64,000 nucleotides of DNA, from NCBI GenBank assembly GCA_031425295.1, contig JANPJB010000007.1, forward strand, positions 1,459 through 65,458. Reading direction: 5' to 3'. The position numbers and the translations under genes are program-made. How positions within the stretch are numbered: the stretch's first letter is position 1; each line of letters opens with the position of its first letter. The stretch is from Flavobacterium sp. (GTDB lineage: Bacteria; Bacteroidota; Bacteroidia; Flavobacteriales; Flavobacteriaceae). Positions 1 to 64,000 of the stretch are shown here, one piece after another. The notes below the pieces were generated by a model. It was given only the letters and a program-made list of their open reading frames with translations, was not told the origin of the DNA and did no database searches.

Positions 1-652
1 TCTGTGGTTGAAACTTTTCAAAAGATGTTAAAATCGATTTAACGCTCCAAATGAAAATCCCACCATTCCATAAAAAATTACCGCTTTCCAAAAATGATTT
101 CGCCGTTTCGTAATCAGGCTTTTCACGGAATTGGTTGACTTTTTTTATCGCATTGCCATCTGCCTTATCAAACTCGATGTAGCCAAAACCCGTGTTCGGA
201 AACGTCGGTTGGATTCCTAAAGTCATCAGCGCATTTTCACTGCTACAAAAATCAAAACATTGCTGCAGGTTTTTCGAAAACAAAGATTCATCCTCGATCC
301 AGTGATCGCTGGGTGCGACAACCATCACGGCATCAGGATTTTGTTTTTTGATCTTCATCGACGCATATAAAATGCATGGTGCCGTGTTGCGCATCGCGGG
401 TTCTAATAAAACCTGATCTTGCTTCACTAGAGGCAGCTGCGCTAAAACAATATCGTTGTATTTTTCGTTGGTCAATATTAGAATGTTTTCCGCCGGAATC
501 AGTTTCGATAGTCGGCTGAAGGTTTTTTGTATCAATGTCTCTCCGGCACCCAGCATATCGTGGAATTGTTTCGGGAATTCAGCGGTGCTGACAGGCCAGA
601 ATCGAGATCCGACACCACCAGCCATTAATATTGCGTAATAATTTTTATTCAT
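1..652 (-). CDS. manC: Mannose-1-phosphate guanylyltransferase (N-terminal part; runs off the window edge)
   Basis: Manual translation from ATG at 652: MNKNYYAILMAGGVGSRFWPVS...PKQF...LLEPAMRNTAPCI...VAPSDHWI...LGIQPTFPNTGFGYI; absent from the ORF track because it is truncated. Confidence 0.92.
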   Translation of the reverse strand, partial: MNKNYYAILMAGGVGSRFWPVSTAEFPKQFHDMLGAGETLIQKTFSRLSKLIPAENILILTNEKYNDIVLAQLPLVKQDQVLLEPAMRNTAPCILYASMKIKKQNPDAVMVVAPSDHWIEDESLFSKNLQQCFDFCSSENALMTLGIQPTFPNTGFGYIEFDKADGNAIKKVNQFREKPDYETAKSFLESGNFLWNGGIFIWSVKSILTSFEKFQPQ

Positions 653-750
653 TTTTTTGAGTTTCTGACCCGAGCAAGCTTTGCGATGCAAATTGAATGG
701 AGTATAGCGGAATAAGTTGCTGAGCCTGTGTTTAGTTGTTTAAAATTATT

Positions 751-1350
751 TTATGAATTGAGCAATTCGACCTCAGCATTCGGATTAAACAAGTACATTC
801 TTCCTGTACTCAGCTCAACACATTCATAGCGTTTGGTTCGCAAGGCTCCTTTTTGAAAAATTTTCCCGTTGTGAATTCGAAATCGACTCCCATAAGGGAT
901 TTCAAAGATATAATTTTTATCATTCTGTTGGTCGAACTGTTTTAACGCTAATGACAATGTCGCATCGACATCACTACTCGCCGTCGGGTTTTTGAAATGC
1001 CTTGCGAGCAAAGGCAACAACTGGGTCGGGAAAATCTCAGGACGGATAAACGGAACCATCATGCGCTGGAACGTATATTTCCATTCGCTTCCGTGTGGTT
1101 TGATATTTCTGCCGAATTTTTCAAAAGCGACCAAATGCGCGATTTCATGAATTAAAGTGATCAAGAATTTATACTTATTCAAACTCGAATTCACCGTAAT
1201 CTCATGCTTACCATTGACTGCTTTTCGGTAATCACCATGACGTGTCACCCGCTCGTTGACAATTTTAAGATGCACTTCGTTGGCAACTATGAGTGCAAAC
1301 GCGGGTTTTACAGCGTGCTCAGGAAGATATTTAGCTAAGGTTTCGTTCAT
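751..1350 (-). CDS. SprT-like zinc metalloprotease domain protein
   Basis: HEIAH zinc motif, RVTRHGDY and PHGSEWK motifs typical of SprT-like proteins. Confidence 0.85.
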   Translation of the reverse strand: MNETLAKYLPEHAVKPAFALIVANEVHLKIVNERVTRHGDYRKAVNGKHEITVNSSLNKYKFLITLIHEIAHLVAFEKFGRNIKPHGSEWKYTFQRMMVPFIRPEIFPTQLLPLLARHFKNPTASSDVDATLSLALKQFDQQNDKNYIFEIPYGSRFRIHNGKIFQKGALRTKRYECVELSTGRMYLFNPNAEVELLNS

Positions 1351-1422
1351 GGGAAGTTGTTGTTTTCGGTTGCCAGCTGTCAGTTAAATCCATCAACCAT
1401 CAACTAAAAACCTTCAACTAAA

Positions 1423-2100
1423 TTATGGCGTTGAGGAAGAAACTTGTAGCACCTTGCCATTATAAAATTGATTTCCCGTTAACGTGAAATTACAAATATA
1501 ACTTGCCATCTCAACGGCAGAAAGCGGTGCCTGATAACCCGGAAAAGCTTCTGCGAGCATTTCTGTTTGCACCGAACCCAATGCCAATACATTAAAAGCA
1601 ATACCGCGTTCTTTGTATTCTTCGGCTAACAATTCTGATAACGTAATCACAGCGCCTTTACTTGAAGAATAAGCAGCGAGTCCAGCAAATTTCGTACTGC
1701 CTTGAATGCCGCCCATCGAACTGATCGTAACCACATGACTGCCTTTTTGCAAGTACGGCAAAGCGATCCGTGTCAGCTGTGCCACAGCAAAAACATTCAC
1801 TTTATAAACCTGCTCAAAATCTGCCATTGTGGTTTCTGAGAAAGGCTTGAAAACCAACAAACCGGCATTATGAATAATGGCATCGACGCTATTCCAGGTT
1901 GTCGTAAGAAAATTTTCAATCAGAATGAAATCTTCTTCTCTGGCCAAATCAACCCCTAGGCAAGTAATGTTTGGATGTGAAATTAAGGTTTGCGGTGTTT
2001 TTCGTGACAGTGCTAAAACCTGATGTCCGGTGTTCGCAAATTGCAATGCCAATTCATAGCCAATACCGCGAGAGGTTCCTGTGATGATGATGTTTTTCAA
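1423..2100 (-). CDS. Short-chain dehydrogenase/reductase
   Basis: TGTSRGIG Rossmann motif, HNAG, catalytic YSSSK; likely TTG start at 2100 rather than 2157. Confidence 0.9.
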   Translation of the reverse strand: MKNIIITGTSRGIGYELALQFANTGHQVLALSRKTPQTLISHPNITCLGVDLAREEDFILIENFLTTTWNSVDAIIHNAGLLVFKPFSETTMADFEQVYKVNVFAVAQLTRIALPYLQKGSHVVTISSMGGIQGSTKFAGLAAYSSSKGAVITLSELLAEEYKERGIAFNVLALGSVQTEMLAEAFPGYQAPLSAVEMASYICNFTLTGNQFYNGKVLQVSSSTP

Positions 2101-2278
2101 AGCGCTTTTTTTTGTAAAAATAATAAAAAAAAGCATCCTTTTGAGCGGCGACGTCAACTTAAATAAAGCAGTAAAATATAAAAATTCCTAGCAACGTATA
2201 GATGAAGAACAGCAAAATTTCTAACCGATATTCTTCAACAAGCGACTTGAATTTTTCCATCAATTTTGATCCTTAAAA

Positions 2279-2596
2279 TCAGAAGAAAAAGAAGAACAAG
2301 ACTGCTAAGAATAAAAACGAAATCATACTGATGGTTTTGTACTTTGGGTTCTTTTCTTTCAAAAACAAAAAAGCGGAAAGTGCAAACATGCAATAGCACA
2401 TCAATGATGTGAGGCTTGGAACTCCTTGATAAAAAGTACGTGCCCATTGGGGCAATACCAATAATGTCTGCTGACTTAATCCGTTGGATGATAGTACTTC
2501 GAGGAAGTTATTTAGTGAATACACAAACAGCAAACTCAGCAATAGAAAGCAGCCAAGAAAAAAAATGACTATAATGATCCGAGTCTTTGCTTTCAT
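2279..2596 (-). CDS. Small hypothetical membrane protein (about 3 hydrophobic segments)
   Basis: 105-aa ORF with ATG start and three hydrophobic stretches. Confidence 0.6.
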   Translation of the reverse strand: MKAKTRIIIVIFFLGCFLLLSLLFVYSLNNFLEVLSSNGLSQQTLLVLPQWARTFYQGVPSLTSLMCYCMFALSAFLFLKEKNPKYKTISMISFLFLAVLFFFFF

Positions 2597-2774
2597 AAGA
2601 ATTTAAAATTCAAATACACCTACCAACATCACTATTGACCAACTATTACTTTCAAAAATTACCAGAACAATAATGATGTCAGTTGTGTGTATTCTGATTA
2701 CGTTTTGTTTTAATCCTTTGCTTTTCACATCCAAATTAGTGAGAAATCACGATACAGGAAGTAGAAAATTGACG

Positions 2775-2823
2775 GGTGTCATGAATTAATGAATAAGTGA
2801 TGGAAATCAGCAGATAAGTGTTT
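2775..2823 (-). promoter_or_regulatory. Three imperfect direct repeats at 21-bp period (LytTR-type operator candidate)
   Basis: + strand GGTGTCA (2775), AGTGATG (2796), AGTGTTT (2817), upstream of the 2596 start. Confidence 0.4.
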
Positions 2824-2841
2824 TTAGCTCCGGATTCATTT

Positions 2842-4500
2842 CTAGTCTTTAATCAATTTTTGGATGGTCGTGCCTTGAGTAGAAACAATTTTCATGATAT
2901 AAACACCATCCGATAAATCTGTTATATTGATTGTTATATCGGGAAGATTATCAAAGGTGCTTTGCTTTACGATTCTTCCATTAATATCGGTAATCGTTAC
3001 AGCGGAAATTCCTGTTTGAATGGTATTGGAAATCATAATTTCAGTAGTTGCTGGATTTGGATTGATAACAAAATCAGATTGGATAGGGTTATTAAAACTT
3101 AACGAACTACTATTCATTTTTTGAATATAGCCATCAAAAGCATTGCCAACAGGGAATAAAGTCGCCACGCCAACTCCTGGATCAAAATCAGTGTTGACGC
3201 CATAAATTCCGGCGCAATACAATTCGTTGGAAACATTCATTTCGAGACCCGTAACATAGTTTTGTGAATTTAGCATACTTGGAACCAGTTGACCGCCATA
3301 AACTCTATTGCCTCCATTACTATCTAAGGAACCCAAATAAATGGATGCGCCAAACGTGCTGTTTTGAATTCGTGCGGCATAATAAACATTGGTGTTGTAA
3401 ACCACATCTACAATTTCATCTTGATACGCTTCTCCAACTTTAACAGCCCAATTTAAAGCGTAATCGTTCGCCGATGAAGTGCTGTATGATGCTAAAAAAC
3501 CATCATAACCACCCCCTATAGATGTAAGGCTTGTAACGGAATCTCCTGCGTCAAAATCGGCAGTGCTACTGAATTTTCCACCAATCAAAATGGGGCTCAA
3601 ATTTTCTGATGATCTGTAGATTGCATTGGCAATATCATCAGTTGTCGATCCAAAAGTGAAAACCGCATTTGGTGCTGCTATACTGCCATCGGTACTATTT
3701 AGCGTGGCAACAAAAACGTCTTTAGCGCCTGCGGAAGCATATGTTGAACCCGAGCCAAAATCGATAGTTCCATAAAATCCCCCAACAATTACCGGGTTGG
3801 TATTTTGACCATGGATTGCGACATCGTTTGCTTCGTTATTCGATTGTATTCCGAATCTTTTTGCCCAATTAAAAGCAAACCAATCGGTATTGGTAACTGA
3901 AAATTTTAAGCAAAAAGCATCTGAATACGCCGAGTTTGTTATTGAAGTTTCACCAAATTGCAACGTTCCTGCAAACGAACCTACGATATAAAACGCCGTT
4001 TCTTCGTTGGAAAATGTTTTGTTAATTCCGTTGATTTCTAATACAACACCTTGATTAACATATTCTGGAGAACTTGCGTAAATAGTACCGTCAACACTAT
4101 TCAGCGCTTTCAAAGTAAAGGCATTGCCTGCTGTTTTTACAACAACATTCAACATGTTTTGCCCCAATGCATTGCAAAATGTTGCGACACTAATTTCTTC
4201 GTTACCGATGGCATTTGTGGTAAAAACCCAAATTAAATTCCCATTAGCATCATAGCGTGCTGCAAACCCATCGTTGCTTAAAGCTACTTTATTGTTTACA
4301 ACATCCGATGGGTCAAAATCGATAGTTCCAGAAAACGAGCCGACTATAAAAACACCTTGATTGTCAGTAGCCACTAGGTCTTTCATAATAACATTAGAGA
4401 TTCCATCGCCTCCGATACCTTTCGCCCATTCAAAGGCTTGTGCTTCTACTAAAGTGCTTAGAAAGCCTAGAAAAATTATTAGGGTGTATTTTTTTTTCAT
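2842..4500 (-). CDS. T9SS type A cargo protein with repeated beta-propeller-like units
   Basis: Signal peptide, recurring G.(I/A)DF(D/G)..D(G/A/V)F repeats, C-terminal NPNPAT...ITDINGRIVK...LSDGVYIMKI...KLIKD sorting domain. Confidence 0.85.
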   Translation of the reverse strand: MKKKYTLIIFLGFLSTLVEAQAFEWAKGIGGDGISNVIMKDLVATDNQGVFIVGSFSGTIDFDPSDVVNNKVALSNDGFAARYDANGNLIWVFTTNAIGNEEISVATFCNALGQNMLNVVVKTAGNAFTLKALNSVDGTIYASSPEYVNQGVVLEINGINKTFSNEETAFYIVGSFAGTLQFGETSITNSAYSDAFCLKFSVTNTDWFAFNWAKRFGIQSNNEANDVAIHGQNTNPVIVGGFYGTIDFGSGSTYASAGAKDVFVATLNSTDGSIAAPNAVFTFGSTTDDIANAIYRSSENLSPILIGGKFSSTADFDAGDSVTSLTSIGGGYDGFLASYSTSSANDYALNWAVKVGEAYQDEIVDVVYNTNVYYAARIQNSTFGASIYLGSLDSNGGNRVYGGQLVPSMLNSQNYVTGLEMNVSNELYCAGIYGVNTDFDPGVGVATLFPVGNAFDGYIQKMNSSSLSFNNPIQSDFVINPNPATTEIMISNTIQTGISAVTITDINGRIVKQSTFDNLPDITINITDLSDGVYIMKIVSTQGTTIQKLIKD

Positions 4501-4617
4501 CTCGAATTAATTTAATTTTTGATTACTTTTTTAGTCACTATGCCTTCGGCGAAAATAATTTTAATCAAACAGACACCATGCAATAAATCAGTGCCTTGCT
4601 GCATCTAAAAACTAAAA

Positions 4618-6102
4618 TTATTGTTTAATTACTTTTAGTGTTTTCACCGTTTCACCAGCAGTTACTTTTACCATATACGTTCCCGAAGTTAAATGTGACA
4701 TGTCAATTTGTGATTGGTTAGCATTGATTGATTTCGTAATAACTTCTTGTCCCAATAAATTAAATACAACCATATTAGAAATATTTTTGTCATAGGTTAA
4801 ATTCAATATGTCTTGAACTGGATTAGGATATGATTTGAACTTTTCACTTTCAAAAGAGATAGCATCCAGTGCACTAAATGAAGCTCTTATTCCGAAATAT
4901 CCAGGATCATTAGTATAAGGATTAGCAAGATAATAATTCCAAGCTCTTATAAACACTTGTTGATTTGGTGTCAAACCGCTTAATGATACTGTCGAAAAGT
5001 AATTGGTAGCACTAGTATCATCATTACACCCAATTTCTGTTAATGCGCCACAGGCGCCTGAATATACAGCAAGTATAGTATCACTTAAAGTCGAACCATT
5101 TACAGCAAACGTTTGAACCGTTAAATTACCCTGTGGTGAAGCAAAAGCATAATACCACAAATCATTCGCTCCTCTGCAACTGGCAGGTGCATTTGGATCT
5201 GTAGTTGCAGCAAGATTAGAATCTGTAACAAGCGTGCCTTGAGGCAAAAGTGTAGCCCCTGTACAAGCATCATTCACTGGCGCATTCTGATAGATCTTTA
5301 TTTTAAAAAACCCATCTCCTGCTCCTGAACCATACCTTCTAACTGCAATGTAAACCACTGAATAGGGCGGTAAATTTGTTACCACCACTCTTGAAAAATA
5401 ATCCGTTGTACTAATGTCATCATTACACGCAATTTCTGTCAATGCACCACATGTTCCCGTATAAACACTAACCACACTATCTGTAAAATTGGACCCCGGA
5501 ATAGCTAATGTTTCTATTGTAAAACTATCTGATATTACAGTGGCTTTATACCAAACATCATTCGTAGCATTACTTTGACAACTTGGCGTTAATCCAGCGG
5601 TTGAAGTTGCATTAACTGTAGATCCTTGAATCATAGGATTATTTGGGAGTATTTCAATTGCAGTTGCACACGTATCATTCTGTAATACAAATCCAGAACA
5701 AGCAACAGCTCTTGTAATTGGATTTGTGTTCCCACCACCACAAGATGAACCAAAAAATGTGTAAAAGTAAACTTCTCCCGTGAAAGAAGCCACCCAAGTT
5801 GTGGAGCCTGACCCAGAGGAAACAACCGAGGGCTGCCCATCATTTTCAACAATTGTAGCGGTTAAATTTGAAGTACTATTAGCATAAGTACGAAAGCTAT
5901 AAGTATTGCCAGCGATAACATTAACAACAGAAGCTTGGCTAATTTGACCACTACCGGTAAGGACATAAAATAAGCCATCTACGGGAGGTGTGAAAGCGGT
6001 GTTTGGTTGAAGACCATTGACGCCACTTAAACATTGTGCCTGACTCATTACCGTGAACAAAAGTGCAAAAGCATAAAAGGCATTTAAAGTATATTTTTTC
6101 AT
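4618..6102 (-). CDS. T9SS type A cargo protein with two tandem Cys-containing modules
   Basis: Signal peptide; duplicated ND(T/A)C..A / ND(V/L)WY / VY(T/S)G.CGALTEI.CNDD module; YPNPVQD...NLLGQEV...GTYMVKV...KVIKQ CTD. Confidence 0.85.
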   Translation of the reverse strand: MKKYTLNAFYAFALLFTVMSQAQCLSGVNGLQPNTAFTPPVDGLFYVLTGSGQISQASVVNVIAGNTYSFRTYANSTSNLTATIVENDGQPSVVSSGSGSTTWVASFTGEVYFYTFFGSSCGGGNTNPITRAVACSGFVLQNDTCATAIEILPNNPMIQGSTVNATSTAGLTPSCQSNATNDVWYKATVISDSFTIETLAIPGSNFTDSVVSVYTGTCGALTEIACNDDISTTDYFSRVVVTNLPPYSVVYIAVRRYGSGAGDGFFKIKIYQNAPVNDACTGATLLPQGTLVTDSNLAATTDPNAPASCRGANDLWYYAFASPQGNLTVQTFAVNGSTLSDTILAVYSGACGALTEIGCNDDTSATNYFSTVSLSGLTPNQQVFIRAWNYYLANPYTNDPGYFGIRASFSALDAISFESEKFKSYPNPVQDILNLTYDKNISNMVVFNLLGQEVITKSINANQSQIDMSHLTSGTYMVKVTAGETVKTLKVIKQ

Positions 6103-6124
6103 GTTTTTAAATTTAAAATAAACT

Positions 6125-6238
6125 CAAATTTACTGCGATTCAAAACCTTAGCTTTTTTTTTATATTCAATTGATATTGTTTCTTTATCCAGTGATGCTTT
6201 TTGTAAGATAACTGATTTTCATCTCCTTGTAAGTGATG
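6125..6238 (-). promoter_or_regulatory. Promoter of the 6102 gene: -7 box plus three 21-bp-periodic repeats
   Basis: TAAATTTG on minus strand (6132-6125); + strand AGTGATG (6190), ACTGATT (6211), AGTGATG (6232). Confidence 0.55.
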
Positions 6239-6296
6239 GCGTTTTTGTAGTCTATATTTTATAGATTGTTTACATTTACTTTATGAATTATTCGGC

Positions 6297-9182
6297 GTGA
6301 AAAAACTCCTGTTCTATTTTTGCTTCCTTTCCTGCCATCTTCTCGTGGCGCAAGATCCGTTTTGCATCAATTATACGACCACTGATGGCTTGCCTTCCGC
6401 AAATATTTACTCGATATATCAAGATGAAAAAGGTTTCTTATGGTTTACAACCGATGCCGGAATCGCCAAATATGACAGTCATTCTTTTGTGCTTTTCAAT
6501 ACTGATAACGGACTCTCGGACAACGAGGTTTTTCAGATGAAAAGAGATCATAAAGGCCGCGTCTGGCTTTTGACTTTAAATGGAAAAACAGCTTACATTT
6601 ATCGCGATAAAATCTACAACGAAACCAATTCTGATTTAGTCAAGAAAATTTCCGGATCGAGTTTGATGAGTGATTTCTATGAAGATGCTCAAAACAATAT
6701 TTACTTTTCATACCGCGATGGTGAAATAGCGATCGTAAAGCCGAACGACCAAGTGCTTGAAAAAGGCAAAGCAAAAATCCCGCATATCGGGCTTTGGAAA
6801 AACCAAAACAAATTATCTTTTCTAACTCCTTTGGGCATTTATGATGAAAACAACTTGCCGATTCATCCGCAACTGGCTTCCAATTACAACCGAGCGTATC
6901 ACATTCGAAACGAAAATTATGTAAGTCACAACAATGAATTGTTTCGGGTGGACATCAATAATCAATTGGAAAAAATTGTTGCGATTCCGGAAAAGACCGA
7001 AATTCTTCAAATGTATATTGAAAAAAACAAAATATGGATCTGCACTCGTAATGGCTTGTATCTAAAAGAAAAGCAAGGCCTCAAACGATATTTTGAAGAT
7101 GAAATCGTATCGAATGTTACCCGCGATTTTGAAGGCGGCTATTGGATTTCCACCTTAAAAAAAGGCGCCTACTATGTGCCGTCTTTTGCCGTTTTTGTCA
7201 ACAATATGAACGCCACAACACCAACCAAACTCAATTGCATCAGCATCAATGACGAAAAGGAAATCTGGGTTGGCGGCGAATTCAACAACTACTTCATCAA
7301 ACCGCACAACCAAAATTTTGTCAAGCAAACATTCTCATCCGAAAATCAACCCGATCAGATCAAATCGATTCGCTTTTTTAATGGCGATACCTATGTCGTA
7401 GGCAAAACCAAGGTTCTAAAAATCGACAATCATCAAAAAAAATCTTCTTTTGGTTTTGGTGCCAATGACATTTTGATAGATCAAACGGACTTATTTATTG
7501 CCTACAATCTGACTTTTAAAGTGGCGCTGAAAAATCTCACAAAAGTTATTGAAGAAAAAAAAATAGGGCCACACCTGCTGCTTTCTAAAAGAGCCTCCGT
7601 ATTTGAAAAAGATTCAAAAAACAATACCTGGATTGGAACCAACAATGGCCTTTACCAATACAATCGCAAAGATTCGATTACGAATTGGAGTACAAAATCC
7701 GACTACCTGCAAACTTCCATTCAGGATTTATACTTTGACAATCTCACACAAACTTTGCTGGTAGCATCCAATTCAAAAGGAATCATTACCGTTAAAGAGG
7801 ATCAAACCATTCGTCAGATTTCAAGAAAAAATGGTCTCAACAGCATCACCTGCAATACGATTAAAAAAACTGCAAACGATTATTATTTGGTAGGTTCAAA
7901 CAACGGATTGAATTCGATTTTCTTCAAAAATAATTCCTATACCATCAAAAACCTCAATCCTATTTTAGGCTTGAAAAACAAAAAAATCAACGACATCGGC
8001 TTTCTTGACGACGTTGTTTATCTTGCTACTGATAATGGCTTGCTGTATTTCAACATCAAAAATATTGAACGCAAAAACAGCCAGCCAAAATGCCTCATCG
8101 AAAACCTTAAAAACCAAAATGGCGTTGTTCTGCAACAGCAACCTTATCAGTTTCATTATAGTAACAACGACGTCAGCATCAACTATACCGGGATTTCTTA
8201 TATCAATCAGAACAACCTGACTTATTATTACAAACTCGACGGACAAAGTGAGCACTGGTCTAAAACCAACGAATCGCAAATCAATTACAAATCGCTCGCA
8301 CCAAAGCAATATACATTCTCTGTTTATTGCATGGATGGTTATGGTGTAAAAAGCAATACGGCTGTAATTTCATTCGAAATCCTCGCGCCCTTCTGGCAGA
8401 AAACCTGGTTTATACTTTTGAGTATCGTATTGATCTCATTGCTGATTTACGCATTCATTCAATACCGACTCAAACAGCAGCAAAAACTATTTGAGATTGA
8501 AAAAACTTCCATCCAGTTCGAGCGTGACAAAGCGAATCTAGACAAACAGATGACTGATCTCGAACAAAAAGCGTTGCGTCAGCAAATGAATCCGCATTTT
8601 ATTTTTAATGCGCTCAATACGATTAAGGGCTATTATTCTGAAGGCGATGCGGTCAATGCGAGTACTTATATTTCGAGATTTTCAAAACTGTTGCGGATGC
8701 TTCTGGAAAATGCCGACCAATCGATCTCGCTCGCCAATGAAATCGAAATGCTACGATTGTATATTGAACTCACCAAAATCCGTTATAAAAATAAGTTCGA
8801 ATACGCACTGTTTGTCGCCGAGGAATTGAATGTGAATGACCTTTTGATTCCGACTTTGCTGCTGCAGCCGATTGTTGAGAATGCGATTATTCACGGACTT
8901 GCACCTAAAAGTGAAAAGGGCTTGTTGAAAATTTCATTCCTAAGAAAAGTAAACCAACTCGAATGTCATGTAGAAGACAATGGTATTGGTAGAGAAGCTT
9001 CCAAGAAAAAACAAAAACATAAAGAATACGAATCGAAAGCGCTTGAAATCACCACGGAAAGAATCGCGCTTTTCAGTAAAGGCATCGGACCATCAACGTT
9101 TGAAATCATCGATTTAATGTCAGATGGAAAAGCCTCAGGAACCAAAGTCATAGTAACCATCCCACTAATATCAATCTGGTAA
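6297..9182 (+). CDS. LytS-type sensor histidine kinase with periplasmic beta-propeller and Y_Y_Y domain
   Basis: Propeller repeats (GLPSAN, GLSDN), L..K.YTF.V module, TM helix, QMNPHFIFNALN H-box, LLQPIVENAIIHG, EDNGIG. Confidence 0.92.
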   Translation: MKKLLFYFCFLSCHLLVAQDPFCINYTTTDGLPSANIYSIYQDEKGFLWFTTDAGIAKYDSHSFVLFNTDNGLSDNEVFQMKRDHKGRVWLLTLNGKTAYIYRDKIYNETNSDLVKKISGSSLMSDFYEDAQNNIYFSYRDGEIAIVKPNDQVLEKGKAKIPHIGLWKNQNKLSFLTPLGIYDENNLPIHPQLASNYNRAYHIRNENYVSHNNELFRVDINNQLEKIVAIPEKTEILQMYIEKNKIWICTRNGLYLKEKQGLKRYFEDEIVSNVTRDFEGGYWISTLKKGAYYVPSFAVFVNNMNATTPTKLNCISINDEKEIWVGGEFNNYFIKPHNQNFVKQTFSSENQPDQIKSIRFFNGDTYVVGKTKVLKIDNHQKKSSFGFGANDILIDQTDLFIAYNLTFKVALKNLTKVIEEKKIGPHLLLSKRASVFEKDSKNNTWIGTNNGLYQYNRKDSITNWSTKSDYLQTSIQDLYFDNLTQTLLVASNSKGIITVKEDQTIRQISRKNGLNSITCNTIKKTANDYYLVGSNNGLNSIFFKNNSYTIKNLNPILGLKNKKINDIGFLDDVVYLATDNGLLYFNIKNIERKNSQPKCLIENLKNQNGVVLQQQPYQFHYSNNDVSINYTGISYINQNNLTYYYKLDGQSEHWSKTNESQINYKSLAPKQYTFSVYCMDGYGVKSNTAVISFEILAPFWQKTWFILLSIVLISLLIYAFIQYRLKQQQKLFEIEKTSIQFERDKANLDKQMTDLEQKALRQQMNPHFIFNALNTIKGYYSEGDAVNASTYISRFSKLLRMLLENADQSISLANEIEMLRLYIELTKIRYKNKFEYALFVAEELNVNDLLIPTLLLQPIVENAIIHGLAPKSEKGLLKISFLRKVNQLECHVEDNGIGREASKKKQKHKEYESKALEITTERIALFSKGIGPSTFEIIDLMSDGKASGTKVIVTIPLISIW

Positions 9183-9928
9183 TGAAAGTTTTAATTATAG
9201 AAGATGAAGACCAATCGATTTCTGCTTTAAAGTCGGAAATCGCCATGCACTGCAAACATCTTCAAATATCAGGAGTCGCTAAATCCGTAAAAGAAGGCAT
9301 TGAAAAAGTCAAATCGTTGCAACCTGAACTTGTTTTTTTAGACATCCAATTGTCGGATGGATTGGGATTTGAAGTCCTATCTTATTTTAAGGACGCGCTG
9401 TTCTTTCACGTTATTTTCACGACCGCTTACAGTCAATACGCCATTAAAGCGATTAAATTCAGTGCACTCGATTATTTGCTCAAACCCATTGATTCTGAAG
9501 AATTGGTTTTGGCGGTCAACAAAGCGATTAAAAATTCTGATAAAGAATCGGCTGCCAAAATCGAGAATTTATTGCACAACCAGAATGTGTCGCAAATCAG
9601 AAAAAGAATCGTGCTGCAAACTTCGGAAGGGTTATCCGTTTTTGAAATCGACACCATTTTAAAATGCTCGTCGGAAAGCAATTATACTTGTCTTTATCTG
9701 ACAACCGGCAAAAAAGTATTGTTCTCGAAAACGCTCAAGGAATTTGAAGAATTACTTTGCAGTAGTGGGTTTGAGCGCATTCACAATTCGCACATTATTA
9801 ACCTGAATCATCTGATCAGTTTCGTGAATAAAGACGGCGGTTATGTGATTTTATCAGATAAAAGCACGTTGCCTGTATCACAAAGAAAGAAAGCGAATTT
9901 GATTGCCGCTTTGGGGAATTTGAGTTAA
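9182..9928 (+). CDS. LytTR-family response regulator
   Basis: Receiver (LIIEDE, FLDIQL, FTTAY, YLLKP) plus LytTR domain (SNYT, FERIHNSHIINL, LPVSQRKK); overlaps the kinase stop. Confidence 0.95.
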   Translation: MKVLIIEDEDQSISALKSEIAMHCKHLQISGVAKSVKEGIEKVKSLQPELVFLDIQLSDGLGFEVLSYFKDALFFHVIFTTAYSQYAIKAIKFSALDYLLKPIDSEELVLAVNKAIKNSDKESAAKIENLLHNQNVSQIRKRIVLQTSEGLSVFEIDTILKCSSESNYTCLYLTTGKKVLFSKTLKEFEELLCSSGFERIHNSHIINLNHLISFVNKDGGYVILSDKSTLPVSQRKKANLIAALGNLS

Positions 9929-9929
9929 A

Positions 9930-10571
9930 TCATTTACTGAAATATTTCCTCCAAAACTGAAAACCTTGGAAAATTCCAAGTCCGACAAAAATCGCCGGAA
10001 TGATATACAGCATAACATACTTGGTCAAAAATTCGGTTTGTGCAGTAAGCTGCGCCAGTGACAAAATCAAAACCATCATGCCCGCGAAAGTCCCCAAAAG
10101 TGTGCCCACGAGATACGTGAATTGCTGCCCGTTTTTGATGTCAATGTAGCGGCCGTTGAGCATATACAGATTCCAGCCTGTCCAAAATGGCAGTTGTATG
10201 AAATTGAAAGCGCTCAACAAAATACCAATCACAAATGGGGAATATTTCAAATATTTTTCGAGTAACTGCTGCTGTGTCTGCGGATGTTGCGCACTGCTGT
10301 AAAACATGAACGCTAAAACAAACATGAAGATTACGGTGAATGCTTCAATGTATTTTAGGAGCCTTTTTTGACGCATCAATTGTTCGGCGAAAACCAAGGT
10401 ACCGTAAATCACAAGCCCTTCAATCGCAATCACGCCGAGTAAAAACGGAATCAAGCTTTCTAAACCCGCATATCGGTACAACTCAAAACCGATCACATTC
10501 AGATAACCCAATGGAATTGATCCGAGAAAACTCACCAAAAATCCAAACGCTATGTTCTTAAAGGTTTTCAT
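9930..10571 (-). CDS. LysE/RhtB-like membrane exporter
   Basis: Likely start MKTFKNIAFG at 10571; GSIPLGYLN resembles the LysE N-terminal motif; several hydrophobic helices; 1 bp from the upstream gene. Confidence 0.6.
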   Translation of the reverse strand: MKTFKNIAFGFLVSFLGSIPLGYLNVIGFELYRYAGLESLIPFLLGVIAIEGLVIYGTLVFAEQLMRQKRLLKYIEAFTVIFMFVLAFMFYSSAQHPQTQQQLLEKYLKYSPFVIGILLSAFNFIQLPFWTGWNLYMLNGRYIDIKNGQQFTYLVGTLLGTFAGMMVLILSLAQLTAQTEFLTKYVMLYIIPAIFVGLGIFQGFQFWRKYFSK

Positions 10572-10572
10572 G

Positions 10573-11607
10573 TCAGAAATCGAGGATTTTTTTGCTCTGC
10601 GCCAAATGCATACGATATTCTGCCATACCGACTTTATGCGACAAGTAAGGCACACCGTTCTTATGATTCGCGGCACTGATTTCGAACATATATCGGATGT
10701 GTCTGATAAGTTCTTTCCAAGCGAAAAAGATCGAATGTTTCGGATCGTAAATGTGGGTGGGTTCACTCGCGGCGCCGTTGAGCTCAACAACTGCGAAGTT
10801 TTTTCCTTGCTCGAGTTCTTCCAAAGTGTTGTACATTAAGTCGAGCCTGCCAAAATAAAAACCTGGAATTTGCAAGCACATTTCGTTGATGACTTCATTG
10901 AGTTTGGGCGAAATCCAATCGCTATTGTCTAGGAATTTGGCACCGCGGATATGATTCCCATAAGGCACCAAATTGCGCTGCTCGCCCTTTTGCAAAACCG
11001 TCTGCAGTTCGGTTCCATATTCTTTTTGAAGCACGGCAAGCTGCATTTCATGACGCGGGTCTTTTTTGATTAAGGTTTCGATCGTCGCCTGTCCGTCGCC
11101 GGTCACGATCAAGAATTCTTTGGCAACGATGCCTGTAATCCTGCCTGTTTTTTCGTGAGGATAACGCACGTAGAAAACGCCGATTTCGTTTGGAAACGGA
11201 ATTAACGCCTGCACCAGAAAATCGAAATTGGCTTTTTCGCAGTAGGTTTTGAGTTGATTTTGATTCTCGATTTTCTTCACCGCTGAGCCGCGCAAACCAA
11301 TGTCAGGCTTGGCGATTAAGGGAAACTGTAGTCCGAGTTGTTGTACTTTTTCAAGCACTTCGTTCAATGGCGTGCCTGCTGCAATCAAGTCTGTATTGGG
11401 ATAATAGCGTTGCGGAATTAGGTTATAAATCTGTTTTTTCGACTCCATCATGAAGCCCCCGTTTTTGATACTCGGGTTAGACGCATTGTAGAAGAAGATC
11501 GTTCTGGCTTTGAGTGCGTAATACACCCACAAAAAATAAATTGGAATGTACACGATGTGCATCGGCCAATATTCCCAGTGGAGCAATTTATGGAGGAAGA
11601 GTTTCAA
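10573..11607 (-). CDS. ATP-grasp ligase (D-Ala-D-Ala ligase-like annotation class; CphA/GshF-like insert)
   Basis: FPLIAKPDIG, LVQALIP, GDGQATIETLI, GRLDL, VELNG ATP-grasp motifs; TTG start. Confidence 0.8.
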   Translation of the reverse strand: MKLFLHKLLHWEYWPMHIVYIPIYFLWVYYALKARTIFFYNASNPSIKNGGFMMESKKQIYNLIPQRYYPNTDLIAAGTPLNEVLEKVQQLGLQFPLIAKPDIGLRGSAVKKIENQNQLKTYCEKANFDFLVQALIPFPNEIGVFYVRYPHEKTGRITGIVAKEFLIVTGDGQATIETLIKKDPRHEMQLAVLQKEYGTELQTVLQKGEQRNLVPYGNHIRGAKFLDNSDWISPKLNEVINEMCLQIPGFYFGRLDLMYNTLEELEQGKNFAVVELNGAASEPTHIYDPKHSIFFAWKELIRHIRYMFEISAANHKNGVPYLSHKVGMAEYRMHLAQSKKILDF

Positions 11608-11616
11608 ATTGGTTGG

Positions 11617-11658
11617 GAGTTGTGGGTTGTGGGTTGTGAGTTGTGAGTTGTGAGTTGT
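11617..11658. repeat. Heptamer tandem repeat G(A/G)GTTGT x6
   Basis: gagttgt gggttgt gggttgt gagttgt gagttgt gagttgt read directly. Confidence 0.9.
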
Positions 11659-11832
11659 CGGTTATTGGTTTAAAAAGTTCAATTACAGTTTAAACACATT
11701 ACAAAACCGGGCCGCGTGAGATTTAGCTTCGCTCAGTTCGGCTATGCCTTGGGTGATATTAAGAGGAGGAAGTCCGGTGGACTTCAGGTATTTTTCTAGA
11801 TTTTATTTTATGAATTAAAGTCATCGTTAAAC

Positions 11833-11980
11833 TTGGATTGCGTGAGGGATTACTTCTCTGGCTAATATTTTAATAGGTGTTCAGTGAACTTCGTTTGCAG
11901 CATTGTCTGAGCTCTTTTTGCGCAGTGAAACGGAGCAAAAAAGCGAGTGCGAAAAGCCCGACCCTTGTGGTCACGCCCCA
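11833..11980. repeat. GC-richer structured intergenic element (MITE/REP-like candidate)
   Basis: Imperfect inverted ends TTGGATTGCGTG...CACGCCCAA; internal inverted repeats CTTTTTGC/GCAAAAAAG and GACC/GGTC; single copy in this window. Confidence 0.4.
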
Positions 11981-11983
11981 AAA

Positions 11984-12691
11984 TCAAACTTGGATAAAGG
12001 TATTATAAAAATCTTTCTGTTCGATCAGATCGTGGTGGCGAATCGTCACTTTATTTTGCGTGATGACCGTTTGCGTGATGCTGAGCGTCTGGAGCTTGTT
12101 GCCGCGGTTGATAATGAGCCCGTGTTCTTGATCCTCGGTTTCGGTATAACGGTGAAAATCGAACATTTGCTGTGGACTGACATTGGGTTGGGTTTCTAAA
12201 AAATTGGCAAACCATTGCGCACGTTGCTCTCGAATCGGTTTTGCGTATAATGGCGACGATGACCAGATGTAATTTTGCGTGGGATCGAGTGTTATTTTTT
12301 CTTTTTCGGAACCATTCCAGCGCAGTTGATATAGCTTTTGGTTTTGGTATAATATAATCGTTAACGGCTCTATATTGTCGAGATCAATGGTCTCCCAAGT
12401 GTTAATCGCCGAGTCAGCACTGAGCAAATCGAGTACGATCAAGCCACGACTTCTGCGATATGGCGGACTCCACTGGTGTTTTTCAGCGGCCCCGTTGAGC
12501 AGTACGAGCGCGTTGGCATCTTCATCAACGGCAAACCAAGTGCCGCCAGCCTTAGGATCTTTGGGAAAACAGAGGTTTTTGGTATTGACTAAATAATTTT
12601 TTGGTGGCATCGCGGGTCTGATGCTTTGCTCATCGCGGTTCGAGGTAATGATAATTTCAGCATTGGAACAGACGAAACTTACTGTGCACAT
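11984..12691 (-). CDS. NRDE/TANGO2-family protein (Ntn-hydrolase-like fold)
   Basis: N-terminal MCT, literal SNRDE motif, GGTW, LLNG, SRGLI. Confidence 0.92.
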   Translation of the reverse strand: MCTVSFVCSNAEIIITSNRDEQSIRPAMPPKNYLVNTKNLCFPKDPKAGGTWFAVDEDANALVLLNGAAEKHQWSPPYRRSRGLIVLDLLSADSAINTWETIDLDNIEPLTIILYQNQKLYQLRWNGSEKEKITLDPTQNYIWSSSPLYAKPIREQRAQWFANFLETQPNVSPQQMFDFHRYTETEDQEHGLIINRGNKLQTLSITQTVITQNKVTIRHHDLIEQKDFYNTFIQV

Positions 12692-13167
12692 TGGTTTCTA
12701 TATTCGATGGTAGAACGTGCGACGCCAAAATTGCTGTCGATATTAATGTGCGCCAGTTGCAACAGCGCTACTTTTATGAGCGCTTGATGGTGGATGCAAT
12801 GCTCGAGATTGTAAACCAATTCGCGGTAGTAATTGGTGCTGATGCTGATGGCTTCGCCTTCGATGGTTTGCTGCAGTTCGAGATTTTTATTGGCTTTGTC
12901 GAGGTTATTTAAAACTGTTGTAATCGCCTGTTGCGCGGATATGATATCGGTTTGAATTGCATAATCGCGTTTTCTGAGGTCGTAATTGATGGTAGCTGAA
13001 TCGTATTGGCTGTCGAGACACTGGAACATTTCGATGATGTGTCGTGTGTGTTCCCCGATCGTAGCGCCACTGAGTCCGAAGCAAGAAGCGGTATAATCTT
13101 CATTCGACAGTTTCGACAATAAATCGGTCAATTCGCCCAGCGCTTTGTGTATGGAAGGAAATAGCAT
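12679..13167 (-). CDS. DinB/YfiT-superfamily protein
   Basis: TIGEHTRHI and EHCIHHQA metal-binding His pattern; 162 aa; overlaps the NRDE start. Confidence 0.85.
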   Translation of the reverse strand: MLFPSIHKALGELTDLLSKLSNEDYTASCFGLSGATIGEHTRHIIEMFQCLDSQYDSATINYDLRKRDYAIQTDIISAQQAITTVLNNLDKANKNLELQQTIEGEAISISTNYYRELVYNLEHCIHHQALIKVALLQLAHINIDSNFGVARSTIEYRNQCAQ

Positions 13168-13234
13168 AATGTTGTTTTTTGACCTGATATACGGTTTCGA
13201 AAAGCGTTCAGTTTTTCAGGTATGAATTTAAGAA

Positions 13235-13624
13235 TTAAATTTTAAAACGCAGTAAATCGGGAATTTTATTTTTGTGTTGCCATATGAGTAAGGCACAACA
13301 GGTAAAAGTGATTGCTGCAAGGACGAATAAGGTCCCGCCATCGTTTTTGACTGCAATTCCTAATATAAAAACATGAGAAACAATCGCTCCGAACATGGTT
13401 CCTAGTCCGAGCAGCGCGCCTAATAATGTGGTTCTTGGTATTAAAATCAGTATTGACGCTATGAGTTCGATGACGCCCGAACCGATTCTGCCGTAAGGCT
13501 CAGCGCCCAAAGTTGTGAAAATGTAAACGCTTTCTTCAGCGCCGGTGAATTTAAAATATAAGGTTTGTACGAGGATGATGACTGCGAGGAGTTTAACCGT
13601 CCCGCTGACAATTGGATTTTTCAT
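13235..13624 (-). CDS. DoxX-like membrane protein
   Basis: Four hydrophobic helices, KFTG, GRIGSG..EL, GAI.SH motifs. Confidence 0.8.
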   Translation of the reverse strand: MKNPIVSGTVKLLAVIILVQTLYFKFTGAEESVYIFTTLGAEPYGRIGSGVIELIASILILIPRTTLLGALLGLGTMFGAIVSHVFILGIAVKNDGGTLFVLAAITFTCCALLIWQHKNKIPDLLRFKI

Positions 13625-13686
13625 TTTGGATTTTGTTTGTTGGATTTTTAGCGCTCAATTCTAAGAAAGTCAGTGATTAATGTTTA

Positions 13687-14148
13687 CTAATTGCTGATTC
13701 TCTTCCAGTTGGTATCGGCTTTCTTTTTCAGGCTGGTTTCGTCTTTGTTCCAGCTTTTGAGTGTGTTGTTGAAATAAGCGTTGTAGAATAGATACAGTTT
13801 CCCGTCGACGATTTTGAAAGTTTCCGGGTTGATCTCTACTTTCTCTGCGTTACTCCCCATGGCGTAAGCGCACCAGCCGCCATATTGCGGCTCGAAGGTC
13901 ACAGGGTTTTTAAGGAAAGCATCCTTATTGGCTGCCGTTGAAAATTGGTAGATGACACCTTCATACGATGCAACGATTTCTTTTTTGCCTTTGATGGCTT
14001 TCGATTGTTTGAAATAGGCGACCGGATCATAGCCTTGCAGCGCGGTCTTTTTTTCAAGGTTGAAATGCGCTGCTCTTTTGGAAGCTGACTGTGCGCATGC
14101 CGCAACCGATAGAAATGCTACGCATAAGATCAAGATTTGTTTTTTCAT
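13687..14148 (-). CDS. Exported YHS-domain protein (Cys form of the YHS selenoprotein-type family)
   Basis: Likely start MKKQILIL at 14148 with signal peptide (VAAC possible lipobox); ALQGYDPVAYF, PQYGGWCAYAM; the Cys codon is TGC. Confidence 0.85.
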   Translation of the reverse strand: MKKQILILCVAFLSVAACAQSASKRAAHFNLEKKTALQGYDPVAYFKQSKAIKGKKEIVASYEGVIYQFSTAANKDAFLKNPVTFEPQYGGWCAYAMGSNAEKVEINPETFKIVDGKLYLFYNAYFNNTLKSWNKDETSLKKKADTNWKRISN

Positions 14149-14178
14149 GTTACTTTTAAGTATTGCTGTTTTACGATA

Positions 14179-14223
14179 CAAAAGTAGCGCGGAACCAAAA
14201 CCAGAAATGTCGGCTGTTTTACA
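14179..14223 (-). promoter_or_regulatory. Promoter of YHS operon: -7 box and Crp/Fnr-like site
   Basis: Minus strand TACTTTTG (14186-14179) and TGTAA-aacagc-CGACA (14223-14208), a TGT-N10-ACA site centred near -41/-42. Confidence 0.6.
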
Positions 14224-14328
14224 AAACCGGTCAAATAAATAAATTGATTTACCATCCGGTTTTCGCAAAGTGTATTTTTCAAAGCAAGTAATGCAGGAAA
14301 ACTGCCTCGTTCTTGACCCTTAAATTGA

Positions 14329-15021
14329 TTACAATTTACTAATATCGGGAATCAATATTTCCTTTCTATTGTAGTGAATTAAACCTGAAGATTCAAGTTC
14401 ACTCAGCAATTGCGTCGCCGTTTGTCGCGATGTGCAGATAATTTGAGCAATATCGTTTTGGGTTAGATAATTCTCTATCGTTACTTGATTGCCGACTTTT
14501 TTCCCTTCCCGTTCGGACCAATCCTTAAGGAATTGATGCATTCTGGTTTTCGCGTCTTTAGACACCAAATTCGAATAATTATTTTTGATGCGCTTCATTT
14601 TGAGTCCAACAAACTTCGTATACGACAAAGCCAAACTGGGGTTCCGCAGCAACAAATCTTCGAAGTCCGACATTAGGAAACTACAGATCGCAACCTCATC
14701 GGTTAACGCCTTAGCGTATTCATTAGAATTGGTGTCGTTTTCGAGCGTTAATTCGCCGAATAAATCGCCTTTTTGGATGATGTCTTTAATGGTTTCGTTA
14801 CCGTTTTCATCAATCGAAACAATTTTGATATTGCCTTTCTTGAGCAAGAAAATCCGCGGCACTTCCGAGGAAGAAAAATAAATAACTTCGCCTTTTTTGG
14901 CTTTCTTAAATCCGGTAATGATGCACAGTTGCCGGATCTGTGAAAAACTCAAGACACGAAATAGCTTGTGGTCGCGCAGGTACCAATACTTCAATTCTTC
15001 AAAGGTGGACATTGAACTCAT
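14329..15021 (-). CDS. Crp/Fnr-family transcription regulator
   Basis: cNMP-binding-like domain (GDLFGE) and HTH (LTQNDIAQIICTSRQTATQLL); no N-terminal FNR Cys cluster. Confidence 0.92.
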   Translation of the reverse strand: MSSMSTFEELKYWYLRDHKLFRVLSFSQIRQLCIITGFKKAKKGEVIYFSSSEVPRIFLLKKGNIKIVSIDENGNETIKDIIQKGDLFGELTLENDTNSNEYAKALTDEVAICSFLMSDFEDLLLRNPSLALSYTKFVGLKMKRIKNNYSNLVSKDAKTRMHQFLKDWSEREGKKVGNQVTIENYLTQNDIAQIICTSRQTATQLLSELESSGLIHYNRKEILIPDISKL

Positions 15022-15133
15022 AGCGTAAAAGTAACCAAATTTGAAATAAAAAAACCATTAAGAAATTAAGTTTCATCAAGTCGGAACCAACTTAATTTTA
15101 ATCTCTTAATGGCTTTTAAGAATCTATATCCTT

Positions 15134-16273
15134 TTACGAAACCAATCCTCTAGAAATCACAATACGTTGAATCTCAGAAGTGCCTTCATAAATCTGCGTA
15201 ATTTTAGAATCGCGCATCATTCTTTCAACGTGATATTCGGCGACATAGCCGTTGCCTCCGTGAATTTGAACGGCTTCGTTAGCGACTTCCAATGCAATTT
15301 CAGAAGCGTATAATTTCGCCATAGCACCCGAATGTGAAATATCTTTGCCTTCGTCTTTTTCGCAAGCGGCTTTCATGATTAGCAATTTTGCGGCTGTAAT
15401 TTTTACGTACATATCGGCAAGCTTAAATGCGATCACTTGGTGATTGAATATTTCTTTCCCAAATGCTTTGCGTTCGTGCGAATATTTTAATGCGAGTTCA
15501 TAAGCACCTGTTGCGATTCCCAATGCTTGCGATGCGATTCCGATTCTGCCGCCATTCAAAACGTTCATCGCGAAATTGAATCCAAATCCGTCCGCGCCAA
15601 TTCTGTTTTCTTTAGGTACTTTGACATCGGTAAACATCAACGAATGCGTATCGGAACCACGGATTCCCATTTTCTTTTCTTTGATGCCCACTTCAAAACC
15701 AGGCCAACCTTTTTCTACGATGAAAGCGTTGATTCCTTTGTGTTTTTTCTCGACATCGGTCTGCGCGATAACCAAATACGTTGAAGCCGTCGCACCGTTG
15801 GTAATCCAGTTTTTGGTACCATTGAGTACGTAATGGTCGCCTTGATCGATCGCGGTTGTTTTTTGTGAAGTCGCATCTGATCCCGCTTCAGGTTCCGACA
15901 GACAAAAAGCGCCAATAACTTCCCCTTTGGCTAGTGGCACAAGGTATTTCATTTTTTGTTCTTCGTTGCAGTATTTTTCCAAACCGGCACATACGAGCGA
16001 ATTATTAACCGACATGATGACGGCTGCTGATGCATCAACTTTAGCAATCTCGGTCATTGCCAGAACATAAGATATACTGTCTAGACCTGAACCACCGTAC
16101 TTCGGATCGACCATCATGCCCATAAAGCCGAGGTCCGCCATCATTTTGATCTGTTCGGTTGGAAACTTGGCATGTTCGTCTCTTTCGATAACGCCGGGCA
16201 ACAATTCGGTTTGAGCGAAATCTTTTGCGGCTTGTTGAATCATTAAGTGCTCTTCGGTAAGGTTGAAATCCAT
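15134..16273 (-). CDS. Acyl-CoA dehydrogenase (short-chain/butyryl type)
   Basis: FCLSEPEAGSDA, NGTKNWITNG, KMGIRGS, QIHGGNGY, IYEGTSEIQR. Confidence 0.95.
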   Translation of the reverse strand: MDFNLTEEHLMIQQAAKDFAQTELLPGVIERDEHAKFPTEQIKMMADLGFMGMMVDPKYGGSGLDSISYVLAMTEIAKVDASAAVIMSVNNSLVCAGLEKYCNEEQKMKYLVPLAKGEVIGAFCLSEPEAGSDATSQKTTAIDQGDHYVLNGTKNWITNGATASTYLVIAQTDVEKKHKGINAFIVEKGWPGFEVGIKEKKMGIRGSDTHSLMFTDVKVPKENRIGADGFGFNFAMNVLNGGRIGIASQALGIATGAYELALKYSHERKAFGKEIFNHQVIAFKLADMYVKITAAKLLIMKAACEKDEGKDISHSGAMAKLYASEIALEVANEAVQIHGGNGYVAEYHVERMMRDSKITQIYEGTSEIQRIVISRGLVS

Positions 16274-16635
16274 TTGCTGAGTAATAAGTGGGTGTTTTTA
16301 ATCGGATTCAAATGTATAATATAAAAGTTAAAATTTCAAACGTTTTCGTGATTTTAGATTTTGTCTAATGGCGCTCCTGAAATTTGAATTTATCCAAAAA
16401 CAAAAAGCACCTACAATCGCAGATGCTTTTCATGATCATCAGAAATAAACTACTGTTTAATCATCCGGATGGATTGTGCTTTACCGCCTTGTGACCAGGT
16501 AAGTTGTAAATTGGAATTAGAATTCGCGAACTCTGATTAGAATTTTAATATATTGATTATCATAAATTTAGCTAATAGCAAAACAAACCTACAAATTATA
16601 AATTAGCATTTGATCGATTTTCGTATTTTTAAACC

Positions 16636-17712
16636 ATGATTAAAGACCATTACAATATCATTGGCGTGATGAGTGGCACTTCGCTCGATGGTGTCGATTT
16701 AGCACAGATTCAATTCAAGCTGCGCAACGAACAATGGGAGTTTGAGATCTTAGCCTGCGAAACGGTAGCGTACGAACAAAACATACTGCATCAATTGAAA
16801 GCCGCCGTTAATTACAGTCAAGACCAACTTCACGATCTCAATCAAAATTACACAAAGCTTTTAGGGAAAATCATTTTCGATTTCATTCAAAAACACAAAC
16901 TTAAAGCCATTGATGCAGTTTGTTCCCACGGGCATACGATTCTGCACCAACCGCAAAACGGGTTCACATTACAAATTGGCAACCTTCCCGAAATTGCGAT
17001 TTACTGCGATCAGAAAGTAGTTTGTGATTTTAGGGTTCAAGATGTAAAACTCGGCGGACAAGGCGCACCGCTCGTTCCGATAGGCGATAGAATATTATTT
17101 GCTGCATATGACTATTGTTTGAATTTGGGCGGTTTCGCGAATGTTTCGTTTGAAACCAACGCAAAGAGAATCGCTTTTGATATTTCACCTGTAAATACCG
17201 TTTTGAATTTTTACGCCAACAAGCTCGGTTTCGAATATGATGACAAAGGCATGAAAGCGCGGTCAGGAAAGTTGAACACGGTGCTGTTAGATGCGTTGAA
17301 CCAGCTCGACTTCTACGAAAAATCGTTTCCGAAATCATTGGGTTTTGAATATGTAGCGGAAGTCGTTTTACCATTGATCGAATCGCACAACCTTTCCATC
17401 GAAGATAAAATGCACACTTTTACGGAGCATGTCGCGATTCAAATCGCATCGGCATTGCCTATAAAAACTGGGAAGATTTTAGTGACCGGCGGCGGTGCTT
17501 ATAACGATTTTCTGCTGCAGCGCATGCAATATCATCTACCGCAAATGGAGATCATTATTCCGACCCAAAAAATACTCGAATTCAAAGAAGCACTCATTTT
17601 TGGATTGCTAGGCGTTCTAAAATTGCGTGACGAGATCAACGTGTTGAGCAGCGTTACTGGCGCAAAACACGACCACAGTGCCGGCGAAATTTATAGTAAT
17701 ATTTTGCTTTAG
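16636..17712 (+). CDS. anmK: Anhydro-N-acetylmuramic acid kinase
   Basis: GVMSGTSLDGVD, SHGHT, DFRVQDV..GGQGAPLVP, LNLGGFAN, GGGAYN, KEA..F. Confidence 0.93.
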   Translation: MIKDHYNIIGVMSGTSLDGVDLAQIQFKLRNEQWEFEILACETVAYEQNILHQLKAAVNYSQDQLHDLNQNYTKLLGKIIFDFIQKHKLKAIDAVCSHGHTILHQPQNGFTLQIGNLPEIAIYCDQKVVCDFRVQDVKLGGQGAPLVPIGDRILFAAYDYCLNLGGFANVSFETNAKRIAFDISPVNTVLNFYANKLGFEYDDKGMKARSGKLNTVLLDALNQLDFYEKSFPKSLGFEYVAEVVLPLIESHNLSIEDKMHTFTEHVAIQIASALPIKTGKILVTGGGAYNDFLLQRMQYHLPQMEIIIPTQKILEFKEALIFGLLGVLKLRDEINVLSSVTGAKHDHSAGEIYSNILL

Positions 17713-17765
17713 TTTTTCTACTTTAAAAAATTACATTTGCATCACAAAAAAAAGCAACATTTTTA

Positions 17766-18992
17766 ATGAAAGATTTACTCAAGAAATTCGAAGATAAAAC
17801 CCCTGAAATCATTTTTAACTGGAAAGATGCTGAAACCGAAGCCGAAGGTTGGACAGTCATCAATTCGCTTCGCGGCGGCGCTGCTGGCGGTGGAACCAGA
17901 ATGAGAAAAGGACTCGACGTCAATGAAGTGCTCTCGCTTGCCAAAACCATGGAAGTCAAGTTCTCCGTTTCCGGCCCGGCGATTGGCGGTGCGAAATCGG
18001 GCATCAATTTCGACCCCACGGATCCGCGCAAAAAAGGCGTTTTACAGCGTTGGTATAAAGCCGTTTCACCTTTGTTGAAAAGCTATTACGGCACCGGTGG
18101 CGATTTAAACGTCGATGAAATTCATGAAGTGATTCCAATGACCGAAGAATGTGGTGTTTGGCATCCGCAAGAAGGCGTGTTCAACGGGCATTTCAAACCC
18201 ACGGAAGCTGATAAAATCAACCGCATCGGGCAATTGCGTCAAGGCGTTGTGAAAGTCATCGAAAACCCGAAATTCTCGCCGGATGTAGCCAGAAAATATA
18301 CAATTGCCGATATGATTACAGGTTATGGCGTTGCCGAAGCGGTGCGTCATTATTACAGTATTTATGGCGGTAATGCAAAAGGCAAAAAAGCCATCGTTCA
18401 AGGATTTGGAAATGTAGGTTCTGCAGCGGCTTTCTATCTCGCGGAAATGGGTGTCAAAATCGTCGGAATTATTGATCGCGATGGCGGTGTAATAAATGAA
18501 AACGGCTTCACCTTCGAACAAATCAGAACTTTATTCCTCAATAAGGATGGCAACAAATTGGTCGCTTTCAACATGATTCCTTTTGAAGAAATCAATGCTA
18601 AAATCTGGTCTTTGGGCGCCGAGATTTTCACACCTTGTGCAGCTTCGCGATTGGTTACCCAAAGTCAGATTGACGCGATGGCCGCTTCAGGTCTCGAAGT
18701 CATTTCGTGTGGTGCGAATGTGCCATTTGCCGATAAGGAAATTTTCTTCGGTTCGATCATGGAGCAAGTCGATCAGAAAATCAGCCTGATTCCGGATTTT
18801 ATTTCGAATTGCGGTATGGCACGTGTCTTCGCTTATTTCATGGAAAAGAAAGTGCAGATGACGGATGAAGCCATTTTTGCCGACACCTCGAACATCATTA
18901 AAAATGCGATCCAGAAAGCACATGATTTGAATCCATCGAAAACCAATATCAGTGCTACGGCTTTCGAAATTGCACTTAAACAATTGGTATAA
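17766..18992 (+). CDS. Glu/Leu/Phe/Val dehydrogenase family protein
   Basis: GGGTRM, GGAKSG, TGYGV, QGFGNVG, GANVPF, PDF..NCG. Confidence 0.9.
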   Translation: MKDLLKKFEDKTPEIIFNWKDAETEAEGWTVINSLRGGAAGGGTRMRKGLDVNEVLSLAKTMEVKFSVSGPAIGGAKSGINFDPTDPRKKGVLQRWYKAVSPLLKSYYGTGGDLNVDEIHEVIPMTEECGVWHPQEGVFNGHFKPTEADKINRIGQLRQGVVKVIENPKFSPDVARKYTIADMITGYGVAEAVRHYYSIYGGNAKGKKAIVQGFGNVGSAAAFYLAEMGVKIVGIIDRDGGVINENGFTFEQIRTLFLNKDGNKLVAFNMIPFEEINAKIWSLGAEIFTPCAASRLVTQSQIDAMAASGLEVISCGANVPFADKEIFFGSIMEQVDQKISLIPDFISNCGMARVFAYFMEKKVQMTDEAIFADTSNIIKNAIQKAHDLNPSKTNISATAFEIALKQLV

Positions 18993-19074
18993 GCTTTAAG
19001 TATTTTGGAAACAATTTTTAGTATATTTATTCGTTTTTAAAAATAATCCGGTTCATTAAATCAGCACAAGTATT

Positions 19075-19974
19075 ATGGACATTTCACTCAATAAAGACCA
19101 ACAAAAATCAGTAGGATTGACCATCCTTGTGATGGCATTGCTCCTACTGATCTTATTCTTTGTTCGATTTTGGCCACCTGCAAACCTAAAGTTATTAGGC
19201 GGTGGCGGCGGTGGCGGAATCGAAATGAACTTCGGCGACAGCGATTTCGGCATGGGCGATAACTTCAAAAGTGAAGTTTTGAATGTCAAAGACGAAGCGA
19301 AACAAGCACCAACACCAGTCACTTCAAAAGAGGATAACATCATTACCGAAGATGATTCGCAAGACGATGTGATTGCGATGCCTAAAAACGAAAAGGTAAA
19401 AAAACCAACACCGGTCGTTGAAAAAACAGTTACAAAACCAATCGTTGTTGAAAAACCAAAAGTTTCTAAGAATACGAATGATGCGCTTTCCAATATTTTG
19501 AATTCGAATAAAGGCGGCGACGGCAATGATAAAACCAGCGGAAACAAAGGAAGACCGGATGGTAGTTTATCATCGGGTGGTTATAGCGGAAGCGGCTCCG
19601 GCACAGGGTCTGGAACGGGTTCAGGTTCTGGGAACGGATCAGGAAACGGCTCAGGAAGCGGCAGTGGTAATGGCAGTGGCGATGGCTCCGGAACAGGAAG
19701 CGGATCGGGTTATTTCCTAGGCAACAGAAAAGCTTTAAGCAAACCCGTACCGAATTACACCTGCAATGAAGAAGGAAAAGTAGCGGTGCAAATTGCAGTA
19801 GATAAATCAGGTAATGTTGTTGATGCCAAGCCTGGCGTAAGAGGAACTACAAATGCTGCAAAATGTCTTTTAGATGAAGCCCGAAACGCGGCAATGCGGA
19901 CACGTTGGCAGGCGGACAGCAATGCTCCTGAAAAACAAGTTGGATTGATCATTTACAATTTCAATTTGAATTGA
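19075..19974 (+). CDS. TonB-like energy transducer with long Gly/Ser/Asn linker
   Basis: N-terminal TM, Pro/Lys-rich stretch, GSGSGTGSG... tract, C-terminal EEGKVAVQIAVDKSGNVV...IIYNF domain. Confidence 0.75.
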   Translation: MDISLNKDQQKSVGLTILVMALLLLILFFVRFWPPANLKLLGGGGGGGIEMNFGDSDFGMGDNFKSEVLNVKDEAKQAPTPVTSKEDNIITEDDSQDDVIAMPKNEKVKKPTPVVEKTVTKPIVVEKPKVSKNTNDALSNILNSNKGGDGNDKTSGNKGRPDGSLSSGGYSGSGSGTGSGTGSGSGNGSGNGSGSGSGNGSGDGSGTGSGSGYFLGNRKALSKPVPNYTCNEEGKVAVQIAVDKSGNVVDAKPGVRGTTNAAKCLLDEARNAAMRTRWQADSNAPEKQVGLIIYNFNLN

Positions 19975-19986
19975 TTATTTATTTCC

Positions 19987-20136
19987 AACACACATTCCAC
20001 AGCATTTCACAGCTTTAATCTGTGTTATTCTGTGGAATCTGTGTTAAAGAAACATGCTAAAAGCTCATTCTAGCAAATATTAGGTAAACGAAATCAGCCA
20101 CAAATTCACAGGTTTAATTAGTGAATTTGTGGCTGA
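19987..20136. repeat. Two long palindromic hairpins between convergent tonB and exbD (REP-like or bidirectional terminators)
   Basis: aacacacattccacag...ctgtggaatctgtgtt (19987-20045) and tcagccacaaattcac...gtgaatttgtggctga (20094-20136). Confidence 0.75.
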
Positions 20137-20153
20137 ATATTTTATTTTAGCAT

Positions 20154-20546
20154 TTACTTCGGACTTGTTGCAATTACGAACTTGAGTTTGTTCTTAACCC
20201 CGATTTGAAGCACATCGACCAAATCCTGCACCTGCATATTAAAAGGTATTCTGACTACAACCGTTTGGTCTTTAGCCGGATCCATTTTGGAAAGCAGCAA
20301 CGCTTCGAGTTTTTCAAAATCAACTTGTTCTTTGTCTACGAAAAACTGTTTGTCTTCGGTTACTGAAAGCGTGATCAATTGCTTGTTCGTCTTTTCGTTT
20401 GTTTTCGATTTCGGTAAAGTCATGCGAATCACATTCGGGTTCGCTAAAGTCGATATGATCAGGAAAAACAATAGCAAAAAGAACATGATGTCACTCAATG
20501 ATGAAGTCGCTACTTCAGCATGAAATCTTTTATTTCGTTTTATCAT
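20154..20546 (-). CDS. exbD: ExbD/TolR biopolymer transporter
   Basis: SLSDIMFFLLLFFLI TM with conserved Asp; overlaps exbB. Confidence 0.88.
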   Translation of the reverse strand: MIKRNKRFHAEVATSSLSDIMFFLLLFFLIISTLANPNVIRMTLPKSKTNEKTNKQLITLSVTEDKQFFVDKEQVDFEKLEALLLSKMDPAKDQTVVVRIPFNMQVQDLVDVLQIGVKNKLKFVIATSPK

Positions 20547-21243
20547 TGTTTGGTCTTTGAATGATATTTACAAATTCTAATACTTGTCTTTGGATCGACA
20601 ATGAAAAACCATCGATTTTACCGTTGAGCAAGTGATAGCCACTATAGGCCAAAATACCGACAATCAGACCCGCACCCGAGCTGATCATTTTTTCATACAA
20701 ACCTCCGGAAATATTACCGATACTGATATCTTCGGTTACCGAAATACTGTAGAAAATCTTGATTACACCCGAAATGGTTCCGATAAAACCCAATGTTGGC
20801 GCAATACCAGCGATCAAACCGAGCTGTCCTAGATGTTTTTCCATTTGACCGATTTCGATGTTCGCGGCACGTTCCATATTCGATTCGATTTCAGAAATCG
20901 GACGGCCTATCGTCAGAATTCCTTCCTTTAATATTATACCTTGGGCGGTTCCTACTCGATCTGCAGCGGAGTGCGCCATATCGAGATGACCTGCGTTGAG
21001 ACTGTTGCGAATATCTTTGGTCAGATGCTGGTCGATTTTTGCCGCTTTGTGGATGTATAAAAATCTTTCGAAAATCAGATAAATGGTATAAACCAACAAG
21101 ATTACAATCGGGATTAGAAAAAATCCACCTTTAAAGATAAATTCCAAAACTGACACTTCTGTATTCAGCGGTGTATTTTGAGCCACTTCAGCAGTAGCTT
21201 GCGATAAAGTATCAGCTTGTATTTGCAAAAACGTCGTAATCAT
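20530..21243 (-). CDS. exbB: ExbB/MotA/TolQ proton channel protein
   Basis: Likely start MITTFLQ at 21243; IAPTLGFIGTISGVI, MISSGAGLIVGI. Confidence 0.88.
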   Translation of the reverse strand: MITTFLQIQADTLSQATAEVAQNTPLNTEVSVLEFIFKGGFFLIPIVILLVYTIYLIFERFLYIHKAAKIDQHLTKDIRNSLNAGHLDMAHSAADRVGTAQGIILKEGILTIGRPISEIESNMERAANIEIGQMEKHLGQLGLIAGIAPTLGFIGTISGVIKIFYSISVTEDISIGNISGGLYEKMISSGAGLIVGILAYSGYHLLNGKIDGFSLSIQRQVLEFVNIIQRPNNDKTK

Positions 21244-21370
21244 ATTTGTTTGTTTTTTTTGACTTTTATGATAAATTAATTTCAATTTTGTATCGACAAC
21301 GCCGACTTCACAATATTAAACTAAAAAAAGAAGAAAATATTTTACCTCAAAATTTATTTATTAAAAAGTA

Positions 21371-22594
21371 ATGAACTATCAAGACACCGTCAACTGGATG
21401 TTTAAGCAATTACCGATGTACCAAATGCAGGGTGCGATCGCTTATAAAAAAGATTTGACCAACACCCTTTTGCTGGTTGACTATCTCGGAAATCCTCAAG
21501 CAAACTTAAAGTGCATTCATGTCGCAGGAACCAACGGAAAAGGCTCGACATCGCACATGCTGGCATCGATTTTTCAGGAAGCCGGATATAAAGTTGGGCT
21601 ATATACTTCGCCGCATTTGAAAGATTTTCGGGAGCGCATTAAGATTAACGGCGACATGATTACTGAGGAATTTGTAGTGGAATTCATCAATAAGCACCGC
21701 ACTTTTTTTGAAAGGCATGAACTCAGTTTTTTTGAAATGAGCGTTGGTCTCGCCTTTGCCTATTTTAATCATCTGAATATTGATATTGCGATTATAGAAA
21801 CCGGTATGGGCGGAAGGCTTGATGCCACCAACGTCATCCGACCATTGATATCAGTAATTACTAACATCGGCTTCGATCATACAGCATTTTTAGGCAATAC
21901 TTTAGCTTTGATTGCAGCGGAAAAAGCAGGCATTATTAAAACGAATGTTCCTGTGGTGATTGGTGAATATACCAAAGAAACCAAATCGGTATTTACTTTA
22001 AAAGCAAATGAAACCCAGTCTGAGATTTACTTCTCTTCTGATTTAATTTCAGAAACCTATCCCGCAGCATTGCTGGGAAACTATCAAATTCACAATAGGA
22101 AAACGGTATTGCAGACGATTCGGGTGCTCCAAGCGCAGCGTCAATTTGTGATTACAGAACACGATATCCGAAAAGGTTTCTTAAAAGTAATTGAGAACAC
22201 CGGATTACACGGACGGTGGCAGCAATTGCAAGAACATCCAAAAGTCATTTGCGACACGGCACATAATGCTGCAGGTTTAACTTCCGTGATTGGTCAGATC
22301 CTTGAAGAACACTATGATCAATTGCATATAGTGTTGGGCGTTGTGAATGATAAAGATTTGAATGAAATTTTGCCGTTATTTCCAAAAGAAGCGGTTTATT
22401 ATTTTTGCAGACCGAATATTCCACGTGGTCTCGACGCTGCAATTTTAAAAGATAAAGCCACCGAAATGGGATTATCCGGCAGTATTTACAACTCAGTTTC
22501 AGAAGCTTACCAAACTGCATTAAATCGTGCCTCGCCTTCTGATCTTATTTTTATTGGCGGGAGTACTTTTGTAGTTGCAGAAATTTTGGAATAA
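21371..22594 (+). CDS. folC: Folylpolyglutamate synthase/dihydrofolate synthase
   Basis: HVAGTNGKGST, YTSPHL, ETGMGGRLDATN, EKAGIIK, DTAHN. Confidence 0.95.
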   Translation: MNYQDTVNWMFKQLPMYQMQGAIAYKKDLTNTLLLVDYLGNPQANLKCIHVAGTNGKGSTSHMLASIFQEAGYKVGLYTSPHLKDFRERIKINGDMITEEFVVEFINKHRTFFERHELSFFEMSVGLAFAYFNHLNIDIAIIETGMGGRLDATNVIRPLISVITNIGFDHTAFLGNTLALIAAEKAGIIKTNVPVVIGEYTKETKSVFTLKANETQSEIYFSSDLISETYPAALLGNYQIHNRKTVLQTIRVLQAQRQFVITEHDIRKGFLKVIENTGLHGRWQQLQEHPKVICDTAHNAAGLTSVIGQILEEHYDQLHIVLGVVNDKDLNEILPLFPKEAVYYFCRPNIPRGLDAAILKDKATEMGLSGSIYNSVSEAYQTALNRASPSDLIFIGGSTFVVAEILE

Positions 22595-22606
22595 AATGAA
22601 AATTTG

Positions 22607-22637
22607 TTTGCATATATAAAAAACTGCCTTATATTTG
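22607..22637 (+). promoter_or_regulatory. Housekeeping sigma promoter of the tRNA pair
   Basis: TTTG (22607-22610) - 19 bp - TATATTTG (22630-22637), the Bacteroidota -33/-7 consensus. Confidence 0.75.
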
Positions 22638-22649
22638 CACACGCATTCA

Positions 22650-22724
22650 GGGCGATTAGCTCAGTTGGTTCAGAGCATCTGGTTTACACCCAGAGGGTCG
22701 GGGGTTCGAATCCCTCATCGCCCA
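22650..22724 (+). tRNA. tRNA-Val(TAC)
   Basis: Acceptor GGGCGAT/ATCGCCC, anticodon arm TCTGG-TTTACAC-CCAGA, GTTCGAAT T-loop. Confidence 0.97.
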
Positions 22725-22725
22725 C

Positions 22726-22753
22726 AAAAGCAAGTCACACGACTTGCTTTTTT
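22726..22753 (+). terminator. Intrinsic terminator-like hairpin between the two tRNAs
   Basis: AAAAGCAAGTC-ACAC-GACTTGCTTTTTT. Confidence 0.75.
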
Positions 22754-22767
22754 ATTTTAATACAAAC

Positions 22768-22841
22768 GGGCTATTAACTCAGCGGTTCAGAGTGCTACCT
22801 CGACAAGGTAGAAGTCACTGGTTCGAATCCAGTATGGCCCA
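22768..22841 (+). tRNA. tRNA-Val(GAC) with C at position 33
   Basis: Acceptor GGGCTAT/ATGGCCC, D-arm ACTC/GAGT, anticodon arm CTACC-TCGACAA-GGTAG, T-arm ACTGG-TTCGAAT-CCAGT. Confidence 0.93.
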
Positions 22842-23346
22842 CAACTTAAAAAAAATGGCGTCAATACCCGATAAATCTTAGGATTTTATCGGGTATTTGC
22901 TTTTGCAGTTACACCAAATTATTCATTCAATCTTATTTCTTACCAGATACGATCGAGATCCTACAGAAACAATATCGCTCGATTTTAACAATCAATACCA
23001 GGACGAAACACTGCAACGAAGTGAAAGCAAAATACACAATAAATAACAGCAGAAACCAAATGCCTACTGTAAAAAGTTGGCCGCTGTAATTAAAAACTTT
23101 ACCGAGGTGGTTTTGTTTGTGCCAACCAATGCAAAGCCAGCGCTGTTTAATTTTATTGGCAAACCCATTTTTTGAAAATATAAAATTTGAAGTGGTCAAT
23201 GCTAATAACATCAACAACAACCAGTAACATCAATTTGTAAGGGAGCATTTCAAAAAGATCGATTTCAAAATTATTTAAATGTTGCCATGACAAGTCAAAA
23301 ATGCAGTAACTTTATGCAATAAATCCTTTCACAAATACTTATCGAT

Positions 23347-24036
23347 ATGAAAATACTTATTGTACTTACGTCCCATGACACTTTAGGAACCAGCGGGGAA
23401 AAAACTGGTTTCTGGGTCGAGGAATTCGCAGCGCCTTACTACGTCTTTGCGGATGCAGGCGCAGCAATAACCATTGCATCTCCAAAAGGAGGACAGCCAC
23501 CCGTTGATCCAAAAAGCGAAGCTGCAGACGCGCAGACTGCGGACACGCAAAGATTCTACAAAGACAATATTGCGATCGACCTTGTAGCGCATTCCCTAAA
23601 ATTAAGTGACATAGACCAGACTGATTACGATGGGGTATTTTATCCCGGTGGTCATGGTCCGCTCTGGGATTTGGCCAATGATAAAGATTCGATCAACCTG
23701 ATTGAAGACTTTTACAACGATCAGAAACCAATCGCTTTCGTATGTCATTCCCCTGCAGCCTTGGTCAATGTAAAAACTAAAGATGGAGAGCCTTTGGTAA
23801 AAGGAAAACAACTGACCGGTTTTTCAAATACAGAAGAAGAAGCCGTAAAGTTAACCAAGGTAGTGCCATTTTTACTCGAAGATGAGCTTACCAAACACGG
23901 TGCCCATTACACTAAAGGAAAAGACTGGGAATCGTATGTCAAACAAGATGGTTTGATAATTACAGGACAGAATCCTGGGTCTTCGGCAGCGGCGGCAAAA
24001 TTACTGCTCCAAACACTGGAACGTGAAAAACAATAA
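23347..24036 (+). CDS. DJ-1/PfpI (ThiJ; Hsp31-like) family protein
   Basis: TGFWVEEF, YPGGHGPLWDL, FVCHSPA nucleophile Cys, TGQNPGS. Confidence 0.9.
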   Translation: MKILIVLTSHDTLGTSGEKTGFWVEEFAAPYYVFADAGAAITIASPKGGQPPVDPKSEAADAQTADTQRFYKDNIAIDLVAHSLKLSDIDQTDYDGVFYPGGHGPLWDLANDKDSINLIEDFYNDQKPIAFVCHSPAALVNVKTKDGEPLVKGKQLTGFSNTEEEAVKLTKVVPFLLEDELTKHGAHYTKGKDWESYVKQDGLIITGQNPGSSAAAAKLLLQTLEREKQ

Positions 24037-24152
24037 AGGGATCTTGTTAGCGGTCAACAAGATCAAATACCTAAACTTAAATCCAAATTCGTATTTTCGA
24101 TCATAACCAAAAAAGACCATCTGTTGCATAAGGTGTTAAATCCATCATTTAT

Positions 24153-24183
24153 TTTGCTAGTTTGAAAATTAAACTTACATTTG
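24153..24183 (+). promoter_or_regulatory. his operon promoter
   Basis: TTTG (24153-24156) - 19 bp - TACATTTG (24176-24183). Confidence 0.7.
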
Positions 24184-24202
24184 CGTCAACAAAAAAGGAA
24201 AA

Positions 24203-24256
24203 ATGAATTTTAATACTTTACATCATGTCTCTTATTTATTCGCTCAAGCGAGGTGA
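24203..24256 (+). CDS. hisL: his operon leader peptide MNFNTLHHVSYLFAQAR
   Basis: 17-codon ORF with tandem CAT CAT codons between the promoter and a terminator upstream of hisG. Confidence 0.75.
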   Translation: MNFNTLHHVSYLFAQAR

Positions 24257-24287
24257 TAGAGGTATGCTGTAATTAAAACAATATTTC

Positions 24288-24320
24288 AAAACCCGTCTGA
24301 GTAAATCAGACGGGTTTTTT
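24288..24320 (+). terminator. Attenuator terminator of the his leader
   Basis: AAAACCCGTCTGA-GTAAA-TCAGACGGGTTTTTT, 42 bp before the hisG start. Confidence 0.85.
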
Positions 24321-24362
24321 GTTTTCTACCCTATTGGTTTACTCAGCTAAAACTTAACAAAA

Positions 24363-25220
24363 ATGAGTAAACTAAAAATTGCAATTCAAAAAAGCGGACG
24401 ACTCAGTGAAAAGTCCCTAAAACTGCTGGAAGAATGTGGAATAAAAATTTCTAACGGAGACCGAAAACTAAAAGCAGAGGCAACAAACTTCCCTGTTGAA
24501 ATTTTGTTTTTGCGTGATGATGATATTCCACAATACGTTGAACAAGGCGTAGCCCACATTGGTATTCTGGGTGAAAACGAAGTTTGGGAAAAAAATAAGA
24601 ACGTAACTGTAGTCGAGAAATTGGGATTTGCGAACTGCAAACTTTCATTGGCTATTCCAAAGGATGAAATCTATACTGGGCTCAATTTTTTTCAACATAA
24701 AAGAATTGCGACAAGTTATCCGGGCATTCTTCAAAAATTCTTTGATGAAAAGAGCATTAGTGTCAACATTGAAGAAATAGGCGGAAGCGTAGAAATAGCG
24801 CCCGGAATTGGTTTAGCCGAAGCCATTTTCGATATTGTAAGTACCGGTAGCACCTTGCTTATGAATGGTTTAAAAGAAGTTGAAGTGGTTGCCAAAAGCG
24901 AAGCCGTGCTCATCTCGGCGCCCAAACTTGATTTTGAAAAACAGCAAATATTGGAAAAATTGCTCTTTCGAATTAAAGCAGTAAAAAACGCTTCACAAAA
25001 CAAGTACATTTTGTTAAATGCTCCAAATTCAGCTATTCAAAATATTTGCAAAACATTACCCGGAATGAAGTCACCAACGGTTTTGCCTTTGGCAGAAGAA
25101 GGATGGAGTAGTTTACACTCTGTAGTCAAAGAAGATGAATTTTGGGATGTTATAGATCAACTCAAAATATATGGTGCTCAAGGAATTTTGGTTGTTCCGA
25201 TCGAGAAAATGATAATTTAA
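24363..25220 (+). CDS. hisG: ATP phosphoribosyltransferase, long form
   Basis: IAIQKSGRL, RDDDIP, IATSYP, GSVEIAP, DIVSTGSTL, C-terminal regulatory domain PGMKSPTV. Confidence 0.97.
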   Translation: MSKLKIAIQKSGRLSEKSLKLLEECGIKISNGDRKLKAEATNFPVEILFLRDDDIPQYVEQGVAHIGILGENEVWEKNKNVTVVEKLGFANCKLSLAIPKDEIYTGLNFFQHKRIATSYPGILQKFFDEKSISVNIEEIGGSVEIAPGIGLAEAIFDIVSTGSTLLMNGLKEVEVVAKSEAVLISAPKLDFEKQQILEKLLFRIKAVKNASQNKYILLNAPNSAIQNICKTLPGMKSPTVLPLAEEGWSSLHSVVKEDEFWDVIDQLKIYGAQGILVVPIEKMII

Positions 25221-25234
25221 AAATTAAGAAGGTA

Positions 25235-26527
25235 ATGAATACAATAAAATATCCAAACAAAAGCGAGTGGACTACCCTGATAAAAAGACCTGCAATTGCA
25301 CAACAAGAATTGTTTGCGTTGGTCAATCAGGTTTTTGTAGAAATTAAAAAAGATGGTGACAAAGCAGTAAAAAAGTACAATCACTTTTTCGATAGTGTGG
25401 ATCTAGATAATCTGGAAGTAAGCGAAAAAAGCATAATGGAATCCTTAAATAAGGTATCACAAGAATTGCAAGATGCGATACGATTAGCGAAAAGTAACAT
25501 TGAAACATTTCATGCTAAACAACAAGAAAGGAAACAAGTGATAGAGACTACAAAAGGTGTCCACTGTTGGAGGGAAAGCCGACCTATAGAAAAAGTAGGC
25601 ATCTATATTCCTGGTGGGTCTGCCCCTCTATTCTCTACAGTACTAATGTTGGGAATCCCTGCGAATTTGGCTGGCTGCAAAGAAATTGTGGTGTGCACAC
25701 CTCCAAACAAAAAAGGAGGAATAAATCCAGCTATTTTGTTTGCCTGCAATCTCGTAGGAATTAGTAAAATTTTTGCAGTTGGGGGCATTCAGGCAATAGG
25801 AGCAATGACCTTTGGCACGAAATCCATCCCACAAGTGGATAAGCTATTTGGTCCTGGGAATCAGTATGTAACAGCCGCCAAACAAGCAGCCCTTCACTAC
25901 GGTGTTGCAATAGATATGCCCGCGGGTCCTAGTGAAGTGCTGGTTATTGCCGATAAATCCTGCAACCCACAATTTGTTGCGGCCGATTTACTTTCACAGG
26001 CCGAACACGGACCCGATAGTCAGGTAATATTATTGTCTGACAATGAAGATGTAGTTCAACGAACACTTATAGAATTAAAAGAGCAACTTAAAGCATTGCC
26101 AAGAAAAGAAATCGCGGAAAATGCCCTTAAAAACAGTCAGGCAATTGTATTAAAAAATATTGAAGAGTGTATTGCTTTTAGTAATGATTATGCGCCCGAG
26201 CATTTAATTTTAGCCATTAAAAAATATAGCAAATACACACAAAAAATAAGCAATGCTGGTTCCGTGTTTTTAGGCCATTACAGTTGCGAAAGTGCGGGCG
26301 ATTATGCAAGTGGCACAAACCACACCTTGCCAACCAACGGCTATGCTAAAAATTATAGCGGCGTGTCGCTCGATAGTTTTGTAAAGAAAATCACGTTTCA
26401 GGAAATCAGCGAAGAGGGAATTAGAAATATCGGTCCGGCAGTTGAAATAATGGCTGAAGCAGAGGGATTAATCGCTCACAAAAATGCAGTAACCGTTCGA
26501 TTACAAAATCTTAAAGAGACCGTATAA
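25235..26527 (+). CDS. hisD: Histidinol dehydrogenase
   Basis: Likely ATG at 25235 (MNTIKYP); YIPGG, GPGNQYV, DMPAGPSEV, SQAEHG, APEHL, GDYASGTNHTLPT. Confidence 0.97.
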   Translation: MNTIKYPNKSEWTTLIKRPAIAQQELFALVNQVFVEIKKDGDKAVKKYNHFFDSVDLDNLEVSEKSIMESLNKVSQELQDAIRLAKSNIETFHAKQQERKQVIETTKGVHCWRESRPIEKVGIYIPGGSAPLFSTVLMLGIPANLAGCKEIVVCTPPNKKGGINPAILFACNLVGISKIFAVGGIQAIGAMTFGTKSIPQVDKLFGPGNQYVTAAKQAALHYGVAIDMPAGPSEVLVIADKSCNPQFVAADLLSQAEHGPDSQVILLSDNEDVVQRTLIELKEQLKALPRKEIAENALKNSQAIVLKNIEECIAFSNDYAPEHLILAIKKYSKYTQKISNAGSVFLGHYSCESAGDYASGTNHTLPTNGYAKNYSGVSLDSFVKKITFQEISEEGIRNIGPAVEIMAEAEGLIAHKNAVTVRLQNLKETV

Positions 26528-26528
26528 A

Positions 26529-27539
26529 ATGAATATTGAAAATATAATACGCCCAAACATCTTAGCATTAAAGCCTTACAGCAGTGCTCGTGATGAGTTT
26601 AAAGGTAAATCCGGGATTTTTTTAGATGCCAATGAAAATCCGTTTGGTACTTTAAATCGTTACCCTGATCCCTATCAAAAATCGTTAAAAGAGAAACTGT
26701 CTTCTTTAAAGAATATAGCTGCCAATAGTATTTTTATAGGTAATGGTAGCGATGAAGTAATTGACTTAACGTTCCGAATCTTTTGCAATCCCGGCACGGA
26801 TAAAGTGATTGTTTGTCCACCAACATACGGCATGTACGAAGTGTCAGCAAACATCAACGATGTAGCGTTAATGTCAATTCCTTTGGATGAATCGTTTCAA
26901 TTAAACATCGAAGAAATTTTATCTACTGAAGCCAAAATGATTTTCCTATGTTCTCCAAACAATCCAAGCGGTAATAGTCTTGATAACATCGAAAAAATTA
27001 TTCAAAACTTTAACGGAATTGTATTTGTCGATGAGGCTTACATTGATTTTAGTTCAAGGGAGTCACTTCTTTCAAAAGTAAATGACTATCCAAATTTAAT
27101 CGTGTCACAAACGCTGAGTAAGGCATGGGGGGTTGCTGCTATCCGCATTGGAATTGCCTATGCCAGTGAAGCAATCATTGGGTATTTTAACAAAGTAAAA
27201 CCGCCTTATAATGTGAGTCAACTTAATCAGTTTGAAGCCTTAAAAACATTAGAAAATACAAGTGTTTTCAATGAAAACAAGAATACAATTATCTCCCAAC
27301 GCGGTTGGTTGCAGGAGCAAATTTCAAACTTAGATTATATAGAAAAAATTTACCCAACAAATTCAAACTTTCTCCTAGTAAAGACCAAAGATGCGAATAG
27401 CATTTATCAAAAACTTATCGAGAATCAAATCGTGGTTCGCAACCGTCATTCGGTCGTTGAAAATTGTTTGAGAATAACCGTTGGAACACCTGACGAAAAC
27501 ACGAAGCTTGTAGAATTTTTAAAAAATATCACGTCATGA
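26529..27539 (+). CDS. hisC: Histidinol-phosphate aminotransferase
   Basis: [36 protein letters not shown] lysine. Confidence 0.97.
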
Positions 27540-28627
27540 AAAAAGTATTATTTATAGATCGAGATGGTACATTGGTAATTGAACCTCCTTTGGATTTTCA
27601 ATTGGATAGCTTAGAAAAATTAACGTTTTATCCCGGTGTATTTCAATGGCTTTCAAGAATAGCCACCAATCTAGATTTTGAATTGGTTATGGTTACCAAT
27701 CAAGACGGATTGGGTACAGATTCTTTCCCAGAAGAAACTTTTTGGCCTGCACACCATAAAATCATTCAGGCATTCAGAAATGAAGGAATTGAATTTTCCG
27801 AAATAGTAATTGACAAGACCTTTGCTCATGAAAACGCACCGACACGCAAACCCAATACAGGCTTGCTTACCCATTATATAAAAGGGAATTATGATTTAAA
27901 AAATTCCTTTGTTATCGGTGATCGTTTAACCGATGTACAATTAGCTAAAAACTTAGGAAGTAAAGCAATTTTTATGGGTCAGGAAGTTCATGAAGATAGT
28001 GTCTTAACCACAACTTCTTGGGCAGAGATCTATTCCTTTTTAGCATCACAACCCAGAAAAGCAAGAGTAATTCGTACTACCAGCGAAACTAAAATAGTCG
28101 CGGAAGTAAACTTAGATGGTTCAGGGAAATCAACTATTGCAACCGGTTTAGGGTTTTTAGACCACATGTTGGAACAACTAGCCAAACACGGGAATTTAGA
28201 TTTGACCGTTAACGTTCAAGGCGATTTGTACATTGATGAGCACCACACCATTGAAGATGTAGCCATCACTTTAGGGGAAACATTTTTACAAGCATTGGGC
28301 AGCAAAAAGGGCATTGAGCGTTATGGCTTTTTATTGCCGATGGACGATTGTTTGGCACAAGTAGCAATAGACTTTGGAGGCAGACCTTGGTTGGTATGGG
28401 ATGCCGAATTTAAGCGCGAAAAAATCGGAGAAATGCCTACCGAAATGTTCAAACATTTTTTCAAGTCGTTTAGCGATAATGCCAAATGCAACCTCAACAT
28501 CAAAGCGGAAGGCGACAACGAACATCATAAAATTGAGGCCATTTTTAAAGCATTTGCCAAGACCATAAAACGAGCGGTTGCGAAGACAAATAATTTTTCT
28601 ATTCCCAGCACAAAAGGCACACTATGA
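27536..28627 (+). CDS. hisB: Bifunctional histidinol-phosphatase/imidazoleglycerol-phosphate dehydratase
   Basis: HAD motif DRDGT, RKPNTG, IGDR..D; IGPD motifs [19 protein letters not shown]. Confidence 0.97.
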
Positions 28628-29202
28628 TAGCAATTATTAAATATAACGCAGGCAATATCACCTCTGTACAAAATGCGATTAAACGCTTGGGTTTTGAATG
28701 CATCGTCACGGATGACGAACAACAAATTCGAACCGCAGATAAAGTCATTTTCCCCGGTGTCGGTGAAGCAAGTTCTGCCATGCGTTATTTGAAAGAAAGA
28801 AATATTGATAATTTGATTTTAGCACTGACGCAACCGGTGTTAGGCATTTGTTTAGGTCAGCAATTGATGTGTCAATTTTCTGAAGAAGGCAATACGCAAT
28901 GTTTGGGTATTTTTCATGCAGCAGCAAAGAAATTTCCTGCGACTGATAAAGTGCCACACATGGGTTGGACTACTCTTCAAAAGATGAATTCCAAGCTTTT
29001 TGATGGCATCAACGAACAAGATGACTTCTATTTTGTACATAGTTATTACTGTGAATTGACAGAAAACACCATCGCGGAGTGCGATTACATATTGCCCTTT
29101 AGCGCTGCCATGCAAAAAAATAATTTCTATGCAACGCAATTTCACCCTGAAAAATCGTCAAGTGTAGGCGAACAAATTTTGAAAAACTTTTTACTACTAT
29201 GA
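28624..29202 (+). CDS. hisH: IGP synthase glutaminase subunit
   Basis: PGVG, GICLG, YFVHSY, QFHPEKS. Confidence 0.97.
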
Positions 29203-29912
29203 GAATCATCCCAGCTATAGATATCATTGACGGCAAATGTGTTCGGTTAACCAAAGGTGATTATACAACACAAAAAATATACAATGAAAAACCTACGGAA
29301 GTTGCCAAAGAATTTGAAGCGAACGGCATTCAGTATCTGCATTTAGTCGATTTAGATGGGGCAAGATCAAAACATATTGTCAACTACAAGGTGATTGAAG
29401 ACATTGCAAAAAACACCTCTTTAAAAATTGATTTTGGTGGCGGAATTAAAAGCGCCCAAGATATTACCATTGCTTTCGAGAGCGGTGCTTCCCAAATTAC
29501 CGGAGGAAGCATAGCGGTTCAAAACCCGACGATGTTCTTAGCGTGGTTAAAGCAATACGGAAGCGATAAAATCATTTTAGGAGCTGATGCACTTCATCGA
29601 AAAATTGCCACGCACGGGTGGTTAGCAAGTTCCGATAAAGATGTAGTGGAATTTATTGCCCATTTCGAGCAAAAAGGAATTAGCTATGTAGTATGCACTG
29701 ATATCACCAAAGATGGCATGTTGCAAGGAACAGCCAACGAATTATACAGGGAAATTCTACAAAAAACCAAAGTAAGTTTAATCGCGAGTGGAGGCGTTTC
29801 TTCGATTCAAGATTTAATTAAACTTAAAGACATAGGTTGTGACGGCGCTATTGTCGGAAAAGCAATTTATGAAGGAAAAATCACTTTAAAAGAACTAACC
29901 CAATTATGCTAA
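29199..29912 (+). CDS. hisA: ProFAR isomerase
   Basis: [43 protein letters not shown]. Confidence 0.97.
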
Positions 29913-30658
29913 AAAAGAGAATTATTCCCTGTCTTGACATCAAAGATGGAAGAACCGTGAAAGGCGTAAATTTTATTGCGATTCAAGACGCAGGAGATCC
30001 CATAGAGTTAGCCAAACGGTATGTAAGTGAAGGAGCAGATGAGTTGGTTTTTTTAGATATAACTGCCACAATTGAAAAGCGAAAGACCCTAACAGCATTG
30101 GTGCGTCAGATTGCCAAAGAAATCAACATTCCTTTTACGGTTGGTGGTGGAATAAATTCATTAGAAGATGCACAAGCCATAATTAAGGCTGGAGCTGACA
30201 AAGTAACTGTCAATTCATCCGCGGTAAATAACCCTGATTTAATTAAAGAAATAGCGCACGAATTGGGCAGCCAGTGTGTTGTAGTAGCGATTGATACTAA
30301 ATTTGAAAATAATGAATGGACCGTGTTTGTAAACGGTGGAAAAATTTCAACAGGCATCAAAACATTAGCTTGGGCAAAACAAGTAGAACAATTAGGTGCA
30401 GGCGAAATTTTGCTCACATCGATGAACAATGATGGCACAAAAAATGGCTTTGATATTGATCTTGCGATTCAAGTAAGCAATAGTGTAAACATTCCCGTAA
30501 TAATATCGGGCGGCGCGGGAAGCAAAGAGCATTTCAAAGAGGTCTTTCGTAAAACAAACGTAAGTGCCGCATTGGCAGCAAGTATATTTCATTTCGGTGA
30601 AATCGCAATTCCGCAATTAAAACAATTTTTAAAAAAACATAACCTTCCAATAAGATGA
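29906..30658 (+). CDS. hisF: IGP synthase cyclase subunit
   Basis: [44 protein letters not shown]. Confidence 0.97.
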
Positions 30659-31275
30659 ATATAGATTTTCAAAAAAACAATGGGTTGATTCCAATAATCA
30701 TTCAAGATAATGCTACAATGCAAGTATTGATGTTAGGCTATATGAATGAAGAAGCTTATGAAAAAACAATGCAAGAGCAAAAAGTAACGTTCTTTAGTCG
30801 CAGTAAAAATCGCTTGTGGACTAAGGGAGAATCATCAGGCAATTATTTAGTGGTCAACGAGATCAAAATTGATTGTGACCAAGATACGATGCTAATAAAA
30901 GTTACACCGCAAGGACCAACTTGCCACACAGGAAGTAACTCCTGTTTTAACGATGATTCAGCCAAAGGATTTTTGTATCAGTTGCAAAACACGATTTCAA
31001 CACGTGTAGATAGTGCTGACGAAAACTCATACACTTACAAACTCTATAAAAAAGGCATTAATAAAGTAGCGCAAAAAGTTGGTGAAGAAGCTGTTGAACT
31101 CATTATTGAATCTAAAGACAGCAACGATGCACTTTTTAAAAACGAAGCTGCTGATTTACTATACCATTTTCTAATATTGCTTAAAATGAAAAATATTAAA
31201 CTGGAAGCAATAGAAGAAGAACTAGCAATTCGTTCCAAAAAGTCCAGCAGGGGCGTTTACAATACGCAGCAATAA
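30655..31275 (+). CDS. hisIE: Bifunctional PR-AMP cyclohydrolase/PR-ATP pyrophosphatase
   Basis: SRSKNRLWTKGESSG, DCDQD, CHTG, KVGEEAVE, EAADLLYH. Confidence 0.96.
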   Translation: MNIDFQKNNGLIPIIIQDNATMQVLMLGYMNEEAYEKTMQEQKVTFFSRSKNRLWTKGESSGNYLVVNEIKIDCDQDTMLIKVTPQGPTCHTGSNSCFNDDSAKGFLYQLQNTISTRVDSADENSYTYKLYKKGINKVAQKVGEEAVELIIESKDSNDALFKNEAADLLYHFLILLKMKNIKLEAIEEELAIRSKKSSRGVYNTQQ

Positions 31276-31372
31276 ATCACATGGCAATATTGACCCCAAT
31301 TTAATAAAAGTGATTTTTGCGACGATGTTAAAATACTTCGATTTTGATGTTATGGTTACGAGCCGAAATGAT

Positions 31373-34024
31373 TTAACTCGCGATTGGTTCATTAGCCAAA
31401 TCAAAAGGCAATACCTGTATTTCACGATCCAATTTAGCCTTGATGATATCGACAACCAATTGATGTTGATCACTCAAAGCGACAATGAAATCGCCGGGCT
31501 GCGCAATATCTAGAGCATACGCTATCGATGCTGCTTCTTCCGCGATAAGGTCATAGGTTACCAAATCGCTAATGGATTTTATTCCTTTTACGATGAGATC
31601 ATTGATTTCATCAATCGTGCGACCCCGTAAACTATGTTCTTGGCGCACAATGATATGATCAAACATCGAGGCAGCAATTCGGGCCAATTCAATCGTATCT
31701 TCATCGCGTCGGTCACCGATACCGGCGATAATGCCTATTTTGCGATTGGCACTCACCTGCGACAAATAATCTTTCATGGCAAGCAACCCGTGCGGATTGT
31801 GGGCATAATCAACGAGAACTTTGTAATCATTAAATTCGAAAAGGTTCATTCTTCCGGGTGTTAGTTCATAACTTGGCACGAAGGATTGCAATGCTTGCTG
31901 GACCTGCATTTGTGTGAAGCCCCAACTGTAAGCGGCAAGTGTAGCCGCCAGTATATTGGCAATCATAAAACGGCAGGTGCCATTTTCGGTCAATGGAATA
32001 TTAGAAACCGAATCAATGATTATCCTATTTTTTCCTTCGATGATTGTAATGTGATTATTTTCAAATACAGCAACATGAACGCCGTTCATAATCTGCCGCT
32101 GAATGACTTCGTTTTGTTCGTCCATTGCAAAAAAGGCAACATTGCAGTCGAGTGTTTCGGCGATAAGCCTGCAGTATTTGTCTTCTGCATTTAAGATTGC
32201 CCAGCCGGTTTCTTTGACACTTCGTGCTACCACCGCTTTGACCCTTGCAAGATCGCGCAAAGTATGGATGTCATTCAACCCTAGGTGGTCTTCGGCAATA
32301 TTGGTGATGATCCCTACATCGCAGTGGTTGAAGCAAAGTCCGCCGCGCAGTAATCCGCCACGAGCCGTTTCCAGTACAGCGAAATCTACGGTCGGGTCTC
32401 GCAATATCAGACTGCCACTGACAGGTCCTGTTGTATCACCATCTTGAATTTTATAATCACCGATATAAATGCCGTCGGTGGTGGTATAGCCGGGATGGTA
32501 ACCCGCAGTTTTTGCTATGTGTGCCAATAGTCGCGTGGTCGTAGTTTTCCCGTTGGTACCCGTGATTGCAAACAATGGAATGCGACTTTCTGAATCTTTC
32601 GGATATAGCATATCAACAACTGCTTTGGCAACATTTCTGGGGGTTCCTTTTGAAGGTTCAAGGTGCATTCTGAAACCGGGAGCGGCATTCACTTCGAGCA
32701 CGACACCACCTGTTTGACGCATAGGCTGACTGATGTTGGAGGCCATAACGTCAATACCGCAGACATCGAGGCCGATGATTTTCGCAATGCGTTCCGCCAT
32801 AAAGATATTTTCCGGATGAATGTCATCGGTCATGCCTTCAGCAGTGCCGCCAGTGCTCAAGTTTGCGGTTGATTTTAAATATAGGATTTCATTTTCAGCC
32901 GGAACACTTTCGATCGTATACTCGTATTTCTGGAGTTGAAAATAAGTATCCTTATCGAACTTAATCTTGGTCATGCTCGCTTCATGCCCTTCGCCCCTAC
33001 CAGGTTGGATATTGACATCTTCGATGAGTTCACGTATACTCGAATTTCCATCCCCGATCACATGTGCCGGTACTCTTTTAGCTGCGGCGACAAAACGCCC
33101 ATCGATGACCAACAGCCTAAAATCAGAGCCTGCAATAAACTGTTCTACCACAGCATAATGACTATATCGTTTTGATTCCTCTAGCGCCAGTTTTGCATTC
33201 TCATAATTTTCTATATTGATTGTAGCACCTTTTCCCTGATTGCCATTGAGTGGTTTGATCACAATTGGAAAACCTATAGATTCTATTATTGCTTTGAGTC
33301 CGAGTTCATCAGAACAGATATCACCTTTCGCTACGGGAATCATAGCCTGTGCCAGCAGCTTTTTGGTGTCATCTTTATCACCAGCAATGTTAACCGCTGT
33401 ATTCGAAGTATTACACGTCATCGTAGCTTGGAACTGCTTTTGGTTGATGCCGTATCCCAATTGTATTTTAGAATTATTGCCGAGCCTTGTCCATGGGATG
33501 CCTCTTTTTTCAGCCTCTTTGACGATCGACAAAGTACTTGGACCGAGACCGAATCGGCGCTTTAGTAATTTCAATTCATCGATGTCTTCTGTGATGTCAT
33601 AGGGTTCACTTTTACTAAGTGCATCGATAATTCTAAAGGCTGCTGTTGCGGCATATAGACCCGCTTGTTCGATTTCGTAAGTAAACACTAAATTATAAAC
33701 GCCTTTCGTATTGGTTTCCCGCGTGCGTCCGTAACCCGCTTCCATTCCGGCGAGCGATTGTATTTCAAGCGCAATGTGCTCCATGACATGCCCCAACCAA
33801 GTTCCGCGTTCCACACGGGAGAAGAAACCGCCTCGTTCACCTTCGGAGCATTCGTGTTCGATCATACTTGGAATCATTGCTTTCAACCTATCGCAAAACC
33901 CATCGATTTTATCAGTAGGCAGCTGGTCCATTTCTTCGAGATCAAGCCTTACTTGAATCAATTTATTTCTGTAATTGCTCCAAACATTTGGTCCACGCAA
34001 CACTTGGGTTTTTAAGATTCTCAT
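31373..34024 (-). CDS. cphA: Cyanophycin synthetase (full-length CphA1: N, ATP-grasp and Mur-ligase domains)
   Basis: GPNVWS, EHEC...GHVMEH, GLGPST, IKPLNGNQGKG, ANLSTGG, EVNAAPG, GTNGKTTT, LETARGG, DYAHN. Confidence 0.95.
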   Translation of the reverse strand: MRILKTQVLRGPNVWSNYRNKLIQVRLDLEEMDQLPTDKIDGFCDRLKAMIPSMIEHECSEGERGGFFSRVERGTWLGHVMEHIALEIQSLAGMEAGYGRTRETNTKGVYNLVFTYEIEQAGLYAATAAFRIIDALSKSEPYDITEDIDELKLLKRRFGLGPSTLSIVKEAEKRGIPWTRLGNNSKIQLGYGINQKQFQATMTCNTSNTAVNIAGDKDDTKKLLAQAMIPVAKGDICSDELGLKAIIESIGFPIVIKPLNGNQGKGATINIENYENAKLALEESKRYSHYAVVEQFIAGSDFRLLVIDGRFVAAAKRVPAHVIGDGNSSIRELIEDVNIQPGRGEGHEASMTKIKFDKDTYFQLQKYEYTIESVPAENEILYLKSTANLSTGGTAEGMTDDIHPENIFMAERIAKIIGLDVCGIDVMASNISQPMRQTGGVVLEVNAAPGFRMHLEPSKGTPRNVAKAVVDMLYPKDSESRIPLFAITGTNGKTTTTRLLAHIAKTAGYHPGYTTTDGIYIGDYKIQDGDTTGPVSGSLILRDPTVDFAVLETARGGLLRGGLCFNHCDVGIITNIAEDHLGLNDIHTLRDLARVKAVVARSVKETGWAILNAEDKYCRLIAETLDCNVAFFAMDEQNEVIQRQIMNGVHVAVFENNHITIIEGKNRIIIDSVSNIPLTENGTCRFMIANILAATLAAYSWGFTQMQVQQALQSFVPSYELTPGRMNLFEFNDYKVLVDYAHNPHGLLAMKDYLSQVSANRKIGIIAGIGDRRDEDTIELARIAASMFDHIIVRQEHSLRGRTIDEINDLIVKGIKSISDLVTYDLIAEEAASIAYALDIAQPGDFIVALSDQHQLVVDIIKAKLDREIQVLPFDLANEPIAS

Positions 34025-34074
34025 GACTTGTTCTTGTTTAAATGGGTTAAAACGACTTCACAATAAAGCGCAAC

Positions 34075-34219
34075 CAAAATTCAATATAAAGCAGTTATGG
34101 AGAATTACATCATTCCTTCAATTTCTTATATTTTAATGCGATAACTACTGCCAATAAAAATTTTACAACTTATACCGCTTAAAATATAAATACAATAAAA
34201 AAAAGTAGGTATAAATTTG
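34075..34219. promoter_or_regulatory. Divergent cphA/cphB promoters with shared upstream motif
   Basis: cphA (-): TGATGTAAT (34112-34104) N21 GAATTTTG (34082-34075); cphB (+): AAATATAAA (34182-34190) N21 TAAATTTG (34212-34219). Confidence 0.5.
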
Positions 34220-34234
34220 AGGAAAACATAGTAC

Positions 34235-35089
34235 ATGAAACTCAAAAGTAAATTTGTCATTATCGGCGGTCCTGCAGACGGAATTGAAAGCAAAAGCGAT
34301 ATTCAAGGTTTTAAGGTTGCTGGAATTCTTGAGCGCATCCTTAGCGAATCAGCTAAAGGAAATGACTCCCGGATCGAGATTATTACAACCGCTTCCTCCG
34401 ACCCTGAAGAAATCGGCAATGAGTATAAGAATGCATTTCATAAACTGAATGCCGCTCATGTTGATGTCCTCAGCATAAAGTCACGAGAGGAATCGGAAAC
34501 CGCCAAAGTCATCAAACGCATCGAACAGGCTGATGTCGTTCTTTTTACGGGCGGCGATCAGATCAGATTGACTTCCATTTTAGGAGGATCTCTATTTTTC
34601 GAAGTCATTAAAGACCGACTTACCAAAGATGCCAATTTCATGTATGTCGGCATTTCGGCAGCCGGGGCCGCTGTATCTGAAAGTATGATATGCGTCGGCG
34701 AAAGCAATACCGCTATCAATAAAGGGAATGTTCAGACTGGTACGGGATTCGGCTTGGTCGAAAACGTGATGTTTGACACCCATTTCATTCACCGCGGAAG
34801 AATTGGTAGGTTGCTGCAAATTGTGGTGACCAATCCTAAAATTCTTGGTGTTGGACTCGAGGAAAATAGCGGCGTAATCATACAACACAATCAAATGGAA
34901 GCCATAGGGTCAGGCATGATCATGATTATTGACGGGCAAGAAATAAAAAATTCTAATTTACTTGAAATAAAATCCGGTGCGCCGCTGTCTATTGAAAACC
35001 TCAAATTGCATGTGATGAGCCGAAGCGATACTTTTAATTTGTCCGATCGTTCCTTACAAATTATTACTCCTGAGGAATGTAGATTATAG
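34235..35089 (+). CDS. cphB: Cyanophycinase (peptidase S51 family), diverged
   Basis: IIGG, IITTAS, FTGGDQ.RL, GISAAG, DTHF..RGRIGRL, GLEEN; next to cphA. Confidence 0.85.
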   Translation: MKLKSKFVIIGGPADGIESKSDIQGFKVAGILERILSESAKGNDSRIEIITTASSDPEEIGNEYKNAFHKLNAAHVDVLSIKSREESETAKVIKRIEQADVVLFTGGDQIRLTSILGGSLFFEVIKDRLTKDANFMYVGISAAGAAVSESMICVGESNTAINKGNVQTGTGFGLVENVMFDTHFIHRGRIGRLLQIVVTNPKILGVGLEENSGVIIQHNQMEAIGSGMIMIIDGQEIKNSNLLEIKSGAPLSIENLKLHVMSRSDTFNLSDRSLQIITPEECRL

Positions 35090-35121
35090 CATCTTCAAAA
35101 CTTTGACCTACAGTATTTAAA

Positions 35122-35150
35122 GCCGATAACTCAAATTATCGGCCTTTTTT
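35122..35150 (+). terminator. Intrinsic terminator after cphB
   Basis: GCCGATAA-ctcaaa-TTATCGGC followed by a T-run. Confidence 0.8.
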
Positions 35151-35369
35151 ATGCACATTAATCTGTCGGGGAATTCAAATGTAGATCTAAATTTTCTGTT
35201 TATTTCAACTTATACTTTTAGGCATATATGTTAATGTTTAAAATTGTATCGTTTTAAAATTAGTTGTATCGATAATAAGTGTATTTTTGTCGATGAAATG
35301 AGTATTTTAATTTTTATTGTAATCATTTTCGCCCAAAATTGTTACTCCCAAATCTAACAATAATCTACT

Positions 35370-38300
35370 ATGAAAAGAAGTATACCTAATATCTTCCATG
35401 CTTGCTATGCACTAATTTTTCTGACTGGCATTTTTACCGGAAATGCGCAATCAACCACAGTTTTCAACGACGACTTTACGACTTCAGCGGGAACATCTTT
35501 CACTACCACTGCAGGAGCAGTTGGAACCAGTATCAAATGGAATATGTCGCGCAGCGGCGCCGACTTTGGTGCCAGAATTACCTCTGGCAGTATGTCACTA
35601 TCGAATGATGCTTCATCAGCTGGTAATGTGAACGGTTGGGCACTGGCTTCAACTAGTACAGCAGCTTTTATAACACCCTACAATACCACTTTAAGTTCCA
35701 ACCCAGGCATGGTGACTTGGACGTTCAATATGCGACAACCACAGGCAAATCCTAGTGGCTTTGCTTCAGGAAATTATGGTGCTGTTTTTATATTAGCCGG
35801 TACCTCAGGAACTACTAATGCAAGCGGAACAGGATATGCAGTGACACTCGGTAACTCAGGAAAAACTGATCCTTTGAAATTGGTAAGCTACTCAGCCGGT
35901 CTTCAAACTACATCGCAAATAGTAGCTTCTAATACTACAGGATTGACTGATTTTGGAAACACTTATTTGAGCGTAAAAGTTACCTACACGCCTAGCACTA
36001 ATACTTGGCAATTGTATGTTAGAAATGACGGCTCAACTTTTATAGATCCGAATAGTGGAAGTTTAACCTCACAAGGAACGGCTGTCAATAGTACTTATAC
36101 TTTTACAGCTTTACCAATAATGGGCGCTTTTTGGAATGCAAGTACAAGAGCTAGCCAAACAGCGCTTTACGACAATGTCAAGGTAACGGTGGCAATGCCA
36201 ACAACAACTTCTATTTCTCCACCATCAAAAGTAGCCGGAACCGGTGCGTTTACGCTTACCGTTAACGGAACTGGTTTTGTAAGTGGTAATAGTGTGGTTA
36301 GATGGAATGGCAGCAACCGAACCACCACTTTTGTTTCTGCTACACAATTGACAGCTTCTATATTGTCAACAGATATTACTTCTTCCGGGACGGCTACTGT
36401 AACCGTAGCGAACGGCGCCGCTGTTTCCAACGGACATACATTTACAATTGACCTCGCAGGTGCACCCAACATAAGTCTCTCTACTAGTGCTTTAAGTACG
36501 ATGACCACGGTAACCGGAACAACTTCTTCTGCACAAACTTATAATGTAAGTGCCAGTAATTTAACAGCAGATGTTGCCGTTACGGCGCCAACCAATTTTG
36601 AAGTGTCCTCAAACGGCACAACTTATTCAGGTTCAATTGCGCTTACCCGAACTGGAAATGTGCTGGTGGGCCAACCGGTTACAGTATATGCCCGTGTCAA
36701 GGCTTCTGCACCATCAGGATTATACACGAATACAATTACTCATACTACTACCAGTGGTGCTACTAAATCTATCGCTGTGTCAGCCACGGTTATTGCCTCG
36801 AAACCAACAACGCAAGCCACAGCAGTTACTTTTACGACAGTAACTTCAACCACTTTTACGGTCAATTGGACTAACGGCAATGGCGCTAATCATTTGGTTT
36901 TAATTAGAAGCGGCGGCGCCGTTAATTCCAATCCGGTAGATGGTGTTATGTATACTGCCATAAACTCTTTTGGAGCCGGTTCAGAAATTGGCACCGGAAA
37001 TTATACAATCTATTCTGGCAACAGCAATACAGTTAACATAACTGGATTACAACCAAACACTGCTTACCATGTTGCCGTTTATGATTATAATGGTTCCGCA
37101 GGTACAGAAAGTTATTTAACTACTAGCCCAGCAACAGGAAATAGAACCACACTTAATGCTCCTGTAGGTTGGCAGATATACAGTACTAATACAACGAATA
37201 CCATTACATTTGACACCACAGTAGATGGGGTTAATGAAGGAACGTATCAAGCTGCAGGATTGTCACCGACTCTAACGAACGGTGAGCTGGATTCTGATGC
37301 TTGGGCTATCACAGGGTTTAGTGATGGTGCGATTGCTTTTGGAGGAACTAGCACCGATGGCTTGGATTATGACCGAGGAACGGCAACAGGAGGCGTTACA
37401 ATAGGAGGTGTGTATGCTTTTGAAACTGCCACTAATAATTTTGCTTTAGGAATACAACCAGCAAACGGCGATTTTGTCCCGGGTTCCGCAACACTTCGGT
37501 TTCAGAATCAAACAGGGACAGCGTTAACATCGTTAAGTATTGGATACAAAGTATACGTTTATAATGATCAGGCAGCGTCGAGTAGTTTTAATTTCAGTCA
37601 TTCGGCAGACAATTCCACTTACACGAGTGTTTCCGGATTAAACGCAACCTCACCAGCAACAGCCGACGCGTCACCCACTTGGAAATCCTATTATCGTGTA
37701 GTCACTTTAACAGGATTGAATGTAGCCAATAACAATTATTATTACTTCAGATGGACCGGAGCAACTGTTTCTGGCAGTACTGATTTTGACGAATTTGGAT
37801 TGGATGATATTGTAATGGTCGCCAATCCGTCAACTAATTATGCCTCTTTTAGCGGAACAGCAGAAAACTTTGCTGTTTTGGGAAATACCACGTTATCGGG
37901 AAGTACAACTGTTTCCACTGATTTGACCATTAATGGCGGTAAAGTTGAGCTCAATGGCAATACATTAATCCTCAATGGAACGGTAACCAACACTACTTCG
38001 GGAGGATTAAAAGGCAGTGCTTCCAGTAACCTAACGATAAGTGGTGCAGTTAACCCGTCTTTGAGTTTTGACCAAAGTACTTTGGGAACCACGAATTTAT
38101 TGAATAATGTTAGCATCAATACCACCGCTTCCAATTCCGTTACCATTTCAAATCCCGTAGTTGTCAATGGAACTTTGACAACCGCTTTGGGACAAACACT
38201 CAACATGGGTACCAATGCCTTAACGGGTACTTTAACGACGATTGCCAATAACGGAACCATTGCTACTCAAAATACGAGTTCATTACCAATACCTTCAGGG

Positions 38301-41300
38301 AAAACCTGGAGCGGAACGGGGACTGTAAATTATAATGCCGCTTCCGCAACGCAAACCATAGTGGTCGGGACATATCAAAATTTAACATCTTCTTCTACAG
38401 GAGGAGCAATTGCAGCTGGAAACTTAACCGTTAACGCAGTCTTGAGTCTGCCAACAGCAAATCCTTCTTCAACTGCAGGAAGTCTTACTATGGGAACGTA
38501 TACGCTTACTATGGGAGGGAATGCTACTAACATAGGAATAGGAGATGTTACCGGCACAGTAACCCGAAACAATATTACAGCAAGTACACTTTACACTTTC
38601 GGACATGCGCACACATCAATTATATTTCCTAATATCGGAACATTACCAACCTCAATGAGTTTGAAAATTGCTATTGGAACAGCGCCGAGCTGGCGAACCG
38701 GAGCCATAAACAGAACCTATGATTTTATTCAAACCGGAGCTACAGGAACTAAGGCGGTTCTCAAAGCCCATTATTTAGATTCTGAATTGAATGGAAATGT
38801 TGAAACAAAATTAGTGGATTGGGCATACATCGTTTCGTCGTCTACTACTTTGGAACAAGGAAGATCTAATTTTAACACTACAGACAATTGGGTAGAACTG
38901 ACCAATGTGAATGTTGGTTTGTATTTCACCGGAACGTTTGGTCAGGTATTATTAACATTGGATGAATCTGCTGCCGGCTCACTTACGTGGAATGGGACTG
39001 TCAGCGATTCTTGGACAACAGCGACCAACTGGACACCCAACGCGACACCATCGGATTTGACCATAGTTTATATTCCGGATGCCGCCACAACGCCTAATGA
39101 TCCTACGCTGAACCCAACCGTTTTGCTTGGGTCATTAAATATTGATGCGGGCGGAATTTTAAATGCACCTGCTAATTCGCAGTTTACCATTAACAATGGC
39201 GCCGGAGCATGGATTAATAATGGAATATACATTCCAGGAACAGGGACAAGTGCCGTTATTTTTACGAGTCCTGATGCAACTATGGCGGGAAGTACTAACT
39301 TTAATAATATAACTATTAATTCCGGAGCCAGCTTGAGACCTTTGACCGATAATATAATGCAGATTGCAGGAGCATTCACTTTGACTGGAAGTTTTGCTTC
39401 AGGAATGCTTGAAAATACAGTGATCTATAGCGGAACAAACCAAACCGTTGTGAATCCGAATACAGGTTTTCAAGCGTATCATAATTTGATTATCAATGGA
39501 ACTGGCGCTATTTTCCCAACGTCTTTGAATATTACCGATGATTTAACGTTGAATCAAGCGGTTGATTTTACTGGTAAAACAATAGTCATGACAGGGATGG
39601 AACCGCAACATATTTTCGGTACGGTCACGCCTGCCTTCAATAATCTAACTATTAATAATACTCTTGGAGGTGTTTCATTGGCAACTAATTCAGCTGTAAA
39701 TGGAACTTTAACCCTAACATCGGGAAATTTAAATATAGCGAATTACAATTTATTGTTAGGAGCAAATGCCGTTTCAGGCAGTTTTTCAGCCACCAATATG
39801 ATTGTGGCGTCTGGTTCAGGAGAGTTGCGAAGAACTTACGTTGGAACTGGTTCTTATACTTTCCCGTTAGGAGATTTAACAGCTGCAGCAGAGTATTCAC
39901 CGATTACAGTAAACATAACTTCAGGCACTTTTTCGAGTGCGTATGTCGGCGTTTCTGTTACTGACGCCATCCATCCTAACAATGCCAGCGCATCGAACAA
40001 TATCAGTCGTTATTGGAATGTAAAAACATCTGGAATAACGGGAGCTGTTGCAACCATAACCGCTTCGTATTCCGCCCAAGATTTGACAGGTGCGGAAAGT
40101 AGTATTGGCGCATCCCAATTAAACGGGGTTTTCAACCAATCGACCAACTCGTGGGTTAAATTTACTGCATTGTCAGGTTCGACTTTAACGGCAACGGGAG
40201 CCTTGCTCACTTCGGGACAGACTTCGGTATTTACAGGCATTAAAGCCGCGGCATTCACAGCAATGATGTACGGACAAGGTGCATTTTGTCAAAACCAATC
40301 TGTAACGCTGACCGGTTTAGGCAGCAATGGAGATCAGCCTTTCACGTATTCGTGGTCCGGCGGATTAGGAACACTAGCTACTGCAACACCGCCAACAGCT
40401 ATCGTTGGAACGGTAAATTATACGCTAACTATGAAAGACGCAAACGGAATCACCGCGACAGACAATGGCAATGTAGTGACCCTTGCGCCATCAAACGGCG
40501 GCAGTATCACCGCAAATCAAACGGTATGCTCCGGAACGATTCCGAACGATTTGATCCTAACTTCGTATACAGGCAATATTTTATTGTGGCAGACCGCTTC
40601 CGATATCGGATTCAGTGCACCGCAAGCTGTAGAAAACACAACGGCTTCGTTTTTAGGAACAGCCATCGGCGCCGTAACTGCAACTACGTATTTCAGGGCT
40701 GTGATTCAAAACGGTTCTTGCAGTGAAATTTATTCGCCAGTTACTGCTATAATAGTAAAATCAACCACGTGGAATGGGAGCGCTTGGAGTAATAGCGCGC
40801 CCGACAGTGTAACCGCTGCGATTATTTCGGGGAATTATACGTCGTCTGGAAACATCAATGCGTGCAGCCTAACGGTCAACAACAACGCGGTGGTGATTAT
40901 CGCTTCAGGGCATAACGTACAATTGAATGATGCGCTGACCGTGACGTCCGGAAGTTTCACCATGGAGAACAACGCAAGTTTACTGCAATCCAAAGATGTC
41001 GCGAATTCCGGAAATATTATCGTTAACAGAAATAGTTCGGCGCTACTGCGCCAAGATTATACGTTATGGTCTTCGCCGGTTTCTGGGCAGAATATGTTGT
41101 CTTTCTCGCCATCAACGCTGCCGAATCGCTTTTATGGTTATAATACAACAACAAACGTATACAATGCACTAACGCCATCGACGACTAATTTTGCGACGGC
41201 GCAGGGCTATCTAATTCGGATGCCGAACAATCATCCGGCAACGCCAACAATCTGGAACGGTCAATTCAACGGCGTTCCAAATAACGGAAATGTTCCCGTA

Positions 41301-42314
41301 AGCATGGTCAATAATGGAGGAAGTCAGATTTATAATCTCGTCGGAAATCCGTATCCGTCACCGATCAGCATGACGCAGTTTGTATCCGACAATTCAAACG
41401 CCATAACCGGGACGCTTTATTTCTGGAGAGAAACCAATAACAACACTGCTAACAATCCGTATTGCACTTGGGCGGGCGGAACCTTTACGAGCGATGGAGA
41501 ATCGCAGGTATTCAATCCTAGCGGGATTCTTCAGACTGGACAAGGATTTTTCGTCGCTGCAAAACCTTCTCAAACCAATTTGGTTTTCAAGAATACGCAA
41601 CGAATCGCGAACAACAGCAACCAATTCTTTAGAAATACAAATACCGAAGAAAGAAACACCTATTGGCTCAATGTCACCAATAGCTCGGGCGCTTTTTCAC
41701 AAATGGCGGTCGGATATATTACAGACGCGACACAAGCGGTAGATTTTTTTGACGGTCAATATTTTGAAAACGGCGATGTTGCACTCAACTCCATTTTGGA
41801 AAACGAAAATTATACGATCCAAGGACGCGCACTGCCGTTTGATCCTACTGACAATGTGACCTTGAGTTTCAAATCCGCGACCGCTGGGAATTATACGATT
41901 GCGATTGACCATACAATCGGATTATTTGATGCAAGCCAGGGTATTTTCCTCAAAGACAACCTGACCAATACGGTGCATGATCTGAAAACCGGTGATTATA
42001 CTTTTGCCACCGAAGTAGGAACATTCAGCAGCCGTTTTGAGATTGTTTATCAGAATACATTGGCAACTACGCAGCCTGTTTGGAATGCCGACCAAGTTGT
42101 AGTTTATAAACAAAATCAGCATTTGGTTATCAATGCGGGAACGCGGAATATGTCGGCGGTTCAGATTTACGATATTCGCGGCCGTTTAATCATCAATAAA
42201 ACAAATATCAATGCAGCCGAAATCATTCTGCCATTGCGTAATGTCAATGAAGTGTTGATCCTCAAAATAACTTTGGATAATAAAGTGGTCGTCACCAAAA
42301 AAGTAATTCATTAA
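35370..42314 (+). CDS. 2314-aa T9SS-secreted Thr/Ser/Gly/Asn-rich surface protein
   Basis: Signal peptide; IPT-like (SISPPS...LTVNGTGF), Fn3-like (FTVNWTNG...[13 protein letters not shown]), beta-strand repeats, WNG..W motifs; CTD VVVYKQ...IYDIRGR...KKVIH. Confidence 0.88.
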
Positions 42315-42345
42315 CTGTATCGTTTTCCGCTCTAAAAATTCATAG

Positions 42346-42377
42346 AAAAAAAAGCAAGTCCAACGACTTGCTTTTTT
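42346..42377. terminator. Bidirectional terminator between the giant T9SS gene and the nuclease gene
   Basis: AAAAAAAAGCAAGTC-CAAC-GACTTGCTTTTTTT. Confidence 0.85.
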
Positions 42378-42430
42378 TATTTCCTTGGTTCAGTTCCTTG
42401 AATAAACTTGCGAGAGTGCAATTCCATTTA

Positions 42431-44110
42431 TTATTCTTTCACGAATCTTCCGTGACGGTCACCTGCTTTCAAAATATAAATGCCGGAAGGCAAATCGGCA
42501 ACATTGAGCGTATTGGAATCTATTTTTTCAAAACGAATCTGTCTGCCAGTCAAGTCGTAAATTTGGGTAACAAATCCATTTTTAATGCCAGACGCATCAA
42601 ACTTAAGTTGATCTTTTACCGGATTCGGATAAATTGCCCACGCACTTCTGGGCGTGTATGAATATTGTTGATTCGCTAGCGTTGAAAACTGCAACGTTGC
42701 ACTTACAGGCAAATGATCCGAAGTGGTGTAATAATAATTGTCGATACTTTGTGATACCGACTCTTCTTGTGAAGCGCTGTTGGAGACATAATTCCCAAGC
42801 AATTCATCCGAAATAATAATGTTCTCAATGATTCGATTGCCGCCCCAACCCACATCGATTATATTTTGGGTAATACAATTGTAATTGCTCTGATCGTCGA
42901 TGAAATTTTTAAAAGGTGAATCCGTACATCCACAGCTACCGCTTGCGGTACCAATTGGATAATCATTGAAATCCCCTATGATTACTACATTTTTAGTATT
43001 GTAATTCTGCCCGTCAAGAATGGTTTTCAATGCATCGAAACCACCCAATCTGCGGGTATAGCTCATCGCATTACCGTCTTCCGCTTTCGCATGAACATTC
43101 ACAAGTGAAATAGGCACCAAGGTGTTTCCGACCACAAGATTTACATTGTAAAGTGCTGGGAAGCGTCCACTCGACCAATTGTAGTAATAAGAATTCCCTT
43201 GCGATGCATTTCCATTGCTTAATTGGGCCGCACTGACAAACTCTACTTTCGATTTTTTGTAGATAATGCCCTGTTTTTGGCTGCAGTCATCAGCAGTAGC
43301 GGGTACAATCTGACCTGCCCATTGATCACTGCCTAGCAGCGACACCAATGTTTCCATCGAAGGATTTAAAACACTGTTTGAAACCTCCTGAATGCAGTAG
43401 ATATCGGAATTCATTGTGAGCATTGCCGCAGCTACATTGCTTATTTGCAAGTTTTCGTCGGTAGGACCGAATAAGGTACAGCCCAACCATTCCGTATTCC
43501 AATTGGTAATCTTAAAAAGCCCCGAATTCGGATTCGTCGCCTCGGGTTCTCCAGTAACCTTTACATTTTTTATTTCCCATGTAGCGCTCTGCCCTGCCAT
43601 ACTAATATAACGGAAAGCAATTCTTGAATTTTCTGATTTTGCCTCATTGGGTATTACAAGCTCACCCGAAGCAACATATTGCCACGCGCCGGTAACGGCT
43701 TGATTGAAACCTAGTTCAACCCATTGTGTTGTCATCGGTTCACCAGTAAAGTCAGCCGTTACGAAAACTTTATAATAGCCTTGTTCGACACCCACATTGA
43801 GTACAGCAGCACTACCGCGAGCGTGATTAAAAGTAAGTTTTACATTGTCTGTTTGTGACAGGTTTATTGTGGGGCTGACGAACCAATCCTCGTTTTCAAA
43901 ACTTTGGCCTGATTCGTAACCACTGCAAACTGCACCATAAAACGAACTGAAACTCCAACTTTGAGTGCCTGTAATATTATAAGTTGAAAACGTATTGAAA
44001 CTGTTCTGGGTAAGCAGTGACTGCTCAAAGATCGTCGTTTGTGCCGCTAACGGATTTCCGCCAAACCCAAAGACGACAAGCAGCACAATTAAACTAATAT
44101 AATTTTTCAT
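42431..44110 (-). CDS. T9SS-secreted endonuclease/exonuclease/phosphatase-family protein with N-terminal beta-sandwich
   Basis: NWNTEW, CIQEV, GRFP, VHAKA, GDFND, SDHLPV catalytic motifs; IYPNPVKD...YDLTGR...GIYILK CTD. Confidence 0.88.
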   Translation of the reverse strand: MKNYISLIVLLVVFGFGGNPLAAQTTIFEQSLLTQNSFNTFSTYNITGTQSWSFSSFYGAVCSGYESGQSFENEDWFVSPTINLSQTDNVKLTFNHARGSAAVLNVGVEQGYYKVFVTADFTGEPMTTQWVELGFNQAVTGAWQYVASGELVIPNEAKSENSRIAFRYISMAGQSATWEIKNVKVTGEPEATNPNSGLFKITNWNTEWLGCTLFGPTDENLQISNVAAAMLTMNSDIYCIQEVSNSVLNPSMETLVSLLGSDQWAGQIVPATADDCSQKQGIIYKKSKVEFVSAAQLSNGNASQGNSYYYNWSSGRFPALYNVNLVVGNTLVPISLVNVHAKAEDGNAMSYTRRLGGFDALKTILDGQNYNTKNVVIIGDFNDYPIGTASGSCGCTDSPFKNFIDDQSNYNCITQNIIDVGWGGNRIIENIIISDELLGNYVSNSASQEESVSQSIDNYYYTTSDHLPVSATLQFSTLANQQYSYTPRSAWAIYPNPVKDQLKFDASGIKNGFVTQIYDLTGRQIRFEKIDSNTLNVADLPSGIYILKAGDRHGRFVKE

Positions 44111-44330
44111 TGGATATCGTATCGATTCTAGGTTTCAGAAAGTGAATGATTTTGGGCAAACATACAAATAAATCGGGTTTTTTCAGGCATATCTCGCTAG
44201 GTGAATAGCAAAATTAGTCAATCCATCGATAATTGTTGATGAAGTTATTTTGCACTGAAATGTTTTTTTTACATTTGCAAATCTACGAGCCCATTGACAG
44301 CAAAAAATTTTAACCTCTTACATTACTCAG

Positions 44331-45857
44331 ATGCGTACCGAAATTAGTAAAGTAGAACTTCGTAACCTGCGCATTGAGGATTACCAGGAACTCAAAAACT
44401 CTATGGTTCAAGCCTATAGCGAAATGGAAGGTTCTTACTGGAAAGAGCATCACATTCGCAACCTGCTGAACATATTTCCTGAAGGGCAGTTGGTCATCCT
44501 TGTCGATAACAAAGTCGTCGGTTCCGCACTGTCGCTAATTGTCAACACGGAGCAAGTGCTCAAAAACCACAATTACGCGGACATTACAGGCAATTATACG
44601 TTCTCCACACATGATCCTTTGGGCGATGTTTTATACGGAATCGATGTGTTCATCCATCCCGATTATCGTGGGCTTCGACTAGGGCGCAGGCTCTACGACA
44701 CGCGCACGGAATTGTGCGAACAGCTCAATCTTACGGCCATAGTTTTTGCTGGGCGCATTCCGAATTTTACGAAACACGCCGGAGAAATGACCCCGAAGGC
44801 GTATATCGACAAAGTGCGCCAGAAAGAATTATACGATCCGGTGCTGTCGTTTCAACTCAGCAACGATTTTCACGTGATCAAAGTGATGAAAAATTACCTT
44901 GTAGGCGATAGCAGTTCTCAGGACTATGCGGTATTGCTAGAATGGAATAACATTTACTATGACAAAAGTCCACAATTGATCAACGTCAGAAAGAGCGTCA
45001 TCCGCTTGGGATTGGTGCAATGGCAAATGCGACCGCTAACCAACATTGAGGCTTTGTTTGAGCAATGCGAATTTTTTGTCGATGTAGTTTCCGGCTATGG
45101 CAGTGATTTCGCGCTTTTTCCTGAACTTTTTATTGCGCCTTTGATGGTCGATTTCAACCATTTAGGTGAAGCCGATGCCATTCGGGAGCTGGCACAGTAT
45201 TGTGAGCCGATTCGCAAACGTTTTCAAGAACTCGCGATTTCTTACAACATCAACATCATTACCGGTAGCATGCCTTACCTCGAAAATGGCAATCTTTATA
45301 ATGTAGGTTTTTTGTGCAAGCGTGATGGTACTTCTGAAATGTATACCAAAATTCATATTACGCCGAATGAAGTTTTGTATTGGGGAATGAAAGGCGGATC
45401 AGAAATCAAAACTTTCGATACGGACTGCGGTAAAATTGGGATTATGATTTGCTACGACGTCGAATTTCCGGAACTTTCGCGGCTCCTGGCAGACGAAGGA
45501 ATGGATATTTTATTCGTGCCTTTTCTGACTGATACGCAAAACGGATACACGCGCGTAAAACATTGCGCTCAAGCACGTGCGATTGAAAATGAATGTTATG
45601 TTGCCATTGCAGGTTGTGTAGGGAACCTTCCGGGTGTCAATAATATGGATATACAATATGCCCAAACCGCTGTTTTTACGCCGTCGGATTTTGCGTTTCC
45701 AACGAATGGCATCAAGGGTGAAGCGACACCAAATACAGAAATGACACTCATCGTCGATGTCGATATTGACCTGCTCAAAAAGCTACACGAACATGGTAGC
45801 GTCCGAATATTAAAAGACAGAAGGCACGACCTTTATCGCATCTCCAAATTGAAATAG
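44331..45857 (+). CDS. GNAT acetyltransferase / carbon-nitrogen hydrolase fusion
   Basis: HPDYRGLRLGRRLY acetyl-CoA motif; nitrilase triad FPELF, YTKIHITP, ICYDVEFPE. Confidence 0.92.
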   Translation: MRTEISKVELRNLRIEDYQELKNSMVQAYSEMEGSYWKEHHIRNLLNIFPEGQLVILVDNKVVGSALSLIVNTEQVLKNHNYADITGNYTFSTHDPLGDVLYGIDVFIHPDYRGLRLGRRLYDTRTELCEQLNLTAIVFAGRIPNFTKHAGEMTPKAYIDKVRQKELYDPVLSFQLSNDFHVIKVMKNYLVGDSSSQDYAVLLEWNNIYYDKSPQLINVRKSVIRLGLVQWQMRPLTNIEALFEQCEFFVDVVSGYGSDFALFPELFIAPLMVDFNHLGEADAIRELAQYCEPIRKRFQELAISYNINIITGSMPYLENGNLYNVGFLCKRDGTSEMYTKIHITPNEVLYWGMKGGSEIKTFDTDCGKIGIMICYDVEFPELSRLLADEGMDILFVPFLTDTQNGYTRVKHCAQARAIENECYVAIAGCVGNLPGVNNMDIQYAQTAVFTPSDFAFPTNGIKGEATPNTEMTLIVDVDIDLLKKLHEHGSVRILKDRRHDLYRISKLK

Positions 45858-45879
45858 GATTATACATCGATATTCAAAC

Positions 45880-45915
45880 AAAAGGGACAAATCAAATTTT
45901 TGGTTTGTCCCTTTT
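45880..45915. terminator. Bidirectional intrinsic terminator
   Basis: AAAAGGGACAAATCA...TGGTTTGTCCCTTTT between convergent genes. Confidence 0.8.
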
Positions 45916-45931
45916 GTTCATCAGTAGGTTA

Positions 45932-46393
45932 TCATATTGTGCGGAATAATGCATCGAAGCCTAAAAATACGAAAGCCATGGTGACACCGAAAATGATGTG
46001 CGCAAAAAAAAGTTGTAGGTAATATTCTGATACTTTTACTGGCGGTCTTGCGTGTGACGATCTGAACATGATTTCCCAGCCGAGGATTCCAACAATCCCA
46101 AAGAGGCAGCCACTTACGAAACCGGATGTCATTGTAACTTGGTACCAATTAAAGTGAAACCAAAACGGTAACCGATACAAAATTACAAATAACAATCCTA
46201 TGAAATAATGCAATAGCCAGCTGGCAATAATTTTCTGGTGCTTCAACAATTCAATATGAAATGCCGCCATCACGAACTGTAGCAATACCGGTTCTTTGTA
46301 CAATTTTCTGAAATTTTCGGATAGCAGATAACTGAACAAAGTCATTGTAGAAGTTGCTAGTAGCGCTGCTGCGATAACCGTAATGAATTGCAT
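45932..46393 (-). CDS. Hypothetical 4-TM membrane protein
   Basis: ATSTMTLFSY, W.LH..IG, HIIFG; hydrophobic; 12 bp downstream of the oxidoreductase. Confidence 0.75.
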   Translation of the reverse strand: MQFITVIAAALLATSTMTLFSYLLSENFRKLYKEPVLLQFVMAAFHIELLKHQKIIASWLLHYFIGLLFVILYRLPFWFHFNWYQVTMTSGFVSGCLFGIVGILGWEIMFRSSHARPPVKVSEYYLQLFFAHIIFGVTMAFVFLGFDALFRTI

Positions 46394-46405
46394 AGTAAAT
46401 TGAAT

Positions 46406-47980
46406 TTACAAATTCCGGTTTAACTTTTTCAGGTCTTTTTTGGATGGTCCGTTAATTACAGTACCATTACAGGAAAAACGCGATCCGTGACACGGACAGT
46501 CGAATGATTTCTCGTCATCGTTCCAATTGACAATGCATCCCAAATGTGGACATTCCGCGCAGTACGTATGCAATATACTATCCTCATCACGGTACACTGC
46601 AATCTTAGAAAGGCCTGATTTGATAATGCCGCCCTGACCTTTTTGTAACGCTTCTGCATTCTCAAAATCCGCTGGACTAAACCAATCAAAATATTGCGCA
46701 GCCATGTTGGCTGCTTCCGAGACAAAGTCTTTCGCCGTATTGAGCGTGATGCGCGACGGACTGTATAAATCTTGCCATGGACTGACGACACCATTGATGA
46801 GGTCATTGATGATCATCGCGCCGATGGTGGTATGCGTCATGCCATTTCCGGAATCTCCAGTGATAATATAGATGTTGTCATCGCCCGGGTTTTTACCCAT
46901 GAAGCCAAGCGAATCAACCGGTTTCATTACTTGGCCCGACCAATAATAGGCTATATTCTGCATGGCGGGAAATTGCGTCCTAGTCCAATTTTCTAGATTG
47001 AAATAGCGGTCTTGTTCGGGTATGTGCTCTTCATCAGCTTGGCCGGTCTTATGATCTTCACCACCTGAAATCAAGAGATCGTAATCATCATCGAATTCCT
47101 CCAGCCTTACATAATGATATGGTTGTGAAACCCAACGCGAATCGGCATTTCCTGTGTCCCACCATAAAGCGTCAGGCAATGCGCCTTTTCTTACTTTCGC
47201 GGCGATGACATAAGTTCGGTAAGCAGCCTGCTTCGTATGCATCGTCAGGACGTCGTTAACGGGCGTGTTTGTAGCTACGACGATATGGTCTGCTTTGATG
47301 TCAAACCCGTTTCCGGTCGCACCATATTTGGTTATCTGCTCGCCACGGGTTTCAGTATAAATTTTCCCGCCCATTGCGACAATGCTGCTGCAAAGTCCTC
47401 TCAGATATTTGATGATGTGAAATTGAGCCTGTTGTGGAAATTGTATACTCGTCAACGCATCTGACAAACCTGGCGTTCCATGCACCAGCATCGTGTTGAT
47501 CCCGGCGGCCTGTGAGGCTGTCAACTCTCTAAGTAGATTTTCGTTTTGATCTGTCGGATCGAGGAAAAGATAGCCGTCGACCCATTTGAAATTACAGTCG
47601 ATATTGCCGTTTTTGACAATATCTGCAATCATTTTAATGGCAGCCATGTGGCTTTCCGCAGCCAGCGCAGCCGATTGTTTTCCGAAAGTTTCCTCCAAAA
47701 AATAGTAGCGGTCATCCAATGCACAAGACAAATGCGCTGTGGTTCGACCCGATTCGCCGCTGCTGATGAATCCGTCCTCGATGACAGTCACTTTTTTACC
47801 GGATTGCAATAATAAATAGGCAGTCGTCAAGCCAGCAATACCGCCGCCTATGATTAATACTTCGGTCTGAATGCTTTCACTTAATGCTTCATAGGCGATT
47901 ATCTGTTGCTGATCCAACCAAAAGGAAAGGTTATTTCCTGAGGTTTTATTAGGATTCAATTCTGGATCTGATTGTTTCAT
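46406..47980 (-). CDS. FAD-dependent oxidoreductase with C-terminal Rieske [2Fe-2S] domain (YhfW-like)
   Basis: IIGGGIAG, SGESGRTTAHL, GDSGNGMTH; Rieske CPHLGC and CPCHGSRF. Confidence 0.92.
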   Translation of the reverse strand: MKQSDPELNPNKTSGNNLSFWLDQQQIIAYEALSESIQTEVLIIGGGIAGLTTAYLLLQSGKKVTVIEDGFISSGESGRTTAHLSCALDDRYYFLEETFGKQSAALAAESHMAAIKMIADIVKNGNIDCNFKWVDGYLFLDPTDQNENLLRELTASQAAGINTMLVHGTPGLSDALTSIQFPQQAQFHIIKYLRGLCSSIVAMGGKIYTETRGEQITKYGATGNGFDIKADHIVVATNTPVNDVLTMHTKQAAYRTYVIAAKVRKGALPDALWWDTGNADSRWVSQPYHYVRLEEFDDDYDLLISGGEDHKTGQADEEHIPEQDRYFNLENWTRTQFPAMQNIAYYWSGQVMKPVDSLGFMGKNPGDDNIYIITGDSGNGMTHTTIGAMIINDLINGVVSPWQDLYSPSRITLNTAKDFVSEAANMAAQYFDWFSPADFENAEALQKGQGGIIKSGLSKIAVYRDEDSILHTYCAECPHLGCIVNWNDDEKSFDCPCHGSRFSCNGTVINGPSKKDLKKLNRNL

Positions 47981-48109
47981 GATATTTATTGTTTAATACC
48001 CGAGGAATCGACAAACGTTCTGGCAAAAAGCATCAGGTATACGTTGAAAGTCTGTTCTGATAGCGTATTTTTTTCATGGCACTATTCAATTTTCGATGCG
48101 TTTCGAGTT

Positions 48110-48529
48110 TCAATCCAATGTTTGGACTTCAACGTCGAAACAGAATTGTCGCCAGTCGATATTGGAAAGTGTTTCTATAATATATTTATGCTCCTTAAAA
48201 TTTACCGGCTTGCTGATGATGTAATTCGCGCCGCGTCCTATAAATTCGCGCTGTAGATTTATGGAACAAGAACCGGTAATCATTACCACCGGGATATCCT
48301 TAAATTCGGATGCTCTGATTGATTTTAAAATTTCTAGTCCATCAGAAGGCGGCATGAAATAATCTAGTAGAATCAAATCAGGTCGTTTTTCGGTATTTGA
48401 CAGCGCGGCTAACAATGCTGCACCATCAAAAAACGATCTGGTTTCATGTCCGAAAAAATGCGCAGCTTCGGTAAAAATATTTAAGTCATCAATGTCATCA
48501 TCAGCGTAATAAATCAGTAATGGTTTCAT
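48110..48529 (-). CDS. Single-domain response regulator (receiver only)
   Basis: ADDDIDD, LLDYFMP phospho-Asp, ITGS, ISKP; no output domain. Confidence 0.9.
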   Translation of the reverse strand: MKPLLIYYADDDIDDLNIFTEAAHFFGHETRSFFDGAALLAALSNTEKRPDLILLDYFMPPSDGLEILKSIRASEFKDIPVVMITGSCSINLQREFIGRGANYIISKPVNFKEHKYIIETLSNIDWRQFCFDVEVQTLD

Positions 48530-48548
48530 AGTAGTAGATTTTGAATCC

Positions 48549-48585
48549 CAAAGTTCCTACAAAAAGCGACCAACAATTTATATGA
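48549..48585 (-). promoter_or_regulatory. Promoter with TCATATAAA motif (receiver gene)
   Basis: TCATATAAA (48585-48577) N20 GAACTTTG (48556-48549). Confidence 0.6.
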
Positions 48586-48661
48586 TTTGAACCGTTGTTT
48601 ACGAAATCGTAGGATGGCTTTAATAATAAAGATTGCGAGTACAAAAGTCGAAATCACAACC

Positions 48662-50869
48662 TTACTTCCACTTGATTGTAACTATAGAATCTCCCAGAAT
48701 CGAATATTCCAATTGTTTATCAGCTGCTTGCCGTAATGGAATAATCCTTTCACTTTTACCGCTTCCAATAAATACCATAAAATTTTGTGCTCTCGGTTTG
48801 ACATCGCAAAGTATCAGCATGCGGCATTCGAATTTTGCATCGCCGATGACTTTGAACGAAGCACTGCTGTAATGGCTGGTGCGGAAGTTGGCAATTGGAT
48901 AATCGCAATACACCATAAAGCGTTCTCCTTTAACTTTTCGGTACTGTCGCGGGACGATTCCAAAAGCGATGCCTGCACCATAAACTTCTTGTCCGACGCT
49001 GCCGCTTTTGTCCCAGCCGTCTTGTAAATCTTCGATGGGGATCCATAATTTTTTGTCGACTTCACCCGTTTTGACTTCATCGGAAAACATATAATCCGGA
49101 AGCAATGGCGGATAATAATAGGCAATTCGGTTAACCGTAAACCGTACGAATTCCGACAGCAGTAGTTTTACAGAAGGTAGAATTTCAATACCTTCAGCAA
49201 GCAGCAAATATTGCGATAAAGCGGTGTAGACTTCTAGCGCTTCATAAGCATCGGCATACGCTCCATCATTCAGCGGAAAAACCGCAAAATATGTATCATA
49301 GTCTTTTGCATTGCCGTATTTACATTCCCAAAGGTGCACGTTTTTTAAAATCGCTGCGATGCACGAATAGCTTAAGTTTAGGAATTGTTCGTCTTTGGTT
49401 TCTCTATAAAGTTGTAATAGCGCGCCGGCTGCAAACGCAGTATTCTTTGCCTGATAAAAGATATCGACGCCGAGTCCGAACAATGTTTTGGATGCCTTTT
49501 CGGCTTCATGAAAGTATTTTTGGTCGTCCGTTAGTTTCCAAACCAACAACATCAGATGTGCGTAGGAACCGGTAATAGCTGTTTCGCCGTCCTGACCGAT
49601 TTCTGCTTCTTGATTTTTGACTTCCAACGTATCCATTTTAAAGCGTACGGGCCATTCATACTTAAAATGATGGGCAACCTCGATCGCATACCCAATAGAA
49701 TCCATCAGTAATTTCTCCGCATTTTTGTCGCCTTCTAAGGCAAGTCTCGCGAGGTTCATCAAAGGCTGGTGCAAATACCAAGAATCCATCACCATGTCTC
49801 GTTTTTGTTCTGGCGATTTATCGGGTTTGTCGACTTGCGACGGCAGCCAGCGTAACATGGTTTTAATTTTGTCATCATAGAAAGCTTCGAGTCCGGATCT
49901 TAAATCATTGCTGATTTTATGTTTGTCACCACTCCACTTAAAATATTCGGACACAGGAAGCAACACTGCCAATTGCACCATACATTCTACCGGCGTAGCA
50001 TAATCACAGAAGTATGCATTCAGATATGGAATTCCTTCTGATTGCGTCCAACATCCTTTGTTGTCAGATAAATCGTTTAAGGTTTTTAAAGCAATATCGA
50101 TCCAATGCTCGTATTTTGTTTCGGGCTTTGGCACCAGTTCATAAACAGCCGCAAGATTGTTCAAGAATTGTGTTGTGACTTCTGCATCAGTTTCGGGATT
50201 TTCTTCACTGAGCAGCACATAGGCATCGGATATCGTGTAATTTGTGTTAGCAGGAAGCGGATTCCCGTCAGCAATCGGAAGCTGAAAACCTATTTCGGGC
50301 CAGCTACCTCCGACAGTTTCTGCCAATGAGGTTTCGGTAGCGCTGCAATATCCACAAATTGTAGTCAAGTTTTGAAAGTAAAAAACCGATCCTGGTTTCG
50401 GACGCGTATTGCTCGCAAATAGGAGTCCACTTCGGGTACCAACCTGATGCACGTGTACTTTCCCAGTCGTATTTTCTATGCTGTCATTTTCGGTCAATGG
50501 CACAATGTCGCGCGGCCAATAGGGAATGAGTATCGGAATTTCTGCGTTGAATGTCGTAGTGTAATGGAATAGCGGCTTATTTTGATCCGGAAATTGAATT
50601 CGGACTTCATAGTTGCCGATCTGGGTGCCGAACTGCAGCACGATCAGGTTTCCATCATCAATTAAATTTTGCAGTTCGAAACAATTGTTCAGACCGAACG
50701 CAGTCCTAAATCCCATTTTACCGCCGTTGGGCCATCGCGCGGTGAGCCAAATTGAAGTTGCGGCATTGTTAATTTCAAAAGTATATCCTAACATCTCTTT
50801 TTTTAAGAGCACTTGTCCGTCTTTAAGATCAGTTTGCACAGTAGCAATCGACGGTGATATCGTATTCAT
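48662..50869 (-). CDS. 735-aa conserved-looking hypothetical cytoplasmic protein (possible alpha/alpha-toroid carbohydrate-active fold)
   Basis: Long uninterrupted ORF, no signal peptide; beta-rich N-terminus and helical, aromatic-rich core (DSWYLHQPL, GQEVYGAG). Confidence 0.7.
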   Translation of the reverse strand: MNTISPSIATVQTDLKDGQVLLKKEMLGYTFEINNAATSIWLTARWPNGGKMGFRTAFGLNNCFELQNLIDDGNLIVLQFGTQIGNYEVRIQFPDQNKPLFHYTTTFNAEIPILIPYWPRDIVPLTENDSIENTTGKVHVHQVGTRSGLLFASNTRPKPGSVFYFQNLTTICGYCSATETSLAETVGGSWPEIGFQLPIADGNPLPANTNYTISDAYVLLSEENPETDAEVTTQFLNNLAAVYELVPKPETKYEHWIDIALKTLNDLSDNKGCWTQSEGIPYLNAYFCDYATPVECMVQLAVLLPVSEYFKWSGDKHKISNDLRSGLEAFYDDKIKTMLRWLPSQVDKPDKSPEQKRDMVMDSWYLHQPLMNLARLALEGDKNAEKLLMDSIGYAIEVAHHFKYEWPVRFKMDTLEVKNQEAEIGQDGETAITGSYAHLMLLVWKLTDDQKYFHEAEKASKTLFGLGVDIFYQAKNTAFAAGALLQLYRETKDEQFLNLSYSCIAAILKNVHLWECKYGNAKDYDTYFAVFPLNDGAYADAYEALEVYTALSQYLLLAEGIEILPSVKLLLSEFVRFTVNRIAYYYPPLLPDYMFSDEVKTGEVDKKLWIPIEDLQDGWDKSGSVGQEVYGAGIAFGIVPRQYRKVKGERFMVYCDYPIANFRTSHYSSASFKVIGDAKFECRMLILCDVKPRAQNFMVFIGSGKSERIIPLRQAADKQLEYSILGDSIVTIKWK

Positions 50870-51015
50870 AAAGAAAATTTAAATTAATCAATTCGATTTG
50901 TTAAATACAATGAATCAATTCAAAACATCTACTCCTACGAATAGCGCGCTCTGAAAATGAAATCTGAAACAGAACGTAATCGGCATAACGCGTATTTTCA
51001 TAGGATAAAGTGTTA

Positions 51016-51148
51016 CAAAAATGATGATTAAAAATTCGAAATTCTTATATCATTTAATCTTGTTTTTATACAATTCATCATAGATGGAATAGTACAATTT
51101 TTTCGCATAATCATATAAACTCTAGTGCCATAGCCGCCTATAAATTTG
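51016..51148. promoter_or_regulatory. Divergent promoters with shared motif (735-aa gene and DUF892 gene)
   Basis: (+) TCATATAAA (51111-51119) N21 TAAATTTG (51141-51148); (-) TGATATAAG (51052-51044) N20 CATTTTTG (51023-51016). Confidence 0.6.
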
Positions 51149-51175
51149 TATAAATAAATTATAAAACTTGTTACT

Positions 51176-51766
51176 ATGAAAACTACAGAAAAAGAGGCAC
51201 CGACAAAAAATCAAGTCACAAGGAACGCAGCAAAAGGAACCGTTAAGGCAAAGTCCTCAGCAGCCGAAGGATTGCGTCAATTGTTTATAGATTCTCTGAA
51301 AGATATCTATTGGGCTGAGAAAGCCCTTACAAAAGCATTGCCTAAAATGGCAAAAAATGCCACGACAGAGCGTTTGGTCATGGCAATAGAAGATCACTTA
51401 GGAGTTACAGAAAATCAGATTACAAGACTTGAGGAAGTTTTTGCAATCGTAGGTGAAAAGGCAGTAGCCAAAAAATGTGATGCCATGGAAGGACTCATTA
51501 AAGAAGGCGAAGGCATCATGGAAGAAACCGAACCCGGGGCTGTCCGTGACGCAGGAATTATTGCCGCTTCGCAAAAAATTGAGCATTACGAAATTGCTAC
51601 TTACGGTACATTGGTAGCGTTCGCAATAACTTTGGGAGAAAACGAAGCTGCGGAATTACTCGGCGCTACATTGGCAGAAGAAAAAGAGGCCGACGTAACA
51701 TTGACGGAAGCTGCATATCACAACATCAACTTCGAGGCCGCAGACGCGGATGAAAACGAAGTGTAA
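51176..51766 (+). CDS. YciE/YciF (DUF892) ferritin-like protein
   Basis: LKDIYWAEK, HL..TENQITRL, CDAMEGL..EG, QKIEHYEIATYG, EEK.AD. Confidence 0.93.
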   Translation: MKTTEKEAPTKNQVTRNAAKGTVKAKSSAAEGLRQLFIDSLKDIYWAEKALTKALPKMAKNATTERLVMAIEDHLGVTENQITRLEEVFAIVGEKAVAKKCDAMEGLIKEGEGIMEETEPGAVRDAGIIAASQKIEHYEIATYGTLVAFAITLGENEAAELLGATLAEEKEADVTLTEAAYHNINFEAADADENEV

Positions 51767-51787
51767 AATTTGGTTTTTGTTAGATGG

Positions 51788-51824
51788 GCCCGTAAGATTT
51801 TCGGATTTTGCGGGCTTTTTTTTT
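51788..51824 (+). terminator. Intrinsic terminator after the DUF892 gene
   Basis: GCCCGTAAGA-ttttcgga-TTTTGCGGGC followed by a T-run. Confidence 0.75.
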
Positions 51825-52024
51825 GTAGTTGCGAATAAATTTTTTAAAACCACGTTCAGCTTAAATCAAATTGTGCTACGTACAAAACAAATTTTAGTTC
51901 GGAAGTATAACCAATTTTAATGGATGATCCGCGATTGATACGGTAAGATTAATAAACTATAAAACGACAATCGATTTCATAAAAAAACCTGAAGAAATTC
52001 AGGCTTTTTATTTTTAATGAAGGA

Positions 52025-53194
52025 TTATTTCCAAGGATCAAGTACTATCTTCACGCAACCATCTTCTTTATTATTGAAGATATCGTAGGCGTGCGCAATT
52101 TCCGAAAGTGGCAAACGGTGTGTAATGATATCATCCAATTGTACTTTCCCGCTGACCACATATTCCAATAGCTTGTCGATATGTTTGTGAGCCGGTGCCT
52201 GACCGCCTTTCAGAATAATGCCCTTATCGAAAAATTGTCCGACCGGAAAATTATCGTACAAATATGGATATACGCCCAATACGGATACGATACCGCCACG
52301 GCGTACGGCACTCATACAGGCTTCCATCACTTTTGTAGATCCCTTCTCTAAATTTAGGACGGATTTCGCACGATCGAGGAAACTTCTATCGGGTTCAAAG
52401 CCAACCGCATCAATGCAAACATCTGCGCCGCGTCCTTCAGTCATTGCACGGACGCGTGCCACAACATCTTTAGCATCATCATCCCAAAGAATCGTTTCTG
52501 AACCTGTGGTCGTAGCTGCTTTATCCAACCTGTATTTTAAAGTGTCGATAACGATAACCCGTCCAGCTCCGCGAAGCCATGCACTTTTTGCTGCCATCAA
52601 ACCAACGGGTCCGGAACCAAAAATGGCGACCGTTTCTCCGCCTTTGACTTCACCCCAATCGACGCCTGTATATCCGGTCGGAAATATATCAGTCAGGAAC
52701 AAAACCTGCTCATCGGTGAGGTTGTCCGGTACCACGCGGGGTCCGAAATTCGCGTATGGTACTCTTACGTACTGTGATTGTCCTCCGTCATAACCTCCGT
52801 ATAAATCTGTATAGCCGAACATTCCACCTCCTTTTTCAGTTAAAACTTCGCCTTCAGGACCGTAATGTTCGGGATTGCTGTTTTCACAATGTCCGGGTAG
52901 ATCGTGGCTGCAAAAAAAACAACCACCACAGGCTATTGGAAAAGGAACCACCACGCGATCGCCACGCTTTAGGTGCGTCACACCACTACCGACCTCCTCA
53001 ATGATGCCCATAAATTCATGCCCTAATACCATGGGACGTGGTTGTGGAATTCCGCCTGAAAAAATATGCAAATCGGAACCACATATGGCAGTCGACGTTA
53101 CCTTTAAAATGATATCATCTGTTGCTTTTAATTTTGGGTCGTCGACATTATCGTAAGTGATTTTACCGGGACCGTGTATGACTGCTGCTTTCAT
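52025..53194 (-). CDS. Zn-dependent alcohol dehydrogenase (glutathione-independent formaldehyde dehydrogenase-like)
   Basis: Likely start MKAAVIHG at 53194; ICGSDLH, LGHEFMG, CGGCFFC...C, FGSGPVG, DAVG. Confidence 0.92.
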   Translation of the reverse strand: MKAAVIHGPGKITYDNVDDPKLKATDDIILKVTSTAICGSDLHIFSGGIPQPRPMVLGHEFMGIIEEVGSGVTHLKRGDRVVVPFPIACGGCFFCSHDLPGHCENSNPEHYGPEGEVLTEKGGGMFGYTDLYGGYDGGQSQYVRVPYANFGPRVVPDNLTDEQVLFLTDIFPTGYTGVDWGEVKGGETVAIFGSGPVGLMAAKSAWLRGAGRVIVIDTLKYRLDKAATTTGSETILWDDDAKDVVARVRAMTEGRGADVCIDAVGFEPDRSFLDRAKSVLNLEKGSTKVMEACMSAVRRGGIVSVLGVYPYLYDNFPVGQFFDKGIILKGGQAPAHKHIDKLLEYVVSGKVQLDDIITHRLPLSEIAHAYDIFNNKEDGCVKIVLDPWK

Positions 53195-53296
53195 AATTAT
53201 TTTGTGTTTTATAGATGAAGTGAACCAAGATTCTTCACCATATTGATTTATTATACGTGCAGCTTGGTAAGCTGGCTCCTCCGAAAGATTTTGAAA

Positions 53297-53322
53297 CAAA
53301 AACCGCTGCGTTCCAGCAGCGG
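53297..53322 (-). terminator. Intrinsic terminator after the acidic low-complexity gene
   Basis: Minus strand CCGCTGC-tggaac-GCAGCGG followed by TTTTTG. Confidence 0.7.
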
Positions 53323-53332
53323 CAGTTAGTCT

Positions 53333-53896
53333 TTAAAGGCCGGGTGTCCTTGTAGTCCCATATCCTCCGCCTTCATTATTTTCCGAATCTTCAAAATCAT
53401 CTTCGTCCTCAAGATCATTTTCAGCGTCGTCATCTTCAAAATCATCTTCTTCAAAATTATCATCTTCAAAATTATCTTCTTCCGTATCATCATCTTCCAT
53501 ATCATCTTCATTCGTGGCGTTTTGATCTCCGCTATTGTACGTTCCGGAGTTGTCCGGGCCTGAACTTCTAGGACCTGAAGTGACGGAATTCCCTGATTCA
53601 GAGTAATCGGCGTTTCCTGATCCGGTTTTGGTAAAGTCCCCTTCACCACCATAATTGGCGGCATCAGCGTTGTCAGAGCGTGTATTTGGGGAGTTGCCAG
53701 AATTGCCCCCATAATTTCCAGAGTTTGAATTGTTAGCATTGGTGCTACCGGAATTCGCGGCGCTTAAATTGCTTCGTTCGTTTTCGGAATATTGCGATTG
53801 GTCCTTATTTCTTGATGGCAAACCCGATTGTTGCGCGTCGTTTTGCTGCGAATTACGATCGTTTTGATCATAATTTCTGTTGCTGTTATCTTCCAT
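53333..53896 (-). CDS. 187-aa low-complexity, predicted disordered protein (N/S/G-rich, acidic C-terminal DDFEE repeats)
   Basis: Composition of the translation; own terminator; ATG 2 bp after an upstream sORF. Confidence 0.7.
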   Translation of the reverse strand: MEDNSNRNYDQNDRNSQQNDAQQSGLPSRNKDQSQYSENERSNLSAANSGSTNANNSNSGNYGGNSGNSPNTRSDNADAANYGGEGDFTKTGSGNADYSESGNSVTSGPRSSGPDNSGTYNSGDQNATNEDDMEDDDTEEDNFEDDNFEEDDFEDDDAENDLEDEDDFEDSENNEGGGYGTTRTPGL

Positions 53897-53898
53897 AG

Positions 53899-54006
53899 TT
53901 ATTTGCTTTTTGTGGTACTTTTTTTTGCTGTGCTTTGTTCAGATTTGCTAGAAGCACTCTTTTTTTCCGATGGTTTTGCTGCCGGTATGGCATTGGTTGC
54001 TTTCAT
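53899..54006 (-). CDS. 35-aa Lys/Ser-rich small protein MKATNAIPAAKPSEKKSASSKSEQSTAKKSTTKSK
   Basis: Manual translation; below the ORF-track cutoff; directly downstream of a -7 box and 2 bp upstream of the next ATG. Confidence 0.6.
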   Translation of the reverse strand: MKATNAIPAAKPSEKKSASSKSEQSTAKKSTTKSK

Positions 54007-54034
54007 AATTATAGATTTTTAAATTAAACTTTTA

Positions 54035-54072
54035 CAAAGTTAGCATGGGCTGCATTGGCTAGTTTTATATGA
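54035..54072 (-). promoter_or_regulatory. Promoter with TCATATAAA motif (sORF and disordered protein)
   Basis: TCATATAAA (54072-54064) N21 TAACTTTG (54042-54035). Confidence 0.65.
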
Positions 54073-54430
54073 AAAATTCGTTAAGTTATATAATTACCAC
54101 ACAACGTTTTGAAGTCGATTTTACAGTTAAGACCGTCAATGCTTGTAAAGTTAATTGCGTTGCAAACGCATTTATCAAAAGACTTGAATTCGATAAATCA
54201 CAGCAATAAAAGCGCACTCTTTGTGTAAAAAAATCTGTGAGGCGAAGTACACTTTCAGCATCAAGTAATCATAAAAAACCGACCATTTCATAACATTGAA
54301 ATGATCGGTAAATTATGAGTAGATTGCGTCTAAAAGAAAAGTTTCGGTTCTAGTTGTAATCGGAAGAAACGGCAACATTTATAGTTTTGTGGTATCATCT
54401 CCACAATTTCAAATTGAAGTACGCTTAAGT

Positions 54431-55714
54431 TTAAATGAATTCTAAGATTCGTTCCAGTGCCATTCCGCGAGAGCCTTTAATTAAAATCATTTTATCTTTA
54501 AAGGAAAGCTGTTTAATTTTAGCGGTAAAGGCTTCAAAACTCTCGTAAAAGTGCAGATGTGATCTTTCTAATTTATTTTGATAAAAGTCTTTCCCAATAA
54601 AATGACACTCGATAGCTTCTTCATCGAAAAGCAGCTCAACGATCCCTTTATGTTCCTCGATGCTTTCATTACCAAGCTCAAACATATCACCTAAAATAGC
54701 TACTTTGTTATTTTTGTGCAGTTGACTGAAATTAGCGATTGCAACGGCCATGCTGCTCGGGTTTGCATTGTACGCATCCAATATGATTTCATTCGAATTT
54801 TGGCGCACGAGCTGTGAGCGGTTGTTCTCAGGAATATAGTGTTCAATCGCGTGTTTGATTACTTCATTGGCTACACCAAAATACTGCCCGATCGTAACCG
54901 CTGCATTAATATTATTGGCATTATACAATCCAATTAAATGGGATTGCACTGCAATATTTGAAAAATGGATTTGTACAAACGGATCGGCATTAATCTGATC
55001 GATGTTCGTATTCGCATTTAGGTTTCTGATGCCGAAAGTAATGCGGTTCATAGCTTTGGTTTTATCAACTTGGATCACATCATCAAGATTCACAAAAACC
55101 TTCTTATCAGTCTTGGCTAAATACGTATACATTTCACTTTTGCCTTTGATCACACCTTCGACACCACCAAATCCTTCCAAATGTGCTTTGCCGAAATTCG
55201 TGATGTAACCGTAATCAGGCTCCGCAATGTCACACAAAAACGCAATTTCTTTTTGATGATTTGCGCCCATTTCGACGATGCCGATTTCGGTGTCAGCCTT
55301 AAAAGATAGTAAGGTTAATGGCACGCCGATATGGTTATTTAAATTGCCTATCGTGGCTTTGGTATTGAATTTTTCCGAAAGCACCACCTGAATCAATTCT
55401 TTCGTCGTGGTTTTGCCATTGCTACCGGTAAGCGCTATAATTGGTAATTTCAAATATTGCCTATGAAACTGAGCTAGCGCTTGTAGCGTTTTTAAACTAT
55501 CACTAACCAAAATCGTTCTTGAATCAATGAAATATTCAGGATTGTCAATGATCACATACGATGCGCCTTTCTCGAGGGCTTCTTTCGCAAAGGTATTCGC
55601 ATCAAAACGATCGCCTTTAATGGCGACAAACATACATTGCGGTTGAATTTTCCGGGTATCAATTGAGATCGAATGACATTGCAGGAACAGCTGATGAATG
55701 TGTTGAATATCCAT
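54431..55714 (-). CDS. murF: UDP-MurNAc-tripeptide:D-Ala-D-Ala ligase
   Basis: TGSNGKTTTKE, GNLNNHIGVP, EMGANH, DAYNANPSS, LGDMFELG, KGSRGM. Confidence 0.97.
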   Translation of the reverse strand: MDIQHIHQLFLQCHSISIDTRKIQPQCMFVAIKGDRFDANTFAKEALEKGASYVIIDNPEYFIDSRTILVSDSLKTLQALAQFHRQYLKLPIIALTGSNGKTTTKELIQVVLSEKFNTKATIGNLNNHIGVPLTLLSFKADTEIGIVEMGANHQKEIAFLCDIAEPDYGYITNFGKAHLEGFGGVEGVIKGKSEMYTYLAKTDKKVFVNLDDVIQVDKTKAMNRITFGIRNLNANTNIDQINADPFVQIHFSNIAVQSHLIGLYNANNINAAVTIGQYFGVANEVIKHAIEHYIPENNRSQLVRQNSNEIILDAYNANPSSMAVAIANFSQLHKNNKVAILGDMFELGNESIEEHKGIVELLFDEEAIECHFIGKDFYQNKLERSHLHFYESFEAFTAKIKQLSFKDKMILIKGSRGMALERILEFI

Positions 55715-55731
55715 AATAAATTTTAAAAAAT

Positions 55732-55753
55732 AAAAGCCCTAGAAAGGGCTTTT
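55732..55753 (-). terminator. Terminator-like hairpin after gldJ
   Basis: AAAAGCCCT-AGAA-AGGGCTTTT. Confidence 0.75.
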
Positions 55754-55774
55754 ATTAAATTATCAAATAAGAAA

Positions 55775-57493
55775 TTAATTTCTTGGTCTTTTCTTTTTGT
55801 CGGCTTTCGGGCCAACTCTAGACATTGCGCATCGGAATCCAATATAATCCGTTGCCATATCTTGCGGGAAGTATCTTCTTTGTGCTGGATCCAACCAGTA
55901 CGCTCTATCTCTCCAAGAACCGCCTTTGTAAACCCTTACATTGTCATTAACCAAAGTCGTTCTCTTGCTAGATTTGTCAAATTTTCTAACCATGTTCCCT
56001 AAACTATCGGTGGTAACATTGTGAACAGGAGAATCGTACATTTTATGTTTTTCTTTGTTCTTGGCATCTTCTTCTTCAGCGGAACCGAAATCAAAATAAC
56101 GCGTGGATTGTTTGTCTCCATCTCTGTAATTTCTTTCGTCGCTTTTGTCGAAGTTTTGTCTCAAGTAAGTTTCCTTTTCGTCAACTGGAACTTGCGCTAA
56201 CTGACCTGGAAGGTTACGCGCCATGATTCTACCATTAGATAAAGTATCGAACACTTGTGTTTCTGACGTTACCAACTCCGCTTTTCCGTCTTCCCCAATT
56301 TTGTTTTTGGTATAAACGTTTCCTCTAAAGTAGTTGAAATCACTAGCTTCATCATCCACGATCGGTCGGTAAACATCGGCAACCCATTCGGCTACGTTTC
56401 CAGCCATATCATACAATCCGAAATCGTTTGGCGGATACGATTTTACGATGTTCGTAATATCGGCACCGTCATCAGACCACCCTGCAATACCACCGTAATC
56501 CCCTTTTCCTTGTTTGAAGTTAGCCAATTGGTCACCTCTCACTTTTCTTTTTCCAGATCTTGTGTAAGTGCCGGACCAAGGATATTTCTTTTGTCCTTTA
56601 TAAATGTTGTATTCTCTTTGACCTACATCCGCAGCTGCCGCATATTCCCATTCTGCTTCGGTTGGAAGTCTGTATTCTGGAAGAATCAATCCTGAAGATC
56701 TTTGAGCATATACATTTTTCTGTGCAGATTCTGTTGCCGGCTGATCTTTAGTTCCTCCCGTTTTCGCTGGTTTTGATTTTGAATTTTTTCTTCCTTTCAA
56801 AACGATTTTTTCATCGCCTCCGAAAGATTTTGAAGGTGCATTCAAATACGTTTCCGTACTGAAAGTTGCGTCGGCTTTAGCATCCAATACCTTTGCGTCT
56901 TTTTTCAAGTATCCTTCTCTTTCAAGTACATTTTCGTTGACACGCTCTGTTCTCCATTTGCTGAATTCGACTGCTTGGATCCAATTCACACCAACCACAG
57001 GATAACTTGCGTAAGCAGGATGTCTTAAGTAATTGTTGGTCATCGTTTCGTTGTAACCCAAACGGTTTCTCCAAACTAACGTATCAGGAGAAGCGCCTTC
57101 ATAAATGTTTTTATAGTTCTCTTGATCTGGTGGAAAAACACGTTTCAACCAATCTAAGTATTCCATATACATTAAATTTGTTACCTCGGTCTCATCCATA
57201 TAGAACGATTGAACGTGCTGTTGATTTGGTGAATTATTCCAATCATGCATAACGTCATCCTGCACTTTCCCCATTGTAAAAGTTCCACCTTCTACCATAA
57301 CTAAACCAGGACCGGTCTCTTGCTTTTTAAAATTAGAAGCATATTGAAAGCCTCCTTTTTTGTCATTAATCTTCCAACCTGTTGCCGTTGATGAATTTTT
57401 TGAGCTAGACTTTTTACTACAGCTGGTAGTAATACTAAACACTACCATTAAAGATAGTAAGAGTTTGGCTGTCATAATTTTGTTTACTTTCAT
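55775..57493 (-). CDS. gldJ: Gliding motility lipoprotein GldJ
   Basis: Lipobox TTSC, STATGW, FGE-sulfatase motifs (RLPTEAEWEYAA, YDMAGNVAEW, GFRCAM); divergent from porU. Confidence 0.93.
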   Translation of the reverse strand: MKVNKIMTAKLLLSLMVVFSITTSCSKKSSSKNSSTATGWKINDKKGGFQYASNFKKQETGPGLVMVEGGTFTMGKVQDDVMHDWNNSPNQQHVQSFYMDETEVTNLMYMEYLDWLKRVFPPDQENYKNIYEGASPDTLVWRNRLGYNETMTNNYLRHPAYASYPVVGVNWIQAVEFSKWRTERVNENVLEREGYLKKDAKVLDAKADATFSTETYLNAPSKSFGGDEKIVLKGRKNSKSKPAKTGGTKDQPATESAQKNVYAQRSSGLILPEYRLPTEAEWEYAAAADVGQREYNIYKGQKKYPWSGTYTRSGKRKVRGDQLANFKQGKGDYGGIAGWSDDGADITNIVKSYPPNDFGLYDMAGNVAEWVADVYRPIVDDEASDFNYFRGNVYTKNKIGEDGKAELVTSETQVFDTLSNGRIMARNLPGQLAQVPVDEKETYLRQNFDKSDERNYRDGDKQSTRYFDFGSAEEEDAKNKEKHKMYDSPVHNVTTDSLGNMVRKFDKSSKRTTLVNDNVRVYKGGSWRDRAYWLDPAQRRYFPQDMATDYIGFRCAMSRVGPKADKKKRPRN

Positions 57494-57693
57494 ACGTTAT
57501 AGTAGGTAATAAATTCGTGGCGCAATATAAGAATTAACCTTTATATAGCAACACATTTTAAAAAATTTTTCATCTCTCATAGCGAGTCTATAATCCGAAA
57601 CGCAAATTTATTTTTTTTATTGCTGACAAACTATCTAAATGATTTATTTTTACTTTTTGTAATATTTGCTTCTAAAATACGTTTCTTACATCG

Positions 57694-60600
57694 ATGAAAA
57701 AAATTGTTTACTTAATCACGCTTTTGATTTCTGCCTTGTCTTTCGCACAGCAAAAAGGCGAAATGACAATCAATTGGACGCCAAAATCCTCGGTTAACAT
57801 CGGTGAGGAAAAGGTTGCCGTACCGCAATTCAATCCCCTAAATTTCCAGTTTGATAATTATAATAAACAGGTTTTTTTTAATTTTCAAATCCCTGTAGCT
57901 GCAACTGTAAACGAAAGTTCAATTCAAATCACCAACATCATTTACGAATCAATAACACGTCAGGAATTGGGTGATATCGTCATTTCCAATATACCCGGCG
58001 CTCCAAATGCCGTTGCCAAAAACTTAAAATCTAGAGACGATTTGTTCGCCTTTATTTCATTGTCGCCTATTATTAAGGAAGGTGATAGTTTCAAAAAGAT
58101 AAAGTCGTTTTCGTATGCATTGACTTCAAGTCAAAATCGTCTTTTACCGAGCAACAATGAGTTCAGCGTGCTTTCAAATTCTGCCTTGAGTACCGGCGAC
58201 TGGTATCGTTTTTACGTCGTTAAATCGGGCGTATACATCCTGACTAAAAGTTTCTTGAGCGGAATGGGCGTCAACCTAGACGGCGTTGATCCACGAAAAA
58301 TAAAAATCTACGGCAATGGCGGCCGTATGATTCCCTTAAAAAACAGCACCTATTATCCCGCTGATCTAGCTGAAAATGCCATTCAGGTTGTTGGAGAAGC
58401 AGATGGCGTTTTCGACAATGCTGACTATGTGCTGTTCTATGCCGAAGGTGTCGATCAATGGAATAAAGAAAGCCAAACTACCAATAATTTATACGATTCG
58501 AAAGCGTTTTACTATGTCAATATCCAAGGTAATGACGGCAAGCGAATCACAGAAATGGTGCAACCTTCCGCTCCTAGCGACATTGTTCTGAATACGTTCG
58601 ACGATTATCAATACCATGAATTGGACAAAGTGAATATTGTCAGATTGGGCAGACGCTGGTTTGGGGAACAGTTTGATTTTACTGACCAGCAGGATTTCGA
58701 TTTCAGCATTCCGAACATCAATACGACTACACCGGTCAACCTTTACATTTATGCTGCCGCAATTTCATCAATCGCAACTTCAATGGAAGTAAAGTCCAAC
58801 GGAACCGTCGCCGGCAATATCCCGTTCTCCCCGGCAGGTTCATCGGTCCGAGCAGATTGGTCGATATTGAGCACCAATGTACCGGCATCTGACAACATCC
58901 GAATCACTCTAAAGTACAATAATAATGGCGTGCCCGACTCTAAAGGTTATCTCGATTACATTCAATTAAAATCAAAAAGAAACCTTATCGGTTATGGAAA
59001 GCAGTTTGCTTTTCAATATGATTTGGCCGCTACGAGCACACAGATAGGGGAATTTCAAATTGCCAACGCCGCAGCGATTTCTCAGGTTTGGAACGTAACC
59101 GATTTATATAATGTGACCAAAGCGACCAACAATAATCAAGGTACTTTTTCATTCAAGACCAATTTTGGAACCATCCAAAAATTTGTTGCGCATGATCCTG
59201 CCGATTATTACACACCATTGGTAGAGTCAAGGACTCGCGTTGCAAACCAGAATATCAAAGGCACCATTTTTCTGAGTGCTCAAAATCAATTTCAGGACAT
59301 CGATTACTTAATCGTTTGCCCTGCATTTTTAAAAGCCCAAGCTGAAAAACTCGCCAATTTCCACAGGAATAATTCGCAGCTGAATGTTAAAGTAATGACG
59401 CTTGATGCTATTTATCATGAATTCGCTTCCGGAAAGCAAGATATCGGTGCGATCAGAAACCTTGTGAAGTATATCTATTTCAATGCGTCGGCTCCCGCCA
59501 ATCGAATCAAGTATGTCAATCTTTTTGGCGATGCTTCATACGATTTCAAAAATAGAATTTCGGTTTCAGCGAATATTGTTCCTATATATCATGCTTTGAA
59601 CAGTTACACAGTTGATCCGAGTTCGTTTGCTTCTGATGATTATTTTGGTTTGATGGATGACAACGAAGGTGATCTCGACGCTTCTTACCCGACGAAAATC
59701 GGACTCGTAGATGTTGCCGTTGGCAGAATGATCGGCAATACTGCGACCCAAGCCGATGAACTGGTCAACAAAGTCATTGAGTATCATGACATACAATCTT
59801 ATGGAAGTTGGCGCAACAATATCGTCGTTGTGGCGGATGATGCTGACGAAAATAGCGATAGCAGTTTGCAGACCAATATCAACAATATGGCGGAAACGAT
59901 TGTTGCACAAAAACCATTTCTTAACTACGAAAAAATATTAATGGATTCGTACGTTCAGGAAACTTCTGCCGGTGGAAGCCGTTATCCTAAAGCCCGTAAA
60001 GACCTATTTGACTATTTCGAAAAAGGTACTTTGGTGCTGAACTATCTCGGGCATGGTGGTGAAGATGGCTTGTCGCAGGAACGTATCTGGGAAAAATCAG
60101 ATGGTCAGAATTTGAGCAATCGTTTTAAATACCCGCTATTCATTACGATTACCTGTGAATTTTCAAGATTCGACAATCCGTTCCGACCGACCGCAGGAGA
60201 ATTTGTTTATTGGAATCCAAAAGGCGGCGCGATTTCGATGATCACTACAATCCGCGAAATTTACCAGTCGACCGGTGAAAATTTCAACGATGTATTGGCA
60301 CGCTACCTTTTTTCATACGGATCTAATCAATATGTATCCATAGCGGAAGCACTGCGACTGGCCAAAAATGCTTTTGCGCCGCGTACTGATGTTGTCTTTT
60401 ATTTAGGAGATCCTGCATTGAAACTCGCCATTCCACAACCTCAAATCAATCTTACGAAGGTCAATGATGTTCCGGTTACAGGGCCGATTGATGACTTCAA
60501 ATCATTGTCGTACGTTAAACTTAGCGGTGAAGTAACCGACGAAAACAACAATCCACTTCCTGCCTACAATGGCGAATTGTCGGTGCAGGTGTTCGATAAA

Positions 60601-61521
60601 AAAATCACGAGAACCACTTTAAACAATGACGGAAACAGCCCGCCGATTAGTTTTAATATTTTAGGAGAGACGATATTTAGAGGCAATGCAACCGTTACCA
60701 ACGGACAATTTGAGTTCGGTTTTGTAGTGCCACGCGACATTGCAATTCCGGTTGATAATGGAAGAATAAGTTTTTATGCCAAGAGAAATCAAATCCTATT
60801 TGATAAGGCGGGCATCAATACGAATATTAAAATCGGAGGCGTTAATCTTAATGCCGCTGCAGATAATATTCCACCGAAAGTGAAGTTATATATGAATGAC
60901 CAAACGTTCGTGAATGGTGGGATTACGAACGAGTCTCCCCTATTTCTAGCATTTTTGGATGATGAAAATGGAATCAACACCGCGAGTGGTATTGGACATG
61001 ACATTGTTGCGATTTTAGATGGAAACGAAAGCAACCCATATAAGTTGAATGACTATTACGAAACCGAATTGGATAATTATAAAAGCGGTAAAGTGAAATT
61101 TCCGTTTAGAAATCTTGCCAAAGGACTGCATACGATTACGTTTAAAGCCTGGGATGTTTATAATAATTTGGTGACGTCAGAAATTCAGTTTGTAGTTGTA
61201 GGCGACGAATCGATTTCGATTACGAATGTGCTGAATTATCCGAATCCGTTTGTGAACTACACTCAATTTTGGTTCACGCACAACAAGCCGTTCGAGCCTT
61301 TGGAAGTGCAGGTGCAGGTGCTAACGATTACCGGAAAAGTGGTATGGACTAAAAACCAAACCGTCACGACTGCAGAATCGACATGCAGAGAAATCACTTG
61401 GGACGGCAAGGATGATTTTGGAGACCGGATTGGGAAAGGTGTTTACATCTACAAACTAACAGTCAAATCGATCCTAACGAACTCCAAGACAGAAAAATTT
61501 GAGAAACTTGTTATACTTTAA
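57694..61521 (+). CDS. porU: T9SS sortase PorU (peptidase C25)
   Basis: GDWYRF, KIYGNGG, LFGDASYD, NYLGHGGE and ITITCEF His/Cys dyad, YPNPF CTD; followed by porV. Confidence 0.95.
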   Translation: MKKIVYLITLLISALSFAQQKGEMTINWTPKSSVNIGEEKVAVPQFNPLNFQFDNYNKQVFFNFQIPVAATVNESSIQITNIIYESITRQELGDIVISNIPGAPNAVAKNLKSRDDLFAFISLSPIIKEGDSFKKIKSFSYALTSSQNRLLPSNNEFSVLSNSALSTGDWYRFYVVKSGVYILTKSFLSGMGVNLDGVDPRKIKIYGNGGRMIPLKNSTYYPADLAENAIQVVGEADGVFDNADYVLFYAEGVDQWNKESQTTNNLYDSKAFYYVNIQGNDGKRITEMVQPSAPSDIVLNTFDDYQYHELDKVNIVRLGRRWFGEQFDFTDQQDFDFSIPNINTTTPVNLYIYAAAISSIATSMEVKSNGTVAGNIPFSPAGSSVRADWSILSTNVPASDNIRITLKYNNNGVPDSKGYLDYIQLKSKRNLIGYGKQFAFQYDLAATSTQIGEFQIANAAAISQVWNVTDLYNVTKATNNNQGTFSFKTNFGTIQKFVAHDPADYYTPLVESRTRVANQNIKGTIFLSAQNQFQDIDYLIVCPAFLKAQAEKLANFHRNNSQLNVKVMTLDAIYHEFASGKQDIGAIRNLVKYIYFNASAPANRIKYVNLFGDASYDFKNRISVSANIVPIYHALNSYTVDPSSFASDDYFGLMDDNEGDLDASYPTKIGLVDVAVGRMIGNTATQADELVNKVIEYHDIQSYGSWRNNIVVVADDADENSDSSLQTNINNMAETIVAQKPFLNYEKILMDSYVQETSAGGSRYPKARKDLFDYFEKGTLVLNYLGHGGEDGLSQERIWEKSDGQNLSNRFKYPLFITITCEFSRFDNPFRPTAGEFVYWNPKGGAISMITTIREIYQSTGENFNDVLARYLFSYGSNQYVSIAEALRLAKNAFAPRTDVVFYLGDPALKLAIPQPQINLTKVNDVPVTGPIDDFKSLSYVKLSGEVTDENNNPLPAYNGELSVQVFDKKITRTTLNNDGNSPPISFNILGETIFRGNATVTNGQFEFGFVVPRDIAIPVDNGRISFYAKRNQILFDKAGINTNIKIGGVNLNAAADNIPPKVKLYMNDQTFVNGGITNESPLFLAFLDDENGINTASGIGHDIVAILDGNESNPYKLNDYYETELDNYKSGKVKFPFRNLAKGLHTITFKAWDVYNNLVTSEIQFVVVGDESISITNVLNYPNPFVNYTQFWFTHNKPFEPLEVQVQVLTITGKVVWTKNQTVTTAESTCREITWDGKDDFGDRIGKGVYIYKLTVKSILTNSKTEKFEKLVIL

Positions 61522-61556
61522 TAAAATACTATATTTGTAAACTTTAAAAATTTAGA

Positions 61557-62747
61557 ATGAAAAAGATTATTGCTGTTATTGCCATTATATTTATTATTCC
61601 TTTATCGAAAGCCCAAACAAGAGTTATTACCACCGGAGTTCCTTTTCTTCTAGTAGCAGGTGACGCACGAGCCGCAGGTATGGGAGACAATGGTGTTGCT
61701 ACTGCGCCCGATGTTTTTTCACAACAATGGAACCCTGCAAAATACGCTTTTTCAGTTGACAAACATGGTTTTTCTGTTGGATATACGCCTTATTTGGTCG
61801 AGTTGGTTAACGATATCTCATTATCACAGGTAACTTATTTTAATAAATACAGCGAGCGTGCAGCTTTTGCAGGAGGCATACGCTACTTTAGTTTGGGGGA
61901 AATCGAGTTGAGAGAAAATCAAGACGACGTTCCGGTTGTAGTTAAGCCTGCAGAATATGCAATTGATTTATCGTACGCGTTGAAATTGAGTGAAAAATTC
62001 TCGATGTCGGTTGCTGCCCGTTACATCAGATCCAATTTAAGAATCCCAACGGCGGGATCAAGTTCGGCGGCTGCGAATTCCTTTGCATTCGACGTTTCTG
62101 GTTTCCACCAAGGAGAAGAAATGGCTTTTAACAGCTTTAACGGAAAATTACGTTACGGATTCAATTTTCAGAATTTGGGTCCAAAAATCAATTACGATAA
62201 AGCGGCTGGCGATGAAGGCTCTAACTTCTTACCCGCCAATATGAAGCTCGGTGCCGGTTTCGATTTCATCCTAGACGATTACAACAAGGTATCCGTAGGT
62301 TTGGAAGTCAACAAATTATTAGTCCCTACACCGATCGAACCACAACCTGTAGACTTAAATGCCGATGGCGATACCGACGATGCTGGAGAAACCAATGGTG
62401 TTGCGGAAGCCAATACCGAATATGACAAAATCGGTTGGGCCGAAGGTATTTTCAAATCGTTCAATGATGCACCTGATGGCATGAGCGAGGAATTAAAAGA
62501 ATTTACCTATTCTGTTGGTGCAGAATATTTATATCAGGATTCATTCGCATTCCGTTTGGGTTATTTCAATGAAAGCCCGGACAAAGGCGCGAGACGATTC
62601 TTCTCACTAGGTGCCGGTTTCAAATACAACATCATTAAAGTCGATGTTTCGTATCTGTTCTCCGCATCGAAAGTAAAAAACCCACTCGAAAACACGCTAC
62701 GCTTCTCACTAAGTTTTGCATTCGGCGATAAATATGATGAATATTAG
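61557..62747 (+). CDS. porV: T9SS outer-membrane shuttle PorV
   Basis: VITTGVPFL, DARAAGMGD, QQWNPAKY, YTPYL, LENTLRFSL. Confidence 0.95.
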   Translation: MKKIIAVIAIIFIIPLSKAQTRVITTGVPFLLVAGDARAAGMGDNGVATAPDVFSQQWNPAKYAFSVDKHGFSVGYTPYLVELVNDISLSQVTYFNKYSERAAFAGGIRYFSLGEIELRENQDDVPVVVKPAEYAIDLSYALKLSEKFSMSVAARYIRSNLRIPTAGSSSAAANSFAFDVSGFHQGEEMAFNSFNGKLRYGFNFQNLGPKINYDKAAGDEGSNFLPANMKLGAGFDFILDDYNKVSVGLEVNKLLVPTPIEPQPVDLNADGDTDDAGETNGVAEANTEYDKIGWAEGIFKSFNDAPDGMSEELKEFTYSVGAEYLYQDSFAFRLGYFNESPDKGARRFFSLGAGFKYNIIKVDVSYLFSASKVKNPLENTLRFSLSFAFGDKYDEY

Positions 62748-62769
62748 TCAATCGATATTAATTAATAAG

Positions 62770-62807
62770 AATCCAAATTTCAACTTTATGAAATTTGGAT
62801 TTTTTTT
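62770..62807 (+). terminator. Intrinsic terminator after porV
   Basis: AATCCAAATTTCA-actttA-TGAAATTTGGATT followed by a T-run. Confidence 0.8.
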
Positions 62808-62819
62808 CCCTTATACAGT

Positions 62820-63302
62820 ATGAAAAACATTACGATCAACACTGAGCTTTCCGTTTTCGACAGCCTGCAAGAATTACCGCAAGACATCCAAAACCTGATG
62901 CAGCAAGCCATTGACATGCGCAAAAAAGCGTATGCTCCGTATTCAAAATTCAGGGTCGGCGCGGCAATACTTCTAGACAACGGAAAAATAGTCTTGGGAT
63001 CGAATCAGGAAAACGCTGCTTACCCTTCTGGACTGTGCGCGGAACGTGTGGCGATTTTTCAAGCTGGTGCGGTTTATCCTGACGCTACAATAGTACAAAT
63101 GGCGATTACCGCTGCTTCCGATACAAATCAAACCAAGTCACCGATTCCGCCTTGTGGTGCTTGCCGACAATCGATCGCGGAATATGAATTCAAACAAGAA
63201 CAGCCAATCGAAATCTATTTTATGGGTGAAGTTGGTGCTATTTACAAATCGGATTCGCTCAAAAATTTACTACCATTCACTTTTGATAAAAACTTCTTGT
63301 AA
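62820..63302 (+). CDS. cdd: Cytidine deaminase
   Basis: AYAPYSKFRVGAA, CAER, PCGACRQ. Confidence 0.95.
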   Translation: MKNITINTELSVFDSLQELPQDIQNLMQQAIDMRKKAYAPYSKFRVGAAILLDNGKIVLGSNQENAAYPSGLCAERVAIFQAGAVYPDATIVQMAITAASDTNQTKSPIPPCGACRQSIAEYEFKQEQPIEIYFMGEVGAIYKSDSLKNLLPFTFDKNFL

Positions 63303-63438
63303 AGCGCAGTAAAAATTACGCTTTTAAATTTTACTTCTAACGTGGAATGTTTTACTTTTGCCTTTCGCAAATTCGTGTGAGGCTACTTTTTTGCGCTTTC
63401 AAAACAATTATAATCAACAATCAAGTTAGAAAAAACAG

Positions 63439-64000
63439 ATGAAAGAAGTTACAAAAGAAGTGTATTTGAAGTGGTATGAAGACATGCTGCTTTGGAGAAA
63501 ATTTGAAGACAAACTAGCCGCACTTTACATACAACAAAAAGTAAGAGGATTTCTTCACTTATATAATGGTCAGGAAGCGGTTTTAGCGGGTGCTTTACAC
63601 GCAATGGATTTGACCAAAGACAAAATGATTACGGCCTACAGAAACCACGTTCAACCCATCGGAATGGGTGTTGACCCAAAAGCAGTGATGGCTGAACTTT
63701 TAGGAAAAGTAACCGGGACTTCTAAAGGAATGGGCGGATCGATGCATATTTTCTCAAAAGAAAAAGGATTTTATGGTGGTCACGGAATCGTAGGTGCTCA
63801 AATTCCTGTTGGCGCCGGAATCGCTTTTGCCGATAAATATTTTGAAACTGGTGGCGTGACATTGACCTATTTTGGCGATGGTGCCGCACGTCAAGGTTCA
63901 CTGCACGAAGCGTTCAATATGGCGATGCTGTGGAAACTTCCAGTGGTATTCATTGTCGAAAACAACGGGTATGCGATGGGTACTTCTGTCGAGAGAACCG
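63439..64000 (+). CDS. pdhA: Pyruvate dehydrogenase E1 alpha subunit (5' part; runs off the window edge)
   Basis: Manual translation MKEVTKEVYLKWYEDMLLWRKFEDK...RGFLHLYNGQEA...AYRNH...GMGGSMH...GHGIVG...FGDGAARQG. Confidence 0.95.
   Translation, partial: MKEVTKEVYLKWYEDMLLWRKFEDKLAALYIQQKVRGFLHLYNGQEAVLAGALHAMDLTKDKMITAYRNHVQPIGMGVDPKAVMAELLGKVTGTSKGMGGSMHIFSKEKGFYGGHGIVGAQIPVGAGIAFADKYFETGGVTLTYFGDGAARQGSLHEAFNMAMLWKLPVVFIVENNGYAMGTSVERT

What the first reader, a model, noticed from the sequence alone, without database searches (positions are those of the whole stretch)
9930..15021. Candidate undescribed pathway: Crp/Fnr-YHS-DoxX-DinB-NRDE-ATP-grasp-LysE cluster
Seen: seven co-oriented genes; DinB overlaps NRDE, and the ATP-grasp gene abuts the LysE-like gene with a 1-bp gap. 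Established: ATP-grasp enzymes form amide bonds; DinB/YfiT proteins include bacillithiol and mycothiol S-transferases; NRDE/TANGO2 proteins have an Ntn-hydrolase-like fold (here MCT, exposing an N-terminal Cys); DoxX proteins are redox-associated membrane proteins; this YHS family has Sec-containing members (here Cys in GGWCAY); LysE proteins export amino-acid-like molecules. Inference: the set parallels thiol detox logic (make a peptide thiol, conjugate an electrophile, cleave the amide, export), or makes and exports an unknown amide metabolite. I know of no characterisation of this cluster.
Basis: partly seen in the sequence, partly recalled or inferred. Interest (0 to 1): 0.8.

Follow-up and report, generated by a model that had tools for sequence, protein, structure and literature searches.

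The report
Conserved ligase-amidase-exporter stress gene cassette
The seven genes form a real, unstudied gene cassette found in several bacterial phyla, which pairs an ATP-driven amide-forming enzyme with a relative of the human disease protein TANGO2 and a membrane exporter, and which probably modifies an amino-acid-containing membrane lipid under redox stress.

Summary
All seven co-oriented genes are at the stated coordinates, in a Flavobacterium genome. They form a conserved accessory cassette, not chance neighbours.

- **Within the genus:** in 76 of 76 Flavobacterium loci the DinB-fold and NRDE genes precede the ATP-grasp gene, and 75 of 77 have the LysE-like gene after it. Seven species that lack the cassette have an empty site.
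- **Across the phylum:** in 401 Bacteroidota genomes the ATP-grasp and DinB-fold genes co-occur in 69, and lie within 5 kb in 64. YHS, DoxX and Crp recur around them in shuffled order.
- **Fusions:** natural fusions exist of NRDE::ATP-grasp, LysE::ATP-grasp and VTT/DedA::ATP-grasp.
- **Other phyla:** in Rhodothermales and Acidobacteriota the ligase domain ends an alpha/beta-hydrolase::VTT::ATP-grasp protein. That gene sits in the operon of OlsB/OlsA-type aminolipid acyltransferases.

My best reading is a membrane-associated ATP-dependent amide ligase, a Cys-Ntn amidase and a translocator. They would act on an N-acyl-amino-acid lipid or a related amphiphile. They are co-expressed with envelope thiol-redox proteins, apparently under a Crp-family regulator that has a conserved 16-bp site.

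I found no publication on this module. The chemistry is unproven.

The parts
14329..15021 (-). Crp/Fnr-family transcription regulator (cNMP-binding domain plus Crp-type HTH). It has no Fnr-type N-terminal Cys cluster.
   Evidence: Pfam PF00027 3.4e-14 and PF13545 3.6e-12. It is present in 45 of 62 Flavobacterium loci with enough flank, and absent in 11 of the 12 loci that lack YHS and DoxX. It is absent, along with everything else, from the empty sites.
14208..14223 (-). Conserved 16-bp operator-like site, TGTAAAACAGCCGACA. It lies 22 nt upstream of the only Bacteroidota-type -7 box (TACTTTTG, 14179-14186) on this strand between 9930 and 15021.
   Evidence: The consensus TGTAAAcTAgCCGACA occurs 52 times in 1.39 Mb of 80 Flavobacterium loci. 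All copies are on the cassette strand, and 47 are in front of YHS or the redoxin gene, just after crp. The motif is absent from the empty sites.
13687..14148 (-). Exported YHS-domain protein of the '(seleno)protein' family. This copy has Cys (YGGWCAY), not Sec.
   Evidence: NF041384, 136.4 bits against a cut-off of 70. Hydrophobic N-terminus. All 77 homologues in the fetched loci have Cys at this position. It recurs next to the core in other families and another class: L120, L123-L126, L129.
13235..13624 (-). DoxX-like small integral membrane protein.
   Evidence: PF13564 scores 25.7 bits against a cut-off of 26.3. Several hydrophobic segments. An orthologue is named 'DoxX family membrane protein' by NCBI. 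Present in 49 of 62 loci.
12679..13167 (-). DinB/YfiT-fold protein with conserved His residues (H40, H43, H123, H126, H127). It is the tightest genomic partner of the ATP-grasp gene.
   Evidence: No Pfam or PDB sequence hit. AF2 model pLDDT 95.1. The top 16 Foldseek PDB hits are all DinB/YfiT fold, including BstA 5wk0 and YfiT 1rxq, with probability 0.94-1.0 and TM 0.52-0.65. It co-occurs with ATP-grasp in 69 genomes, within 5 kb in 64, and occurs without it in only 2.
11984..12691 (-). NRDE/TANGO2-family protein, a putative Cys-Ntn amidohydrolase (Met1-Cys2, NRDE motif). Its start overlaps the DinB-fold gene by 13 nt.
   Evidence: PF05742, 52.3 bits against 22.6. Invariant C2, N18, R19, D20, E21. 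These align to human TANGO2 N25-E28; their catalytic role follows PMC13044924. The overlap is conserved in all 76 loci that reach it. NRDE::ATP-grasp fusions are P0322, P0323, P0324 and P0347.
11608..11983 (.). Lineage-specific spacer built of dispersed short repeats and 7-nt tandem units. I found no consensus promoter or terminator on the gene strand.
   Evidence: Sequence. Fragments match 25 or more other contigs of the same genome. The median NRDE-ATP-grasp gap in relatives is 14 bp, and it exceeds 100 bp in 5 of 76.
10573..11607 (-). ATP-grasp carboxylate-amine ligase of a distinct family. It has a conserved aromatic-hydrophobic N-terminal segment (WEYWP...) and a TTG start.
   Evidence: Profile against PDB: RimK-type 8fxh 1.4e-4, cyanophycin synthetase 7e-4, GshAB 2.6e-3, with a shared GDG..T motif. 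W11, E12, W14 and P15 are invariant across families and within fusions. The family has 1129 50%-identity clusters at E<=1e-30. Fusions to LysE, VTT, NRDE and abhydrolase::VTT are.
9930..10571 (-). Divergent LysE-type translocator with about 6 TM helices. Its start is 1 bp after the ATP-grasp stop.
   Evidence: 27 of 56 orthologues hit PF01810, best 3.3e-7. hhalign to a true LysE protein of L035 gives 96% probability, E 4e-9, over 201 columns. The AF2 model has pLDDT 86.7 and is all-helical. Present in 75 of 77 loci. LysE::ATP-grasp fusions are P0320, P0342 and P0350.

Best explanation
The array is one copy of a conserved, horizontally patchy accessory cassette built in two layers.

**Core (DinB-fold protein, NRDE/TANGO2, ATP-grasp, LysE-like protein).** I read this as a membrane-associated system that forms and breaks an amide bond.
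- The ATP-grasp enzyme activates a carboxylate as an acyl phosphate and joins an amine or amino acid to it.
- The most likely substrate is the free carboxylate of an N-acyl-amino-acid lipid, or of its lyso form.
- The TANGO2-type enzyme uses its N-terminal Cys to hydrolyse, edit or transfer an amide in the same molecule.
- The LysE-like protein moves the product or a released fragment across the inner membrane. In other lineages a fused VTT/DedA domain takes this position.
- The DinB-fold metalloprotein is an obligate partner of the ligase. Its chemistry is unknown.

**Add-on layer (Crp regulator, exported YHS Cys protein, DoxX).** Relatives also carry a secreted AhpC/TSA redoxin, DM13 or NDH-2 here. 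This layer ties expression to envelope thiol or redox stress through a promoter that carries a conserved 16-bp site.

**Shown:** gene identities, linkage, fusions, the link to aminolipid operons, and the conserved site.

**Inferred:** the substrate class, the direction of transport, the role of the DinB-fold protein, the inducing signal, and membrane association of the ligase.
For: **Linkage**
- 76 of 76 Flavobacterium loci have DinB-NRDE before ATP-grasp, and 75 of 77 have the LysE-like gene after it.
- Seven Flavobacterium species without the cassette keep the flanking ACAD-AnmK-GDH block but have none of the seven genes nor the motif.
- In the phylum sample, ATP-grasp is in 86 of 401 genomes and DinB-like in 71. 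Both are present in 69, within 5 kb in 64.
- Gene order is shuffled in other families while membership is kept: L123-L129.

**Rosetta-stone fusions among the nearest cluster representatives**
- NRDE::ATP-grasp (4), LysE::ATP-grasp (3), VTT::ATP-grasp (6) and abhydrolase::VTT::ATP-grasp.

**Lipid link**
- In 12 of 12 genomes from four families outside class Bacteroidia, the best OlsB-type gene (PF13444) lies 2-5 kb from the fusion gene. In 10 of 12 it is the only such gene.
- The operon Acetyltransf_5 - Acyltransferase - DinB-like - (TANGO2) - fusion also occurs in Acidobacteriota and one other bacterium.
- The nearest solved ligases all extend a C-terminal carboxylate: cyanophycin synthetase G domain, RimK, GshAB.
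- Human TANGO2 is structurally a Cys-Ntn hydrolase. Its relatives cleave fatty-acyl amides, and fatty-acid derivatives are proposed as its substrates (PMC13044924).
- ATP-dependent head-group amidation of aminolipids is known biochemically, but the genes are unknown. Examples are taurine on ornithine lipid (PMC12971839) and the Ser ligation of Ser-Gly lipids (PMC12746155).

**Redox and regulation**
- YHS and/or DoxX lie beside the core in 8 of 16 loci outside the genus.
- A secreted AhpC/TSA gene occurs in 19 Flavobacterium loci. In F. psychrophilum the order is crp-site-redoxin-DinB-NRDE-ATP-grasp-LysE.
- An ECF sigma factor and a small H-x3-C-x2-C anti-sigma factor are adjacent in two families.
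- The 16-mer is restricted to this promoter.
Against: - No OlsB/OlsA/OlsF gene is near the cassette in this genome. The only PF13444 gene is on another contig. No OlsB- or OlsA-like gene was detected near the cassette in any of the 80 Flavobacterium loci.
- LysE-type proteins are known as exporters of small amino-acid-like solutes, not lipids. This fits a soluble product better.
- The N-terminal segment of the ligase has a mean hydropathy of only about 1.0. It does not pass a 1.6 TM threshold, so membrane anchoring is inferred from the fusions alone.
- The aminolipid-operon contexts may go back to only a few ancestral events.
- Characterised DinB-fold enzymes mostly use low-molecular-weight thiols, and BshC is present.
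- The 376-bp repeat spacer may uncouple ATP-grasp and LysE from the upstream genes in this particular genome.
- No expression, lipid or enzyme data exist.
Confidence: 0.45

Rival explanations
1. The DinB-fold protein conjugates a low-molecular-weight thiol (bacillithiol or a new peptide thiol made by the ATP-grasp) to an electrophile. NRDE cleaves the conjugate's amide, and LysE exports the Cys-S-conjugate.
For: - The top structural matches of the DinB-fold model include the bacillithiol transferase BstA and YfiT.
- The genome encodes BshC, at 458 bits.
- The neighbours are thiol-redox proteins: YHS Cys/Sec family, AhpC/TSA, DM13, DoxX, and a ZAS-type anti-sigma motif.
- LysE-type exporters handle amino-acid-like solutes.
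Against: - No Pfam DinB, DinB_2 or MST hit for the protein, whereas an ordinary DinB_2 protein in L035 scores 70.9 bits.
- This reading does not explain the fusion of the ligase to VTT/DedA and an alpha/beta-hydrolase, nor its place in OlsB/OlsA operons.
- The known conjugate amidases, Mca and Bca, belong to a different enzyme family (my own knowledge).
- A separate thiol-making ligase is unnecessary when the bacillithiol pathway exists.
Confidence: 0.2
2. The core makes and exports a soluble small amide metabolite, such as a dipeptide-like compound, a modified amino acid or a signalling molecule, that is unrelated to membrane lipids. The aminolipid-operon context in other phyla would then reflect a different substrate for a diverged enzyme.
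For: - LysE::ATP-grasp fusions and the 1-bp ATP-grasp/LysE junction suggest a make-and-export arrangement.
- ATP-grasp plus LysE pairs occur alone in L127 and L130.
- No lipid genes are adjacent in any Flavobacterium locus.
Against: - The same ligase family carries VTT/DedA in the same N-terminal position as LysE. The profile scores E 1e-83 to 1e-92 over nearly its whole length.
- The conserved aromatic-hydrophobic segment precedes the catalytic domain in every form.
- The structural relatives of TANGO2 act on fatty-acyl amides.
Confidence: 0.17
3. The ligase modifies a cell-wall precursor or an undecaprenyl-phosphate-linked intermediate. This matches the public label 'D-alanine--D-alanine ligase', and DedA-family proteins are known to recycle undecaprenyl phosphate.
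For: - The public annotation of orthologues is D-alanine--D-alanine ligase.
- The VTT/DedA fusion partner.
- ATP-grasp enzymes that add amino acids to peptidoglycan precursors exist (my own knowledge).
Against: - No match to the Ddl Pfam or NCBIfam families. The nearest solved relatives are RimK, cyanophycin synthetase and GshAB types.
- No murein or polysaccharide genes recur nearby.
- The cassette is dispensable: 7 of 16 sampled Flavobacterium species lack it.
Confidence: 0.06
4. The genes are neighbours by descent only and have no joint function.
For: Within Flavobacterium the array always sits at the same chromosomal site, so conservation there could in principle be inherited synteny.
Against: - Membership is kept while gene order is shuffled across families and classes.
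- Domain fusions exist.
- Presence is all-or-none at the site.
- The start and stop codons overlap or abut.
Confidence: 0.03

Closest known systems
OlsB/OlsA (and OlsF, GlsB/GlsA) acyloxyacyl-aminolipid pathways and their tailoring enzymes
   Same: In Rhodothermales, Acidobacteriota and related lineages, the orthologous ligase domain, the DinB-like gene and sometimes the TANGO2 gene lie in one operon with an OlsB-type N-acyltransferase and an OlsA-type O-acyltransferase. ATP-dependent head-group amidation of such lipids is known, but the genes are not.
   Different: The window has no acyltransferase gene in or near the cassette. The genome's only PF13444 gene is on another contig. No known aminolipid modifier is an ATP-grasp, TANGO2 or DinB-fold protein.
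MprF (aminoacyl-phosphatidylglycerol synthase fused to a flippase)
   Same: The architecture matches: an N-terminal multi-TM translocator domain (VTT or LysE) is joined to a C-terminal cytoplasmic head-group-modifying enzyme. The system is also stress-related and accessory (the MprF architecture is from my own knowledge).
   Different: The chemistry differs (ATP-grasp acyl phosphate against aminoacyl-tRNA transfer), as do the domain families. In the window the translocator is a separate gene downstream.
Glutathionylspermidine synthetase/amidase (E. coli Gss)
   Same: It pairs an ATP-dependent amide ligase with a Cys-nucleophile amidase that reverses it. In Gss they are one protein, and NRDE::ATP-grasp fusions exist here. 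In Gss, oxidation of the amidase Cys shifts the balance toward the ligated product under oxidative stress (my own knowledge). This would fit the redox context here.
   Different: The amidase fold differs (CHAP against Ntn). Gss has no membrane partner and no DinB-fold partner. Nothing here shows spermidine or glutathione substrates.
Bacillithiol/mycothiol S-transferase - conjugate amidase - export (mercapturate-type) detoxification
   Same: It also combines a DinB-fold protein, an amidase and an exporter. BshC is present in the genome.
   Different: The DinB-like protein matches no DinB_2 or MST sequence family. The amidase family is different. An ATP-grasp ligase has no role in the known pathway.
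Human TANGO2 and bacterial HtpA (Shewanella TANGO2 homologue)
   Same: It belongs to the same Pfam family, with Met-Cys start and NRDE motif conserved. The 2026 crystal structure supports a Cys-Ntn hydrolase acting on fatty-acid derivatives.
   Different: No substrate is known for any member. HtpA was proposed as a haem-trafficking protein (PMC10470608). That role does not explain the ligase, translocator and aminolipid context seen here.

Membership tests
Crp/Fnr transcription regulators | N-terminal cNMP-binding-type effector domain plus C-terminal Crp-type HTH | tested here: met
   PF00027 3.4e-14 and PF13545 3.6e-12.
Fnr subgroup (oxygen-sensing) | N-terminal cluster of Cys residues that ligate a [4Fe-4S] centre | tested here: not met
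   The sequence has only three scattered Cys (C33, C113, C196) and no N-terminal cluster. All NCBIfam equivalog scores are far below their cut-offs.
YHS domain-containing (seleno)protein, NF041384 | Match above the family cut-off, with a Cys or Sec in the GGW(C/U)AY motif | tested here: met
   136.4 bits against 70. The motif is YGGWCAY with Cys. There was no Sec codon in any fetched homologue.
DoxX family | Pfam DoxX or DoxX_2 match, and a small multi-TM protein | tested here: inconclusive
   DoxX_2 scores 25.7 bits, just below the 26.3 cut-off. Several hydrophobic segments. An orthologue is named DoxX family by NCBI.
DinB/YfiT-like fold | Four-helix-bundle DinB fold | tested here: met
   AF2 pLDDT 95.1. 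The top 16 Foldseek PDB hits are all DinB/YfiT structures, with probability 0.94-1.0 and TM 0.52-0.65.
DinB/YfiT-like fold | Membership of a DinB sequence family (PF05163, PF12867, PF04978) | tested here: not met
   No Pfam hit at E<=0.01 and no PDB sequence hit. A weak DinB_2 hit is on record only for the distant L135 homologue.
DinB/YfiT-like fold | Metal-binding His triad | tested here: inconclusive
   H40, H43, H123, H126 and H127 are invariant or nearly so. I did not measure the geometry in the model.
TANGO2/NRDE (PF05742), Cys-Ntn hydrolase-like | Family match, Cys directly after the initiator Met, and the N-R-D-E motif | tested here: met
   52.3 bits against 22.6. C2 and N18-E21 are invariant in 9 diverse homologues. 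The motif aligns to human TANGO2 N25-E28.
TANGO2/NRDE (PF05742), Cys-Ntn hydrolase-like | Hydrolase activity and substrate | not testable with these tools
   No substrate is known for any family member.
ATP-grasp carboxylate-amine ligases | ATP-grasp fold and motifs | tested here: met
   The window protein is sub-threshold (RimK 16.5 bits against 21). The family profile hits RimK-type, cyanophycin synthetase and GshAB chains over positions 91-280. Fusion orthologues pass the RimK cut-off, at 28.5 bits.
D-alanine--D-alanine ligase (the public label of orthologues) | Match to Ddl families | tested here: not met
   No Ddl family appears among the Pfam or NCBIfam hits or the PDB hits.
LysE-type translocators (PF01810) | Family match and about 6 TM helices | tested here: met
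   The window copy has no hit. 27 of 56 orthologues do, best 3.3e-7. The profile aligns to a true LysE protein (47.9 bits against 25.6) at 96% probability over 201 columns.
OlsBA-type aminolipid operon | Adjacent N-acyltransferase (PF13444) and O-acyltransferase (PF01553) | tested here: not met
   Neither gene is in the window cassette. The genome's only PF13444 gene is on contig C36. The feature is met only by the homologous modules in other classes and phyla.
Mercapturate-type low-molecular-weight-thiol detoxification | The thiol is made by the cell, and the S-transferase and amidase belong to the known families | tested here: inconclusive
   BshC is present. The DinB fold is present, but no transferase sequence family matches. 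The amidase family differs from the known ones. Activities could not be tested.

The most novel reading that the evidence does not exclude
The ATP-grasp protein would be the founding member of the missing class of ATP-dependent head-group ligases for N-acyl-amino-acid lipids. This is the kind of enzyme still unidentified for the Ser ligation of Ser-Gly lipids and for taurine addition to ornithine lipid. It would work with a dedicated translocator.

The bacterial TANGO2-type protein would be the matching aminolipid amidase or transacylase. Its catalytic Cys2 would make the cycle redox-sensitive, as in Gss. This would give the TANGO2 family, including the human disease protein, its first substrate class.

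A bolder variant is that the added residue is cysteine. That would create a membrane-anchored thiol serviced by the DinB-fold protein and by the YHS, DoxX and redoxin set.
Probability: 0.2. Interest if true: 0.9.

Novelty: categorically new. Interest (0 to 1): 0.72.

Why it matters
**TANGO2.** Loss of human TANGO2 causes a severe metabolic crisis disorder, and its biochemical function is still disputed (haem, acyl-CoA or lipid). Here its bacterial relatives are locked to an ATP-dependent amide ligase, a membrane translocator and, in several phyla, the genes for amino-acid lipids. The locking is by operon structure, overlapping codons and outright gene fusion. That turns the question of what TANGO2 enzymes act on into an experiment that can be done in tractable bacteria.

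**Bacterial lipids.** The same module offers candidate genes for long-known but unassigned ATP-dependent head-group modifications of aminolipids.

**Stress biology.** The module adds a defined regulator-operator pair and a set of envelope thiol-redox proteins (YHS, DoxX, DM13, secreted peroxiredoxin). This gives a poorly understood stress response in Bacteroidota a concrete handle.

**Caveat.** The parts belong to known protein families. What is new is the system, and its chemistry is not yet shown.

Tried and rejected
1. Sequence searches of the DinB-like profile against Pfam and PDB found nothing. Only the fold search settled the fold.
2. The Foldseek search of the LysE-like model against PDB gave no meaningful match. 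Membership rests on orthologue Pfam hits and on hhalign.
3. The search for related loci on genome contigs returned only Flavobacterium loci. Diversity had to come from the genome search and from the fusion-protein search.
4. I tried PF06321 (FimA) as a marker to tell whether Bacteroidales, which make Ser-Gly lipids, carry the ligase. Only 1 of 401 genomes matched, so the marker was useless and the question stays open.
6. The NRDE profile against PDB gives human TANGO2 only as a weak best hit, E 0.54.
7. I rejected the 'D-alanine--D-alanine ligase' label, an Fnr-type oxygen sensor and a Sec-containing YHS protein.
8. I looked for an internal promoter or terminator in the 376-bp spacer. No consensus match lies on the gene strand, but these scans are weak evidence.
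9. The conserved ACAD neighbour is synteny, not membership. It stays in place where the cassette is missing.
10. I considered that the NRDE::ATP-grasp fusions could be read-through artefacts of adjacent genes. Four separate 50%-identity clusters show them. The LysE::ATP-grasp fusions have the opposite order to the operon, so they cannot arise that way.

Full report
**The observation.** The window lies in a Flavobacterium genome; relatives carry Flavobacterium names. Seven minus-strand ORFs sit at the stated coordinates.
- Crp-family regulator, 14329-15021: cNMP_binding plus HTH_Crp_2.
- YHS protein, 13687-14148: NF041384, 136 bits against a cut-off of 70. It has a Cys in YGGWCAY.
- DoxX-like membrane protein, 13235-13624: just under the Pfam cut-off.
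- A 162-aa protein, 12679-13167.
- NRDE/TANGO2 protein, 11984-12691: PF05742, 52 bits.
- ATP-grasp protein, 10573-11607.
- A 213-aa membrane protein, 9930-10571.

The 162-aa gene and NRDE overlap by 13 nt. The last two genes are 1 bp apart.

It consists of short repeats that also occur on 25 or more other contigs of this genome. In relatives the median gap is 14 bp.

**Checking the two doubtful names.**
- The 'DinB' protein has no Pfam or PDB sequence match. An AlphaFold model built on 59 orthologues has pLDDT 95. Its top 16 PDB matches are all DinB/YfiT-fold proteins, including the bacillithiol transferase BstA and YfiT. So the fold is met, but membership of a DinB sequence family is not.
- The 'LysE' protein of the window hits nothing. 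However, 27 of 56 orthologues match PF01810. The family profile aligns over its full length to a true LysE protein from a related locus, at 96% probability.
- The ATP-grasp is nearest to RimK-type, cyanophycin-synthetase and GshAB ligases, and shares their GDG..T motif. It is not a Ddl, despite that public label.
- Its conserved N-terminal WEYWP segment supports the TTG start at 11607. Several public gene calls truncate it, including the 292-aa call on a 70,926-bp contig, the length of the window's own contig C7.

**Is the clustering more than chance?** Yes, by four independent lines of evidence.
1. *Conservation in the genus.* In 80 Flavobacterium loci, 76 of 76 with enough flank have DinB-NRDE before the ligase, and 75 of 77 have the LysE-like gene after it. 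DoxX, YHS and Crp are present in 49, 47 and 45 of 62.
2. *All-or-none presence.* Seven Flavobacterium species that lack the ligase keep the flanking ACAD-AnmK-GDH block. They have none of the seven genes there.
3. *Phylum-wide co-occurrence.* Among 401 Bacteroidota genomes the ligase occurs in 86 and the DinB-like gene in 71. Both occur in 69, within 5 kb in 64, and the DinB-like gene occurs without the ligase in only 2. NRDE joins them in 26. In other families the same set recurs in different orders, for example YHS-DoxX-ligase-Crp...DinB-NRDE and YHS-YHS-ligase-DoxX-DinB-NRDE.
4. *Fusions.* Among the nearest 50%-identity cluster representatives there are natural fusions: NRDE::ATP-grasp (4 clusters), LysE::ATP-grasp (3), VTT/DedA::ATP-grasp (6) and alpha/beta-hydrolase::VTT::ATP-grasp.

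The co-occurrence statistics are not corrected for phylogeny.

**Two layers.** The core is DinB-NRDE-ligase-LysE. Crp, YHS and DoxX travel together as an add-on. Of the 12 Flavobacterium loci that lack YHS and DoxX, 11 also lack Crp.

Between crp and YHS many relatives carry further genes.
- A secreted AhpC/TSA redoxin occurs in 19 loci. A DM13 protein and a 318-aa protein with no Pfam match also occur there.
- Other families add NDH-2 next to the DinB-like gene. They replace Crp with an ECF sigma factor and a small anti-sigma protein carrying an H-x3-C-x2-C motif.
- In F. psychrophilum the order is crp, redoxin, DinB, NRDE, ligase, LysE, with 3-bp spacing between the redoxin and DinB genes.

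**Regulation.**
- A 16-mer, TGTAAAcTAgCCGACA, occurs 52 times in 1.39 Mb of these loci. It is always on the cassette strand, and 47 copies lie just downstream of crp, in front of the first operon gene.
- In the window it is at 14208-14223. It lies 22 nt upstream of the only TAnnTTTG -7 box on this strand in the cassette.
- This fits a dedicated operator for the adjacent regulator. Binding has not been shown.

**What the substrate may be.**
- In four families outside class Bacteroidia, one of them Rhodothermales by the record name, the ligase domain is the C-terminus of an 820-950-aa protein. That protein carries an alpha/beta-hydrolase domain (Pfam-detected in three of the four examined) and a VTT/DedA domain.
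- The operon there reads PF13444 GNAT (OlsB-type), PF01553 acyltransferase (OlsA-type), DinB-like, sometimes TANGO2, then the fusion, sometimes followed by YHS-DoxX.
- In 12 of 12 such genomes the best PF13444 gene lies 2-5 kb from the fusion. In 10 of 12 it is the genome's only one.
- The same operon occurs on contigs labelled Acidobacteria and Thermoanaerobaculia, and on one from an unclassified bacterium.
- All the nearest characterised ligases extend a C-terminal carboxylate. An N-acyl amino acid presents exactly such a group.
- The 2026 crystal structure of human TANGO2 shows a Cys-Ntn hydrolase whose structural relatives cleave fatty-acyl amides. The authors propose fatty-acid derivatives as its substrates.
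- Reviews and a 2025 study state that ATP-dependent taurine transfer to ornithine lipid, and the Ser ligation step of Ser-Gly lipids, still lack genes.

Together these make a membrane N-acyl-amino-acid lipid, or its lyso form, the most likely substrate class. The architecture works like MprF (translocator plus head-group enzyme). The ligase-amidase pairing works like Gss.

**Limits.**
- In Flavobacterium no aminolipid gene is adjacent to the cassette. The genome's one PF13444 gene, in a 630-aa OlsF-like ORF, is on another contig.
- LysE proteins usually move small solutes.
- The N-terminal segment of the ligase is only moderately hydrophobic.
- The genome encodes BshC, and most characterised DinB-fold enzymes use thiols.
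- I could not test whether Bacteroidales carry the ligase, because the marker I tried failed.
- Earlier notes of this scan had proposed the aminolipid link. I treated them as leads and re-derived the link from my own loci, Pfam scans and contig look-ups.

**Verdict.** The cassette is a local copy of a widespread, unpublished module. TANGO2 plus ATP-grasp returned 0 papers, and 'NRDE family protein' returned 0. Its parts belong to known families, but the system matches no described pathway.

My estimates:
- That this is a real functional module: above 0.9.
- That the lipid-directed mechanism is correct: about 0.45.

Noticed in passing
window 11608-11983: The NRDE/ATP-grasp spacer is a patchwork of short dispersed repeats plus 7-nt tandem units (ACAACTC/ACAACCC). 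Fragments recur on 25 or more other contigs of this genome. The closest relatives (L039-L041, L043) also have enlarged gaps of 164-300 bp.
   Followed up: partly
window 10573-11607: A 292-aa gene call on a 70,926-bp contig, apparently the window's own (P0003), and many public calls (329 or 291 aa) start the ATP-grasp gene too late. This cuts off the WEYWP/hydrophobic segment, which is invariant across families. The common public name 'D-alanine--D-alanine ligase' is not supported by any family match.
   Followed up: yes
window 6297-9928 (+): A histidine kinase plus LytTR response-regulator pair converges on the end of the cassette. The same pair lies downstream of the LysE-like gene in at least 7 other Flavobacterium loci (L040, L041, L046, L069, L083, L109, L115). 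It may be a conserved neighbour.
   Followed up: no
L036:6942-7804 and L124 (downstream of NRDE): An ECF sigma factor and an 88-aa protein with an H-x3-C-x2-C (ZAS-type) motif replace the Crp regulator beside the module in other families. This hints at a thiol-disulfide switch.
   Followed up: partly
P0405 (representative library): One relative of the ligase carries a C-terminal YqcI/YcgG domain (PF08892, 3.8e-52). This fusion partner is not seen in the other architectures.
   Followed up: no
L035, L037, L032: A type-II NADH dehydrogenase gene (Pyr_redox_2 plus NDH2_C) lies directly upstream of the DinB-like gene in L035 and L037, which belong to two different families. It lies a few kb away in L032.
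   Followed up: partly
L040:6069-7025 and 10 other Flavobacterium loci: A 318-aa protein with no Pfam match recurs between crp and YHS. It has a signal-peptide-like N-terminus and may be an outer-membrane beta-barrel, judged by eye. It occurs together with a DM13-like lipoprotein.
   Followed up: no
G000 contig C3:33369-34901: The genome encodes a BshC homologue well above the family cut-off, so bacillithiol is probably its low-molecular-weight thiol.
   Followed up: partly

Follow-up and report, generated by a model that had tools for sequence, protein, structure and literature searches.

A bipartite direct repeat at stress-type and cyanophycin promoters of Flavobacterium, with a small AraC/XylS-family regulator as candidate activator

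Six promoters and the genes behind them

The window, that is, the whole stretch of 64,000 nucleotides analysed here, carries six promoters for which the first-pass annotation had described a common 9-mer, spacer and -7 box, and all six sequences were confirmed where it had placed them. The motif proved to be genuinely shared, but the 9-mer is only the promoter-proximal half of a bipartite direct repeat: at each promoter the unit AATTnTRTAA is present in two direct copies, with TRTAA cores exactly 21 bp apart, and a sigma-A-type -7 box, [TGC]AnnTTT[GA], follows 20-21 bp beyond the proximal copy. The distal core is TATAA at the promoters of a 735-aa protein gene, of cphA and of a short open reading frame (sORF), TACAA at those of the DUF892 and cphB genes, and CGTAA at the receiver promoter.

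The DUF892 promoter (51084..51148, plus strand, spacer 21) consists of a distal half-site, ATGGAATAGTACAAT (51084-51098, core TACAA at 51093-51097), a proximal half-site, TAATCATATAAACT (51108-51121, core TATAA at 51114-51118), and the -7 box TAAATTTG (51141-51148). It precedes a gene for a 196-aa DUF892 (YciF-like) protein (51176..51766, plus strand; Pfam PF05974, E 2.8e-55), and the orthologous DUF892 promoters of other Flavobacterium genomes have the same architecture. The best site of the window lies at the sORF promoter (54035..54099, minus strand, spacer 21; distal TGGTAATTATATAAC at 54099-54085, proximal TTTTCATATAAAAC at 54075-54062, box TAACTTTG at 54042-54035), which scores 24.2, third highest in the genome, with a position weight matrix (PWM) built from relatives. 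Behind it is a gene pair (53333..54004, minus strand) encoding a K/S-rich protein of 35 aa (the sORF, 54004-53899) and a disordered, N/S/G/D/E-rich protein of 187 aa (53896-53333), followed by a terminator-like hairpin at about 53325-53300; in relatives, K/S-rich sORFs of 45-58 aa stand behind the same type of promoter.

The receiver promoter (48549..48612, minus strand, spacer 20) contains CTACGATTTCGTAAA (distal, 48612-48598), AAATCATATAAATT (proximal, 48588-48575) and the box GAACTTTG (48556-48549). The genes downstream (45932..48529, minus strand) encode a single-domain receiver (48529-48110) and an oxidoreductase with FAD/DAO and Rieske domains (47980-46406), both assigned by Pfam, and a membrane protein of 153 aa (46393-45932); judged by spacing and orientation, the three would form one operon. 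Their orthologues lie in the stress islands of two relatives (G015 and G008), and two further single-domain receiver paralogues of this genome (C2:21174 and C136) have strict sites. The promoter of the 735-aa gene (51016..51079, minus strand, spacer 20, leader of about 146 nt) combines GATGAATTGTATAAA (distal, 51079-51065) and AAATGATATAAGAA (proximal, 51055-51042) with a weak box, CATTTTTG (51023-51016), and has a PWM score of 21.4. The protein (48662..50869, minus strand) matched nothing in Pfam or NCBIfam, and a 53%-identical orthologue is encoded in the G015 stress island. The Zn-ADH gene named in the first-pass annotation has no site itself and is separated from the genes before it by a terminator-like hairpin.

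The proposal that nitrogen storage belongs to the regulon is supported for cphA and is only plausible for cphB. The gene for the 883-aa cyanophycin synthetase CphA (31373..34024, minus strand; an open reading frame named from the earlier reading and an orthologue search) follows an exact bipartite site (34075..34139, minus strand, spacer 21) with GCATTAAAATATAAG (distal, 34139-34125, TATAA), GAATGATGTAATTC (proximal, 34115-34102, TGTAA) and the box GAATTTTG (34082-34075). Homologues of cphA were found in 28 of 81 relatives, and the closest orthologue (68% identity, G017), from another species, has TATAA-N16-TGTAAT-N20-GAAATTTG upstream. The candidate cphB promoter (34155..34219, plus strand, spacer 21; distal TAAAAATTTTACAAC at 34155-34169, TACAA with one mismatch; proximal TTAAAATATAAATA at 34179-34192; box TAAATTTG at 34212-34219) precedes an open reading frame of 284 aa (34235..35089, plus strand), a putative cyanophycinase by the earlier reading's call. 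Its PWM score of 14.5 falls in a range where shuffles yield about half as many matches, and the one-mismatch class to which it belongs is about 60% true by the offset control, so that the membership of cphB is uncertain.

The repeat in the genome and in relatives

We then asked how far the motif departs from background. The pattern TCATATAAA-N20/21-nAnnTTTG occurs three times in the window against 0.02 expected; among the 51 copies of the 9-mer genome-wide, these three are the only ones with a -7 box at N20/21. With one or two mismatches the 9-mer is not enriched at N20-21 genome-wide, and on the 9-mer definition the three weaker sites therefore look like background. They gain support only because a second copy of the core sits exactly 21 nt upstream: when the window was scanned for the distal and proximal cores (at most one mismatch in total) and a box at 19-22, seven matches were returned, namely the six listed sites and one intragenic match (41160), compared with a mean of 0.8 and a maximum of 4 in 300 local shuffles and with 0-4 at other periods.

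The same period stands out genome-wide. Intergenic TRTAA pairs number 51 at period 21, and each of the remaining periods between 6 and 60 has about 15 (range 6-28). Among 100 intergenic sites defined by proximal core and box, an exact distal core is found in 19 at offset 21, while other offsets yield about 0.9. All 22 strict sites have spacers of 20 or 21, although 19-22 was permitted in the search. The genes behind them include KatE catalase, Ku, a receiver-LigD operon, DUF892, three single-domain receiver paralogues, cphA, GH130, a putative SRPBCC protein and small proteins that are secreted or disordered. Also among them is a gene for a 154-aa lipoprotein, with a gene behind it whose sequence suggests a YtxH-like product. 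These results support the proposed regulon, one that spans the genome, is of stress type and has an upstream element of its own, and we put it at about 25-35 promoters of stress-protection genes in this Flavobacterium. Gene content alone suggests a general stress regulon in the functional sense.

Comparison of orthologous upstream regions showed that the architecture is kept at the DUF892 promoters and at that of the closest cphA orthologue; the regulon is conserved in part of the genus Flavobacterium. In 24 promoters of three other Flavobacterium genomes, picked solely by proximal core and box, the unselected distal block is conserved (T 20/24, G 18/24, AAT, TATAA 19-24/24); the distal copy extends to TGnnAATTnTATAA in relatives, and the proximal copy is without its conserved TG, a point against the activator reading given below. 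The strict pattern has 12-49 matches per genome in about 15 of 49 congeners, compared with 1-4 for the reversed control, and is at background level in other families of the order. We find it barely credible that the sites arose by chance in AT-rich intergenic DNA or represent a phased UP-element-like feature without a dedicated factor. TATAA-like words are indeed common in AT-rich spacers, and the mismatched 9-mer is unenriched at the right spacing; yet there is a single peak, at a period of exactly 21 bp, the window matches exceed those in shuffles, sites are kept at orthologous promoters whose spacers cannot be aligned, and reversed-pattern controls give only 0-4 matches per genome.

Promoter type and candidate regulator

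Relative to TAnnTTTG boxes throughout the genome, TTG is most frequent 19 nt upstream, and the end of the 9-mer lies 20-21 nt before its boxes; the motif thus occupies the position of the housekeeping -33 element, as had been noted, and the -33 TTG is absent from these promoters. The -7 box is taken to lie at -12..-5 (PMC9723704), and the positions given relative to the start site are derived from this placement. The site abuts -35, the -33 element is missing and the distance to the box is fixed, as in class II activator-dependent promoters, and the boxes are sigma-A-like and often weak (G or C at position 1, A at position 8).

The first-pass annotation had left the choice between an activator and an alternative sigma factor, and of the two the activator is favoured. 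The motif does replace the -33 element, as would be expected if an alternative sigma, or a sigma-A appropriator, read TRTAA as its -35 element. The genome, however, encodes a single region-3-containing (Sigma70_r3) sigma factor, sigma-A, as its only non-ECF member of the sigma-70 family, together with 12 ECF-type sigmas, and an alternative sigma is therefore very unlikely. Among the ECF-type reading frames, the longest encodes an ordinary ECF sigma and nothing PhyR-like; the promoters keep sigma-A-type boxes without an ECF-like CGT, and no dedicated sigma with a -35/-10 consensus of its own accompanies them; and recognition by a sigma factor would leave the second conserved copy, at about -60, without a function. 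Were the repeats operators of a repressor, of AraC type or another, that covers -35, with the promoters firing once it leaves, this would account for the overlap of the proximal copy with the expected seat of sigma region 4. We regard this as improbable, since the promoters have no -33 TTG and many have weak boxes, as activator-dependent promoters do, and since a distance to the box as rigid as the 20-21 bp seen here typically goes with activation through polymerase contact, whereas repression does not need it.

The protein that docks at these sites is probably a small AraC-type activator, and our candidate is a protein of 185 aa (G000:C2:28556-27999) with an HMA-like N-terminal domain and an AraC DNA-binding domain, directly followed by genes for a single-domain receiver and a CHASE3-PAS histidine kinase. 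Residues 96-174 match Pfam HTH_18 (E 2.9e-16) and HTH_AraC (E 3.8e-10) and contain the two helix-turn-helix (HTH) units of the AraC type. A PDB profile search matched YesN, XylR, GadX, AraC and SoxS, and Foldseek gave TM values of 0.75-0.8 to the DNA-binding domains of AraT, GadX, YesN and AraC; the closest solved relatives are the response-regulator output domains of YesN and AraT, then XylR, GadX, AraC and SoxS. In the structural model (pLDDT 84.5) the N-terminal domain of roughly 65 residues has a beta-alpha-beta-beta-alpha-beta order over residues 2-62 and weakly resembles the copper chaperone CopZ.

The link between the candidate and the repeat is one of genomic association. In 9 of the 13 relatives examined, a promoter with the motif immediately precedes the regulator-receiver-kinase triad. 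We next read ±3.5 kb around 80 loci chosen by similarity to the regulator alone (from Flavobacterium, Chryseobacterium, Gelidibacter, Chitinophagaceae, Cyclobacterium, Prolixibacteraceae and others), and period-21 TRTAA pairs numbered 47 against about 9.5 in Flavobacterium and 87 against about 17 in the others, an enrichment of about 5-fold across Bacteroidota. The pairs lie on the strand of the regulator gene only and cluster at fixed positions, and in 14 of the 80 loci a strict pair is found 40-400 nt upstream of its start; metal-type paralogues of the regulator have TGTAA-N16-TGTAA upstream too. Since the family has four paralogues in this genome, only orthology and synteny single out the C2 copy as the likely regulator.

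Proximity of the regulator gene to sites would be equally expected if the triad were merely a member of the regulon, and the repeat might then be real but bound by another protein, a LytTR-type response regulator or an unrecognised factor; we consider this unlikely, though the most serious of the alternatives. Sites of the LytTR regulators AgrA, ComE and PlnC are direct repeats with a roughly 21-bp period, which would suit such proteins equally, and the window (9182-9928) and the G008 island both encode LytTR regulators. The regulator gene has no site upstream in this genome or its closest subclade (G057, G006, G013), and the phyletic fit is imperfect, as G019 has a 53%-identical homologue and no strict motif match. 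Against this, no LytTR gene was consistently linked to sites in the loci read, a non-systematic sample; the association over the 80 loci is strand-specific and extends to distant families; and the 14-nt distal site has two conserved blocks (TG ... TATAA) about one helical turn apart, which suits the two HTH units of an AraC domain.

Together, these observations make it fairly likely that the repeats are class-II-type activator sites of a stress- or stationary-phase-type regulon, with the small AraC/XylS-family protein as candidate regulator. With the box at -12..-5, the proximal copy would lie at about -44..-35 and the distal copy at about -69..-56; a dimer of the 185-aa protein would bind both copies and recruit sigma-A RNA polymerase. 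Its activity would be set by the adjacent receiver and CHASE3-PAS kinase, regulator and receiver forming a 'split' REC-AraC response regulator, and the motif-driven single-domain receivers, that of the window included, would probably be feedback partners or phosphate sinks. More tentatively, and with somewhat less than even confidence, we propose that the HMA-like/AraC regulator, its detached receiver and its kinase constitute a master switch for general stress or dormancy in Bacteroidota that dispenses with an alternative sigma by means of a rigid bipartite site on sigma-A promoters, and that this lineage recruited cyanophycin synthesis and Ku/LigD end-joining to it alongside catalase and protective proteins.

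Full-text literature searches found neither a published general stress response regulator for Bacteroidota nor, in the literature searched, a paper describing this repeat or regulator system; the sigma motifs published from transcription start mapping in F. psychrophilum and B. thetaiotaomicron do not include this element. The analysis thus yields a defined operator, a regulon of roughly 25-35 promoters and a named candidate regulator with kinase and receiver, a testable candidate for a general stress switch in Bacteroidota. If correct, it would provide a first entry point to the regulation of cyanophycin synthetase outside cyanobacteria, and it would connect a dormancy-type programme with nitrogen storage and NHEJ repair in a phylum that is abundant in the environment.

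Comparison with known systems

The closest parallels are AraC at araI1-araI2 and XylS at Pm, where two direct-repeat half-sites likewise have a 21-bp period, each made up of two conserved blocks separated by about one helical turn. As in class II promoters of that family, the proximal half-site abuts or overlaps -35 (about -44..-35 here; araI2 lies at about -51..-35), a weak core promoter is read with the housekeeping sigma, and the candidate has an AraC DNA-binding domain. Unlike AraC and XylS, the candidate, whose DNA binding is a prediction, has an HMA-like ferredoxin-fold domain instead of a sugar- or effector-binding cupin domain and is presumably controlled by a separate receiver and kinase; the promoters are of the Bacteroidota -7/-33 type, and the predicted targets are not a catabolic operon but the roughly 25-35 promoters of a stress regulon. 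In sequence and fold its DNA-binding domain is closest to REC-AraC regulators (YesN, AraT), and the kinase and receiver in its operon recall these and the Bacteroides hybrid two-component systems with AraC output, but here the receiver is a separate polypeptide and the HMA-like domain takes its place. LytTR systems (AgrA, ComE, PlnC; 9-bp direct repeats, 12-bp spacer) also have repeats with a period of roughly 21 bp that immediately precede a poor -35, whereas the repeat sequence here differs from known LytTR boxes and, in the loci read, the sites have no LytTR gene linked to them. In gene content the regulon resembles those of sigma-B in Bacillus, RpoS in Enterobacteria and PhyR-NepR-EcfG in Alphaproteobacteria, with KatE, DUF892/YciF and a putative YtxH-like gene here, Dps and CsbD among the genes of relatives, hydrophilin-like proteins of disordered type, and single-domain receivers that feed into the switch; it differs from them in having Ku/LigD and cphA as members and, by this reading, in working without an alternative sigma factor.

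A direct repeat upstream of −7 boxes

The six promoter sequences listed in the first-pass annotation of the window (C7:1459-65458; assembly 3.11 Mb, 146 contigs, 40% G+C) were all in place, and its three exact motif copies proved to be beyond chance: the window contains three instances of TCATATAAA with nAnnTTTG 20–21 nt further on, versus 0.02 expected, and of the 51 genomic copies of the 9-mer none but these is followed by a −7 box at that spacing. The genome-wide enrichment of the 9-mer was not borne out, as with one or two mismatches N20–21 showed no excess over other spacings. Orthologous promoters did retain the motif, in that the DUF892 promoters of congeners carry T[AG]TAA about 21 nt 5′ of a TAnnTTT[GA] box. 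From the stress islands (clusters of stress-type genes) of three congeners we collected 24 promoters, picked solely by T[AG]TA[AC], N19–22, the box and a downstream ORF. The proximal copy, nearer to the box, has the consensus TAATTnTRTAARAA; exactly 21 nt farther upstream lies a distal block, absent from the selection, that is strongly conserved, with the consensus TGnnAATTnTATAA (T 20/24, G 18/24, A 21/24, T 21/24, then TATAA 19–24/24). Because this unselected block is conserved at exactly that distance, we define the element, on sequence grounds, as AATTnTRTAA repeated directly at a period of 21 bp, with a −7 box after it. Variants of the core include TATAA, TGTAA and the TAGTTAATTAAC type. 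A palindromic, Crp/Fnr-like reading was rejected by eye, as only one orthologous promoter (fetched locus L003) was palindromic.

This bipartite architecture fits all six window promoters. The sORF promoter has distal TGGTAATTATATAAC and proximal TTTTCATATAAAAC, the 735-aa gene promoter distal GATGAATTGTATAAA and proximal AAATGATATAAGAA, and the cphA promoter a distal TATAA and a proximal TGTAA core; the distal core is TACAA at both DUF892 and cphB, and CGTAA at the receiver gene. A window scan that required both cores, with no more than one mismatch between them, and a box at 19–22 nt returned the same six and one intragenic match at 41160. These 7 matches compare with 0.8 on average (maximum 4) across 300 local shuffles, and with 0–4 at other periods. 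The three weaker sites of the annotation, background by the 9-mer definition, thus gain support once the distal copy is counted, and our own dismissal of the cphA, cphB and 735-aa sites, made when the mismatched 9-mer was unenriched, was overturned by that copy. A second group of DUF892 promoters (L010-L013, L021, L022 and L026, from the relatives' genomes G020, G006, G004, G024 and G013) has, instead of the TRTAA repeat, a palindrome, (T)TGTAAATAGTTAATTAACAA, conserved at about 23 nt 5′ of a TAATTTTA-type box. This palindrome could be an operator of the same regulator family that has diverged, or else the site of another regulator.

Across the intergenic DNA of the own genome (G000), T[AG]TAA pairs numbered 51 at the 21-bp period versus about 15 (range 6–28) at each other period from 6 to 60. 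At 100 intergenic sites with a proximal core and box, an exact distal core stood at offset 21 in 19, versus about 0.9 elsewhere, and a one-mismatch core in 14, versus about 5.5 at other offsets. Given this excess, sites of the exact class (cphA, the 735-aa gene and the sORF) are almost certainly true, whereas those of the one-mismatch class (cphB, DUF892 and the receiver), other evidence aside, have a somewhat better than even chance; orthologues and paralogues lend the DUF892 and receiver sites extra support. With spacers of 19–22 permitted, the 22 strict sites used only 20 (7 sites) or 21 (15 sites), and many of their boxes are weak (position 1 is G or C, or position 8 is A). A 40-nt weight matrix built from the relatives gave 12 matches of at least 20 bits versus 0–1 in shuffles; it missed the DUF892 site and matched the receiver in the wrong register (15.1 bits), because the own species' sites have diverged. 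The strict pattern TRTAA-N16-TRTAA-N20-23-TANNTTTR occurs 12 times in the own genome versus once for the control with the pattern reversed. Some 15 of the 49 congeners have 9–49 matches (matches/control: G015 49/3, G041 34/4, G017 25/2); the remaining congeners and 16 other families of the order are near background.

Genes behind the element

A stress-type regulon with a shared promoter element, as the annotation had proposed, is supported by the genome-wide 21-bp signal together with the stress-type content of the genes. Outside the window, the divergent genes for KatE catalase and Ku use the same pair of palindromic TTATAA cores, spaced at 21 bp (G000:C2:17242-17416), and either strand yields a full bipartite site and box for its gene. 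Strict sites also precede a receiver-LigD operon, GH130, DUF892, the sORF/disordered-protein pair and the 735-aa protein gene, and three single-domain receiver paralogues have a site. The set also takes in a gene for a 154-aa lipoprotein, behind which lies a putative YtxH-like gene (so named by its sequence), as well as genes for a putative SRPBCC protein and several small secreted proteins, and cphA. In relatives, Dps-CsbD, SpoIIAA-like proteins and additional DUF892 copies lie behind the same promoter type. The 735-aa protein (window 48662-50869, minus strand), a regulon member by its site, has no Pfam or NCBIfam match; its gene has a long leader (about 146 nt), and the G015 stress island encodes an orthologue with 53% identity. 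In the stress islands of larger Flavobacterium genomes, large CheB-CheR-PAS-kinase fusions of about 1080 aa (L034:2462-5704, L035:5051-8296, L033:15368-) adjoin catalase and single-domain receivers, and these fusions may provide additional input to the circuit.

We do not count the Zn-ADH gene (window 52025-53299, minus strand) as a direct member, since it lacks a site and is set apart from the disordered-protein gene by a terminator-like hairpin (~53325-53300). Its start is most likely ATG 53194 rather than TTG 53299, giving 389 aa, the length of the 83%-identical G015 orthologue.

What is specific to the window is that the regulon takes in cphA, perhaps cphB. The annotation's inclusion of nitrogen storage is supported for cphA, which has an exact site; cphB, in the one-mismatch class, is a plausible but unproven member. 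Immediately 5′ of the closest cphA orthologue, a second copy in G017 (68% identical), stands TATAA-N16-TGTAAT-N20-GAAATTTG, within DNA that cannot otherwise be aligned. Because this orthologue keeps the site, cphA membership appears conserved, within the own-type cphA lineage only. Mainstream Flavobacterium cphA genes (about 59% identical to the own copy) lack the repeat and have other conserved promoters; upstream of loci L059-L078 the conserved words include TATTTTTAACAAA in one group and TAnTTTAGTTGCA in another. Such words suggest that most of the genus controls cyanophycin synthesis in another, conserved way. In two relatives cphA copies lie 2-25 kb from DUF892 genes (G013:C25, G006:C12), so that linkage of cyanophycin and stress clusters is not unique to the own genome.

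A candidate regulator

Near the catalase/Ku/LigD island on contig C2, an operon encodes a 185-aa AraC-family protein with HTH_18 at residues 96-174, a 150-aa single-domain receiver and a CHASE3-PAS-HisKA kinase. In 9 of 13 relatives examined, a promoter with the motif directly precedes the orthologous triad: the site is immediately 5′ of the triad in G017, G011 and G070, and the triad follows motif-driven Dps-CsbD genes in G015, G012, G041 and G008 and other motif-driven genes in G021 and G047. Another motif-bearing promoter lies 3′ of the triad in the Dps-CsbD genomes and G011. In 80 Bacteroidota loci picked by similarity to the 185-aa regulator alone (±3.5 kb around each), period-21 TRTAA pairs numbered 47 versus about 9.5 in Flavobacterium and 87 versus about 17 in other genera, on the regulator's strand only and clustered at fixed positions; a strict pair lies 40-400 nt 5′ of the regulator's start in 14 loci, including Chryseobacterium, Ferruginibacter and Prolixibacteraceae. 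Because such an association would also be expected if the triad were just a regulon member, another factor, for example a LytTR-type regulator, might bind the repeats, which we regard as unlikely. Autoregulation in the own genome was discarded, as there and in the nearest subclade the regulator gene has no upstream site; the congener G019 has no strict motif match despite a 53%-identical homologue.

The AlphaFold model of our preferred candidate, the 185-aa protein (pLDDT 84.5), has an N-terminal beta-alpha-beta-beta-alpha-beta domain, predicted to resemble the copper chaperone CopZ weakly; the nearest relatives of its DNA-binding domain are the AraC-type output domains of two response regulators, YesN and AraT. 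The own genome encodes four paralogues. Paralogous 186-187-aa HMA-like/AraC regulators adjoin HMA-domain/P-type (heavy-metal) ATPase genes (G000:C92:7750-7990; C40:2488-3719; L050, L051); those of C92, L050 and L051 have their own TGTAA-N16-TGTAA pairs upstream, and that of C40 has no upstream pair at the 21-bp period. The family may comprise two branches, one for stress and one for metal, whose operators are similar.

Mode of control and known systems

The annotation had left open an activator or an alternative sigma factor. The own genome encodes one sigma factor with region 3 (sigma-A) and 12 of ECF type, with no second housekeeping-like or PhyR-like sigma; the one long reading frame of ECF type encodes an ordinary ECF sigma. 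With one sigma-A and sigma-A-type boxes, the sigma half of that proposal is disfavoured, and because of these boxes and the second conserved copy at about −60 an activator appears far more likely. The −7 box was taken to occupy −12 to −5 (PMC9723704). The proximal copy would then lie at about −44 to −35 and the distal copy at about −69 to −56. The motif is supported as a predicted bipartite AraC-type operator. Its two copies would have the same geometry as araI2/araI1 and as XylS at Pm.

Full-text searches of the literature turned up no account of the element or the regulator. The motifs reported in start-site studies of F. psychrophilum and B. thetaiotaomicron are different ones: as far as the text shows, neither PM2 (B. 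thetaiotaomicron) nor SM1-6 (F. psychrophilum) matches the element. Together with the operator proposed for it, the triad may constitute a general stress switch in Bacteroidota. The candidate regulon is similar in gene content to the sigma-B, RpoS and EcfG regulons, and control through its candidate operator would be a variant of AraC/XylS class II activation.
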